From assembly GCA_038496445.1 (NCBI GenBank), contig JALMLS010000282.1:72318-136317 (forward strand): a DNA stretch of 64,000 nt, in the 5' to 3' direction. The translations under genes were made by a program, and so were the position numbers. Positions 1-64,000 of this stretch are shown piece after piece. This stretch comes from Trichosphaerium sp. ATCC 40318. Its lineage: Eukaryota > Protista > Tubulinea. The notes below the pieces were generated by a model, which searched no databases, had not been told where the DNA came from, and saw only the letters and a program-made list of their open reading frames with translations. Position 1 is the first letter of the stretch; the number at the start of each line of letters is the position of its first letter.

Positions 1-412
1 GTTTATAAGTTGTATTATCCTAGTGGTAAGTTGGCATTAGAAGGAAACTATGGATTGTAAACATAATCTGCAACTCAAACAACGTCCGATTAGATGTGAG
101 CTTGATTGCTTGGTCACCATACTTGAGACCCTTTGTGATTGTAAAAGTCATACCATAAACAACCAAATGCGTACATCATATTCATTGAGCTATTGTTAGT
201 TGGGAGTTAATCCAGATTAGTAAAAAAGACAACCAACAATTTGAGCTTGTTGTTATCTACAAACGTGTAGCTTTGTCTTTTCATTAAAGTCAAGTGCCTT
301 CCACTTACAGCGTTGGCGCTTAAAATGGCTTCAAGGGAATTAGATTTTTTATTCATTTTAAGTATGAGTTTGGTCTATCTTGTTAAAGCAGTTGTACACT
401 TCTATAGTAGCA

Positions 413-1653
413 ATGCCTCCGAAGAGGTCTAGAACCCGAAAAAAACAACGCAAAGGCCGGAAAAAACGAGGAGCAAAGTCTTATTGTACGCCAAATATCT
501 GTAGCATGTTAACTGTAAGATCTAGCATCATTTCATGACAACGAGCATGGTAAACGAGCCTGGGTGAGTATCACGTGTATTTTTTTTAAAATAACGATTT
601 GTAGTCTGAACAGCTCTCATACAGTGAAGGGAGTGAAGATCCGCAACAAACACAAAAGGAAAAACCAACTCCAACAGAAAAGTCTCTGAGAGACTTAGAA
701 AAACTAACTATCCGTGCGTCATTAGTTTGTCGATGAAACTGACTTTTATACGTCCAGGAGTGTTTAAAGACAACAATCTAGTTTCTCAGGTCTCTATTAC
801 ACCGAAGGTAGCTAAGGAACTTCCTAGTATCGCCAAGATAATGGAGAAGAGCAACACAGATAGTCAAATTGCGCTTCAACTTAGTGATACTGTTACACTA
901 GTTGGAGTGATGCGTACGAACTCTTGTGCTTATCTATTACTTATAGAGATTGTAAGGTTTGTTGAAAGACGTAAGAAATAAATCAGTGTTCCCAATAAAA
1001 CCAAATGATCGTAACATGGAGGAACTAAACGAAGCACAAAAAGCTGCAGCTTGGATGGGGTGTCAGGAATGTACTTTGCGTTTCTTTATCAAGTCTAGGA
1101 GTTAACTAACTACCAAGCTAGTCATTGTACGAAACGTACACGATGGAAATCGCACTAGCCTCAGACGATTTTGAGCACGTGATATCTGAGAGTACCTTAA
1201 GTAGAAGTTTTCCAAAAATAGCTTGGTCAAGTATCAGCGAACACAAGCTGGAAATAGCTGAGGGCGTATTGCATAACTGTAGAGGGACTTTCAATAGTCA
1301 GAACAAAGACGGAGTGTTAGCTATATTCAAACTAGCGGTTAGCCAGCTTTCGTCCAAAGTAACAAGTCGTTTGTGCGAGAAGACTTACATTCCTATATAT
1401 GTACAATACGTTGACTCTGATATTATGTACCAAGTACTGAAAGAAGCAAAGTGAGTCTTTAGTTTTGAGTAATCTGCTGATTGAAATTAGTGTCGTTCAA
1501 TACGGTCAAGATTCATGCTTTTACTCTGTAATTGAGCTGGCAATTACACATGCTATTTACAATGAGAGCTGCTCAGACTGTTTGAACTTCTTGACGCGAC
1601 ATAAACGCTATCTCGTTGCCTCAAAAACTGGTGATAAACTAATGTACAACTAA
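413..1653 (+). CDS. Multi-exon hypothetical protein with basic, NLS-like N-terminus
   Basis: ATG at 413 gives MPPKRSRTRKKQRKGRKKRGAK. ORFs 727-981, 1125-1454 and 1465-1653 are separated by short GT..AG segments. No family recognised. Confidence 0.4.
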
Positions 1654-1924
1654 AATGTTTCTAACACGTGCTAAAACTCTGTAGGTACCTCTTTTTGTAT
1701 AAAGCAAAAAACAACCTGTTAGTTTTTAATGATCTATTCACCTTTGTGAACTCCTTCTCGATGTTCCAGTTCGTTAAAACAAGAACTCTATTTGCCCAAC
1801 AAGTAATTGACTTCAACAAATAACTATGTACAGTTATACCAATACATTTCACCCGTTAGATTTAATTGCATTAATGTAAAACAGTTGTAATATTGAGAAT
1901 TGTAGATGAACCAGTAATGAAGAC

Positions 1925-2485
1925 GGGAGCTTTGCACTCCCCTTCAAGGTTTCCATTAGTATGCTACATTGCTTTGACAATTGACCATTTTCATTCCACT
2001 TCTTGTACTCCCCTTCAAGTTTACCATTGACATAATTGAACTGTAGAGATATTTGACCTTTGGAATACCACTGCTTGTACTCTCCCTCAAGTTTACTGTT
2101 ACACTTCTTGAACAAACTTCCATTATCATGCCACTCTTTTTGTTCCCCATGTCTCGTACCATGTGACCAATGCTGTTTGTGAGTCTAATAAGCAATTAAA
2201 AAAGGTTGGTTCAGGCGTTTTATAACAAAGCATCACATACAAGTAAAAAGTGGTTTTATGACCATGGTTGACATCTCCATCTTTGCCATTTGCCATGCTT
2301 ATTCATCTCTTCATCGAAACTTGTCATCATTGCGCTTGTTTTCGATAGAAGAGGCCAAATTAAATACAATGATACCTCTAAATCAATAATATCAAGTTGT
2401 ATCTCAACGGAAGGTGTAATGGATGACAACCGTCAGATTTATTATTAAATCTCTTTTCATGGTTTGTACATTGCTTCATTGTCAT
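1925..2485 (-). pseudogene. F-box-like/MORN2-repeat pseudogene (paralog of 8352 and 9678)
   Basis: N-terminus NNKSDGCH matches the paralogs, but one C is missing (CTTCCGTTGAG vs CTTCCCGTTGAG), shifting the frame. Only about 3 GKLEGEYKxW repeats precede a second frameshift and truncation. Confidence 0.8.
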
Positions 2486-3248
2486 ATTTAAATATGTTGA
2501 AGATGGTTATAGAGGAAACCTGTTTTACTCATTTTTGGCAAGAGCAATTTAAGCAAATACATGTAGAGCTAAACTGTTGCTTAAGGGACTTCCAAATCAT
2601 GATAACAATTTTACTGTGATGATAGAATGTACTCATCGCTAACACATATTGTACCAGATATATCGAGGCATCAGTTTCTCACAAGTTTAATAGCATCATT
2701 CGCTTAATATCGGCTTGTAGTGACCATTCACGTGATTGTACTTTCCTCGAAGTCCACTACTAAAAAACTGAGAAAATGGTGTGAGTTTAAACATACAGGC
2801 AGAAAAAGATTTCTCTTGTTCGAAGAATCTTGCTATCAAATACATTCAATAATACAGACGCAAGTATTATCGCGTTATTACAAGGAGGGCATCACACCTA
2901 CACAGCTATGATGTATTGCAAAAGATCCTACTGAGCTATTTAAACATATTGGGTTGCTATTCGGTAGAAGAAGATAAACTGGCTTTTATCTCTTTGTTGA
3001 CGTCATTCGTAATATTGCAAACTCGGATTGACAGATTTGTAGGAGTTGTCTTGCCCATGAAATCATCTGGAATCCATCAGCCTTATCACATACTTCTCTG
3101 TAGCATCTCTCTTCCGTTTTATCACGTGACAAACAATTTGTTATTTAAATAAAAGTGAAGCTATTATTGCTTGCGGTTAGTATTGTTATATTTTGATTTA
3201 AGTCAGCGTAAAGAGTCTGACTTGTTTCTTAATCATAACAGACCTTCA

Positions 3249-4616
3249 ATGGCATTACCTATGTCGTTTGACGAGTTTCCGCTTGAGATAGCATTTAATG
3301 TCTTGATGTATTTAGACGACAAGATGAAATTTGTATTTTGCGGTACCTCCAAAGCATGGAGACGGTACATACTCAATGTACCTGAATTCAAGGTATGAAT
3401 GTTAATCTCGTTTATGTTACTGTTTACGCCTGAATTAGGCTGAAATACATCGTTTCATCAATGCTCAACCAGCAACACGCCTTGAAAGAGTCATAAACTT
3501 ACCTACATATCCACACCACCAATTTCTTTCGCCTGAGATTGAGAGTTTTGTATTCTGTGAACCAAAGGTAATCACGTGTCACCTTTGACATTTTAATTAA
3601 CAGCTGTGTCTAGTTTTATGTGTCTATCATCAACGGAAACACTGCATTTGTACTACTCTTGTGAAGTTGTTTTTAGAGGTCTCACACGTGTTATTGTAGG
3701 TATTTCAAGGCGATGCTGCTCATCCAACAAAAACACTTGTTGTACTTTTAGCAAAGGAACTTCCTTCAGTTGCCTTTAAACATGGATTTAAGGATGTGAC
3801 TGTGAAATTGACAATAATTGATAACATACTATTTATTAATGTAGTGTTACCTGTTGGCAAGGATATTTGCTTCAAGATAGACCTTTTTAAAGAAGTAATT
3901 AAAGTGAAAAAGACCAAATGGAAGCACTCAGACTTCTATCATACTCAAAGTAAGATAGATCCAAATATAGTTTACTACATTGAACACAAAGCCAAGTCAA
4001 AGAATCAAAGTGTTTCTATGATAGATACAAGAAAGTCTAAAATACCAGTAAAAGCCTATGTACAAAACTATTGTAAATCAGTACAAGAACTAACACTTTG
4101 TTCAAATAGCAAATGAAGCTCTGTTGTATTGCAGCTGATTCAAAAGATACTTTATATGTATGTAAAGATGATGCCTTTTATGTTCATAAATGGAATGGGG
4201 AGAGATGGGAGATTGCAAAGCTTCGCATAAGAAAGTTTAATGTATTGCATGTCAGCGTGAACTCAAATGATATTATTACATTGGCTGGATGCGGTGGTTA
4301 TGGAAGGCACAATTCTGACTACAAAATAAAGATAGGTAAATGGGATCATGACAGCAATCAATTTAAATTCTTGGTTGATTGTGACATACACCAACATCAA
4401 TGGGCTCACAAAAGAAGCAAAAAAGCGTTTTGCATTGGATGTACGATTTCAAAAAGTTGTTTAACCACTGTTCGTTGTTCATATACTTATTCTTTTTTTT
4501 TAAGCTGTATTGTATGTGATTGGCATTGTTCCAAAGGAAGACTTCAAATATGTTGTACTTGTCAAAAGGTTCCATACACCATAAGTTCAATAAGTTTGCC
4601 TCACGCTAATGAGTAG
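3249..4616 (+). CDS. F-box protein with beta-rich C-terminal region (multi-exon, 3' end uncertain)
   Basis: FDEFPLEIAFNVLMYLD...FCGTSKAWR is an F-box motif. The next exon (AEIHRFINAQP...) continues in frame, followed by ORFs 3796-4116 and 4113-4616. Confidence 0.65.
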
Positions 4617-4963
4617 AGCCGTTCACTATAACAACTAACCTCTGTTATACTGTATTGTTGTGAACGATTACTCTGGCGTTGCCTATGCATCATGGACATT
4701 CTCCGGCTTGAATAAATCATGATTGAACTGAAAACAGTTTTGATAAACTATTCATTACTGAGTAAATCTTCAACGTACTAGCACCATTGTTGTAAGAGCG
4801 CTTTTTGCACGTACTACAAAACCCATTTTGTATTAAAACTCAACCTGGTCCAACGACAAGGGATAAAAATTTGTGGATTCTAGTACCAGCTTTTTATATG
4901 TAGATTGGAAATTGTTTTTTCAAAACATTTTGTTTTGCCATAACATCCCTAAACAACATGGTG

Positions 4964-5976
4964 TCACATTACAACGCAATTTGTCTTCTCTGTAGATTTA
5001 TCAACAATTCCTTTATGTTTCAACGCTGCTAGAGCTGCTTCATCGAATACTACACAAAAAAGAAAAGTAGGTTAGCACTCCGAGTGTAAGAACACTCATG
5101 ATACGTACCTTTCTTCATACCATCTTGAGTAAGAGCGCTACATTCCGCATAAGACACTGCCTTTGTAGAGATAATCAGTGCGATAAAAATAGTGAAAGTA
5201 GCTTACCCCTATTTTTTTTGCAACCTTTTCAGCTTCTTCTCGAGGTACACAATCGTATGGACTTCCATCACTTTTTGGTGTTGTTCTCAAATCCATTTTA
5301 AGACCTACAAGAACAATAGGTGTATCTGGACAATGGTGATGTACTTCAGGTTTCCACTACATGTGATTAGTTTTGTTGTTAAAGAAAGAACCTTGAAGCT
5401 TTAGGTGTACCTTGGAAACAACTTTTTGAAGACTAGATGGCGAAATGACGCTGAAGCATATTAGAAAAACATCAGTTTGCTAAAACAATCACATCAGAAC
5501 ACAAATAAACATAGCAACAAAAACTATCAAGTCTTACAGGATAGCTCAAAGGTCTCAATGTGTCATAATCATCACGACTTGCTGTATCAAATAAACCTTT
5601 CAAATGTGTCAACAATATTATGTAGAAGGAAAGAGCCAGCGAACCTAAGTGTACAGTCTTGCCTGCAACCGTCACATCAGTACTAAAAAACGTGTCAATT
5701 TTTTTTTTTGTGGATTTCTTGTTTTTCACAAATATCGAAGTCGCTTCAACCCCTAATTACCTGTAATTATCCTTCCCTGTATATACTAAGCGGTATAAGC
5801 ATCAACAAGGCTAATTAGGCCGTACCGTAATCTTGAGGGAATAAATTTGTTGTAACGCGTATAAGCAACTGTGTTTTGCCTTAGAAGGCAAGTATTAGCG
5901 CGAAATAACGACTTTTTGTCGTTTAGTACATACCAACTGCTACATCTCCGTTAACAACCACTTTGATATTATCCAT
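4964..5976 (-). CDS. Divergent Rac/Rho-family small GTPase, copy 1
   Basis: Spliced: [20 protein letters not shown]...[11 protein letters not shown]...[19 protein letters not shown]...GLKMDLR...ECSALTQ...TNCVVM*. P-loop, G4, G5 and CaaX present. Confidence 0.9.
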
Positions 5977-6119
5977 GGCGTATGTGATGTGTTATTGAAT
6001 GATTAACGGGATTTATGGATTAAGTGAGGTGCAACACAGAACCAAAATCCTAAAAATAGGCGAATAATGTAAAAGTAAACACAAAAAAAAGATAAACTTG
6101 TTGGATAGGAAAAATAACA

Positions 6120-6290
6120 TGTAGGATTTGACGCGTAATAACGCTATTTTGTGGTAGCGCTGAGCCTTATTTCGTGACAATTTACTAACATAGGTAGCCT
6201 TGTGCAACTCTGAAAGCTACACACCCTTGCCAAATTAAGATTTGTGGGAAAAGCACGTGTCTATGAAATCGTTAAGCTGCTAAGGTCATA
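6120..6290. mobile_element. Degenerate copy of the MITE at 22529
   Basis: GGATTTGACGCGTAATAACGCTATTTTG and CATAGGTAGCCTTGTGCAACTC align with 22539-22630. Confidence 0.55.
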
Positions 6291-6815
6291 TTTTTTAAAC
6301 ATGGTCACAAAAATCTACTTTATTTGTTTTTATTTCATAACAGACAAATATACGACGCACTAGTGGAACAAATATTAAAGGTGCTTATCCTTTTTGTCGT
6401 TTTGCGGAGGTAGGGTAGCGGAAACCAGCCCAGCTCTCTTTTCGGGTGATTAGTCTTTAAGGTAATGAACGTTTAAGTAGGAATTTTAGGGGATTTTCTC
6501 GCTGACGTCTCTACAGCCATGTTAGACTACCAATATTTTGTGAGTTGACAGTTTACAAAGGCCTTTCGAATAAATAGCAGCTTGATAAGTATCCATGTCC
6601 ATTTGATTAATACCGTGAACTGAATCTGTTCATTGATTGTAAGATTAAAAATCCTATGAAGTGTCTTCAACTTGCTTGTGTTCAATATGTGTGAGGTTCA
6701 TTAAAACAGGAATCTAATAAACGCATACTTGTATTTGAAGTTCAACAAAGTGTGCTAGTTTTAATTACTTTTGAACTAAAGTCACATTACTCCTTCACAC
6801 TTTAAAAACATGTTT

Positions 6816-7867
6816 TCACATTACAACGCATTTTGGCTTCTCTGTACATTTGTAAGCAACAAGCCCTCTATGTGCCAAGGCTGCTAGAATTGCTTCATCG
6901 AATACTATGCAAAAAAAGAAAAGTTAACACGTTTGATGTTGTTTTTGTAGAAGCCGAGTGTAAGAACACTCATGATATGTACCTTGGTTCAAACCATCTT
7001 GAGTAAGAGCGCTACATTCCACGTACGACATTGCCTTGGTAGAGATAATCAGCGAGTGAGATAAAAATAGTGAAAGTAACTTACCCCTATTTCTATAGCA
7101 ACCTTTTCAGCTTCTTCTCGAGGTACACAGTCGTATGGAGTTTTATCACTTTTAGTTGTTGTTCTCAGATCCGTTTGAAGACCTGCAAGAACTATAGGTG
7201 TATCTGGACAATGGTGATGTACTTCAGGTTTCCACTACATGTGATTAGTTTTATTGTTAAAGAAAGATCCTTGTAGCCTTAGGTGTACCTTCGAAACAAC
7301 ATTTTGAAGACCTGATGGCCAAGCAACGCTGAAGCATATTAGGAAAACATCAGTTTGCTAAAAAAAAATCACGTGAGAAGACAAATTGTTTCAACACAAA
7401 CAGGCGAAACATAGCAACAAAAATTACAGAAAATCTCAAAGATCTCAATGTATCAAAATCCATAGGACCTGGTGTATCCCATAAACCTTTTAAAAAGTTA
7501 AATAACAGTATGAGGTAAAGAAAGAGATAGCGAACTTAAATGTACTGGCTTGCTTGCAACCATCACATTAGCATTAGTGCTAAAAAACGTGTCAACATTT
7601 CTTATGGATATTTTTTTCTTCTAAAATACGCAAAGTCGCTTCAACCCCTTACCTGTAACTGCCAAACACTGTCGGTACTAAGCAGTATAAGCATCAATAA
7701 GGCTAGTTAGGCCGTACCGTATTCTGTAGGGAAAGAATTTAATGCATAGCTCATGAGCAAGCATGTTTTGCCTGAACAAACAATATTAGGGCGAAATAAC
7801 GACTCTTTGCTCTTTAGTTCATACCAACCGCTCCATCTCCAACAACAACAAGTTTGATATTCTGCAT
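6816..7867 (-). CDS. Divergent Rac/Rho-family small GTPase, copy 2 (tandem with copy 1)
   Basis: Spliced: [20 protein letters not shown]...[11 protein letters not shown]...[19 protein letters not shown]...GLQTDLR...ECSALTQ...PKCVVM*. Same intron positions as copy 1. Confidence 0.9.
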
Positions 7868-8351
7868 GGCGTATGTAATATGCTGTTGAGCAATTAACGT
7901 GTTTTATGTCCGGTTTAGCCTAAACCCAACTAAAAAAAAGTTAAATTTCTAGCTTATCAATTTTATTTTGAGTTGTTTAAGGTATGATAGGAAACGTTAT
8001 ACCTTCTTGACCTCGACAAGATGAGGAAACAAAATGGATAACTTACCACTTTTATCTAAACAGGAAACCAAGGTATTTAAAGTTTATTGTCGGTGTGCGT
8101 GATAGCTACATTGCTGATGGCTCATAGTTCTCAAAAGAAGTTACAGGCAAACATGTTTGTTTGGTTTTTTTTATTGAGTTATACTTTATCAAGGCACATA
8201 TAGTACACACAAGCTCCCCATGGAACCTGGGATATGTCCCTTGACAGGCAAACATGTTCACGTACTAGTAGTCAATGTCAGTCAGAAACGACTACAAGTT
8301 AAAAACACGTGGGTTCTAGCGGTTTATACTTTAACGCACCCATATTTAATT

Positions 8352-9365
8352 ATGACAACAAAGCATAGTACAAACAATGCAAAGGGGTTTAGTAATAAAT
8401 CTGACGGTTGCCACCTGTTACGCCTTCCCGTTGAGATTCAACTTGATATTATTGATTTAGAGGTATCATTGTATTTAATTTGGCCTCTTCTATCTAAAAC
8501 AAGCGCAATGATGACAAGATTCGATGAAGAGATGAAGAAACATGGAAAATGGCAAAGAAGAACATCTAACAACCAACTTGTAAGCTCTCAGTCGTATTCA
8601 CAGTAATCAAGTTTCTTCAATTCTATTTTGAACGTGGACCACTTTTTAATTTTATCTTAGACTCATGAACAACATTGGTCACATGGTAATATGCATGGAG
8701 AACAAAAAGAGTGGCACGATAATGGAAGTTTGTTTGAGACGTGTAACTATACTAATAGTAAACTTGAGGGAGAGTACAAGCGGTGGCACTTTAATGGTCA
8801 ATTGTGGTTACATCTTGTTTATGTCAATGATAAATTTGAAGGAGAGTACAAGGAGTGGCATGACAATGGCCAATTGAAACAGCGTTGCAGTTATGCAAAT
8901 GGTAAACGAGAAGGAGCATACAGGAGTTGGTATGACAGTGGCCAATTGAAAGAGTATTGTTGTTATGTCTTTGGCAATATTGAAGGAGAATACAAACAAT
9001 GGCATGATATTGGTCACTTCAAAGAGCGATGTACTTACGTAAAAGGTAATCCAATTGGAGAATACAAGCAATGGTATGAAGACGGCCAATTATGTAAGTG
9101 GATTAGATATATCAATGGCAGTCATGCTGAGTGTAATCTTGAAGCAGAGTATAAGATTTGGCATGACAATGGCCAAATGGCAGAGCACTTTTCTTATGTA
9201 AATGGTAAACGAGAAGGAGATTACAAGAAGTGGGGCTATACTGGCAAATTGTTATCACACTTCAATTTTGTCAATGGTACAGCTGAAGGACGGTGGGATA
9301 CTGGTGGTCAATATCACGTATTTGAGACACCTGAGATAGAGCCCAATAGGTGTTTGTTGATGTAA
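8352..9365 (+). CDS. F-box-like + MORN2-repeat protein with C-terminal CaaX
   Basis: Exon 1 has LLRLPVEIQLDIIDL. One intron (GTAAG at about 8580 to CTTAG at 8660). Then 24-aa GKxEGEYKxWxDNGQL repeats, ending NRCLLM*. Confidence 0.85.
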
Positions 9366-9677
9366 TTAAAGCTTCTTAAAAGTACTTGCTTGGATACGTT
9401 CAGAGAAGGAAGCCAAAGAATTGTTTATAAAACAGTGCAATACAAATAAATGTTTCAAGTTTTTAGTTAATGTTGTAAACCTCGTTGATTAAGAATTCTA
9501 ACAGGACATTGAAATTGACCCAAATTTACCATCAGAGGTAAGACTCACTTACAAAAAATCGCCCAAACAACGACATTAAGTTCAACTCTGACTCCGCCTT
9601 AATTAGTCACTTACTGTAGCTAACAAGTACACCTGGTGCCCTCAAAAATATCTACAACGTGTTGATACTATTTAATT

Positions 9678-10940
9678 ATGACAACGAAGCATAGTACAAA
9701 CAATGCAAAGGGGTTTAGTAATAAATCTGACAGTTGTTACCTATTACGCCTTCCCGTTGAGATTCAACTTGATATTATTGATTTAGAGGTATCATTGTAT
9801 TTAATTTGGCCTCTTCTATCTAAAACAAGCGCAATGATGACAAGATTCGATGAAGAGATTAAGAAGCATGGAAAATGGCAAAGATGGAGACACGTGACAC
9901 TAGAAAACCGTATTATACTCGTAAGTGATGGCTTTTTATAAAAACGACCTAAAAACCAATTGTAACGTTTGTGTTAAATTATTATTCTTCGGTGAAGCAC
10001 CTTTAACATCTAAACTGACTTTTTTTTGAAGCCATTTTTAATCGCACAGTAGGTTCACGAACAACATTGGTCAAATGGTAAGAAACATGGAGAACAAAAA
10101 GAGTGGCACGATAATGGAAACTTGATGGATAAAAGTAATTACGTCAATAATGAACTTGAAGGAGAGCGCAAGCGATGGTTTGAAAATGGCCAATTATGGG
10201 TTCAGTCCATTTATCTCAATGGTAAACTTGAAGGAGAGTACAAGGTGTGGTATCAAAATGGCCAATTGAGCCACCACTGTACCTATGTCAATGATAAACT
10301 TGAAGGGAAGTGCAAAAAGTGGAAAGAAAACGGAAAACTGAACACTGAAAATAATTATGTCAATGATATTCTTGAAGGAGAGTACAAGGTTTGGTTTACA
10401 GAAAACGGCGAACAAAAGCTATTGGATAATATCAATTACTATGTTAGTGGTAAACGACACGGAGAGTATAAGAGATGGTATATCAATGGTCAATTGTACA
10501 TCCACTGCAACTATGCCAATGGTAAACGACAAGGAGAGTACAAGCAGTGGCATGCTAATGGCCAATTGCGTGAGCACAGTAATTATATCAGTGATACACT
10601 AGAAGGAGAGTACACAGAGTGGGATAGAGAAGGCCAATTGATACAGCACTGCTATTACGTAAATGGTAATGATTCAGGCCGCCGTAGTGTACTAGATGGA
10701 GAGTTCAAGCAGTGGTACAACGGTTGCCAATTAAAAAAGCAGTGCACTTATGTAAATGGTAAACTTGAAGGAGAGTACAGGGAGTGGGGTTATAATAGCC
10801 AATTGATACAGCATAGCACTTATGTAAATGATAAACTTGAAGGAGAGCACAAGGAGTGGAATAGTGATGGCCAATTGATACAGCACAACACTTACGCCAA
10901 TGGTACAGTTAAAGAAGAAAACAGGTGTTTACTGATGTAG
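9678..10940 (+). CDS. F-box-like + MORN2-repeat protein with C-terminal CaaX (tandem paralog)
   Basis: Exon 1 is nearly identical to that of 8352. Intron about 9921-10051. About 11 MORN2 repeats, ending NRCLLM*. Confidence 0.85.
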
Positions 10941-11764
10941 TGAAGCTACTAGAACCACGTGAAAGTGTACTTGTTGTTGGAGGTGTTCAGGAACCCAAAG
11001 ATGTTTTCAATGAACAGTGCAAACAGCAAGTAATTTGCTGGCTAGAAAACTAACTCGTAGCTCAATCTTTAGTAGTGTCCTACAAGTAAATTAATCCTTT
11101 ACGTGTTAATATGTTTAACTTCATCCTATTAAATCCCATCCACCCTTGTTAATGTGCATGCCTCATGTAGTGTCTGGCTAAGCCTAGTCAACTAAGCAAA
11201 CAAGCAAGCCAATGCAAAAAAGTCAAAGACTGTACAAGTCAATAAACAATACAAAGTACAAATAGCGAAATGGTGTACATGCTAAAATACCAACGCATAA
11301 CTGATGAAGAAGTCAGCTTTTTTTTTTCATCCAAATAAAATTCGTTTGATTTCTCCATGCTAGAAGTGAGGTGAAGTATCAAAAAAACTAAACTGATTTC
11401 ATCCTTCAATCTAATATCGCTCTATTTAGGATGTTGTAAACCAAGCTTACACCGTTAAAAACCGTTGAATTTCACGTGTTTTTTTTTTGTTAATTTCTTA
11501 ACTAGTCTCAAGTTAAGCCAATTATCAGCTAGTACCTATCATCCGTCACCGTTGCAACATAATAGTAGGTACGTAGATAATAAACTTGTTTTAAAACAGT
11601 TGTGATGTTAGAATTATTATACGTATTTGTTCGTGCACTCCTGCGGTGCTTACGCGTAGTGTGACGATATGGGTGCACTTTTTATCGAATTACGTCATGT
11701 TCCGTCAGAAAAGCGCGTAGGTGATTCAAACAACTCACATGAGTAGGACAATACTGTATTGCAC

Positions 11765-13801
11765 ATGGAAACTGAGACTCTGAGCAGCGTGCGAGTAAAC
11801 AGAGGAGCTGATTCCCTTGAAACAGAACCGTTACGGCAAAGTACGCAAAAAAGAGTTACAGGAGTAGTGATAGGACTCTTACGCAGAAATAGTTAGCCGG
11901 CTGCAAGATTGGTCTACGGACGATGTGGAGCAGTGGTTTATCAACGAAGGCTACCCTAGCCTTGCTAAAAAGTTTAAGAAGCATAGTATAAACGGAAGTG
12001 ACCTCTCAGAGCTAAGTACTGAAGATTTGAAAGAAATAGGCGTAAAAACAATTGGTCAACGTCGTAAGATAATGAGGAAAGTGAATCAAGTACTTTTAGA
12101 AGACAAAAAAGGTACACAAACGAAGAAAATCACAAACAAATCGACCTTTTTTATTTCTCGCTGAATGACGTTTTGTCACGCTTTAGTTCATTAAATCTCT
12201 TTTTAATCATATTAGAGGAGAACACAGATGATCAAGACACAATTGAGCTTGCTACAGAGGCATTTAAACTACTACCAGATATCAAAAGAGGACCAAGACA
12301 AGCTGTTGTTGGATTTCTTTTTCATGCTGAAGAGTTCTTAGATTCTCCTATTTGGAAGCAATTCGTTTTAGCTTTTTCTGGTGGTGCTTATATTGCTTTT
12401 GGTGCTGCTCTTTCTATTGTACTATCAGCGGGTGTTGGTATGTATACCGAAGTTTTTTTTTTTGAAGCTGCTAAAAGTCGAAACTTTTTCTTTTTTTGTT
12501 GTTACAACTTTTTGACTCGCTTTCAGAGACACCTGGTCCAAAACGTTTCTTGACTTCTCTTGGATTCATTGCTGGATTCTCAATGGTTATACTTACTGGT
12601 TCCGCGTTATTCACAGAGGTACGGGTCGTGTATATTGAGTTTTTCTTCTAATATCAATATGCAGATAAATGTGCTAATTCCTGATATGATTTTGCTTCGA
12701 TTACGGACCTACAGACTTATTTGTCGCAAATGCTTCAGATTTTGGGCTTTGGTATATGTAGGGAATATTATAGGAGCTTTAACAGTAACATTCCTTCTTT
12801 GGTTAACGAGTACTTTAACTAAAGATTCGCTTGATAGATTGGATGACATTGTTTTTGAAAAAATGAAATACTCGGACAAGGTACAACAACAGCCTTCTGA
12901 ATTTTATGTGTACCCTTCTGCTTTACTTCATGGTCTATCATAATATTTTTTTAAAGCCACTATAATTGACCTAACCTTTTTTTTTAGCCAACTGTTGGAA
13001 GTTGGTTCTTGGTTTTAATTTCTGGTATTCTTGGAAATTGGCTTGTTGGTGTTGCTGCGTTACTTGCACAAACAGCAAGAACATTGATATCTAAAGTTAT
13101 TGCTGTATTTTTTCCAGTCATGACATTTGTTTCATTGGGTGTTGCACATGCACCAGCAAATATGGGTACGCCAAATGTTGAAAAAACAAAAAATCACGTT
13201 TTATTTCCTTACCTCAATCCTACCCTTGTCGTACGCGTCAGATTTTAAGTATAATCGAAAATGAGTCGTATATAAATCGAGAAAGGTTTCACAAAGGCTC
13301 ATGATCACATAGTGTTGATGTAGCTCGAAAACTCTCAAAACTTATTTTTTTCCAACTTTTTTTGTATTTTATTCTTTTGATGCTTTTGGAAATTAGTCAC
13401 GTGATCGCTGTGTCAAAAAATAACACGTGATGGTTTGACTAATAATTGTATTTTTAGGATACCTATTCTTGGGATTGATGGAAGGTAAAGGAAAGACATC
13501 AGTACTTAAAGTCATTGTGTGGAATCTTTGTACGTTAACTTGGAGAACATATTCAAGCTCGGAAAAATATTTTTCCGCAAAAAAGGTACTTATTTTTATA
13601 TTTAGTGCCGTCATCCATCGGAAATCTCCTAGGAGGTATGATTATGGTTGGTTTATTCTACTGGGTTGTTTTTGCACCTCCAAAAAGACAGCTAAGGTCA
13701 ACATTCCCACATTTGTTTAAAAAGCCTCACGTACGCCTTAAAATAGTAATCTAAGCGTAAGTAACCATGTCTGACGCTAAATAGAAGAAAAACAACAAGT
13801 A
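11765..13801 (+). CDS. SAM domain + formate/nitrite transporter (FNT) family channel
   Basis: SAM: WSTDDVEQWF...LSTEDLKEIGVKTIGQRRKI. FNT motifs: GGAYIAFG, GSALFT, VYVGNIIGA, GILGNWLV, HAPANM, GNLLGG. Both termini approximate. Confidence 0.8.
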
Positions 13802-14971
13802 GCACCTAAAACGGCGACAAGTGAAAAAATCTTCCCAATATGTAATCTCTACGCATAGAAACTATGTTTAAAGAACTTAGACATAGTTCTGTTACTGTTA
13901 AAGAAGGGACAAACAACAAATGGAAAAAAAAAACAGAAATCGACAAGAAACGTAAGGGTTATGTCTATCACTTGTAACATACTACAATACATTCCTTTTT
14001 AAAAAGTACCGAAAAACGTCACAGCTGTTCAAAAAAGGCCAATTTCTGGTTTTGAAAACGCGTATTTTCGAGATTTATAACAACGTACGCATTACTCTCA
14101 ATATACCGCTTTCCTTACCACTTTGTAGATTGCTTATGAGAAAGATTTGTCTTTTTTTTTTCGAAACTACTGCGTAGTCAATAGTGAAAAATAGGGAAAA
14201 CAGTATATTCTGTCTTAAAACCTTCACTGGTATACATTCCTACGCGAATTCTTGATAACCAATTTCGGCCAAGACCTTGAAAATGCAGGAAGACCCTTGC
14301 ACATGGAAGTACTATAGTGTGTTATCCCTATGCTGTGACTCTGAAAGTCACATACGCGTACTGATCATGTATTCAGTGATGTTCGTTGACAAGGCTTTGT
14401 CGTTTGTTTTAGTGTTGTCTAAAGGTCAAAAGATCCATTGACATAGTAGAGAATGTTGTGCAAATATAATAATGTCGCATTTGACGCGTAGCGTAATTAT
14501 ACTTACACAACATTCTCTTATACTGAAGAATGCAACGCGTAGACATTAAAGTCTTACGTGCTACCTACTTTTAGCAGTCATTGTTACCCTTTTCGACAAT
14601 GCATAAGACTTTTCTATGAGGTGCTGCGTACGTATCACTGAAGAGTTTTGAATAATTTATTCAAATTTTCGTATCATGTTCTGTGAAGCCTCCCAATGAA
14701 GTATTTTAGGCAAAGGTACTACCATATTGCAGACATTTGATTAATGACGTTGTACCCGTACAAGTTTAAAGCGTTACTCATCCTACGCTGCAACTTTGAA
14801 TTCACTACAAATGGACTGGTGTTTATGCTCTTGAGAGTGGTGTTTTGTTGTATTGTGAGCGTATGTGCTTGTCCACTTGAAGATTGTATTAATTTATATT
14901 GCTCGTTTTTGTCGTTGACGGTCAAACAGCTTTCTCGTGAAATCTCGATAATACTCGCAAAACCTCACGCA

Positions 14972-17900
14972 ATGCAACCACAAGGATACGGTCCACCTGG
15001 AGGTTACCCTCCACAACCTGGTTACGGCCAACCACCAGTAAACCAACAAAATCAACAACCTCCTCTACCACCATACCAAGGAGATGCTCCTCAACGCTTT
15101 GGTAGCTTTCCTGGACCTGCGCCGGGTGAAAACGGTCCACCGCCACCAGGCCAACCTACACAGGGCTATCCACCACAAGGACAACCAGCGTACGGTCAAC
15201 CGCCACCAGGACAACAACAACAAGGTTACCCACCGCAAGGGCAACCAGCCCCTCCACAAGGCAGACCAATGGCGGGCGGACCACCACAGGGAGCTTTTAG
15301 AGGAGAACTAACAGCAAAGTTAAATAACATGTCGCTATCAAACCAACAAGGTCCACCAGTAGGGAAGCCAAAACCTGGTGTTGGCTTTAAACGTGGCGGT
15401 AATGTTACCCGACAACAAGGTTCTGGCGGTGCAGTACACTCTTTCAGCGAGTCCGAACGACGTGCTTTCGTTGAGCACATCAATTCGGTTTTAGAGGGCA
15501 AAAAGGGCGCAATTAACATAGACCCGAACTCAGACGCTGTTTTTGAAACGATGAAGGACGGTGTACTCCTTTGGTACGTTAATCAACCAATTTTTTTTTC
15601 GTTTCTACAAATAACTGGTTGCTTCCAACCGAATTTCTTCCAAAAAATGATTTACTAGCAAACTACATACTTTATACGTTCTATTTTAATGTGTATTGTG
15701 TTTTTTTTTTTTTGCGTTAAAAACGCTTTGTTTTGCGTTAAACAATTACTTACGTGCTTTATTAGTAATCTATTGAACGCTTTAAGACCTTCTACAATAA
15801 AAGAATCAAGTATTAATCAAAAACCGAAAAGCAAGTTTCAAGCTTTGGAGAATATAAGTATGGCACTCAATGCTTGTAAGGATTTGGGTATGAGATTAGT
15901 TAATATTGGTGCTGTGGATATTCATGAGGGCACTGTACGTGGAGACCCAAGATACCCGAAATTTTTTTTTTTTTCCTATATTTCAGCGCTCATACGCAAT
16001 TACATCCAACAAGCATTCGCCTTGTATTTTTTTTACATCTTTGGGTAATGTTAGAGTGGAGAAAAGACGCTTTTTTTTTATATTTTTCTTGGGTGTTTTT
16101 TAAGTTTTGTCGAGTTTGCTTGGCTTCTATGGAGCCTTTTTTGTGTAGTTTTATTTTTCGTGTTGCGTGCTTATAGATTTTTATAGAAACATCTTGTTTT
16201 GGGTCTATTGTGGCAGATTATTAAGGTACCATCTTCGTTTTTTATTTTTTTAGTTTGGTGAAAAACACAGTCGACGCACTGTTGTATGGCGCGTGTATTG
16301 ACCTATATGTAGTGGGGATTATTAAATGGACTCAATGTTGGTGATCATCCAGAACTTGTAGCTCTTATGCAAAATGATGAGGACTTGAACCAATTTCTTA
16401 ACTTGACACCAGAGGTAAAAATGAGCGAAAAAGAGCTGCTATAGTTTTTTTATTGTTTTGTAAATTACGTACTAATCTGATTAATAATTAGGCGTCACTA
16501 TTGAGATGGTTCAATTATCATTTAAAGCGTGCTGGACATCCTAGACAAGTTAAAAACTTTACAGGCGATATTAAAGACGCTGAGAATTATTTGGTTCTTC
16601 TTGAACAAATAGCACCTCAAATTGTACCAAAAGGTTGTCACAACGAACCAGATGAGAATAATCGTGCTGCTTGGGTATTGCACTATGCCGATCAACTGGG
16701 TTGTAAAAAGTTTTTGCATGATCCATCAGACATTCTAAAGGTATGTAACATTCGTGCCTGTACGAAAAGCTAATTGTTTTTGAAGCCAAATCCAAAGTTG
16801 AATTTGGCTTTCACAGCGAACTTGTTCAACAAACATCCTGGCCTACAAGCAGATAACTTTGACCAAGAACAACAAAAAGCAGTCGATGAAGCTAGAAAAA
16901 GAGCAGAGGCAAAATTTGCAGAAGAAGAAAGGTACAGCAAATTATATGAGCTAACTAGCTGTTTTTGCTTCTTTGCAGATTTTTTGCGTGAATTTCCACT
17001 TCTTCAACATGTATTGCTTCCGTAGCTCAGTTGGTTAGAGCGCACGACTGTTAATCGTGAGGTCGTAGGTTCGACCCCTACCGGGAGCGCTTAAATCTTT
17101 TCATTTTTTTTGACCTTTTCGGTTGTACTAAGATGCCACAGACTACGAAACGAACGATGGAAGAGAGAAGAAGAACAACAAAAGCGTCGTTTAGCGGAAA
17201 TGGAGAATAACATGTAAGCACGACATTGTCTTTTTTTTTTCTCTGATTTCTCGTTAGGAAAAATAGCCTTGCTGCACGCGAAGCAGAGCATAATGCTCGT
17301 ATGCAACAAGAAGCTCAGAGAAAAGCTGAAGAAGAAGCGTACCGTAATCAACAAATGCAACTCGCAGACCAAAATCGTGCTGCTCAGATGACTGCTGCTG
17401 ATCAAGCACGCAGAGCACAAATTGACGCTGAAGAAAGGGTACATAACGTGGTTACTATTGAGTTGGTTTTAATGCATTGTTAGGCCATACAACAACGTAG
17501 ATGGGAAGAAGAGCAAGCGCATAGGCGACGAATGGAAGAAGAAGGCAGAAGACATCAACAACAGATGCAGCAACAACAGCACATGCAGACAATGCAGCAA
17601 CAACAAGTATGATTCTTTTAATCTTTTAGTTACTTTCGTACCGTCTGTTTTTACTAACTACCTTTAACAGTGGCAGAGACAGCAACAGCAACAACAACAA
17701 CAACGTGTTACAACTGTGCGTAGTTAAACATCTTCTACGCGACGACTACAAATCCTTATTTTAATACTAGACAACTACTACTCAGTTCAGACCACCTCCA
17801 CCACGAACTACTACTGTTGTACATCAAAGAATATTCGCTATTGCTTGTTGGAGTTGTAAACGTCAATTTCAAGCCCAACCTGGTATTCCTCGTATCGCTT

Positions 17901-18094
17901 GTCCATATTGCAGGTGCGTTTTGTTGATTTTGATTTGCAAGTGAGTTTTGTTTGCTAAAACGTTACTTAGAGCCGTAAATTCAACTGTACCTCAAGCTCC
18001 ACCACCAGTACAACGTACTGTAGTAATACAACAACCAGTTGTTCAACCTACTACACAAACAGTAATTATACGTAAGAAGAAGTACTACAGATAG
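14972..18094 (+). CDS. Fimbrin/plastin-type tandem CH-domain protein with P/Q/G-rich N-terminus, coiled coil and C-terminal zinc finger
   Basis: HSFSESERRAFVEHIN, LVNIGAVDIHEG, LRWFNYHL and PNPKLNLAFTANLFN match one fimbrin actin-binding domain. An E/R/Q-rich helix follows, then CWSC-x14-CPYC. Confidence 0.85.
17016..17089 (+). tRNA. tRNA-Asn(GTT), nested in an intron of the fimbrin-like gene
   Basis: Acceptor stem GCTTCCG/CGGGAGC, D-arm TAGCTCAGTTGGTTAGAGC, anticodon arm CACGA-CTGTTAA-TCGTG, T-loop GGTTCGAC, and a downstream T-run terminator. Confidence 0.97.
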
Positions 18095-18391
18095 AATAAA
18101 GGCGAAAAATGAGATTAAAAGCTTTTAATCTCAATACACAAGTTTGCGTGTACAGTGTTTAAAGTATAATAAATTAACCCCCTTTGCACGTTGTAACAGC
18201 TGGTATGCACTTCCTTTACTTGCGTGACTGTTTATGGTTTGTCTCGTTAAAATACGCCAATAATGTCAGGGACCCTGTTTAGAACATATTAGAGTACATA
18301 TATGTGTCTTTGGGTTGGTTTAGTTGTGACACTTAAAAAGTGACTTCACCATTTCTGTTAACTGCTTTTGTAAAACGAATCGTGGCATAGT

Positions 18392-20893
18392 ATGGCTGAT
18401 AAACAGACTCCAGGTGATACCAGTACGCTACATGTAATTGTACTAGAATGACATTTAACAGAACATCAGATTCTGAGTTTCCACCGCCTGGTACACCTCC
18501 AATACACGTAAATTTGTCTCCTAGTCATAAATATACGATACATTTTGTACGGGAACCAGACTACAACGTAAAATTGATCTAAATACGTTACAGCATGATA
18601 TTTCAATGCAAATACCATCTCCAAGAGCATACAAATGCGTCACGTTTGTAACAGATGGTATGCGCCAAGTAGGCCAACAAGAGTGTATGTTAACGTGTAT
18701 TTGGAGCCCTGGAATCACTTTAGAGGGTCTGAAAGGACAAGTGTTTCAATTATTGAAAGTTATCTACGAATACGCTGCAAAAGGCGTTATAGCCACTCAC
18801 GGTACGCCAATGACATTGCAGAAGCTTACCATACCTATATTAATACGTTTTTCGTACGCTGAGGCTTTTATTAAGGTTCACAGTCAAATTTTGGTGGTGG
18901 GTTCATTACCTCCAACGTGAGGGGTGTATTATATGCTGAAGTGGATCGTGCACTTGTCTCATCCCTCATACCAGGTATGGACATTTCGCTAGACGTAATT
19001 TGTAAGGCGCACGTGCTGTAACTTGTAATTTTTTTTTCGCAATTTTTTTCTGTTCAAAAAGCATAGCAAGGTTTGCACTACTTTGCGCTACAGAAAACAG
19101 CATTTTTTAGTCAATCGTGGTTCTAATCAATTTCGTCCATGTGGTTTCTTTCCTGTATTGTTAATGTCTTGAGATTTTTGTGCCACTTTTTTGAAAAGTT
19201 TTTGATTTAACACGTGATTTCTGGTTTTCTTTAATTTTTTTGCTTACGATAAAGATGGCATACTTGATCCTAAAGTAAGTTATTTATCAGTAATAACACT
19301 TTCTTCACTGGAGTTTGATATGTATTCTATTGCAGGCGAGACGAGGTATAAGAAGTTTTCTTATTTTTTTCTGAATTGTTCACTGTCTACTTTGTTGTCC
19401 AAGTTCATGAATATCTAGTTGATAACTTTTACCTTCAGGGTTTTGGCTTTACTCGGAAACTACTATAGAACATATCCATATCCTTTTTGGAGCGATCCAG
19501 GGCGACAGTGTGTAATTGGCAACTATGACTTAAACAATGAAATTCTTGGTTCAATTTCGAAAATACGTCTAAAGTATGGCCTTTCTTGACCCTTAAGGCT
19601 TATTCAAAGTAATCAATACTATCTAGGGATTGTACTACAAAGTTACAAAAGCTTGATGATACTGTTATACTACGTATATTAGACAAGGATTGCGCTAAGT
19701 TGACTGAATCTTTTGATAAGCTTGCTGCTTCTCAAGCAATTGCTATCATTACTGGTATTGGTCACCGAGAAGATTGTCATCTTGTATGGTACCCAGATGC
19801 TAATCAAGGCGGTTTACGAGTTATTGGAGCACCAAATTCTAAAGGTAAAAGAAAAACTGGAAAACAAGTCAATTTTTGTGTTTGTATTGTCTCTAATTTG
19901 TTTTAAAGGACAACATATTGGCGGTTCATATCTTATTATTGCTCCTGGAGATTTTAAAGAAAACAAAATCGTAATCATGGTAGATGTAAGTACAAACATG
20001 TTGCCTTAATTTCAAAATAACTTGAACCAATTTTCTGAAAAAGTTAGAGGTCAAACTTGTCAGAAATCACGTTTTTTTTGGAATGTCTCTATTCCTGAAA
20101 CTTATTATTTTATTGATGTTTTGCACATAAACATTTTTTACCAAGTGGACATCTCTTTTTTCTATTCAGGTTTTTTTTCGTCACGTTATTCTTTTTGTAA
20201 AATCACAAAAAAAAGCTTTTCAAACAAGACTTCTTCAAGCTACCGTACTTGCTTTTCTAAACAATTTTTTCGCTTTTTGAACGGATAAGTATTTCAACAG
20301 CAACTAAAGTAACTGTGTAGGGATTTTCTCTTTTTATCAATCAAGAAACATTCTCAGAAATTAGAGCAAGAATAAAAGAAAAAGATACCGAATACTTTGT
20401 TCAAACACAAAAAGATTCACCGTCATTCAAACTACTCATAGCATCAAGTACATTTATAAACCCTATAGATGGACAAAAACTTGTTGCATCATCAGGTTGG
20501 GTTACATACGGAAAAGACAACAAAGACAACAATGACGAAGTAAGCGTTGAAATAGTTCTTTTAACATCTGACAGTGAACTTAAAAAAAACGTCAGTGTTG
20601 AGTCCTTAGTGTCTTTTATCAAACCAATACTATCAAGAGTAGAGTCCTATGCAAAGGATAAAGGACCTAGAATAGTACCTAGCGCTGCATTACAGTTTGA
20701 GGTTGATAAGGAAAGCCTCAAAGTGACAGTTTCTGGTTCGGAAGAAGGTGATATTTTATCTGATGAAACAAAAAATGATTTAAAAGATATTGGTTTACAA
20801 AGTGGTTCTTCTTCACTTCAAGTAAACGGTAGCATTAAATTTCTTGTAACTTTAAAGCACAATGGCTCAATATCTGATAATAACAACTCATAA
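18392..20893 (+). CDS. SARA/endofin C-terminal (DUF3480)-like protein, no FYVE domain seen
   Basis: CVTFVTDGMRQVGQQE, LGNYYRTYPYPFWSD, EDCHLVW, IGGSYLII, IMVDGFSLFI and NPIDG occur in the same order as conserved SARA_C blocks (recalled, not searched). Confidence 0.55.
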
Positions 20894-21135
20894 TAAAAGT
20901 ATAAATGGTCGAAGTAAGCCTACTTTTCCTTTCGTCAAATTGAGCACTCTTTCTTACTTGGTTCAGAATGCGCTATTTCTTCGCCACCAGAGTCAAAATC
21001 TTCAATACCTTCCTGCATTGGTAACAAAAGAAGAGTTAAAGATATATATCTTTGATGAGGCAATGTTGTCAAACAAGATTTTACGTGATTACTAAATCAT
21101 TCTGAGGCTTTATTTGATCATTTTTTTTTTACTTT

Positions 21136-22347
21136 TTACAAATCAGGTTTTGAATCATCCTCTGTGAACTCGTCTTCAACATCATTTTCTTCATCAAGTC
21201 TTTCTGTATGCAGACAAGGCAATCCACCACTATCTACTTTCATTTTTATCACGTGAGAATATAAATTTCCTCCTTCACTACCTGTGAAACAATCGGAGAT
21301 GTAATCTGGGTACTCATACGTAATCTCCATACCAGTAATGTACTGGCAATTTTCACACGTTTTTTTCAATTTCTCAGGTAAAGATGACTCCATAAAGTAC
21401 TTGCTATAATTTCCATAGTTTTCCAATGTTTTAGGGTTCAATGGATTACCATCAATAGCATCATCAATATGTTGAACGATAATGTCAGCATGTGTTCCTT
21501 CGTATGTTATACCAGAACCATCTGTCATATCTTTGATTCCCGATTTCATCGCATGCGCTACACCCTTTCGAAGCATTTCAAGGCTTTCAAAAACGCCTAT
21601 GGACCATACCTCAGTACCATTGCCTCTCCAAGTATCTGTTGTAGCAGTCAACCATATATTTGGATGCATAGCATCGAATTTAGGGTCGATAGAACCTTCC
21701 AATACATCAGTAACCCTATCGCTCATATCGTCATAATTTTGTTTTCCTTTGCCGTAACGCAGTCTTAAATCACGTGGGAAAATAGGTGGTGGCACGTGTT
21801 CTTTACCTTGTTGCCCTGGAGGTACGTGATCATCAGGCCGTTCAGGTAGTTCACCAAGGCCATCGTGACCACTGAACCCGTAATGACCGGTCATCATTAC
21901 GTTCAAAGGAAGAGGAAGCATACTAAAACCAAAACTGTCTTCCCCGAAATAAAATATTGAAGATTGAGTTTTTACGGCGTCGTTCTCTTCTGCAGACAAT
22001 GATGTATCTGTGCGTCTGTGTATCCATCTTAGCGCTTTTTTAGCTTGGTTTGCGTCTTGAGAGAGCTGAACTGGCTCAAACCGGCATGGATCGCAGAAGC
22101 CGTCGCATGCAGAGAATAATACGGCGATATAGAGCTCTTTTGGGATATTTTGGCGGTTAGAAGAGCGGTATTGGTTCCACAGCGTGTTGCCGTATGAATG
22201 CCATAGTTTACAGACCATTGGAATGTTGTGGAGGGAATATCGGTCTAAACAAACGAATACTTCAAGCCAACAGTCTGCAGTTAATGATTCCGGACCATAT
22301 GAGGTATTTTGCATTATTTCTAGGCGTTGCTTTGTATTGTTAGACAT
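21136..22347 (-). CDS. Intronless F-box protein with unknown C-terminal domain
   Basis: 403-aa ORF. LTADCWLEVFVCLDRYSLHNIPMVCKLW is an F-box motif. Confidence 0.8.
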   Translation of the reverse strand: MSNNTKQRLEIMQNTSYGPESLTADCWLEVFVCLDRYSLHNIPMVCKLWHSYGNTLWNQYRSSNRQNIPKELYIAVLFSACDGFCDPCRFEPVQLSQDANQAKKALRWIHRRTDTSLSAEENDAVKTQSSIFYFGEDSFGFSMLPLPLNVMMTGHYGFSGHDGLGELPERPDDHVPPGQQGKEHVPPPIFPRDLRLRYGKGKQNYDDMSDRVTDVLEGSIDPKFDAMHPNIWLTATTDTWRGNGTEVWSIGVFESLEMLRKGVAHAMKSGIKDMTDGSGITYEGTHADIIVQHIDDAIDGNPLNPKTLENYGNYSKYFMESSLPEKLKKTCENCQYITGMEITYEYPDYISDCFTGSEGGNLYSHVIKMKVDSGGLPCLHTERLDEENDVEDEFTEDDSKPDL

Positions 22348-22528
22348 TTATGAAGAAAATAACGGAAAAAAAAACACAAAATGACAATAGTTCTCTGAAA
22401 ACCTCATTGAAGCTTTCCAGGAAATGCTGTTATTCTTCAATTTCGTCCAGTAGCACTCCTTGAAAGAATAATAAACATACCACATCCACCATGTATTACT
22501 TGAAAAATCTAGACAAGCGTTTGAATTC

Positions 22529-22779
22529 TTGAGACCGAGGATTTGACCCGAAATAGCGCTATTTTGTTTTAGCGCTAAGCCTGATTTTTGAGGAGGGTTT
22601 GTGAGCATAGGTAACCTTGTGCAACTCTCCAAGCTACACCGTGTATCCTTATGAAGTACTTCACATGAGTATAAAAGCAGAAAGTCACGTGCGCGCTACA
22701 AATCGATAGTGGCCTTTTACAAAGTAGGCTTAGCGCTACAATACAATAGCGTTATTTCAAATCAAATCCCGAAGCTCAA
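22529..22779. mobile_element. MITE with about 55-bp imperfect terminal inverted repeats
   Basis: Left end GGATTTGACCCGAAATAGCGCTATTTTGTTTTAGCGCTAAGCCT. Reverse complement of the right end GGATTTGATTTGAAATAACGCTATTGTATTGTAGCGCTAAGCCT. Non-coding, with related copies at about 6120 and 32285. Confidence 0.75.
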
Positions 22780-23334
22780 CTGAACTCAACATCATAATTT
22801 AGGTTTTCTTTTCCTGGCTTCGGTTTTGGTTTGTTATTATGCTCTTGGAAATCAACAACTGGTTTTCTTACATTACGTTTACGTGGTTTTTCGAAATCCT
22901 CTCGAGTCTAAGTCGTTCTGCTCTGGAACCTTCTATTCCGGCTTCATTATCTTATTTTCTTCTGTAAATTTAGATACTGGTGCTGAACGGGCAGTGGTAA
23001 AATTTAACAACTGTTTTCAGTTCGGCCATTGGTTTTTTTTTTTTCATAGCTCTTCACCCAGAACCCATGGCCCTTCTCACAGCTGGAGTTACTACGCAAT
23101 CGCGGAGATGAGTAGTATGCAGATTTAAGTAGCCTGTATCTCGCTTGCCATTATCAAGCATTGCCTTTGTGGAAGGCACCATACTCCCTTGCTCTTATTT
23201 TCTCCAGGTAAGAGAAACTGATATGTATTGACTCTATTACCTGTACTCTCTAAAGTCGTTTCTTTCAGGCACTCTAAGCTACCAGCAGCTCAACCCATCT
23301 CAGTGAGCTTTTTCACATTATTCCATGCGCTAGC

Positions 23335-24515
23335 ATCTGGCCTCTAAGACTGTTTAGATCGAAATTAAAAATACACCATCACGTGCTTTTTTATTGCTCT
23401 CATTAATGAAATTGACTAACAGTACGCTCCGTGTATGTTAACAGCAGAATAAGGGACCACAAGAAGAAGGATATAATTTATATACTACAACTTTCGTTTG
23501 CTTTTGGTGTTGCGTTTAGTTTAGAGCCTGAACAGAAGAACCTTGAACTTCAAAAAAAAACCAGTCTGTTTTCCTGTTAGTATGCACCAATTAAAAAAGT
23601 AGGTTTTACTTCCAGAAATGTACAAGGATATTAGGCAAACAAAGAAAACAAAGTTTGCTTAATTTGGAACATTTGTGACCACAACGAGTGTGAGTAGAGT
23701 GTGGTTTGTTTAGGGTGACTAGGGTAGTCGTGAGAACCGTGCCGTTTCGCGTGAACGCGCACAGGAAGATTAGTAAACCCTCCAAACACCACTCAACATA
23801 AAACAACCATCTTCACCATTAACAAGATCGATTTTTATTCAACAAAAAATAAGTAGTAACTGTGAGTTAGAAACTGAAGCTAGCTCAAATATCTAACTTT
23901 CGTAGATTGCCTGGTTTAGAGTTTAAGCTCGTCACCAACTCAGCTCAATAGTGTACCTGATATCCGGATTTGAGCTTCTTTCAATCCTTGACACTGAGTA
24001 TGGTGGAAATGTTATTTTGTTTTAATGTCACTGAGTATACACATGCCGTAAGTACATGAAGTTCATACGGTTCATGCCACACTAGCAGCTTCCAACATTC
24101 TTCAAGCCCAAGAAACTATCTCAACGTTTGATTCCATTTCAGAAAAGAGCCTTCATTTTCAATGTAATAATAGCATATGCGGTTTGCTGATCGTAGAATT
24201 GTTTGATACAAACTGTTTGTATTATACACGTGATTTTTGTAAAACCAAATACAACGTACCTGTTTTATTTCCTTCAGCTCTTGATGCTTTCTTTGGTTTA
24301 TGTAGCGTGTACATGTACATACCCACCTAATTAAATACTATGGTCACTTGCTTGAGTTTCATTGCCGACATTGAAATGTGCAAAAAATTCGTCTGGTCAA
24401 ACACAAAACGTGAATAAAATTAACTACCTAAACACACGAACCCATGGCAGAACCTCAGACTTTAGACATTAATTTACAATATGTTAACCGCTTGGCCACT
24501 GGTTTCCAACATTCA
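23335..24515. repeat. Segment duplicated in inverted orientation at about 39365-41090 (lectin 5' part, shared intergenic region, RCC1 start)
   Basis: Examples: 23881 TAGCTCAAATATCTAACTTTCGTAGATT and 24361 ATTGCCGACATTGAAATGTGCAAAAAATT are reverse complements of sequence at about 40290-40320 and 39464-39492. Confidence 0.9.
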
Positions 24516-25812
24516 ATGGTAATCGCAGACGATGGCTTTGTTTACACGTGGGGAGTACACGATGAGCGCCAATTGGGTAACACAGGCGTAAAAATGAGTT
24601 CCATCGCAAGACCAATAAAGTCACTTGTAAATATCGTCTGTATTGCTGCCGGATACAAGCATAGCGTTGCAGTTGATTTAAACGGTATTGTGTATTCATG
24701 GGGCTTTAATGAATACGGTGAATTGGGTCTGGGTAACTTTGCGTCACCTGTTTCGTCACCAACACGTGTTCCAGATCTCCCAAAAATCGCCCAAGTCGCT
24801 GCTTATAATGTGAGTATGGCGTTATCACATTCAGGCCATGTCTACTCTTGGGGAGACAACCAATATCACGGATTGGGCCATTCATTCGACAAGAAGAAAG
24901 TTTCATCACCAGTGGTTATTCCAAATCTTGAAAATGTTCAAAAAATTCAAACTAATCGCTTTGTAAGTGGAGCAATGACATCAACAGGTCATGTCTTTCT
25001 TTGGGGAACAACAGGTGACAAAACAAATGATACAGCATTATTCTTGAATCCAAAAACAATTTCACGTGTTCCAAACATTGAAGATGCCACTGATATTGCC
25101 ATTGGTGTTTGGCATGTACTTGTTCTCCTCAAGTCAGGACAAGTATTTTCGTTTGGATACAACAACTGTGGGTATCTTGGGTTGGGTATTGATGACGAGT
25201 ATGGTCAAAGTATCATCAAAGGACTGAATAACATCGTATCCGTCCATGCTGGTGCTTATTCATCATTTGCAATTGATGATGAAGGTTGTTTGTTTGGTTG
25301 GGGTAAAGGCAAATGGATTGATTCGTTCTATTCATACAAACCATTAAAATTACCTGGAAAAAAATATCATGAGTTTGCCAATAAAGAATTTCATTACTTG
25401 GCAATATCTCATGATTTCAGATTGGTCACAGGTGGTCGAAATGATTATGGAGGATCTTCGCCACAACAATTGACATTCAGTAACCACAGTAAGGTACTCA
25501 ATCATTTATTGTCAATATGATATGCAAACTGTTTGTTTTTAGCCAACATTCACTCAACCACGTGCTAGCGAATCAACCACCCCTTCAGTTGCTCCAACAA
25601 CACCAACACCAGTTCAAAACAATGAAACTAATTGGGTGTCAGTATTGACAAGGTTGGGTATCTCAAGTGAGCGAGCACAAGAACTTGGATCATTGATGAA
25701 TGAACTCGACATTCAAGTCAATGAAATTGATCAAGAAGTGTTGAAAGAACTTGGATTCAACTTGGTGGAACGTATCAAGGTCACAAAAGCAAAGAGAAAT
25801 GGCCTTCTTTAG
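24444..25812 (+). CDS. RCC1/BLIP-II beta-propeller + SAM-like domain, copy A (2 exons)
   Basis: Seven RCC1 repeats (AAGxxHS...VYSWGxNxxGxLG) in one exon. Intron about 25493-25542. Last exon NWVSVLTRLGISSERAQELG...QEVLKELGFNLVERIKVTKAKRNGLL*. Confidence 0.9.
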
Positions 25813-26778
25813 CGGCAATAGTGAATTTGTTTGCAACATTAAAATAGAGAATAAATAAAGAAAATTGAATCAAAACGCATCACGTGATTATATAAAGACT
25901 AACACTTTAAACCACTTATTATCACATTCCCAATTTTTAAGCACACTTTGGTTAGAGGTTATTGTCTGCTTCAAGTTGATCGGCTGGCACAGGAACATGT
26001 GGAAGTTTGTCCGCATTTTTGAACTCAAAAGATGTTCACGACATTTATATTAGCAGCATTGTGTCGTATAACTTAGCTACGGTAATAGGACGAGTTGTTG
26101 CAGGTACGAGGTAAGGAGAATTCTAATTTTATTAATCTTATTACAAAATATTAAGGAACTTCGTTATATTCAGATAACGAATGACGGATATGAACGTGTT
26201 CATATACGACAATTGTAGTTAATGGATACACAAAAACAACGTACACGTGATGTTATTTACGGTTAACCAAAAACGGTTTAAATAAAACACCGAATATAGC
26301 GAAAACTGATATCGCAATACAACACCAGGACCGTAATGCTCACTTTTAATCACTTTTAGCACTTGTGTTTAGATTTTAAACGCGTAGGATTTGTTTCGCC
26401 GACATCCAATCAAGAAGTGGACATAGAACGTTTGAGTTAACAACCACAAAGAACATAACCACAAGCAGAAATAGTTTTTTTGCATCCGTGCGTGGAAAAG
26501 TTCACAACAGCGCTTCTATCTTTGCAACATGGGCAACAAGCTGCTCATTTGTGGCTACCCCACAACCGTGTTCAACATAATCACGTGTATTTTTTTCCTT
26601 CGGAAGAAGTTTGTCACTCCAGCGCATACCTATACAATAAAAGGTTGTTACCACAAATAGAAAAATCAAGGATTAAAAGTAGCAAAAGACAAAATAAAAT
26701 CTTCTAGCGCTGTACTTGCGCTTGTACCGATACACAACTTGCGCTAGCTCCATGTCCAATGCACAAATACAAACACAG

Positions 26779-28999
26779 ATGGCAACACTTCTCAAAGCTA
26801 GCTTTTGTATAGTACTATACCTGTGCTCACTCTGTCTAGCGAATAAAATATCAGATGGAGGTTATCACTTTATTTTACCATAAAAAACCGTTTTATTAAA
26901 CCACGTGATTTAGGTTTCGAAAACCGTCAACACTCTGACGTATTTGGTGGGGCTGATATCTCTTTTGTAACAAATCCAGTCCAACAAGGGACGTACAGCG
27001 CTAAAATATCCAACAGGTTCGTTAACAGACAGTTGTAGTAGCGTTCACTAACTTTTAAAAAAGAAATGGAGTTTTCGCTGGCATTAAGTTCAATATGAAA
27101 GCTGGTGGCTTAAACTTGCTTTCTCCTGAGGCTAACCAAGCAGGACAAGAGCTATCTTTCTCATGTTATGTTCGTACAACATCAGCTCAGACTTTTAAAG
27201 TGACAGCCTTGTACGTTCATCTCCTTTTTTGGTAGCTTTGTGACTTTTTGTTTTAGTTCTAAAAAAGGAGGTGTTGATTCGTATGTAACGATGGCTACTG
27301 CCTCTACGACATCTAATACTTGGAAACGAATCGACGCTAGTCTTTCTCTTGAAGCGCAAAGTGTGTATGAGGAGTTTTTTATTTTTGTGGAAGGACCACC
27401 ACAAAGTGAGTATTGGCAAAGAAACCAGTTCTGTTTTTTTTCTAATAGTTTTTCATTCAGGTGTCGACTACTTTATCGACACGTGCTCAATCACCATTGG
27501 CGGAAGCGGTGCTAATTGGGAAGCTGAGAAAATAAGGCTCCAAGGAGAAATAGATAAACTACGAAAGAGTACCATTCGTATCAGGGTTATCGACGGCAGT
27601 GGTCAACCTGTTTCAGGCGCTTCTGTTCAAATTTCACAAAAACAAAAAGAGTTCTGCTTTGGTACAGCTGTTGCCAATGAAATGATTGGAAGAACAAGCT
27701 CTGATGCTGTAAACTATCAGAGGTTTCTTGAGGAGAATTACAACTGTGGCGTACCAGAGAATCAAGGGAAATGGCCGGAAAACGAACCAAATCAAGGACA
27801 GGTGCAATATTGATTTCTCAGTTTTGAAGTCTTATGTTAGCGTAGGTCTCATACACTGAGATAGATAAAATTGTAGACTTCCTACAGGACCGTGATATGA
27901 AAGTGAGAATGCACACTATGGTTTGGGCAGTAGAAAGAGTACAAAATGTTAAAAAAACATCTCAGAAGTTGACTTAGTTTGCACCTAGTTTGTTCAAGGA
28001 TGGGTGAAGGGATTGTCAAATTCTCAACTTCAAAGTGCATTGACTGCAAGGATAAACTCATATGTTTCTCGGTGGGAAGACAAAGATATTTGGCACATGG
28101 ATGGTGCGTTTATCAACATTCAGTTAGGTCAGGAATGTAACTGTTTTTTTAGTCAACAACGAAGCGACACATGGTAACTTTTTCGCTGCAAAGTTAGGTT
28201 CTATGTCAACAGCAGATATGCACAAGGCAGCAAAGAATATAGGAGGAAACATTAAACTATATGTAAACGATTATAACATGATCACAGAGGCGAATGAGTG
28301 GCCAACATACAAAGTACTTAACTAGTAGTCTCATTGATACTTACAGCTTTCAGACGTTCATCAGCAATCTCCTCTCTCAAGGCGCCCCAATTGACGGTAT
28401 AGGTGTTCAAGGACATTTCGGAGATACTGTGAATCCCCTCAATGTAAAGGAACGCCTTGATCAACTCTCCACATTTACAAGCAATGGAAAACAAATTCCA
28501 AGTACCGACCCATTTAGCAACTGATATGTTGTTTTTGACTTTGTTTGTAGTCACTGTAACAGAGTATGACAGCGTTAACGCAAACGAAAATATAAGAGCG
28601 GATAACCTAGAACGCCTATACTATACAGCATACGGACACTCAAACGTAGAAGCAATACTCATGTGGGGCTTTTGGGTACAAATACTTTTCTTTTCTTTCT
28701 TTTTCTTCTACTTTTTTTCCTATTCAGTTACCTTTGTTTAGCAAGGCGCACACTGGCGCGAAAACGCTCACATTGTCAACCAAAATTGGGGTCTTAATGA
28801 AGCCGGTCGTAGATACCAAGCACTAATGAACTTATGGGAAACAAATGAGAATAAAGTGACAGATGGAAACGGAAGGGTAGAAACACAAGGATACCATGGC
28901 ACTTATGACATCACTGTCACAAAGAATGGTGTATCAAGGACTACTTGCTTAGTATTATCAAGTACAATGAGACGTAAATCAGTTACTGTAAGCCTGTAG
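26779..28999 (+). CDS. Secreted GH10 endo-1,4-beta-xylanase with N-terminal CBM4_9/CBM22-like module
   Basis: Signal peptide, then DGGFE...GTYSAKISNR. GH10 motifs: FCFGTAV, PENQGKW, DVNNE (acid/base), YVNDYN, IDGIGVQGH, VTEYD (nucleophile), ILMWGFW. Confidence 0.9.
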
Positions 29000-30419
29000 A
29001 GAGCATAAAGTCAAAGAGAATTAATAAAACCTTAGATAAACATTGACAGAGGTACTCTCAGTCGTAAAGCTTCCAATGCACGTGTAATCACTCTGTTCAC
29101 AGGTACTCTTTACTTCGTAAACCTTGTTTGTCTAATTTCACTATTTTCGATAGCTCTATTGTTACTATGTGTTGTCTTTGTACTGTAGTGTACGTTGTCC
29201 GAAATAAACTGACAGAAAAAGTTAAAAATGCAAACCATGCTCAATACTGCTATCGGTCTATAGAGGTTTACTACGAACTACCTGAGCTTTGAGAACTGAA
29301 ATGTGTAAAAGGAGCACTGTAGAGGCATGTATATGTACACATAGTGTGTTGATGCAAACTGTTGTATTGTGTTTTGTCTACAATAGTTACCTGGAGTGTA
29401 CATCAACTTAAGTTGGAATTGACTCACAAGTTTTCAGAGGCAATACAGTTAACAAGTTTGACAACCTCACGATTGCAACGCTAAACAAAATTCATTGTCT
29501 CTTTCTTCGAAAACTTGAGCACAGGTTCCAATCAAAAAAGAAATGAAAATGTTTCTGTAATTGTAGTAGTTGCAGTGTGCACCACGCGTGGGGCTTCGTA
29601 GCCATTTGGGCGAAAAAATTTAAGGGAGTCCTCCGTCTAGCTTAGTGGGTGTATGCATTGCGAGGTGGAGCTGTCAAAGTTCCATCTTAATCCGACGTAG
29701 TGTGAAAGCTTGAATCGTTACATTAGCCAGCATGTCCTCGTAAGTAGCACGTAATTAACTTAGGAACTCGGTCTGGGCCAAGAAAATTATAAGGTCCGAT
29801 ATAGAGGTGAGTTATGCCGTTAGGGAAAAGCTGTATAAAATTTGAATAGGCGCTGTATAGCAGCCTATGATCGTTCTTTTTACAACCTTTTGACCTCCTG
29901 TGCAAGCAGTTGTTGGGGTGTAACCAATGGGTACGAAAGAAAGTTAGAAGGGTGGTAATATACACTGCTCTATTCATTGGACGCAGTATGTAAGAAAACG
30001 CTAAGCATGTTTCTGTAGCAAAATCAAGATATAATGACCGTGGTTTCGTACTTGTCTTTGTTTATGGAGCAGTTTTTCAGATTTTGCACAACACGTGCAA
30101 TGAAAAAAAGTACAGAGATAAGTACAATAGTGAATATGAAGAAAAGGTTTGGAAGACGACCATACCGGGGAGACCATTGACACTGTAGTACTAGGTAAGC
30201 GTGAATTTGTTAAATTCTCAACTACTAAAACTACAAGCACTGATTGAGCTAACAACAGTTACTAGAGGTATCTCGTGTAGTAATTTTATGAGCACTCTAA
30301 GAAAAAAGCGTGTAAATTTACGCCTGTTTTGGTAATACACGCGATTATTGAAAACTTAACACAATTTGAACTTGCCTTATATGAAAAAACAGAAATACGT
30401 CATTTCGTACCACACAAAG

Positions 30420-30977
30420 ATGTTAAAGCTTGTACTCCTATCATGCCTATTCCTATCCGTATCATTCTGCGCTGACCCTCCTGAATGGTTTGAGTACGCC
30501 AAGTACGCGAGATACCTCATTTCTGAAGCAACATGGGGTACAGCGTCTTCGATAACACTTGACAATCGCCCAAGAGGAAACGTCTTTTCTTTCTCAGATG
30601 GTGACGCTTCAGGGTCAACGGGGATTCCAGTGTTCCTACTCACTCCAATGGACCCTACTATACCTGAATGGAAAGCCAATAGTAACTGTAGCTTAAGCGT
30701 AACTCTGAAACAAATAGCTGATGGAAAGTACTGTAGTACCATTGATACAGAGAACCCAACATGTGGTAGAATAACATTATTTGGAAGCTGTCAGCAAGTT
30801 AAACCTGCGGACTTGGATAAAGCTAAGTCAGCGTTCTACTACAAGCACCCACACGCAAAAGATTGGCCAAGCTTTCATGACTTTGAGTTCTGGACAATGA
30901 ATCTTACGTCTGTATGGATGCTTGATTACTACGGTGGACCGCATGATACGACTGTAAAAGAGTACTTAGAAGCTTAA
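30420..30977 (+). CDS. CREG: CREG-family secreted/lysosomal protein (intronless)
   Basis: Signal peptide. ARYL...WGT, GNVFSFSDG...STGIPVF, DTENPTCGRITLFG, KHP..KDWP..HDF, LDYYGGP. Confidence 0.9.
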   Translation: MLKLVLLSCLFLSVSFCADPPEWFEYAKYARYLISEATWGTASSITLDNRPRGNVFSFSDGDASGSTGIPVFLLTPMDPTIPEWKANSNCSLSVTLKQIADGKYCSTIDTENPTCGRITLFGSCQQVKPADLDKAKSAFYYKHPHAKDWPSFHDFEFWTMNLTSVWMLDYYGGPHDTTVKEYLEA

Positions 30978-31401
30978 TAAAATAAATTGTCCTTCCTGTA
31001 CTCAATCTCAGTTTGTGTGCTCAGCCAACAGCGTCAAAGTGCCTGTTAAAATAGTTCTAATGGACTAGTTGCCTCACGTGCGCGTACTTGTGGAAAGAAC
31101 ATATGAGGCTTTTCCTACGTTTGAAAGATATGCCTAACAATAACCAATGCAAGTATCAAAATAGATAGTAAGCGGAAATCATCCACGCTTCCCAAAAGGA
31201 AATAATACTGTACTTTTTTTATTGATGTTTTTCGATGACTTATATTCCATCTGTAAGATAGACATGTTTGTCTTCTCCGAAGCTCTCATTTGCTGGTAGT
31301 AGGGTGAATTTGCATTTGGGCAATACTGTTCCAGGCGGATTGTTGTGCAAGAAAATTGAAGCGTTGACTGCGAAATAAATTTGCCTTAATTAACAACGCT
31401 A

Positions 31402-32180
31402 ATGAAGCATATAAACCGTTTACTTACGACATTGATGGGCTACGCCAGCAATACCGTAAAACATGACGATTGCCACCTATTACGCCTTCCCATTGAGATT
31501 CAACTCGATATCATTGAACTGGACGTATCATTGTATTTAATTTGGCCTCTTCTGTCTAAAACAAGTGCAATGATGACAAGATTCGATGGAGAGATGAAGA
31601 AACATGGAAAATGGCAAAGAAGAACATCTAACAACCAACTTGTAAGCTCAAGTTTGTGATCATCAATTCAATTTACACGTTTTTAAAAAGTCAACACGTG
31701 GCGCTTAGCCAACACGTGTTTGAAACCAACCTTACTAGTATTAGACAAGTCAAATGTATTACTCACATGGTATACTACATGGAGAATGGACTCGATATTT
31801 AAGAGGCCGATTGAGAGAACAATACAAATATGTCAATGGTAAGCAAGAAGGATACAAGTCGTGGTATGATAATGGCATTTTGAGTAAGCAATACAGTTCC
31901 ATCAATAGTATACTTGAAGGAGAATACAAGGAGTGGCACAATAATGGTCAATTAGTTGAGCAACATTATTATGTCAATGGCAAACAGGAAGGGGAGCACA
32001 AACACTGGTAATGGTCAATTGAGAGAACACTGTTTTTATGTCAATGGAAAGATAGAGGGAGAGTACAAGTCATGGTATTACAATGGCCAATTGAGCAGGC
32101 AATACAATTCAATCAATGGAAAGCTTGAAGGAGAGGAGAAGAAATGGTTTTCAGATGGTAAACTGAAATACAAAGAGTAG
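31402..32180 (+). pseudogene. F-box-like/MORN2-repeat pseudogene
   Basis: Exon 1 is near-identical to that of 8352 (ends KWQRRTSNNQL). The repeat exon has small deletions and a frameshift near 32010 (ORFs 31754 and 31956 are in different frames). Confidence 0.75.
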
Positions 32181-32284
32181 TAGCATAGAACCGACCAAAT
32201 AATGTACACATTCATTGTACAGAATAGTAAGCAAGACTTTGTGTACAGTCCACAAGTTACTAATAATAACTTACGAACACTGAG

Positions 32285-32520
32285 TTTCTCATTCGACCTG
32301 CAATAACACTACTTTGCGTTAGCACTAAACCTGATTTTTCGACAAACTTTGTGAACATAGGTAGCCTTTTGTAACTATGCAAGCCATCTATTAGTGTATC
32401 CTTTTGGAGTACTTACATGAGGACAAGTACAAAAAGTCACGTGCTACAAATAGGGAGTGGCCTTTTAAAAAGTAGGCTTAGGGTTACAATCAAATAGCGC
32501 TATGTTAGGCAAAAAAATTC
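32285..32520. mobile_element. MITE copy (family of 22529)
   Basis: Colinear similarity to 22540-22760, including CCTGATTTTT, CATAGGTA, AAAGTCACGTGC and GTGGCCTTTTA..AAGTAGGCTTAG. Confidence 0.7.
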
Positions 32521-32918
32521 TCTATGTTCTTTCTCAACTTTCATTTTGAACTTTAGAACCTTCTATTACCACAATCGTCTTAGAGTACACCTGTTTTCTT
32601 TTGTAGAGCTTTCTAAGCTCTTACTTTGAACCAAAAACCGAAGCAATACATAGTACCACTAGCAACACAATTGTAGCATGCTATGCATGCATGTTTCGTT
32701 CAAACATAGCAAAGTGAAGCGCATGTAAGACCCAACAGTATGCTCAATAAGGCAATAAACACCCGAATTGTACTATTCTTTTTATGTTATTGCTACATTG
32801 TAAAGTAAATTTTCGTATTCTGGAAAATATAAGTACTATGTTTACAACTTTGGCTATTTATTCTATTCTAATGTCAAACGTTGTATACAAAGTCACTATC
32901 ACTAATTCGCAAGGACCA

Positions 32919-34653
32919 CTAAAGATTGCCATTTCTCTTTGCTTTTGTGACCTTGATACGTTCCATCAAGATGAATCCAAGTTCTTTCAACACTTCTTGA
33001 TCAATTTCATTGACTTGAATGGCGAGTTCATTCATCAATGATCCAAGTTCTTGTGCTCGCTCACTTGAGATACCCAACCCTTTCAATACTGACACCCAAT
33101 CAGTTTCATTGTTTTGAATCGGTATTGGTGTTGTTGGAGCAACTGAAGGGATGGTTGATTTGGTATCACGTGGTTGAGTGAATGTTGGCTAAATAACAGT
33201 CAAGTTAAAGAAACTTGAAACTGAAATAATACATACCTTGGTGTCAACAGAAACGTTGGGTTCCTCAATCCACGACTTGTTGGTTACATCATGTGACAAT
33301 AAAACGGGGTTACTTGGTTCACTACTAGCCTATGAACTTGTTAGGAATGTATTTTGTTATTTTTTGGTACATCATTTAATATGTCTTTTTGGTTCTGTAT
33401 TTCAAGAGCATCTTTAATCATATTGACATGCTCTGAGGCGTCTCCAAACTTGGTGTAACTTTTTTGAATGTTTACACCATCAAACGACAAGTGTGTGTGG
33501 GTCTTGTTTCAACTCTTTGCGTATCTCTTCTAAAGTGTTCTTTTGAGGTTGGATTACCTAAAAACAAGCAGTTTGCATATATTGACAATAAATGATTGAG
33601 TACCTTCCTGTGGTTACTGAATGACAATTGTTGTGGCGAAGATTCTCCATAATCATTATCACCACCTGTAACCAATCTGAAATCATGAGATATTGCCAAG
33701 TAATGCCATCGTTTATTGGCAAACTCAAGATATTTTCCAGGTAATTTTAATGGTTTGTTTGATTTGAACGAATCAATCCATTTCCCTCTACCCCAAGCAA
33801 ACAACCAACCTTCATCATCAATCGCAAATGATGAATGACCACCAGCATGGACAGATATGATGTTATTCAGTCCTTTGATGATACCTTGGCCACACTTGCC
33901 ATTAATACCCAATCCAAGACACCCATAGTAGAGGTTGCATCCAAAAGAAAATACTTGTCCTGACTTGAGGAGAACAAGTACATGCCAATAACCAATGGCA
34001 ATATCAGTGGCATCTTCAATGTTTGGAACACGTGAAATTGTCTGTAGATTCAAGAACAATGCTTTATCTACTGCTTCATCAAGTGTTGTTCCCCAAAGAA
34101 AGACATGACCTGTTGATGTCATTGCTCCACTTACATGAGAATTAGTTTGAATTTTTTGAACATTTTGAAGATTTGGAATAAGCACTGGTGATGAAACTTT
34201 CTTCTTGTCGAATGAATGACCCAATCCATGACATGAGTTATCTCCCCAAGAGTAGACATGACCTGAATGTGATAACGCCATACTCACACTACCGGCAGTG
34301 ACTTTCGTGATATTATTGAGATTTGAAACACGTGTTGGTGACGAAATAGGTGACTTGAAGTGACCCAGACCCAATTCACCGAATGTATTACAGCCCCATG
34401 CATACACAATACCATTCGAATCAACTGCAACGCTATGTTGATATCCAGCAGCAATACAGACGATATTTACAAGTGACTTTATTGGTCTTGCGATAGAACT
34501 CTTTTTTTTGCCTGTATTACCCAATTGGCGGTTATCGTTTTGCCCCCATGTGTAAACAAAGCCATCGTCTGCGATTACCATTGAATGTCCATCACCAATG
34601 GCCAAGCGGTTAACATATTGTAAATTAATGTCTAAAGTTTGAGTTTCTGCCAT
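32919..34653 (-). CDS. RCC1/BLIP-II propeller + SAM-like domain, copy B (4 exons; apparent frameshift in exon 2)
   Basis: The 393-aa ORF covers the propeller. Linker exons and the SAM-like exon (ends RNGNL*) are homologous to the other copies. Confidence 0.85.
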
Positions 34654-35020
34654 TCACGTGTTAGTTTTAATGTTATTCACGTGTGTTTGCCCAGACGAAT
34701 ACTGTGTTTCGAACAGTATCCCAATTTTAGGGGGGCCATAGTTTTTTCCGAATTTTCCGAAAACAAAAATTCGAAAAAATAGAATTCGTAGAAAGATGCA
34801 TAGCTAGGGCAGTCACTAAACTACAAAGCTTTTTGGTTGTCACGTGCGAACATTTACTGAGCAGATAAGTTAACACTTTTTACTTTGGGTTTCAACAAAT
34901 ACTCAACATTGACCAGTGGAGCACGTTTTTCCCCCTGTTAAGCGTTCGCCTTCCCATTCTCATGACTGTGGTTTGTTAGTACATTAAACTACTAGTAGCG
35001 GCCTAAAACGCTCAACCAAC

Positions 35021-38000
35021 ATGCTGAAACTACGGAAACAACGGGTTATAGCTCGCATTGAGTCGTACATGCGAATTTAGTATATTTCCTCCTAAATGGA
35101 CGTAAACGTTGCTTTTGACGCGTTTCCACGCTTGCAGAATTGTTTTAACGACAAATGTTGACTTTTGATTTAAGCTCCGAGGTTATTGGCGCTAATTCTG
35201 GCATCACCACTCTATGGCGCTACCTGTCGCGTTTTCATTATTAAGTAAAGCATATTACGTTTGTAAATGAGCAAACGACTGTCTGCAAAGAAAGACACAT
35301 CTAAAAAAGAGAACGGAGACCTCCAAAAGGTACATAATGCGTAGTAAAGATATATACCGCACGCCTGCTTGTCATAAAACAAAACAATAACGTTTTTGAC
35401 TTTAGATCCTTGACGATGAACGAAATACAGCAAAAGAGTTGTTCAATAAGATTTCTTCGCATGTTAGCGCATCTAAAGGTGCTCTAAATGACCTTTTTGA
35501 TTTTTTTTCTTTCTTTGTCGTTAACGCCAAATATAGCGAGTGTAGACACTGGTAAGGATCTAGCGAAGTATCTTCTAGGTTCGTAACGACATTTTGTTCT
35601 TTTAAAGAAAACAATCACAATCGGTTTCAGATATCTCGCCATACAGCTAGAATATTAATATCTGAGCGTCCGTGATAGCTCCTGTTTGTTTTTAAAATTA
35701 TTGGGCTACAAAATAGAAGATTAAAAAGATTTTGGTTTAGTTTTTATTAAAGGTTGAAGAGCTGTGCATTTTAACCGATTCCTTAGAGCTTGGTAATACC
35801 GGAGAAGATTTAAATAAAGAGTATGGTACGTAAATAGTTTCTCACCACGTGTTTTTTGTAAATTCACGTGTAAATCGGCGAACAACAACGCTTTGTGAGA
35901 TTTAGTTGTTTTTTTTTTTGAAAGCTTGAAACGGCCAATTCTATTATTCAGTTCCTAACTTGCTTATCAAGGTGAGGCATTAAAACTTGTCGGAGCATTA
36001 CAACTACTTGTGCAAGACTTGAATTTACATATTGTACGGCTATTATAGCACAACGGCGACTTATTAGAATAACATTTTTGCAATTCTTGAACGAAAATCT
36101 AAGTATTTTTTTTTAGTTGAATACCATGGAAACTCAAGTAATGTCACCAGTAAAGCAATACACACAATCGTTAAAGGAACTAAGCTCGCATTTAAAAAAG
36201 CAAGAACAACCGACTCATACAGTTAACAGCTTTTTGAGCAGAGGTAACAGTTTTTTTTTCCGACTTTTTCTTTTATTGCAAACCTCAACATTTGTTTCTT
36301 TGGTGCTTCACCACTGGTTTATTATGATTTGCTTTATCCTTAACTCTTTCTTTAAAGCTAAGATGGAGCAGTTAACAAAATTCTACACTCTGGTTATGAG
36401 CTACAAACAGTTTTACGCGTGTGGACTAGAAAAAATGAATGAAGATGTTTTGCCTGAATTAAAAAGTTACAATGATATCGCCACTCTTATGCTAGGTTCG
36501 AATCAGCTTTCTTTGTATTATTACTCTTAATATGTATTTTTAAGGTGATTCTAGATACCTGGCAGAAAAAGCAAAAACCGAAGCACCTGCGGCGCCTGTA
36601 GCTGTTAAAGCTAAAAGACGTCTTTCTTTAAATATCACATCAAAACGAAACTCTATAAAACTCTCTGGTGTATCAGCATATGCTGGTGGATCTGATAGTG
36701 AAAGTGGTGCTATAGCTTCACCTGGTGTTCAGCCACGTGCGTCTAGACGTGCGATATAAAAACAAACGCAGCATAGAAAGAAAAAAATTATGATGTTTAT
36801 TTTTTGTTTTCTTCTAGGACTTGTTGCAAGACGACAGACTACCAAGAGGCGCTCTAAAAGATCGAGAAGACTTTCTCAATCGCCGGTATTTATTTATTTA
36901 ATTGATAAAACCCTTTTATTTAATGTGTGTTTGTCAGGTTGGTATTGTATTTGGAAGGAGTTTGGAGGAAGTTTGTCTCAGAGAAAATCGAAACGTGCCT
37001 CGATTTTTACAAGGAGCTATTGAGCAATTAGAAACTCATTTTGATACCATTGGTTTATTTCGTATTGGAGGATATAAACCAGAAGTTAAAATGTTGAGAC
37101 AGTTAATTGATAGCGGTGTACGCTGATTGAAACGCTTTTTGACAAAAAATTGATATTCTGGGAGTTTCACTTTTCTATGTACTGATCTGTTGTTAGGTAT
37201 ACTGCTATGATGACCTCAAGAGTCCTCATGTAATTTGTATATGTATCAAAGAATTTTTACGAGAAATGGCTGATGCGCCGTTATTACCAGTGGAGCTATT
37301 CGATAAGTTTGGCAATATTTGTACGGGCTGATAAATGAGAATTTTCTGAGATATTTTTCTTCATTCAGAAGCACCCTGGCTTATTCTATTTGTAGTGGGT
37401 TTACATCAACATAATCGCATTGATATGTTTAGACAGTTAATATCAAATACACCATACCATGTTCAAGGAACACTTGGATACTTGTTGATCTTTGCACAGT
37501 GCGTTTTTTAATTTCCTGGTTTTTTCCTTTTTTATTCTCGGTTTATTGATGCCTATCAGGCGAATGGCTCAATCTGCTGAAGTTCATAAAATGACTGCAG
37601 CGAACATAGCTTCTCTGTTAGCGCCGAATATACTTTATAGTAATGAACCAACTAATGTTGCACATGTAACAATGGCAAACAATATTATCACTTATTTTAT
37701 TGAAAACGCCCACGAAATATTCAACAAGGTGCGCTATCACCCATGAAAGATTATCATGTTCTTGGTTTCTACGACAAATATTGTTCTTACTAACTTGTAA
37801 AACTCTACTACAGGTAAACTTAAGTATGCCGCTATTTATCTCGCCGATTGATAAACAACACTTTCCGGCTTCTTTTGTTAACAAAGAAGAACAGTGGAAA
37901 TCAATTGGTCTTCTTTCAAATGATGTTTCTGAGCGTGAAAGACTTATTTGTGCATTGACAGTTATTAATTGCAAGCAAGTGCGTACTGGATGGGTGCTTG

Positions 38001-38683
38001 TTGGGTACAATGATTCAGGAGATATTGCTTTGCAATCTTATCGTGCTTTTGGAAAAGGAGATGAAGAAGTTTGTATTAAGTCTCTTTCTCAGTCTTTAGA
38101 GGATAAACAGGTTCAATATGCATTAGTAAGGTATGTTTGTTATTAGTTATATTCGAAACTATATCACGTGCTTAACACGTGTTTTTTTATTCCACCCAAA
38201 TGGCGGGTTTTTCATTGCGAACCAAAAAAAAACAAAAATTCTGGCTCCGATTCGTTTTTTTGAACCATTGTTACTTGTATAATCATATCCAAAGTTATGG
38301 TATAAAAGCGCTTTTATAGAAGTATTCTAATCCATAAACTTTGGATGTGCTAGTTATTTTAAAGAGCGAAAACTGAAGAAAATTTGATGTTGGTTTTTTT
38401 TTACCGTTGATGTTCATTTCTTGTGTTTAGGATACCTATACCTAGTAATGATAAGTCGCCAGCTAAATCTACGAGTCAAAAACAACAGGATATTTTTGTT
38501 CAGTGGTATGGTAGTGGTGTTGGGATAATGGAAAAAGCGAAAAAGAGATCACATCATAGCGAGTTACAGCAAATTTTGAATCCTTATCATTATGAGGTGT
38601 ATGTCGTTTCTAGAGTCAATTTCACGCTTGAAAATTTATTGAAAGCAGCACGTCCAGGATCAGGAACACATGTTATTGATTAG
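35021..38683 (+). CDS. RhoGAP protein with C-terminal ADF-H (coactosin-like) domain; start approximate
   Basis: FGRSLEEV...VPRFL...GLFRIGG (arginine finger), KEFLREM..PLL, HKMTAANIASLLAPNIL. ADF-H: GWVLVGY...QYALVRI...IFVQWYGSGVGIMEKAK. Confidence 0.85.
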
Positions 38684-38999
38684 AAGAACAGACATATAGA
38701 CCAAAGCTGTTAAACAAAAAAAGAAGAAAAAAAAGTGTAAATATCAAAGAAATTTTTTTGTGAGTGTTGTAGAGCTCAATTTGTATTCCTTGTGTGGTTA
38801 TGATCCACTTAGATCATAGAAACTTAAGTTCAGGTTGTACTTTTGGTAACTGGAGCTGGCGTTAACAAGACAAACAAGCATATCATTATCTTAGCGTCGA
38901 AGAATATGTCTCGAAGGTTTTGTGGAAAATATGAGATAATTGAACTTACAATTTTCTTTATTCTCTATTCTAATGTTGCAAACAAATTCACTATTGCCG

Positions 39000-39430
39000 C
39001 TAAAGATTGCCATTTCTCTTTGCTTTTGTGACCTTGATACGTTCCACCAAGTTGAATCCAAGTTCTTTCAACACTTCTTGATCAATTTCATTGACTTGAA
39101 TGGCGAGTTCATTCATCAATGATCCAAGTTCTTGTGCTCGCTCACTTGCGATACCCAACCTTGTCAACACTGACACCCAATCAGTTCCATTGTTTTGAAC
39201 CGGTATTGATGTTGTTGGAGCAACTGAACGGATGGTTGATTTGGTATCACGTGGTTGAGTGAATGTTGGCTAAATAACAGTTAGTGTAAAGAAACTTTGA
39301 AACTGAAATAATACATACCTTGGCGTCAACAACAGAAACGTTGGGTTTCTCAAACCACGACTTGTTGGAAACCAGTGGCCAAGCAGTTAACATATTGTAA
39401 ATTGATGTCTAAAGTCTGAGGTTCTGCCAT
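39000..39430 (-). pseudogene. Internally deleted RCC1-SAM paralog, copy E
   Basis: MAEPQTLDINLQYVNCLATGFQ is fused out of frame to exon 3 at CCAACA. The SAM-like exon is intact and near-identical to that of copy B. Confidence 0.85.
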
Positions 39431-40391
39431 TATTGTGTGTTTAGGTCGTTAGAGATATTCACAAATTTTTTGCACATTTCAATGTCGGCAATGAAACTCA
39501 AGCAAGTATTTTATCAGGTGGGTATGTACATGTACACGCAACATAAACCAAAGAAAGCGTCAAAGAGCTGAAGAAAATAAAAAAGATACGTTTGGCAATA
39601 AAAACTACATGTAAACACATTCAACGCATTTATAATACTCTCTAACGTGTTTGAGAAACTTCTGTTCACAAAAAACCACCAGAGCAGATTTATCTTTCTT
39701 CGCTAACAGCTCTACCCTACAATAAAACGGCAACCCTCGTGTTCAATCGTGACTTCGTAACTATTTCTCCGACAAGCTGATGCCAACCCGAAGGTACGCA
39801 TATACCATACTTGCGCCACACAAAAGCGCTCACGGCAACACGGCAATAATATCACAAAACCAAGAAAGGCATTGCCAAACACAACCAACATTACTATAAA
39901 GCGACACGCCACCACAAGCAGGTGCACTTAAAAATGTAACAAAGCAAAGTATTTGGTTTTACAAAAATCACGTGTATAAATAAAAACGGTTCGTAACAAA
40001 CAATTACTCCCTCACATGCTATTACTACAAAGTTTTTGAAAAATCCGCATTGAAAATGAAGGCCTCGCTTTCCTGGAATGGAATCAAACGTTGAGATAGT
40101 TCTTGGGCTTGAAGAATGTTGGAAGCGCTAGTGAGGATCGACGCGTATGAACTTCATGTACTTACGGCGTGTGTATACTCAGTGACATTTCCACCATACT
40201 CAGTGTAAAGGATTGAAAGAAGCTCAAAACCGGATGTCAGGTATACTGTTGAGCTGAGTTGGTGACAGGAGCTTATACTCTAAACCAGGAAATCTACGAA
40301 AGTTAGATATTTGAGCTAGCTTCAGTTTCTAACTCATAGTAACTACTTAGTTTTTGCTGAGTGGAAATACATCTTGTTATGAAGGTTTTCA

Positions 40392-42257
40392 ATGTGGCGA
40401 AGATGGTTTGCTTTGAGATATTTTTTTATATGTTTGGAGTGTTTACTCATCTTCCTGTGCGCGTTCGCGCGAAAACAGAAAGTTTACAACACTTTCTGTT
40501 TTCGCACAATGCATGATAGACTATGACGTACAAAGATGCTGAATAAAGTTTGAACTGTACAATTTAGTACTACCTTTGAGTGTGCGCTTGGTGAAACATG
40601 TACAGATATCTACAAGTTTTTCCGCTGCACTGTGAGTCACACTCGTTGTGGAGTCACAAATGTTCCAAATTGAGTATAAAACTTTTTTCTTTGTTTGACT
40701 AATTACCAGATTTGGTTTGACGAATTGGAAAACACATCCTCGGCCTTGTATAATTATTCTGGTATTTAAACCTACCCTGTTAATTTGGTGCGTATGAACA
40801 TGAAAACGGACTTCCAACTGTTTTTTTTTATGAAGCTCAAGTCTCATCTATTTAGGCTCTTGAACCTAAACCTGACGCCAAAGCAAAACGAAACGCACTT
40901 TCGTACAAAATGTCCCTTTTCTTGTGGTCCCTTTTTCTGCTGTTTACATACACGGAGCGTATTGTTAGTCAACAATTTGATATCGCCCTAGATTTCGTTA
41001 ATGCGAGCAATAACTGCTCTCAAATGCACGTGATTTTTCTTTTACAAAAGATTTCGCTCTAAACAGAGTCGTAGAGGTCAGATGCTATTAGAAATACGTA
41101 CTGAAAATGAATTCAAGCATTATAAAACTATGGCGAATATTCACGGTAACTTTTGGCTCAATGCGCGTCGTAATGATTCCACAAGTTACACAAAGGTGAC
41201 CTGCGACCTTTGTCGTTTATCAGGGCAAGAATGTGATAGGTGTCGTGTGGCACTATCTACATACACGTGGCTGAGTGATCAAACCTCTATTTTAGATACT
41301 GACTTGTTTCTTATTGGTGCTGGTGGGGATGTACAAACATTTCTTTTGAAATTTTTCAAAAACGAGCCTTCATTTGTTGATTCACAGAATAATCAAGAGA
41401 GATGTGTACATATGCGTAAAGACGGTTTGTTAATATTAAAGAACTATACAGGCAATAATTTTGTTAAGGTTTCAATGATGTCAAATGTAGTGGTAAATCG
41501 CAGCTACAAGTTGTGTGCATGAACAATACGCAGGTATCCCAGCCTTCAGCTACACCGACAGCTACGCCAATAGTTCCCACTCCACAGATTTGTCCAAACT
41601 GTAGCGCTCGACTTAATGACACAGTGACCGTTGGTGGCATTTTTTCTATTTCTGGAACAATTTATGTAACTTCAGGTAAATATTTTCTGTTTGCTGGTGA
41701 CCAGCTGTAACAATCGGTAGGTGATATTGTGTTTCTAAAGAATTCAGTGGTTGTTGTTGATTCAAATTCTTCACTGTCAATAGGAGGCTGTCCTACTTTT
41801 GAGGAAAATGTTGTTATTGATACAACTGCAGTACAAGTACAATGTTCATCTTTAATGTTGTGGTTATTTTCTAACGTATGTAAAGCAAAAAGGATCATTG
41901 ATCTTGATTAGCTACAGTGACGATTGCATTGTTGACTTGACAAACATTTCACTCTCAGATCCAGCAAACACGTGCTTTCAACAAAGTATGTCATATTTCT
42001 TCAGAGATCAATCATACAATCATGTCTGGTTTTCACACTTAGTTTTCTGTATAGATACACGTGGCAAGTTAGTCATTTTGTTTTCTTCATCTTGTTTCGA
42101 TCAAGATGGCAGCGAGACTGATTTTCCTATGATACCTGTAGTTGTCATAGTAGTGCTTGTGGTATTTCTTGTCATTCTTGTTTTGGTATTGACTTTAGGC
42201 ATACCCTCATGGCGTGAACGCATTTATCCGCATAGATGGGTTTCCCCAAAAGGTTAA
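40392..42257 (+). CDS. Type I membrane protein with C-type lectin domain; start approximate
   Basis: F.NA...C, LLEIRTENE, FWLNA, YTWLSD, ERCVHM, FNDVKC...VVC. Then a P/T linker and the TM helix IPVVVIVVLVVFLVILVLVLTLGI. Confidence 0.7.
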
Positions 42258-42546
42258 AAAAGAACACTAGAAAGTTTAAAACTAGGGTAGTGTAATGTTA
42301 GTTCAAAAAAATTAAAAATAGTTTCTCTTACTTACACCGTTGTTCAACGTCAAAAAAATATCTTTATCAGATCCTACTAATACGTGACGCATAGGATTCA
42401 AATTGAAGAAGAAATAAGGTTCGCAAAGTGTGAATTCAAGTCAAAATAAAATTGATAAGACACAGAAATTTGACTGTTTTTTAGAGGTGTTTAGGCTAAA
42501 GCCATTCATAAAACACTTTAATCACTCTAAGTACATCATATACGCC

Positions 42547-43615
42547 ATGCAGAATATCAAACTTGTTGTTATCGGAGATGGAGCAGTTGGTATGTACAAA
42601 ACAGCAAAGAGTAGTTATTTCTCCCTAATACTCGTTTATTCAGGCAAAACAAGCTTGCTTATATGCTATACAACAAATTCTTTCCCTACGGAATACGGTA
42701 CGGCCAAGCTAGCGTTAATAATGCTTATACCGCTTAGTACCGACAATTTTTGACAATTACAGGTTTGGGAAAAAAAGAAATCCACAAAAAGTTTTACACC
42801 ATTTTTTTTAGTGCTAATGTGATGTTTGCAAGCAAGCCAGTACATCTAGGTTAGCTATATCTCTTTCTTTATACCATCATACTATTTATTGACACTTTTG
42901 TAAAAGGGTTATGGGATACAACAAGTGCTGAGGATTTTGACAGATTCAGACCTATGGGCTACCCTGTAAGACTTAGTACATTTGTTGTTGAGTAACAATT
43001 TTTCTGAAATGTTTCGTTTGTTTCTTGTACAATATTTTCTTCTCACGTGATTTTTTTTTTAGCAAACTGATGTTTTTCTCATATGCTTCAGCGTTGTTTC
43101 ACCAGTAAGTCTTCAGAATATAGTTTCCAAGGTACGCCTAAAGCTAAAAGGATATTTTTGTTTGTTTTAGCTGGTATATTTTTAGTGAAACAATTAATCA
43201 CGTGTAGTGGAAACCTGAAGTACAACACCATTGTCCAGATACACCTATTATTCTCGCAGGTCTTAAAATGGATTTGAGAACAACACCTAGAATTGATGGA
43301 ACTCCATACGACTGCGTACCTCGAGAAGAGGCTGAAAATGTTGCAAAAAAAATAGGGGTAAACTACTTCCACTATTTTTATATCTCACTCGCTGATTATC
43401 TCTACAAAGGCAATGTCTTACGTGGAATGTAGCGCTCTTACTCAAGATGGTTTGAAGCAAGGTACATATCATGAGTGTTCTTAAACTCAGCTTCTACATA
43501 AAAGCAATAAAGGGTGCTAACGCTCTTTGTAGCATTCGAAGAAGCAGCTATAGCAGCATTAACACATAGGCGAAGTTTTACATCTACAGAGAAAACAAAC
43601 TGCGTTGTAATGTAA
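42547..43615 (+). CDS. Divergent Rac/Rho-family small GTPase, copy 3
   Basis: Spliced: [20 protein letters not shown]...[11 protein letters not shown]...[19 protein letters not shown]...GLKMDLR...ECSALTQ...TNCVVM*. Confidence 0.9.
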
Positions 43616-44081
43616 AATAATGTTTAAACAGTCTCTTTCCATCTCTGTTGTGATCGAGACCAATAAACAAAGTGTAAAAAAATAGTGTTCATCCTCGAGT
43701 ACAGTCACTCGTACATATGTATACAGTACAAATGTAGTAACACTAATCATGTAGCCTACATAACTAACCGCTTAGGTTATTAAATAATGTCAAACAACAA
43801 TGAACCAAGGCACTTGCTTCACAACAAAACCTTGTACATTTTTTAAGTGGTAGCAAATAACAGCATTTTAAAACGTCTTAAAAGCCTGGTCCTCAATAAA
43901 GATCCTTCCAGACTGTGACAGTGAGCTAATTGAGCCATTGTAGAAATAGGTGATAGGTTTATGGTATCTTATTCATTGAAAACACATAGTCAACAACAGT
44001 TGACTTATTCAGCTAGATAACGGCAAAAAATCTTAATTTACAAGTCAACGCACGTACCATAGTTATTAATAGGCAACCTCA

Positions 44082-45490
44082 ATGGCAGCAAAACGCAAGG
44101 TACATTAATGAGCGCATTTGCAGTAATATTAGACCATTCATACAGGAGCCTCTGTAGATTAAAAAGCCTTACAAGTTTACTAAGTTATTTTCGCTACTTA
44201 CTAAATTACGCGTAGATAAATACCTCAAAATCTGATAACCATCTTTTTGACCTCCCAGTGGAGCTACATCTCGATATTATCGATCTAGATGATAAGCTGT
44301 TCTCAAAGTGGCCACTACTATCGAAACACACAGCAATGACGACAAGGTTTGATTGTGAGTTTAATAAACATGGTAAATGGAAAGATTGGCACTACAATGG
44401 GCTTATAAGAAGGTTATGTGTCTTTTTAAATGGTAAACAAGATGGAGAATACAAAGAGTGGCATAACAATGGGAAACTACATACTCAGCATAATCGTGTT
44501 GATGACAAGTACAAAGGAGAGTACAAGTCATGGGATTTGAGAGGCAGATTGACTGAGTTTTGTACTTATGTCAATGGTAAACTTGAAGGAGAATACACTA
44601 CTTGGCATGCTGGTGTAATGACAAAGAAGTGTTTTTATGTTGATGGTAAACTTGAGGGGGAATACAAGAATTGGACTAAAGAGTTTCAACTTCTTGTTCA
44701 TTGTCATTATGTCAATGGTAAGCAAGAAGGTATGTACCGTGAATATTATGAACAAGGTCAACGAAGAATCAGAGTTAATTATGTTGATGATAACAAAGAA
44801 GGTGAGTATAAGAGATGGTATGAAAATGGAAACCTAGAAGTTAAGATGTACTTTAAAAATGGTAAAGCAGAAGGAGAACAAACGTATTATCATCAAACAG
44901 GAAAGAAGTATTTCCAACAGTTTTTGGTAAATGAAATACGACAAGGAGAGTACAAGGAATGGCATTTTAATGGTGCTTTGAAAAAGCAAAGTAATTACAA
45001 AAATGGTGAACTTGACGGAGTACACAAGGAGTTTCATAATAACGGTCAGTTATGCTGCCAAGGTTACAATGTAGATGGTAAGCTAAATGGAGAGTATAAA
45101 GAGTGGCATAGGAATGGTCAATTGTATCAACAGTGTTGGTATGAAGATGATAAACTTGAAGGAGAATTAACTCAATGGTATGAAAATGGTAACATTGAAA
45201 AACATTATCATCTTGTCAATGATAAACTAGAAGGTATGATGAAAGTATGGTACTATAACAAGAATATGCATTATCAATGTAATTATTTAAATGATGAATA
45301 TCATGGGGAGTATACTGAGTGGCATGAAAACGGTCAAGTTTACAAAAAGTGTAATTACACTAATGGAAGGATCAATGACGGAGAGTACAATGAATGGTAC
45401 AACAATGGTCAATTATCTAGACAATATTTTATTGTTGATAATGAAAGGGTAAACAGTTTGACAGTAGAATGGAGTTATAACGGAGAATAA
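44082..45490 (+). CDS. F-box-like + long MORN2-repeat protein (about 15 repeats, no CaaX)
   Basis: LFDLPVELHLDIIDL...WPLLSK precedes the repeats in the 410-aa ORF. Probable short 5' exons start at ATG 44082. Confidence 0.85.
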
Positions 45491-45589
45491 GTAAGGAAAT
45501 AAACTCACGTGTCACAATTGTGAAATAAAAAACTCGATTTGAGGTTTTTTTTTATTTGTTCTTCTTGGCATACCAATAGATCGCTTACA

Positions 45590-48500
45590 TGCTCATTATT
45601 TTTGCGGCAATAGCTACAGGGTTCTTTGGTAATCCAAATCCAGTGATAGGATCCCTACAAACAAATGTTTAAACACGGGTAAGGACAGAAAAAAAATAAA
45701 GGACAAAAGGACAGCCGGAAAGAATGAGAAATGCTTTTTGGGTTGTTTTCTCCTAACATGGAGCTGGAAGCTTCCCGCTTTCAAAACATATGGTTTTGTG
45801 AATATGTAAATACTCCATAAGAGTTATAAACATATAACTTATGACACTTGAACCAAAAGCAAGGTAGAAAGGTAAAACCGAGCAGATTTGTTTAACAAAA
45901 AAAAGAGCGTACCAGCCTACTGCACACTCAAAGCCACGGCATGATCCGTATGTGTTATCACCTTGTGTTACATCTGTAAAGATAGAAGAATCTTTTGAGA
46001 GTACACCATAGATAAGAGGGTTTGCAAAACCAACAGGGGCGTGACCTTTGCTCACCAAAATATCGTTCACCAATCCAAAAATACCACCCTAAAATAAAAT
46101 TAATAAAAAAACCAACACCTACAGCGTCACTATCATTTTGATGAACTTTAAAATATGCCACATGCATTCATAAAACATAAAGAATATCATGTGAAGTTAT
46201 GAACATAAAAAATTACAAAGGGAGTGCTTGAGAGAAGAAAAAAAAGTTTGAAGAATTCCAAACGTACAACAACAGGTGAAGCGCAACTAGTACCAGCAAC
46301 ACCGTAGGTGTCCTGGCCTGCAGTAATCACAACATTTTCGCTAAATGAAGATACATCTGGAATAGCCCTTCCAGTCTTATTAAAAGAAGAAGCTGGAGGC
46401 AATGGAGAGTGATGAAGGTAGTTCTCAACAACGTCGTTCTAAATCATGTAAGAGAAAAAAAAACTTCAAGCAAGCATCAAAACACGCTTACTTGGTATGA
46501 AGGTCTTGCGAAGTAGTTACTGAAACCTCCAGAACTAATTGTATCACCAACATATGTTGATCCTTGAAGGTAAATTCCACCAACAGCTGTAACATATGGG
46601 GAGCTAGCACTACGAGGAAAAATTAAACACAAAAAAAAAGGTTTGAAATTAAAAACAACTTACGGCCAGTTTGGCTCTTGTCTGTCTCCACCAGCATTAC
46701 ATCCAACACCATTATCACCTTAAAATATTTAGTTAACAAGAACAAAAAACAAAATACATTCAAAACCTTTGGAGCAACCAGAACGCGAGTGTAAAAACAA
46801 AAAAAAAACCAAAAGTATTTTTTTCACGTAAACTTTTTAAACACGTACCAGAAGAAAACAGTACTGTGGTACCACGTGAACCCCTAAAAAGATAAGCGGT
46901 TAGTGTATGAGGTTGTTGAACAAAAAAAATTGTTGAAGTAAATCACGTGGTAACGTACAATTTGATGAATTCAGTGTTTACACGTAATGTATAGCTTGGA
47001 GTAATTGATGACTCAGTATCACCATAACTGACAGAAATAGTATGTGGAACTAACAAAAAAAGTAAATACTACGAAGGAACTGAGGCACGAACTGTAAAAT
47101 AAGAAAAGAATTTTTGTTTGGGGTTTTGTTGACAGTGCTAGCGGCTAATGTTTATGTACGCACTGGTTGGAGCGTTATTCACAGCTGTGGCCCATTCCAA
47201 AAATGGCTCTTGACCTTCGTGTAGACCAGCAGTAGAGTAGAACCTTAAAAAACAAGAGTAAGAATAGTTGGCCAACTTCTTGTACAAAACAAAGCAGCAC
47301 AGTTTTAACGGATTGTAAGGATTAAAGTACCATGTGTCAACACCATTAGCAGTACCAATAATGTATTCAATATCAAGAGAAGCTAGAAAAGAAAACATAA
47401 GCAACACGTCACAGTAAAATAAAAATGTTTCTGTTTTTACTTCCTAGAACAAGAAGTGCTCACCTTCATCGCCTGGGTTTGTAGCATCATTAGGTCCAAC
47501 TACTTTCGCTACTGTTTGGGAAGGTACATTAAACTTTTGTTGAAAGAGAGCCAAATCTGAAACAAAAAGGATAAGTCAAAAGGGCCAGTGTTCACGTGCA
47601 CAAACTTTCGCCCGGCGATTGAAAAAAAAAGTTTTACCTTTTGGATCATAGTATTGCTTCAAGAATTGAGCTACAGCCTAAATACTTCATAAGGAAGACC
47701 CATATATAGGTGGGAATAACATACTTGGATAGATTTGGTGCTACCACTACCAGTTACAGTGATTTCTGCTTCTTTTTTAACAACATCAGGTGTGATCATA
47801 GTATCATCACCAACGTTTTCAGTCTTTCTTAAAGCACGTCTTATTTGTGGAATCCTAGATACACCACCAACAAGATCAATATGCTTTGCTACATCGCTTG
47901 GTAGGGAGTATGCATCAAGAGAACGACATAGACAAGTCTAAAAGCAAAAATCATAAATAAGTCGCTAATTCATTTTGGTTAAGCCGTACGTTCGTTTCGC
48001 TGTGTGTCACCATCCTGTACTTGATTTGAAGCATACGCTCTGCAGTTCTAACAGGTACAGTAGTAGTAAGCCAATCACCAGTAGTAGCTACTGTGAATTC
48101 AGCACCAAAGGAAGAAACAAACTCAGAAACAGCGTCAATAGCTTCTTGAGATGCTCGTGTCAACGCGCTGATTTGTTCAAGTGATAGAAATTGCCCTAAA
48201 GAGCGTTTTTGGGTTAAAGATCTGAAAGGATCGTTTTTAAAGCGTACTGTAAGATACATCGTTTGGGTTGGAGATACGATGAAATTGACGCTACAGGATA
48301 GCGTTAAACGTTGGCTCGTGAACGGAAAAGTGCTATGAAAAGTTTCTTACCTCTAATTCGGTTGGATTACCTTGTTTAAGCGCGAAGGACAATGTAATAT
48401 TCATATCTAGTCGTTATTAGAAAAGTGTCTTCTAAAACACTATTATTTACCCGCTCCAGCGTCACTGGTAACTGTCCAGCCATTTGGTAGCGTTTTGTCG

Positions 48501-48624
48501 GAAGATGACTCGATAAAAGTTCTCTAATAAGTATAAGAGCCACGAGAGGCGTATATAAGTATCTTACGGATGCAGCTAGGCATAGCACAAAGGTGCACGC
48601 AAGAATAAGAAGTAGTCTTGCCAT
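45590..48624 (-). CDS. Sedolisin-family (S53) tripeptidyl-peptidase 1-like protease; 3' end uncertain
   Basis: Signal peptide and prodomain. EASLDIEY, SVSYG, FSSGDNG, GRAIPDVS, GTSCASP (catalytic Ser), GFANP, DVTQGDN, GWDPITGFG. Confidence 0.9.
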
Positions 48625-49941
48625 AGATCGACTATGTAAAAACAATCAAACTTATCGCCGTTAAGTCAACCTGTTTGTTTCCGTCTTGGGGAAAGCTTTT
48701 GGTCAGTTTGGAGGTGCGAACAAGCTTCTATACTTTCCATACTTCATTCTCAGACAGCTTTTAGCTGTGTATGTCATGTGACAGCTGTGCATGTCACCTA
48801 AAAAGTAATATAACTTTGCCATTGTACTTTTCTTCTACAGGTGTATTGTACAAGTGATACGTTTCTTTTGATTTCTGGGGGTTTTTTTCGGTTGCACAAT
48901 TATTTCTTTTGTTCAGGTTCAATGCAATGACAAGATTCACAACAAACATGGGACGCAATCTTGTTTCTACAATATCACGAGAGTAATTTTGTCAACGGAA
49001 CTGAGTACAAAAGGATGTATGCGACAACAAAGAAAGATCCAAGCGCTGAAAATATAGGTGTCTTTTTTGAATACTACCTTAAAACAGTGTTCACGCTTAT
49101 ACAATTAGTTTATCTGTGACCTTCATTGGCTGGATTTCATACTATAACGCTGTATAGTTGTAACGTAACACATGAGGGAATCAAGGTACTGTCCACTCAA
49201 TATAAACACAACAAATTATTGATTGATGTCTAAACAGTATCGTCTCCTCATATTCATTGGCATCATCAATATTTGCACTTGAGTTGATAGCGTATTAAAT
49301 AAAGATGCCTATCACCAGTGCTAAAATAGTTGGTTGCAAATAATGTCTATTATATCACGTGTCTCTTATTAAAATAAGTTCAAATTTAGTTACATCTATC
49401 GCGACTACATTATTTCATACTTTCCAAGTCGCGAACAAGGCTGAAAAAGATTTGAACTTCACAAACTCCGAATTCCATCGGAGAAGTTGGTTAACTTAAC
49501 AATAGCGCACTTCGAAAGAACGTTAGATAGTGCAAAAGGTTGCAGAAACAGATAAACAGCGAAGTTGTTCTATAGCAGCACTTATTCGTCTAAAAAGGCT
49601 CGATTTTGGTTTGACGGTGTATGAAAGTACGTATAAGAGGAAAGAACGCGCTGTAAATTATGATTTCGAAAAAAAGCGCCAAAATCGCTACAATCAACTG
49701 CATTCGTACTAATCATGCGACTGAAAGCGTATTCGCACCATAACTGTCTCTAAAAGTGACTTTTGTTAAAATTGCATCCAAAGGCACTATTAATCATACT
49801 GCGGCGTCAACACGGCATAAAACGCTTTATTTTTCGGTTAATGAATTGGTTCCTTTAGTTTCGACTAAAACGCGCTAAAACCATTCCTTTCGGACTAAAA
49901 ACGTATAGAAATAGCGAATAGAGTGATTTTTATAGCATTAA

Positions 49942-52476
49942 ATGGCGTCTGTAACATGTTCACGGTTTTTCGCTTTTTGCACATTTCTACTGACGGCTTA
50001 CCTCGCTTGTCTCTGTGGTCTTTACTACGTCTTTAGTAACCCAACAAAAATAGTACGTTAAAACAAAAATACAAACTCACGTGACATGGGTTGTTATCCT
50101 AACACGCGTTTTAATATTGTTATTAGGCTTCTTCTTATGATGCTACGATTATGCAAAATGGGTTAGTAGCAATAGAGAAGCAAGTCACTTTAATTGGTAC
50201 GCAATAAAAATAAACATCAATAACTTTTTTGAGACTTTCCTTTTTTTCACGAGCCAAGTTCATGATCTTGGTAGTCAACCCTTGTGTACCGACATTGATT
50301 TTTTGTACATGTTTTCAACCATTTTAGTACTTGTTTATCTACATCTAAAACTGGTCGCAATATTGTAAATAATTTCTTCACCTTTTTTTTTTTTTTTGTG
50401 TTTTCTTTTTTTAATGTTTGTCATCAGGTGTTGCTGCTTTTTGTATATTTGCAGGCACTTTATTTTATTCTTGGGGTAGACCAAGTAACCCTGAAGAATT
50501 GGCTAGAAGACGTGTTGCTGAGGTGTTAGGAAAAGAGTTTGTTGAAAGGATAAAAAAGTCTGAACAAATAGAGGCTGAAGAGATTGTTGAAGTTGAACCT
50601 GTTAAAAGCGATACTCTGGCATCACATGATACAATTCATATTGAAACCAAGCCGTCTGATAGTGTATTGGATAAACCTCAAACCCCGATTGTCGCCAAGG
50701 AAGAGAAAAAAACGGATACAATTGCACTGCGTAAACATTTCCTAAACTGTTGTTAAACACTAACTAGTTTCCTAGCACCTGTCATCCTTGATACCGATAT
50801 ACTATTTGAGTTGGAACCAAAGCCACAAGATATTTTAGAACCTATCAATACAACCACTGGCATTGTTTTAGGTAGTACAGAACCGGTAAAGAAGAGTCCT
50901 GATCAAACACTTGACACAGTTGATAAAGTCGAAAAAGAAGAAAAAGTCAATGATGTGACCGTCAAAAAGACGAGCTGTTCATGCTGTTCTTGGGCTAGTA
51001 TTGTTATGGCCACCTTAAGAAAAGAGTGGGTATTTGTTTTTGTTGGCTTTCTCTGTTTTACTATCGGATTCTTTGGTGTACGCACAATGTCATTCATTGG
51101 CTACTGCATCCTGTACGATCAACTTTTTTTTAAAAAAATCTGGAACCATTTTCTTTCTTCAGTGTAGACTCTCTATCATCTTGAGAGTATGGATTGACTG
51201 TAGTATGAAAGAGATATTATGCTTACTATTTTTTCTAGTGTTTATTACTTTGGGTGCCTACTTTGCCCTGAAGTGTTGGATTATTTATATGATATTTTTG
51301 AGCCTCTTATAATCGACTTGTCAAACTCCAAAAGTGCAACAGTTAGGAGTGTAGTACAATATTTTAGAACTCTACACAATAAACACTTTGGCCATCTCGG
51401 ACCTCGACTACCTCCGCCTCCAAGGGAGTTCAGGAAGCCAAAAGAGAAGAAAATTACGGGAATGATAAAGGTACCACAATGTGTTTTTTTTGCAGTCTAT
51501 TCCTTTTGTGTGGCTCTCTGTCTCTTTGGATTATATATCAATGCTTAACGTTTTTAATAGGTTCAGCTTGTAAATTGTATAGATCTTGTAAAAGCCGAGA
51601 TATTGATGAGCTCTGATCCTTATGTACATACACTTTTTCTTCTTTATGTTTTTTTTGAAGTTTTCCGTTCAAAAACAATATTCGTTTTGTTCTTGTGCTT
51701 GCTCATATTCCCATCAAATTATTCTCTGTTCAAACATGAAACGCCTGTTATTACTGGCATAAAGAGTAGTTACTATCTTTGTAATCGAAAACTATACAAC
51801 TGCGCTGTAAACCTTTTTTTTTTGTATTTTTGGTATTTCAGGCTAAGTTCAGCTTTTGATTTTGACTCATTTTCTACAGGTTGTAGTTAGTTTTCATGGC
51901 CAGCGACAACAAACAAAGCCTTACTTTAATAGCCAGCATGTTACTTTTCAAGAAAATCCTTTTACATTCAACTATAACGGTATGTTTGATGTACACGTGC
52001 TTAAACTAGTTGTAATGGATAGCGATGTTGTTGGGGAAGATAACTTTCTTGGACAGTAAGTAGCCCATTACCTTTTCATATCTTTTCAAAACAAATCCCT
52101 TGTTGATATTTACATCTCATAACTAATCATTAAAGTGAAATTAACCTTCTACATGCTCTGTAAACAGAGCAATGTTGCAGTTTTTTGGTTAAAAAAACAT
52201 GAGATTTTCTTTTTCCTTTTTGTTAAATTTCGGGTATTCTATTTGGATAGTAGTTGCTCTATATGGATTGAATACATACTAAATTTAATGATTAGGTGTT
52301 GTGTTGATTTAAAAGAGTTTATTGGTATTGGGGACGGAGTAAACATCCAAACTTTTGAGAAGGAACTCGAAAATGTTAAAAGTGGTTGTATCCGATTTAA
52401 TGTTGAGTTTGAACCTCTGGAAGAGTCCTTTTTTACTTTCTCACAGTACAGGCAAGATAATTATGTTAATTTATAG
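49942..52476 (+). CDS. Membrane protein with C-terminal C2 domain
   Basis: Several hydrophobic segments. C2: VQLVNCIDLV...SSDPYVVV...QQTK...LVVMDSDVVGEDNFLG...SGCIRFNVEF. Confidence 0.75.
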
Positions 52477-52773
52477 AATAACAATAAAGAAAAACAAAGA
52501 ACCATTGACCAACACATGTTTGTATCAAGCTCGCTAGATAGTGTTCTTGCATGATTGCAACAAGTAACATGCCTGTATACAGCGATGGTTTACTATTTGG
52601 TGCTTACGAATATTCGTCATGTGGTCTGAATAGTTGGGAACTGGCTACCTAGATTTTTATGTGGTGAATGGCGCTAACAATATGCGAGCCGAGTCAAGAA
52701 TTAATTAATGGTGGCAAACTTCGTTGACCATTTTGTAGGTTCTACTTTCAATATTACTAACATTGCACGGTTT

Positions 52774-54515
52774 ATGGCGGAGCCACAAACTCCAGAGGTT
52801 AATTTACAGTATGTTAACCGTTTGGCCACTGGTTACAACCATTCAATGGTAATCGCAGACGATCGCTTCGTTTACACGTGGGGACGAAATAATGAGCGCC
52901 AATTGGGTAATACAGACGAAATACAGAGTTCTATCGCAAGACCAATAAAGTCACTCCTAAATATCGTCTGTATTGCTGCTGGATACAATCACAGCATTGC
53001 AGTTGATTCAAACGGTATTGTGTATTCATGGGGCTTTAACGAAGAAGGTGCATTGGGTCTGGGTCACTTTGCGTCACCTGTTTCGTCACCAACACGTGTT
53101 CCAAATCTCAACAATATCACGAAAGTCACTGCCGATTTTGTGAGTATGGCGTTATCACATTCAGGCCATGTCTACTCTTGGGGAGACAACAGATTTCATG
53201 GATTGGGTCATTCATTCGACAAGAAGAAAGTTTCATCACCAGTGCTAATTCCTCATCTTGAAAATGTTCAAAAAATTGAAACTAATTGTTATGTAAGTGG
53301 AGCAATGACATCAACAGGTCATGTCTTTCTTTGGAGAACAACAGGTGATAAAGCAAAAGATAAAGCATTATTCTTGAATCCAAAGACAATTTCACGTGTT
53401 CCAAACATTGAAGATGCCACTGATATTGCCATTGGTTTTCAGCATGTACTTGTTCTCCTCAAGTCAGGACAAGTATTTTCTTTTGGACTTAACTACAATG
53501 GGGAATTGGGTATTGGTCAAGGTATCATCAAAGGACTCAATAACATCGTATCTGTACATGCTGGTATTTGGTCATCATTTGCAATTGATGATGAAGGTTG
53601 TTTGTTTGGGTGGGGTAAAGGGAAATGGATTAATTCATTCTCATCAAACAAACCATTAAAATTACCTGGAAAATATCTTGATTTTGCCAATAAAGCATTT
53701 CATTACTTGGCAATATCTCATGATTTCAGATTGGTCACAGGAGGTCATAATCATTGTGGAGCATCTTCACCACAACAATTGACATTCAACAATCACAAAA
53801 AGGTACTTTGTGATCGTATTCATCCTTTCTATTTATTTGACACATTATTAAGCAAACTCACCTTAAACACCAAAATGACAAGTACAATAAAACAGCCATA
53901 GATAAAGACGATATAAAAGAAGACAAAGACAAGTACTTATCAAAAACTGTGATTGATACCGATCGTGATTACACCAAGTTTGGAGATGCTCCTGAACATC
54001 TTGATATGATTCAAGATGCCTTTGACGCCTTTAAAATACACCAAAATCAAGAAGAATACATCAATGATGATGTAAGTACCTTAAACACAAAATTACGTTC
54101 TCAATGATTGTTGGGCGAATGCATTCCACTTGATACAGATAGGTTATATGGGCCTCCTTCACCTAACTATACAAACATACTCTTATCTCAACAATCATGG
54201 AACGACAAGCCTGATGTTTCTGTTGCCAACACAAAGGTTTCTTTCTCATATTTATCAGACTCGAAGTTAATCATGTTTTAGTCGAATTTACTTCCACCTC
54301 AAGAGAATCAATCAACTGGTACCGCCACGTTTGATTGGAAGTCAACATTGATGAGGTTGGGTATTTCAAGTAAACGAGCACAAGAACTCGGATCATTGAT
54401 GGATGAAGCAGGTATCGAACCCGATGACGTCACCTCAGATGTGCTAAAAGAGCTTGATTTCAGTCCACTCGAACGTATCAAGGTCATCAAAGCAAAACGT
54501 AACAATGCTTTATAA
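52774..54515 (+). CDS. RCC1/BLIP-II propeller + SAM-like domain, copy C (4 exons)
   Basis: MAEPQTPEVNLQYVNRL start, seven blades. Last exon FDWKSTLMRLGISSKRAQELG...LKELDFSPLERIKVIKAKRNNAL*. Confidence 0.9.
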
Positions 54516-54657
54516 GACCTGCGCCACAAAGGATAAGAACTCACCAATGTAACACTTGGTTCAACAACACTGTAGATGTCTACAATAAATACTAGCTTGA
54601 TTAGAAAAACAACAAACGGAGATTGTTTATTATTTATGCTCAGTGTTGTTAGTAATA

Positions 54658-56317
54658 TTAGAATGTTACATCTTTACCAGGTACACCGTCACACATTGAA
54701 ATATCGTCTGTGGATCCTTTATTCATGCCAAATTCAGCGGTACTATATCTAGAGAAAAAACAAGGAGTTAAAAGCAAGTCAAATAACAGAAGTTTAGTTT
54801 TGCAAGTTTTTTTTAAATTTTCATTTTTAAATGTACCTTTCACACTGTTTGAATGCGGATGGCCAATAGGCGATATAGATCTTTACTTGGCGATTATCAC
54901 TTCCTTTAAAGTTTGTTTTTGGGTCAAGACAATTATCAGTCATTTGCAATAGGTGCTTCGTGAGTGCCCTTTTATGTAAAATTAATCACGTGTGGAGAAA
55001 AAAAAAAAAGTAAAAATAGAACAAGTTTCGTCGTTTGTCTCTACATGTACTTACGCATTTGAATTGATTTGTGATATACGCCAGAAGTATTCATTATGAT
55101 TATTAAAAGGTATTCTAGCGACAATGCCAGCTTTGACATGGTTGAGGTAGTCAGCTGCCAAGCGAATAAAAGCCTCCGTTTGCGTGATTTGGTTTGCAAA
55201 AGCGTTTCTGATAAGTCCTTGGAGAAGCTCGCGATCACCTTTGTTAGATAACTTTACATGGCTAGATATCTTATGCTTCTTCCAAAATGCTTTGGTGTAA
55301 GCCCACAATCCATTAGTTAAAGCTATGCTTGCGTCAGGGTATGACAAAGCCTAAATGTCGTTTTAGTTTCTGATAAAAAAACATGTTTTCTTGGTTCTGA
55401 ATTGAACAGTAAATTCCAAAATACCTCGTTAACGAGCAAAGAGTATTAATGGTTCAAAAAAAAGATTCCATGTCAAAATAAAAAATAGGTTGAGGTTTCA
55501 ATTGAGCTTTCTGTCAGAAGAAAATTGCTTTTTCTTGTTAATGTTATTTTTATCACGTGCCCGCGAGGCGATAAAATCCTTCCATGATACAGATCCTATG
55601 CTGCTATTTTTTCCTTCGCTCGTAACAAGGGTTATACCATCGTTTAAAAGGTCAATTGCGAAAGCTATTTCGGACCCAATGGCAGGAAGGCCTTCAACAA
55701 GTTTAAGAAATATTTTAAAGATAAATTCGAAGGGACTCTCTGATGGTGCTGGGTCATTCTCGGACATTATAGCTTGAAACGCTATTAAATTAGCTACATC
55801 AAACTGATAAGCATCCTTGAAAGGTTTACTAACGTAAGTAAGCAACAAAACAACCGAAATAATCAAGCACAAAACAAAAACCTCAAAATCTTTTTTGACA
55901 TTGTCAAAAAAAAAAAAGGCAACTGTTTCAATCAAAGAGTACTCTTTGTAGAAACGTTATCTTTTGAGAAAATGGACTTGAAGACTAGGGGGAAATATTT
56001 CTCCACGTACAGGAAAAAACCACTGAAAAATTCATCGATGTCAAAGCTTTCCTTTGATTGCATCATACTAAGCACTCTATATAATGTTTCGTTCTTTAAA
56101 TTCTGTTCGCTTTTTATCATAGACGAAGTATTAGAACAAGTAGCAGGTCCAGGCCAATTAATCCCCTTTAGGTTTTCAACACGTGCTGAATAAAAAAAGT
56201 GTCAGAGCGTTATTTAGGACGAAATAATTTTGTTCCTAATGGTTTAAACTAGAAGGTACCTGAGAAAGCCGAAAGAGCGAAAAGACATAAAACAATGCCA
56301 AGAGTTGAGGTTTTCAT
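54658..56317 (-). CDS. Secreted hypothetical protein (multi-exon)
   Basis: Signal peptide MKTSTLGIVLCLFALSAFSA splices in frame to ORF 55932-56120, followed by ORFs 55498, 55051 and 54658. Confidence 0.65.
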
Positions 56318-56381
56318 TTGGGTAAAGAGTTGTAGTTGAACGACATGTTAAGTCATTTTACTTTTTGATTTGGTTGGCCTG

Positions 56382-58857
56382 GGTGTTGGTATCGCTTTTT
56401 AAAGAAATCAAGACAACGATTAAAACTCAGGTGGGTGAAGCAGAAATTAGAATTAATAGAGGTACTAGACAAGGAGATATCATATCACCAATGATTTGGG
56501 ATTTCTTTATTAACTCGCTTGTTCTTAAAATGGAAGAAAGTAAGTTAGGTTTCAAATGCGCTGACGGTAAAATTGTTACAATAATCGCTTACGCAGATGA
56601 CTTAGTGATTTTAGCGGAGAACTTAGAGGATTTACATAAACTATATGACCTACTTCTTTCCTTTTGCTCCTTTTATGACATTAATATTAACACAGAGAAA
56701 TCATCGTTGCTCACTAACAAAGAAGAATTAGCTGAAGAAATCTACCATAAACCATTGCGCTGGAAAGGTAGTCAAATCCCAATAGGAAAACCAAATGAAA
56801 CGTATAAATACCTTGGTATACTAATTAACATGAATCTAGACTTTAAGGAACATTTTACCAAATTAGGAAGCTCATTTAAGACGGTAATTAATTTAGTTAA
56901 CACTAATTACTTTACTACAGCCCAAAAAGTCAGGATTATTAATCAAGTAGCAATAGCTAAAGTTAGATTTACACAAAGCGTCATCAACATCCCTAAAGTT
57001 TGGCTAAAAAAATGGGATAACTTAGCAACAAGAATTATAAAGCGTAAAGTTAAAATACAAACAAACGCACATAATGAGAGAGTTCAATCGAGCAACGTAG
57101 GTTTTGGTCTCTTATCATTAGAGGATACTCAAACACAGGCGTTTGTAAAGACAGCTCTCAAAGATAATCTCAACTGCAAAGAAGGTGCAATAGGTAGTGA
57201 ATCAGTAGCCTCAGACTTTAAAACGTGTAAAAGGCTCCTTAATAATACTAACTACAATATTAAATACATAGGTTCGATTCGTAAAACGTCTTTACTAGCA
57301 AAACCCATGAGCGTGCCTACTTTTAATAGCATTACTACAAAAGTCAATGGTACGTCAATTATTGCAACGGATGGTAGCGTTATAGATGGAGTTGCGTACA
57401 GTGGCATAGCGTTGTCAATCAACAAAAACAAATGGTTGAAATTTCATACTTTATTCCATGACGATTCAAATGGGGCCGAACTAGAAGCTATAGAAATGGC
57501 AGCTCGTATCACACCCAAAGAGTTACCTATTATTATAGTTACTGACTCTTTAAATTCTAAAAGATGGATCGAACAATTCGACAAATGGCTCCCTATTAAA
57601 AAATTCAAGAGTCCTTACGCACACACTCTAGAACGCATAAATGACATCATAAATAATAGAATTGGTACTACTGACATTATATGGTATCCGAGTCATACTC
57701 TGGAAAGTAGCTCTAAAAAGGTAGCAGCACTTAAAGCTTCTAAACACATCACTAGAAAGTACTCGGCCCAATTAGTTCCATGGTGTATAGCTTTAAACGC
57801 ATACGCAGATAAGATTGCATCTGATAAGCGCTATAAAGCAGAAGGTAGATGTTTACTAGGTACTAATCTACACCCTATAGGAACAGGTAACTACTGTCTT
57901 GTTAATTCAAAAGACTCTCCTACATACCATGACCCGTGGAAAATTCTTAAAATAGCTGCAGAAGAAAAAAAAATTAAGTTCATTAACAATGTTTCTAGTA
58001 ATCTAGGTAGAAATAGATTAAATCTAGATATGGCTCGATCCAAGATTTCTTATTCCAACGTGCAAAATGACAGAATAGTAGATTTTGCATTCAGAGTCAA
58101 GCGACATGCGCTGTTTCTCAACAGTGTGAAATTCCACAGACAACCAAAAGTCTGTGACTCCTTATGGGCTAGAAGAACTAAAATTAATTATCCTAACCCT
58201 TTTTGTTCTATGTGCCAAGATGGATCTCATGAAACCTTCCAACATTTCGTTAGATGTAAAAACAATCCGTTCGATATCAGAACGCATCTGTTTTATCACA
58301 TTGCCAGAATATATACTGAAACTATTGACGAAGAATTCCCAGACTCTGAGGAAAAATTCCGTAAGTTCAATTTTTATTCACTTATCAGAAATAAAACTAA
58401 AGATAACTACTTTGTTTCGAACTCCTTCCAACTCAGATACAAAGTTAAACACGCTATGTTCTGCGTTCTTCAAGCAGGTAGAAATATAGATTCGCTTATG
58501 GAAGAGGAATATTGGGTTGATAAGTATATTGGAAAAAATTTATTGGGTGCAGTGGTGGAAAAATTTATTGACAATTACGGTTTTATGGGCGTCACACATA
58601 ATTTATCTTTCCGTGAAGCACAAGGATGGGTCACAGAAGAATTGATCAGCAAGATAAGAGAAACCTTTGCCATTAATACGCCCAAAGCTAGGTTTATGGC
58701 ACAACGTATTAACCGTATTTATATTGCATTATTATATAGAAGATATGTATCACGTTGTAAGAAAGATATCACATATAAGAAATCGGTGGGCGCTTATCTA
58801 GGGCCGAGGGTTTTTGCATTGGCTAACGACAGTATTAGAAATATCTTAGGTCTTTAG
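56382..58857 (+). CDS. ORF2 remnant: C-terminal part of RT, RNase H, zf-RVT-type finger
   Basis: RT: GTRQGDIISP, YADD, YKYLG. RNase H: TDGS, AELEAI, TDS, PSH, NAYAD. Finger: CSMC...ETFQHFVRC. Uninterrupted, no introns. Confidence 0.92.
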
Positions 58858-59226
58858 TATCTTGAAATTTCTTCTATTTCTCTTTTTTACATTTGTTCCT
58901 ATTCTTACCGGGCTTCCCTTTTATAGTTGAAGTTAGTTTAAGGAGGAGTTAGGTTGGAAGCTTACGTTATAGCATGGTTCACTATTATAAGTTTATTGGC
59001 ATAATGGTCTCACAATGTTTAGAAACTCTGGGTCACCTCGTCTCCTTTTCTGTATATTGGTATTCTTTCTTGTTTTTTCCCCCCTCTTTTTTTATCAGTC
59101 GCCCATAATAACCTGGCTGCGTCTAGAAGTTCAGAGTTTACCTCTTGTAGTGTCCTAGTGGACCAGTAGAACTTAGGTTTTCCGAAAGGAAGACCGTTGA
59201 CGTTAAATAAAATAATAAAATAATAA
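56382..59226 (+). mobile_element. 5'-truncated non-LTR retrotransposon (RT - RNase H - CCHC zinc finger)
   Basis: 12-bp TSD TTGGTTGGCCTG at 56370-56381 and 59227-59238. TAA/TAAAA tail at about 59203-59226. Begins in the middle of the RT domain. Confidence 0.95.
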
Positions 59227-59439
59227 TTGGTTGGCCTGCTTACCTTTCAGATTGTACAATCTCAGCCAACTACAATTCCAACAAGCTGTGAGCGTATGAA
59301 CAACTTTCCGACGTTGTTGCAAAGAACCTTGTGTAAGAGTTCCGTAGCAAGTGAAAAAAAAAAGCAACACGTGTGAGCGTTACAGTGTAACTAACGCTTT
59401 TACTACCTTCCACATTCCCAGTAAAACGGCCAAGAGTTT

Positions 59440-60823
59440 TCTCAGTAAGTAAGCCCCTAGCGGAAATTTTGCTTATCTTGTGGCAGATTCAAAAAGTTTT
59501 TGTGTTAATTGATTGAATAAATCGATTGATTTATCTCTTTATGGATAGTAATCCAAAAAATTATGGATAGTAAAATTTTATTTCAGCTTTTGAACTTACA
59601 TTATCTTCAAATGACTTATAAAAGTTTCCCTGTAAAAGCCTGTGTTGCTACAAGGTAATATAAATCGGAAATGCTCAAAGCATCTTTTTGAAGAACACAG
59701 TCACAAATTGTATGTGTGAACGTTAAAGGCAGTTTTAACAAATCCAAAGTCATTCGGCACCTATCACTAGTAATTCAGTAGGATGTTGTGTTTGACCAAC
59801 CTAACTGATTAACCTAAGCAATAGCTGAAAATTTATGGTGATGGAAGTAAGGAGAATAGGTTTATCACGTTGTGGAGACCCCAAAAAATGTTGCAATTGA
59901 GTGTCAATATTTTTTTTACCTCTCAGGATTTGTTGCATTTGCGAGTCTGTCAATCAATACCTGTTTGTTTCCTTGCTTTTTAAGGTTCAATGTACTATAA
60001 TGTCTTGAAAAGGATGATTTTTTATTGTTTTCTACCATTTCCGGGGTCAGGTGAGCATGTCCTTATACAACTTTGTGTAAAAATCGTGACACAAATCACT
60101 TTGGCCTTACTTTTTCTCTTCCATGCCTTATTGTCCCAATCAAGGCATTCAGAGTGGTACCATATATCACAGTAATCGCATCGTATCATCACTTTGTCTT
60201 TTACTTCTTTTCTACTGTGTCGGCAATCTTCAAAACAATGAAATTTTGGTTTTTTTTTATCTCTCTTTTCTGTGATGTTCACTTAAAGAAGCTTTCTACC
60301 TTTTCTTCTGATAACGCTTTTACTTTCTCGGATAGAAGCTCACACACCTCTTGTGCTAATACTATATTGTTGCCAATACCATTTCTGTTGCACTTCCGTG
60401 ACAAAAAACTTAAAGTCTCACGAGATAGTCCACAGTTTTTTTTCAAAATCAGACAAACACGTTGAGTTAGAATCTGTTTTGGACCACCAGTATTTTAGCC
60501 ACTATCCAAGTAACCACTCAACAATCTTACCCTAGATATTTTTCTTACGCATGAAAGATGCCACCTTAACCTTAGAGTTAGTTTTCTTTGGTTTATTGCG
60601 ATACTCGCGCAACAGGTTAAAAATGCGCACGTGATGAGTTTTTGAAGATTGTTAAGAAGTTTTGACAGGGTTTTACCATAGCGATTTTACTATCCATAAC
60701 TTTTATTTTTTCATTACCAATTATGGTGTCGCAATGGGTTTTACATACATGCAAGAGCGGATTGCGAGGGTTTTTGGGCTGTTTAAAAATTTTTACTATC
60801 CATAATTTTTCAACTTACCCGGA
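59440..60823. mobile_element. Putative decayed DNA transposon with subterminal inverted repeats and a PHD-finger remnant
   Basis: TTATGGATAGTAA at 59539 and 59561, with inverted copies at 60687 and 60793. Possible 8-bp TSD AAGAGTTT at 59432 and 60824. Minus-strand MIRCDYCDIWYHSECL in ORF 60022-60282. Confidence 0.5.
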
Positions 60824-61072
60824 AAGAGTTTATGTAATTTGTTGTGTATGTACAAGAGGGTCGAAGCTGAGTGAGACGGTATTCTCTCCTCCACTCTGGT
60901 ATTGTAGATCAACAAGAACGTGTGAATCAAATCCAGATCAATCCCAAAAGTGCAAGCTAATGGCTGCAAAAACATGAACTTGGTACAATTCTTGTGTTAA
61001 TCCCCATCTGCATTATCGTGTCTCATAGTGAGATTTGCCTGTCAAATACAGGCATTATTTAAATAAACATTA

Positions 61073-62869
61073 ATGGCAGAACCACAACGTTTAGAGGTTA
61101 AATTACAATGTGTTAACCGTTTGGACGTTGGTTTCCAACATTCAATGGTAATCGCAGATGATGGTTTTGTTTACACGTGGGGACGAAATTATGAGCGCCA
61201 ATTGGGTAATACACGCGTAAAAATGAGTTCTATCGCAAGACCAATAACGTCACTCATAAATATCGTCTGTATTGCTGCTGGATGGCGCCATAGCCTTGCA
61301 GTTGATTCAAACGGTATTGTGTATTCATGGGGCAAAAATTCAGAAGGTGCATTGGGTCTGGGTCACTTTACATCACCTGTTTCGTCACCAACACGTGTTC
61401 CAAATCTCAACAATATCACGAAAGTCTCTGCCTATCTTTTGAGTATGGCGTTATCACATTCAGGTCATGTCTACTCTTGGGGAGACAATAGATTTCATGG
61501 ATTGGGTCATTCATTCGACAAGACAGTTTCATCACCAGTGGTTATTCCAAATCTTGAAAATGTTCAAAAAATTCAAACTAATTTGTATGTAAATGGAGCA
61601 ATAACATCAACAGGCCATGTCTTTCTTTGGGGAACAACAAAAGATGAAGCAGACGATAAAGCATTATTCTTGAAACGAGGAAAGACAATTTCACGTGTTC
61701 CAAACATTGGACATGCCACTGATATCGCTATTGGTTATAATCATGTGCTTGTTCTCCTCAAGTCAGGACAAGTATTTTCTTTTGGATATGACTGGTATGG
61801 GTGTCTTGGGTTGGGTATTGGCGACAAGTATGGCCAAGGTATCATCAAAAGGCTCAATAACATCTTATCTGTACATGCTGGTACACATACATCATATGCG
61901 ATTGATGATGAAGGTTGTTTGTTTGGTTGGGGTAAAGGGAAATGGATTGATTCGTTCTCATCAAACAAACCATTACAATTACCTGGAAAATATCTTGAGT
62001 TTGCCAATAAAGTATATCATTACTTGGCAATATCTCATGATTTCAGACTGGTTACAAGTGGTCGTAATGATTTTAGATCAGCTTCACCACAACAACTGAC
62101 ATTCAACAATCACAAAAAGGTACCTTTGTCATCTTATCCATTTGTTTGTTTATTGAATCATTAAGCAAACCCACCTTAAACACCAAAATGCCAACGTCAA
62201 TAAAACAACCATAGATAAAGATGATATAAAAGTAGACAAAGACAAGTACTCATCAAAAGCTGTAATTAATCCCAATCATGATTACACCAAGTTTGGAGAT
62301 GCTCCTGAACATCTTGATATGATTCAAGATGCGTTTGAAGCCTTTAAAATACACCAAAATCAAGAAGAATACATTGAGGAGGTAAGTACATTAAACAATC
62401 AAATAACTACCAAATTTGCTAGAATGATGTTACTACTTTTACTCTACCACATCATGAAACCAGAGTAAGATCACCACACAATGTAAGCAAACTGAATTTA
62501 CCTCAGCAATCATGGATTGATAAACCTCATGTTTCTGTGGTAAACACCAACAAGGTACATTGAACCTTGAAACATTTAAATGTTTTGGTGAAAAGTAAAC
62601 CATTTTAGGTGCTATTCGCTCAATTGTATGAGACTCAATCAATCAATCCTGCTCTTCAGCCAATACAACCTGAAATCATTGGCTTGGATTGGACTTCATC
62701 ACTTGCCAGGTTGGGTATCGCAAGTGAGCGAGCACAGGAACTTGGATCATTGATGAACGAATTACGCATTAAACCCAATGACATTGACCAAGACATCTTA
62801 ATTGAACTTGAATTCAATTTGAAGGAACGTATCAAGGTCACCAAAGCCAAGCGCAAGAACCTCATTTGA
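61073..62869 (+). CDS. RCC1/BLIP-II propeller + SAM-like domain, copy D (4 exons)
   Basis: 363-aa propeller ORF and in-frame linker exons. Last exon LDWTSSLARLGIASERAQELG...LIELEFNLKERIKVTKAKRKNLI*. Confidence 0.9.
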
Positions 62870-63353
62870 ACTGATACAAGAATGAGATTGATACTGCAGT
62901 TTAGAATAAATAGTTTTTTACTAAACGTGACAAGTTCTATTAATAGCATTATGGCAAAATGGCCTGTAATATCAGCTACCAGTACAATCAAATATCAATA
63001 TGGAACGAAGTAGTAAGATGCAGTGCGTTGCTCTTAAATGAAAAAGAATGATAACATATTCAATTGCAGCGTGATCATTCTGTGCTATTTTTATACAACT
63101 TAATGAAATCAAATTAAAAAGCAAACACTAGAAGTTAAGTACCTCATCATGGTAAAATTAAATACATGCGGTAGTTGTTTGAACACGGAACTATTCTCCA
63201 ATTTAAAGGTGCATTACCCCACGTGAAAAATAGACAGGTTAAAGTAAAAGAATGAAGCAACAACTTTGGATAGCCACTGTTTTATTGGCTTGATATGATA
63301 CAGTTACATTAGTTGCTGTTGATCAATAGGATGCGACATGTTATTCTAGTCTT

Positions 63354-64000
63354 TTACTGCCAATTCAACTCACGTGTGTCAAAACTCAAACCAGGCCATC
63401 CCTTATCATCATGAACGCTATGATGTGGCATAACATAGCCATACTTTGCATAGCTAAGTAGAAATGGTAACTTTGCAAAGTTACTTCTAAATGTGCCAAC
63501 CCATCCATCACAATCGCTCATCATTATCATATTCGCAATAACTTGTATAGTAGGTAAATGACCTGAAACAAAAAAATAAGAATCACATAATACTAGTAGC
63601 AGAGAAAACGAACAAACAAAACCAGTTGACTAAAAAGAGACCAAAAAAAAAAAAGAATGTCTACGAGCTTCAGGTGCAGAAAAATATTGCTACGTTCAAG
63701 AAAATACTATCCAAGGATGCGCAGAGTGTAAACCTTTGCGTATGAAGCACACAATAAGCTCAACTACGGCACACTGGAACACTTAAAAAATGACAAGAAA
63801 AAAAATGGAAAAAGCGTTAGATCCTACTTGCTTACGCAAGACAGATGGTAAATTTAAGTAGATTACCTAGATGTTTATACTGCTCTACAAGCTGAGACCC
63901 TCTGATATTTTTTCTCGGTTCCTCATTGTATATAACATCATAGCTTGTTGAATTTTTCATTACTTCAATAACTTCAGGATCATCTGTTGCTAAAAAAATC
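63354..64000 (-). CDS. 3' part of a GT23/alpha-1,6-fucosyltransferase-like protein (runs off the window)
   Basis: IFLATDDPEVI and, after an intron, MMSDCDGWVGTFRSNFAKL resemble fucosyltransferase motifs II and III. Confidence 0.65.

Follow-up and report, generated by a model that had tools for sequence, protein, structure and literature searches.

A Rac-derived subfamily of about 20 small GTPases lacking Q61 in the amoeba Trichosphaerium, and three of its young paralogs

To our knowledge, hydrolysis-deficient "atypical" Rho GTPases have been described mainly in animals (Rnd, RhoH, RhoBTB). The Rnd proteins lost their GTPase activity via substitutions equivalent to positions 12, 59 and 61 and are farnesylated owing to the methionine of their CAAX box (PMC6696182). 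RhoH, RhoBTB and the little-explored RacI-Q proteins of Dictyostelium are Rho paralogs confined to particular lineages, and their behaviour differs from the classical GTPase cycle (PMC8305917). Here we describe three Rac-like genes in a 64,000-nucleotide stretch of DNA (the window) from the amoeba Trichosphaerium sp. ATCC 40318. Public RNA-seq of Trichosphaerium is available as BioProject PRJNA833396 (PMC10521059). All three genes (3/3) carry a Rnd-type substitution at position 61 and a CVVM tail; copy 1 has a further one at position 12, and copies 2 and 3 each have one at position 59. By analogy with Rnd1/2/3 they may be regulated outside GEFs and GAPs. However, they are not orthologous to the Rnd proteins: in a tree whose rows do not include animal Rnd sequences, their clade falls within the set of Rac-like genes of the amoeba itself. 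The amoeba proteins also lack the N- and C-terminal extensions of Rnd, have mostly proline at position 61 across their subfamily, and number about 20 members versus three Rnd proteins. The subfamily resembles RhoH, RhoBTB and RacI-Q in its lineage restriction and in what would be a non-classical cycle but differs from them in domain contexts and motif changes.

Exon joining from the letters of the window showed that all three Rac-like genes are intact (Table 1). Each copy begins with an ATG, ends with CVVM followed by a stop codon and has no internal stops, and its 16 splice sites (16/16), start, stop codon and CaaX box are all preserved. The introns of the three copies taken together are GT-AG in 24/24 cases, measure 40-97 nt and have identical positions and phases among copies, and a leader of ~65 nt 5' of the ATG is conserved in 3/3 copies. 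The copy 1 model was also recovered independently from the copy 3 protein by a custom spliced aligner. An initial annotation of this DNA had claimed three intact Rac paralogs with conserved frames, splice sites and CVVM CaaX boxes, and the strings it quoted were all found after exon joining. A fourth "CVVM" at 38791 proved to be a chance match in an unrelated reading frame. Copy 3 has a RhoGAP-ADF-H gene 4 kb on its upstream side. Exon 7 alone was scored with the Pfam Ras model (PF00071), for which the cutoff is 21.6 bits.

Table 1. Positions of the three Rac-like genes and of selected exons within the window.
Feature	Position	Strand	Details
Copy 1, Rac-like gene	4964..5976	-	9 exons, 191 aa, CVVM tail
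Copy 1 exons	5934-5976, 5826-5879, 5761-5785, 5645-5682, 5538-5596, 5411-5479, 5207-5356, 5109-5160, 4964-5049	-	
Copy 2, Rac-like gene, tandem with copy 1	6816..7867	-	9 exons, 194 aa, CVVM tail
Copy 2 exons	7825-7867, 7718-7771, 7653-7677, 7536-7579, 7428-7486, 7289-7357, 7085-7234, 6983-7034, 6816-6904	-	
Copy 3, Rac-like gene	42547..43615	+	9 exons, 190 aa, CVVM tail
Copy 3 exons	42547-42589, 42644-42697, 42738-42762, 42812-42849, 42907-42965, 43063-43131, 43208-43357, 43410-43461, 43533-43615	+	
Copy 1 exon 3, 25-nt micro-exon encoding switch I	5761..5785	-	
Copy 1 exon 5, switch II (17 residues)	5538..5596	-	
Copy 2 exon 5, switch II (17 residues)	7428..7486	-	
Copy 3 exon 5, switch II (17 residues)	42907..42965	+	
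Copy 1 exon 7, LKMD (NKxD motif) and putative loop in place of the Rho insert	5207..5356	-	Pfam Ras 25.0 bits
Copy 2 exon 7, LQTD and putative insert-replacing loop	7085..7234	-	Pfam Ras 16.9 bits, below cutoff
Copy 3 exon 7, LKMD and putative insert-replacing loop	43208..43357	+	Pfam Ras 22.2 bits

Residues were numbered by anchoring to human Rac1 residues 36-96 via the amoeba's own canonical Rac. The P-loop (G1, GxxxxGK[ST]), which lies across the exon 1/2 junction, reads GDVAVGKT in copy 1; copies 2 and 3 both have GDGAVGKT. The switch I strings quoted earlier (18 residues and YVPTIFDNY) were confirmed; T35 is present in 3/3 copies, with altered flanking residues in copies 1 and 2. Switch II was read as one string per copy, each opening with ten quoted residues. 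When compared with the G3 reference DTAGQE, which is common to Rac1 and the amoeba's canonical Rac, the DTAGQ motif is absent and is replaced by DTASR in copy 1, DTPGP in copy 2 and DTTSA in copy 3, so that Q61 is found in 0/3 copies and G60 is missing in copies 1 and 3. The initial claim that all three copies lack Q61 and that copy 1 has G12V could thus be read directly in the joined exons. Relative to the canonical Rac, copy 1 shows V9N, G12V, P34Y, V36G, F37K and G60S and has R as residue 61; copy 2 shows D38G, N39S, G54S, A59P and K116Q, has P as residue 61 and contains a 2-aa insertion in beta2. In copy 3 the P-loop and switch I are canonical, and switch II has A59T and G60S with A as residue 61. 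The G4 motif ([NT]KxD) is LKMD in copies 1 and 3, which keep its K and D, and LQTD in copy 2, where the K is lost; G5 is ECSAL in 3/3 copies. The K116Q, G54S and beta2 insertion of copy 2, the G60S of copies 1 and 3 and the V9N of copy 1 are observations beyond those of the initial annotation.

Rac1 and the Rac subfamily are close known counterparts of the window genes. Exon 7 of copy 3 has Rac1 as its best solved-structure matches, with the alignment ending at Rac1 residue 121. Like human Rac1 and the canonical Racs of the amoeba (L030, L029, L028), the window genes have a collinear G-domain, the same N-terminal numbering and a CaaX tail, and an intron position between K96 and W97 is common to the window genes and the amoeba's canonical Racs. 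In contrast to the canonical proteins, they are without Q61, have LKxD for TKxD, show a degenerate switch II and end in CxxM rather than CxxL, and their nine exons compare with 3-5 in the canonical genes. A further difference is in the Rho-insert region, a helix of ~13 aa between beta5 and alpha4 in Rho proteins, which in the window genes is 4 residues shorter than in canonical Racs, Pro/Gly-rich, unalignable past that same Rac1 residue and conserved within the subfamily.

Searching the amoeba's own genome with exon 7 returned 77 matches, and the tree resolved a clade of 20 paralogs that includes the three window copies (SH-aLRT 100), all of them with 9 exons, GLKxD and CxxM. The three window genes are young paralogs within this subfamily of ~20 Rac-derived small GTPases. 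Its members have GLKxD where canonical Racs have TKxD, their Rho-insert loop is shorter and has become conserved anew, and they end in a farnesyl-type CxxM tail. A residue table of the clade showed Q61 in 0/20 members, with K16, D57, K116 and D118 kept almost throughout. The absence of Q61, initially presented as a feature of three genes, is therefore true of them but not special to them. G12 has been replaced repeatedly: clade members have V, P, D, I or T there, and two related loci with imperfect gene models have R or E. The switch II sequence DTAGPEDY occurs on either side of the basal split of the clade and was most likely the ancestral state of the subfamily (Q61P), which would make the missing Q61 an old family trait. 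Conservation in the subfamily is lower than in canonical-type Racs for switch II (0.72 vs 0.87) and the P-loop (0.84 vs 0.93) and higher for the insert-replacing loop (0.68 vs 0.44), which reads DLRTT.K.DG.PYDC. A HMMER search of 1.84 billion representative proteins with an exon-7 profile matched many Rho proteins but none with the subfamily signature and no spliced protein of this amoeba itself, and the exon 6/7 junction pattern gave 0 matches in metagenome contigs.

Judging from these sequence features, we consider it fairly probable that the window genes encode Rnd-like, non-hydrolysing, membrane-anchored Racs. The catalytic glutamine would have been lost early in the subfamily through the ancestral Q61P, and other early changes would have been the shift from TKxD to LKxD, the replacement of the Rho-insert helix by a shorter conserved loop and the gain of the CxxM tail. 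We infer that guanine nucleotide binding was retained because GK[ST], T35, D57, K116/D118 and the SAL motif survive in nearly every member of the subfamily. Poor GTP hydrolysis would leave the proteins without GTPase cycling, and they may act as membrane-located adaptors that are permanently "on" or insensitive to nucleotide state, controlled via their abundance and not by GEFs and GAPs. Such a mode of action would be like that of animal Rnd, arrived at independently. The methionine at the X position of the CxxM tail predicts farnesylation. Once catalysis was gone, G12, A59, G60 and the switch surfaces would have been released from constraint, which would account for the G12V and the scrambled switch II of the window copies. 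In copies 1 and 2 the switch half would then drift at an omega of ~1 with reading frame and splice sites maintained, and in copy 2 the C-terminal half would be maintained as well.

The term "hydrolysis-deficient atypical Racs" used in the initial annotation stands as a prediction, since Q61 is present in 0/3 copies, G12V is found in copy 1 and G60S in both copy 1 and copy 3. In Ras, Q61P reportedly impairs hydrolysis with no transforming activity, so "permanently on" perhaps does not mean "signalling-competent" for these proteins. The G60S and K116Q changes could entail the loss of the GTP-dependent conformational change, or of nucleotide binding altogether, and all three copies may be on the way to becoming pseudo-GTPases, copy 2 through K116Q and copies 1 and 3 through G60S. 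A solution comparable to that of the animal proteins appears to have evolved independently and to have expanded to ~20 genes in an amoeba of the Tubulinea that has received little study, with Q61 loss, secondary loss of G12, A59 or G60, a farnesyl-type tail and a new conserved loop in place of the Rho insert combined in one subfamily. Its members form a natural series that runs from nearly canonical ones with DTAGPE, such as the C135 and C5 genes, to ones whose switch regions are heavily degraded; this series could be used to study what a non-cycling Rac fold still does and how pseudo-GTPases arise.

How the three copies are evolving was assessed with omega values from a custom GY94-F3x4 likelihood code, which reproduced the IQ-TREE lnL exactly (-3119.554). 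Pairwise dN among the copies is 0.10-0.13 in the C-half versus 0.17-0.35 in the N-half, so the proposed contrast between conserved C-terminal halves and a diverging switch half is real, though the conservation is only relative. Switch-region omega on the three copies is 1.12 (vs 1: p=0.65) against a background of 0.22; taken by copy, copies 1 and 2 have values of ~1 and copy 3 a value of ~0.3-0.4. Copy 3 as a whole is under ordinary purifying selection, with a whole-gene omega of 0.31, the normal rate of the subfamily (p=0.002 vs neutrality). Purifying selection also acts on the C-terminal half of copy 2 (omega 0.38, p=0.03) and of copy 3 (omega 0.22, p=0.001); copy 1's own C-half branch is too short to tell. 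This pattern fits a relaxation of constraint in the switch half, in proteins whose integrity is still maintained.

It could instead be that inactivation has recently turned copy 1, and perhaps copy 2, into an unprocessed pseudogene in which a stop or frameshift has yet to arise, leaving copy 3 as the only functional gene. The whole-gene omega values of 1.7 for copy 1 and 0.63 for copy 2, neither distinguishable from 1, are consistent with this, as are the 26 private replacements versus 4 private synonymous changes of copy 1 and the substitutions in core motifs, with copy 1 having G12V and G60S and copy 2 having K116Q and G54S. Pseudogenes do arise in the subfamily, given that its paralog L011 is without exons 5-6. 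However, exon indels number 1-2 per pair and are all multiples of 3, whereas 14-17 would be expected at the intron rate (P<=6e-5) and the introns themselves have 9-11 indels per ~350 nt, mostly out of frame. This difference in indel spectrum rules out neutral pseudogene decay. The intact splice sites, ATG, stop and CaaX box of each copy, the constrained C-half of copy 2, the retention of GK[ST], T35 and D57 and the conserved 5' leader likewise speak against recent inactivation, which we regard as unlikely.

The contrast between the two halves might also reflect gene conversion that homogenised the 3' halves rather than a difference in selection. Copy 1 pairs with copy 2 on a short branch in the C-half tree but not in the N-half tree, and introns 5-8 of these two copies are ~90% identical compared with ~78% for introns 1-4. 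This signal is nevertheless limited to the tandem pair: dS is alike in both halves for the other two pairs (0.24-0.27), and intron identity between copies 2 and 3 is equal between halves. Moreover, the halves differ ~3-fold in dN but ~1.4-fold in dS. With dS similar between halves in 2/3 pairs, conversion was rejected as the sole cause of the contrast, and we find this account very improbable.

Another reading, which takes up the diversifying selection proposed in the initial annotation, is that switch I and II were remodelled by positive selection. The copies might then be decoys or escape variants facing Rho-targeting effectors of bacteria or giant viruses, or have been selected for new partners. 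In the N-half, copies 1 and 2 have a dN of 0.35 above a dS of 0.26, and the paralogs L004 and L008 show parallel divergence of their switch regions. Site models did not find pervasive diversifying selection (M2a vs M1a, p=0.06), and their candidate sites are residues 18 and 30 and the C-terminal hypervariable region, with none in switch II. Together with the switch-region omega, which is not above 1, and the low omega of copy 3, this does not bear out the diversifying selection initially proposed. The lone positive is branch-site model A on the N-half of copy 1 (2dlnL 20.2, omega2 ~46; sites 6, 18, 23, 34, 37, 50 and 56), which is also significant for the set of copy 1, copy 2, L004 and L008 (2dlnL 5.5, p ~0.01). 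If real, the copy 1 result would favour adaptation over relaxation. In the switch I micro-exon of copy 1, P34Y and F37K take 3 base changes each, and the adjoining upstream intron shares 92% identity with its copy 2 counterpart. Multi-nucleotide codon mutations are a recognised cause of false positives in branch-site tests, and the copy 1 signal, resting on 2-3-nucleotide codon changes, is not secure. A copy 1 N-half omega of 3.95 (p=0.006), obtained with shared branch lengths, was discarded as an artefact: it was inflated by the more recent common history that copies 1 and 2 have in their 3' halves, and it fell to 1.46 (p=0.47) when the halves were given separate trees and branch lengths.

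The usual toxin target residues in switch I are Y32 and T35, and both are retained in the copies. In addition, the loss of Q61 most likely predates the window copies, having already occurred in the common ancestor of the 20 genes, and no link to a pathogen was found. The decoy or toxin-escape idea has no supporting evidence here, and we doubt that positive selection remodelled the switches; the pattern looks like relaxed constraint rather than a demonstrated arms race. A combined scenario, in which individual young paralogs (copy 1, L004 and L008) of an expanding family of farnesylated, catalytically dead Racs pass through adaptive bursts on the effector-binding face, seems to us improbable. 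They would act at membranes as decoys for, or sensors of, the Rho-targeting effectors of giant viruses or of bacteria taken as prey. If true, a protist would be employing pseudo-GTPases in a way that resembles innate immunity. As a separate observation, giant viruses have left many genes in this genome.

Three Rac-like genes of nine exons each were located in the window by motif scanning and six-frame translation, with models read from the DNA and then checked by script; copy 2 lies in tandem 840 nt upstream of copy 1. Their exons measure 43, 54, 25, 38 (44 in copy 2), 59, 69, 150, 52 and 83-89 nt, and all 24 introns are GT-AG, 40-97 nt long and identical in position and phase. Start codons, stop codons and the 48 splice dinucleotides are all intact, internal stops are absent, and each copy terminates in CVVM-stop. 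The copy 1 model was recovered exactly from the copy 3 protein with our own spliced protein-to-DNA aligner, and every motif string quoted in the initial annotation is present in the joined exons. Exon 7, scanned singly, matched Pfam Ras, and its best solved-structure matches were Rac1, then Rac2, RhoG, Rac3 and Cdc42, with the Rac1 alignment ending at residue 121, the start of the Rho insert.

Features of the window discussed in the text
Feature	Position (nt)	Strand	Description
Copy 1, Rac-like gene	4964-5976	-	191 aa, nine exons
Copy 1 leader	5977-6045	-	conserved, 5' of ATG
Copy 2, Rac-like gene	6816-7867	-	194 aa, nine exons
Copy 2 leader	7868-7935	-	conserved, 5' of ATG
RhoGAP + cofilin/ADF-H gene	36902-38680	+	~4 kb upstream of copy 3
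Long open frames	41034-42254	+	162 and 133 aa, directly upstream of copy 3
Copy 3 leader	42480-42546	+	conserved, 5' of ATG
Copy 3, Rac-like gene	42547-43615	+	190 aa, nine exons
Region matched by L002	42928-44857		copy 3 3' part and flank

The ~65 nt leader is conserved in all three copies and is preceded by a T-run and AG resembling a splice acceptor, so a non-coding first exon and an intron within the 5'UTR are possible for the window genes. A short contig of the same assembly (L002, G000:C426:1-1930) is 99% identical to the copy 3 region, and is probably an uncollapsed haplotype; its single coding change, 10 nt from the end of the contig, is Y vs F at residue 64 of switch II.

Residues were numbered by aligning the amoeba's canonical Rac exon to human Rac1 residues 36-96, including DTAGQEDYDRLRPLSYP. 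The catalytic Gln is absent in all three copies, in keeping with the initial description of them as atypical Racs that are probably hydrolysis-deficient. Copies 1 and 3 also carry G60S, copy 1 has V9N, and copy 2 has G54S, K116Q (LQTD) and a 2-aa insertion in beta2.

The missing Q61 had been noted for these three genes, and this is correct, but it is not peculiar to them, being long established in a clade of 20 paralog rows. The published genome of Trichosphaerium sp., a marine tubulinean amoeba, is 70.87 Mb with a GC content of 37.7% and a mean intron of 75 bp (PMC10521059). A search of the whole 70.3-Mb assembly, in which the window lies on contig C171, with exon 7 gave 77 matches, from which 70 loci were fetched and each modelled with the spliced aligner; models of distant paralogs come from a single query protein and may be imprecise in small exons. 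In a tree of 59 locus models, 20 rows including the window genes form one clade (SH-aLRT 100) with a nine-exon structure, GLKxD instead of GTKxD, a CxxM tail and, in place of the Rho insert, a shortened loop conserved in the clade (consensus DLRTt.k.DGspyDC). The canonical-type Racs have DTAGQE, TKxD, the full insert and 3-5 exons, and those models that extend to the C-terminus end in CxxL. A phase 0 intron at K96/W97 is common to canonical 3-4-exon Racs (L030, L029, L028) and the nine-exon subfamily; the rest of the subfamily's introns seem to have been gained or differentially retained.

Q61 was found in 0 of the 20 clade rows. Eight rows, representing seven distinct genes because L005 and L006 are near-identical, have P at position 61; the other rows have R, A, G, S or T. 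Because DTAGPEDYDRLRPLSYP is shared across the basal split, by L005/L006 and L007 with L012 and L013, parsimony suggests that Q61P is likely the ancestral state. G12 has been replaced repeatedly, by V, P, D, I and T; R and E take its place in L019 and L041, related loci with imperfect models. K16, T/S17, D57, K116 and D118 are almost always retained. Switch II conservation drops from 0.87 in this genome's canonical-type Racs to 0.72 in the subfamily, and P-loop conservation from 0.93 to 0.84; in the loop replacing the insert it rises from 0.44 to 0.68, and residues 97-114 are also more conserved. At least one member, L011 (G000:C92:220335-223484), a close paralog of L010, is a probable pseudogene: its exons 5-6 (switch II, beta4) are absent or degraded, and the gap contains stops.

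Similar changes were observed outside the clade. L063 (G000:C163:107276-110353), a 3-exon gene sister to the fully canonical Rac L029, has a second, independent natural G12V (GDVAVGKT). Its switch II is degenerate (D-ISREETDRTRPITYP), and both TKLD and a CIIL tail are retained. A separate well-supported Rac-like group (L025, L027, L042, L044/L045 and L059/L070; contigs C139, C99, C376 and C348) has P at position 61 (S in L042), as in DTAGPEEYDRLRPLSY, with the motif more degraded in L044/L045. Its members keep TKLD, start at 'LPGVK' without Met and end in '...GDGTEE' without a CaaX, and are probably domains within larger proteins.

An exon-7 profile run against 1.84 billion representative proteins, a library without Trichosphaerium spliced proteins, recovered many Rho proteins (best score 93 bits, summed over three stretches), none with the subfamily signature. 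A junction-pattern scan of metagenome contigs gave no hits, nor did a word-index search with exon 7 that admitted proteins of 27-87 aa. As far as the searched libraries reach, the subfamily is lineage-specific. Tubulinea were not among the 12 species of a published amoebozoan Rho GTPase survey (PMC8305917).

Neutral decay, which the initial annotation had named as one contrary outcome, was looked for in the indel spectrum and rejected. Between copies, introns trimmed of splice signals differ at 21-29% of aligned positions, with 9-11 indel events per ~350 nt, 78-91% of which have lengths not divisible by three. In the coding sequences the divergence is 15-17%, and the intron rate would predict 14-17 indels; only 1-2 are present, each of a length divisible by three (P<=6e-5). 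Given these few in-frame indels, the intact starts, stops and splice sites, and the conserved leader, the reading frames are under maintenance, even where the amino acids themselves can vary freely.

The reported contrast between halves stands in pairwise Nei-Gojobori comparisons of the three copies, with dN/dS of 0.71-1.32 in the switch-bearing N-half (dS 0.24-0.26) and 0.38-0.61 in the C-half (dS 0.19-0.27). Over nine genes of the clade, switch II averages an omega of 0.33 and is not fast. Codon tests used our own GY94-F3x4 likelihood code, which reproduced the IQ-TREE lnL of -3119.554 on nine clade members (M0 omega 0.33), and have modest power (9 sequences, 75-199 codons). On the three window branches, omega is 1.12 in the switch regions vs 0.22 in the background, and 0.49 vs 0.28 in the rest of the protein; acceleration of the switches is thus confined to particular lineages. 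The switch value does not differ from 1 (p=0.65), and pervasive diversifying selection finds no support in site models (M2a vs M1a p=0.06; candidate class 2% of sites, at positions 18 and 30 and the C-terminal hypervariable region), so the proposed diversifying selection is not upheld, and the suggestion of decoys or escape variants is likewise unsupported. Whole-gene omega is 0.31 for copy 3 (p=0.002 against omega=1) and, without significance, 0.63 for copy 2 and 1.7 for copy 1; for the C-half, copies 2 and 3 give values of 0.38 (p=0.03) and 0.22 (p=0.001), respectively.

The C-half tree pairs tandem copies 1 and 2, whose introns 5-8 are ~90% identical as against ~78% for introns 1-4, which points to 3' gene conversion between them. 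An N-half omega of 3.95 for copy 1 (p=0.006) was spurious because the two halves have different histories, and it disappeared with a separate tree and branch lengths per half (1.46, p=0.47). Branch-site model A on the N-half gave significant results for copy 1 (2dlnL 20.2) and for copies 1 and 2, L004 and L008 taken together (2dlnL 5.5). However, multi-base codon changes inflate this test, and since the favoured sites are mostly two- or three-base changes, including P34Y and F37K in exon 3 (25 nt), we treat the branch-site signal as a lead rather than a result.

Relaxed constraint, following the loss of catalysis, is the best explanation of the switch divergence. As nucleotide-binding residues are kept and the catalytic Gln is lost clade-wide, the simplest reading is that the subfamily would comprise GTP-binding, non-hydrolysing, farnesylated, non-cycling Rac derivatives. 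Once catalysis was lost, G12, A59, G60 and the GAP- and effector-facing switch residues would no longer need conserving, which predicts repeated G12 replacements and a switch-region omega near 1 in several young paralogs, as seen; G12V in copy 1 would then be a consequence of the earlier loss and not an independent 'activating' change. The proposed mode of action is that of animal Rnd proteins, which have no GTPase activity because the residues corresponding to positions 12, 59 and 61 are substituted, and which are farnesylated owing to the CAAX methionine (PMC6696182). The subfamily would represent a new, independently evolved variant of a known atypical Rho GTPase class. G60S in copies 1 and 3 and K116Q in copy 2 suggest a further shift in some members, towards pseudo-GTPases that are state-insensitive or bind nucleotide weakly, and the conserved loop replacing the Rho insert is a candidate family-specific partner-binding surface.

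Finally, we observed two features upstream of copy 3. Neither long open frame has a Pfam match, and the 133-aa frame contains a hydrophobic, transmembrane-like stretch. The RhoGAP of the RhoGAP-cofilin gene is split into three collinear exon pieces (profile positions 1-41, 50-83 and 118-147) with a GLFRIGG arginine-finger motif, and its ADF-H domain scores 28.8 bits; a GAP joined to an actin-binding module is a curious neighbour for a predicted non-hydrolysing Rac.
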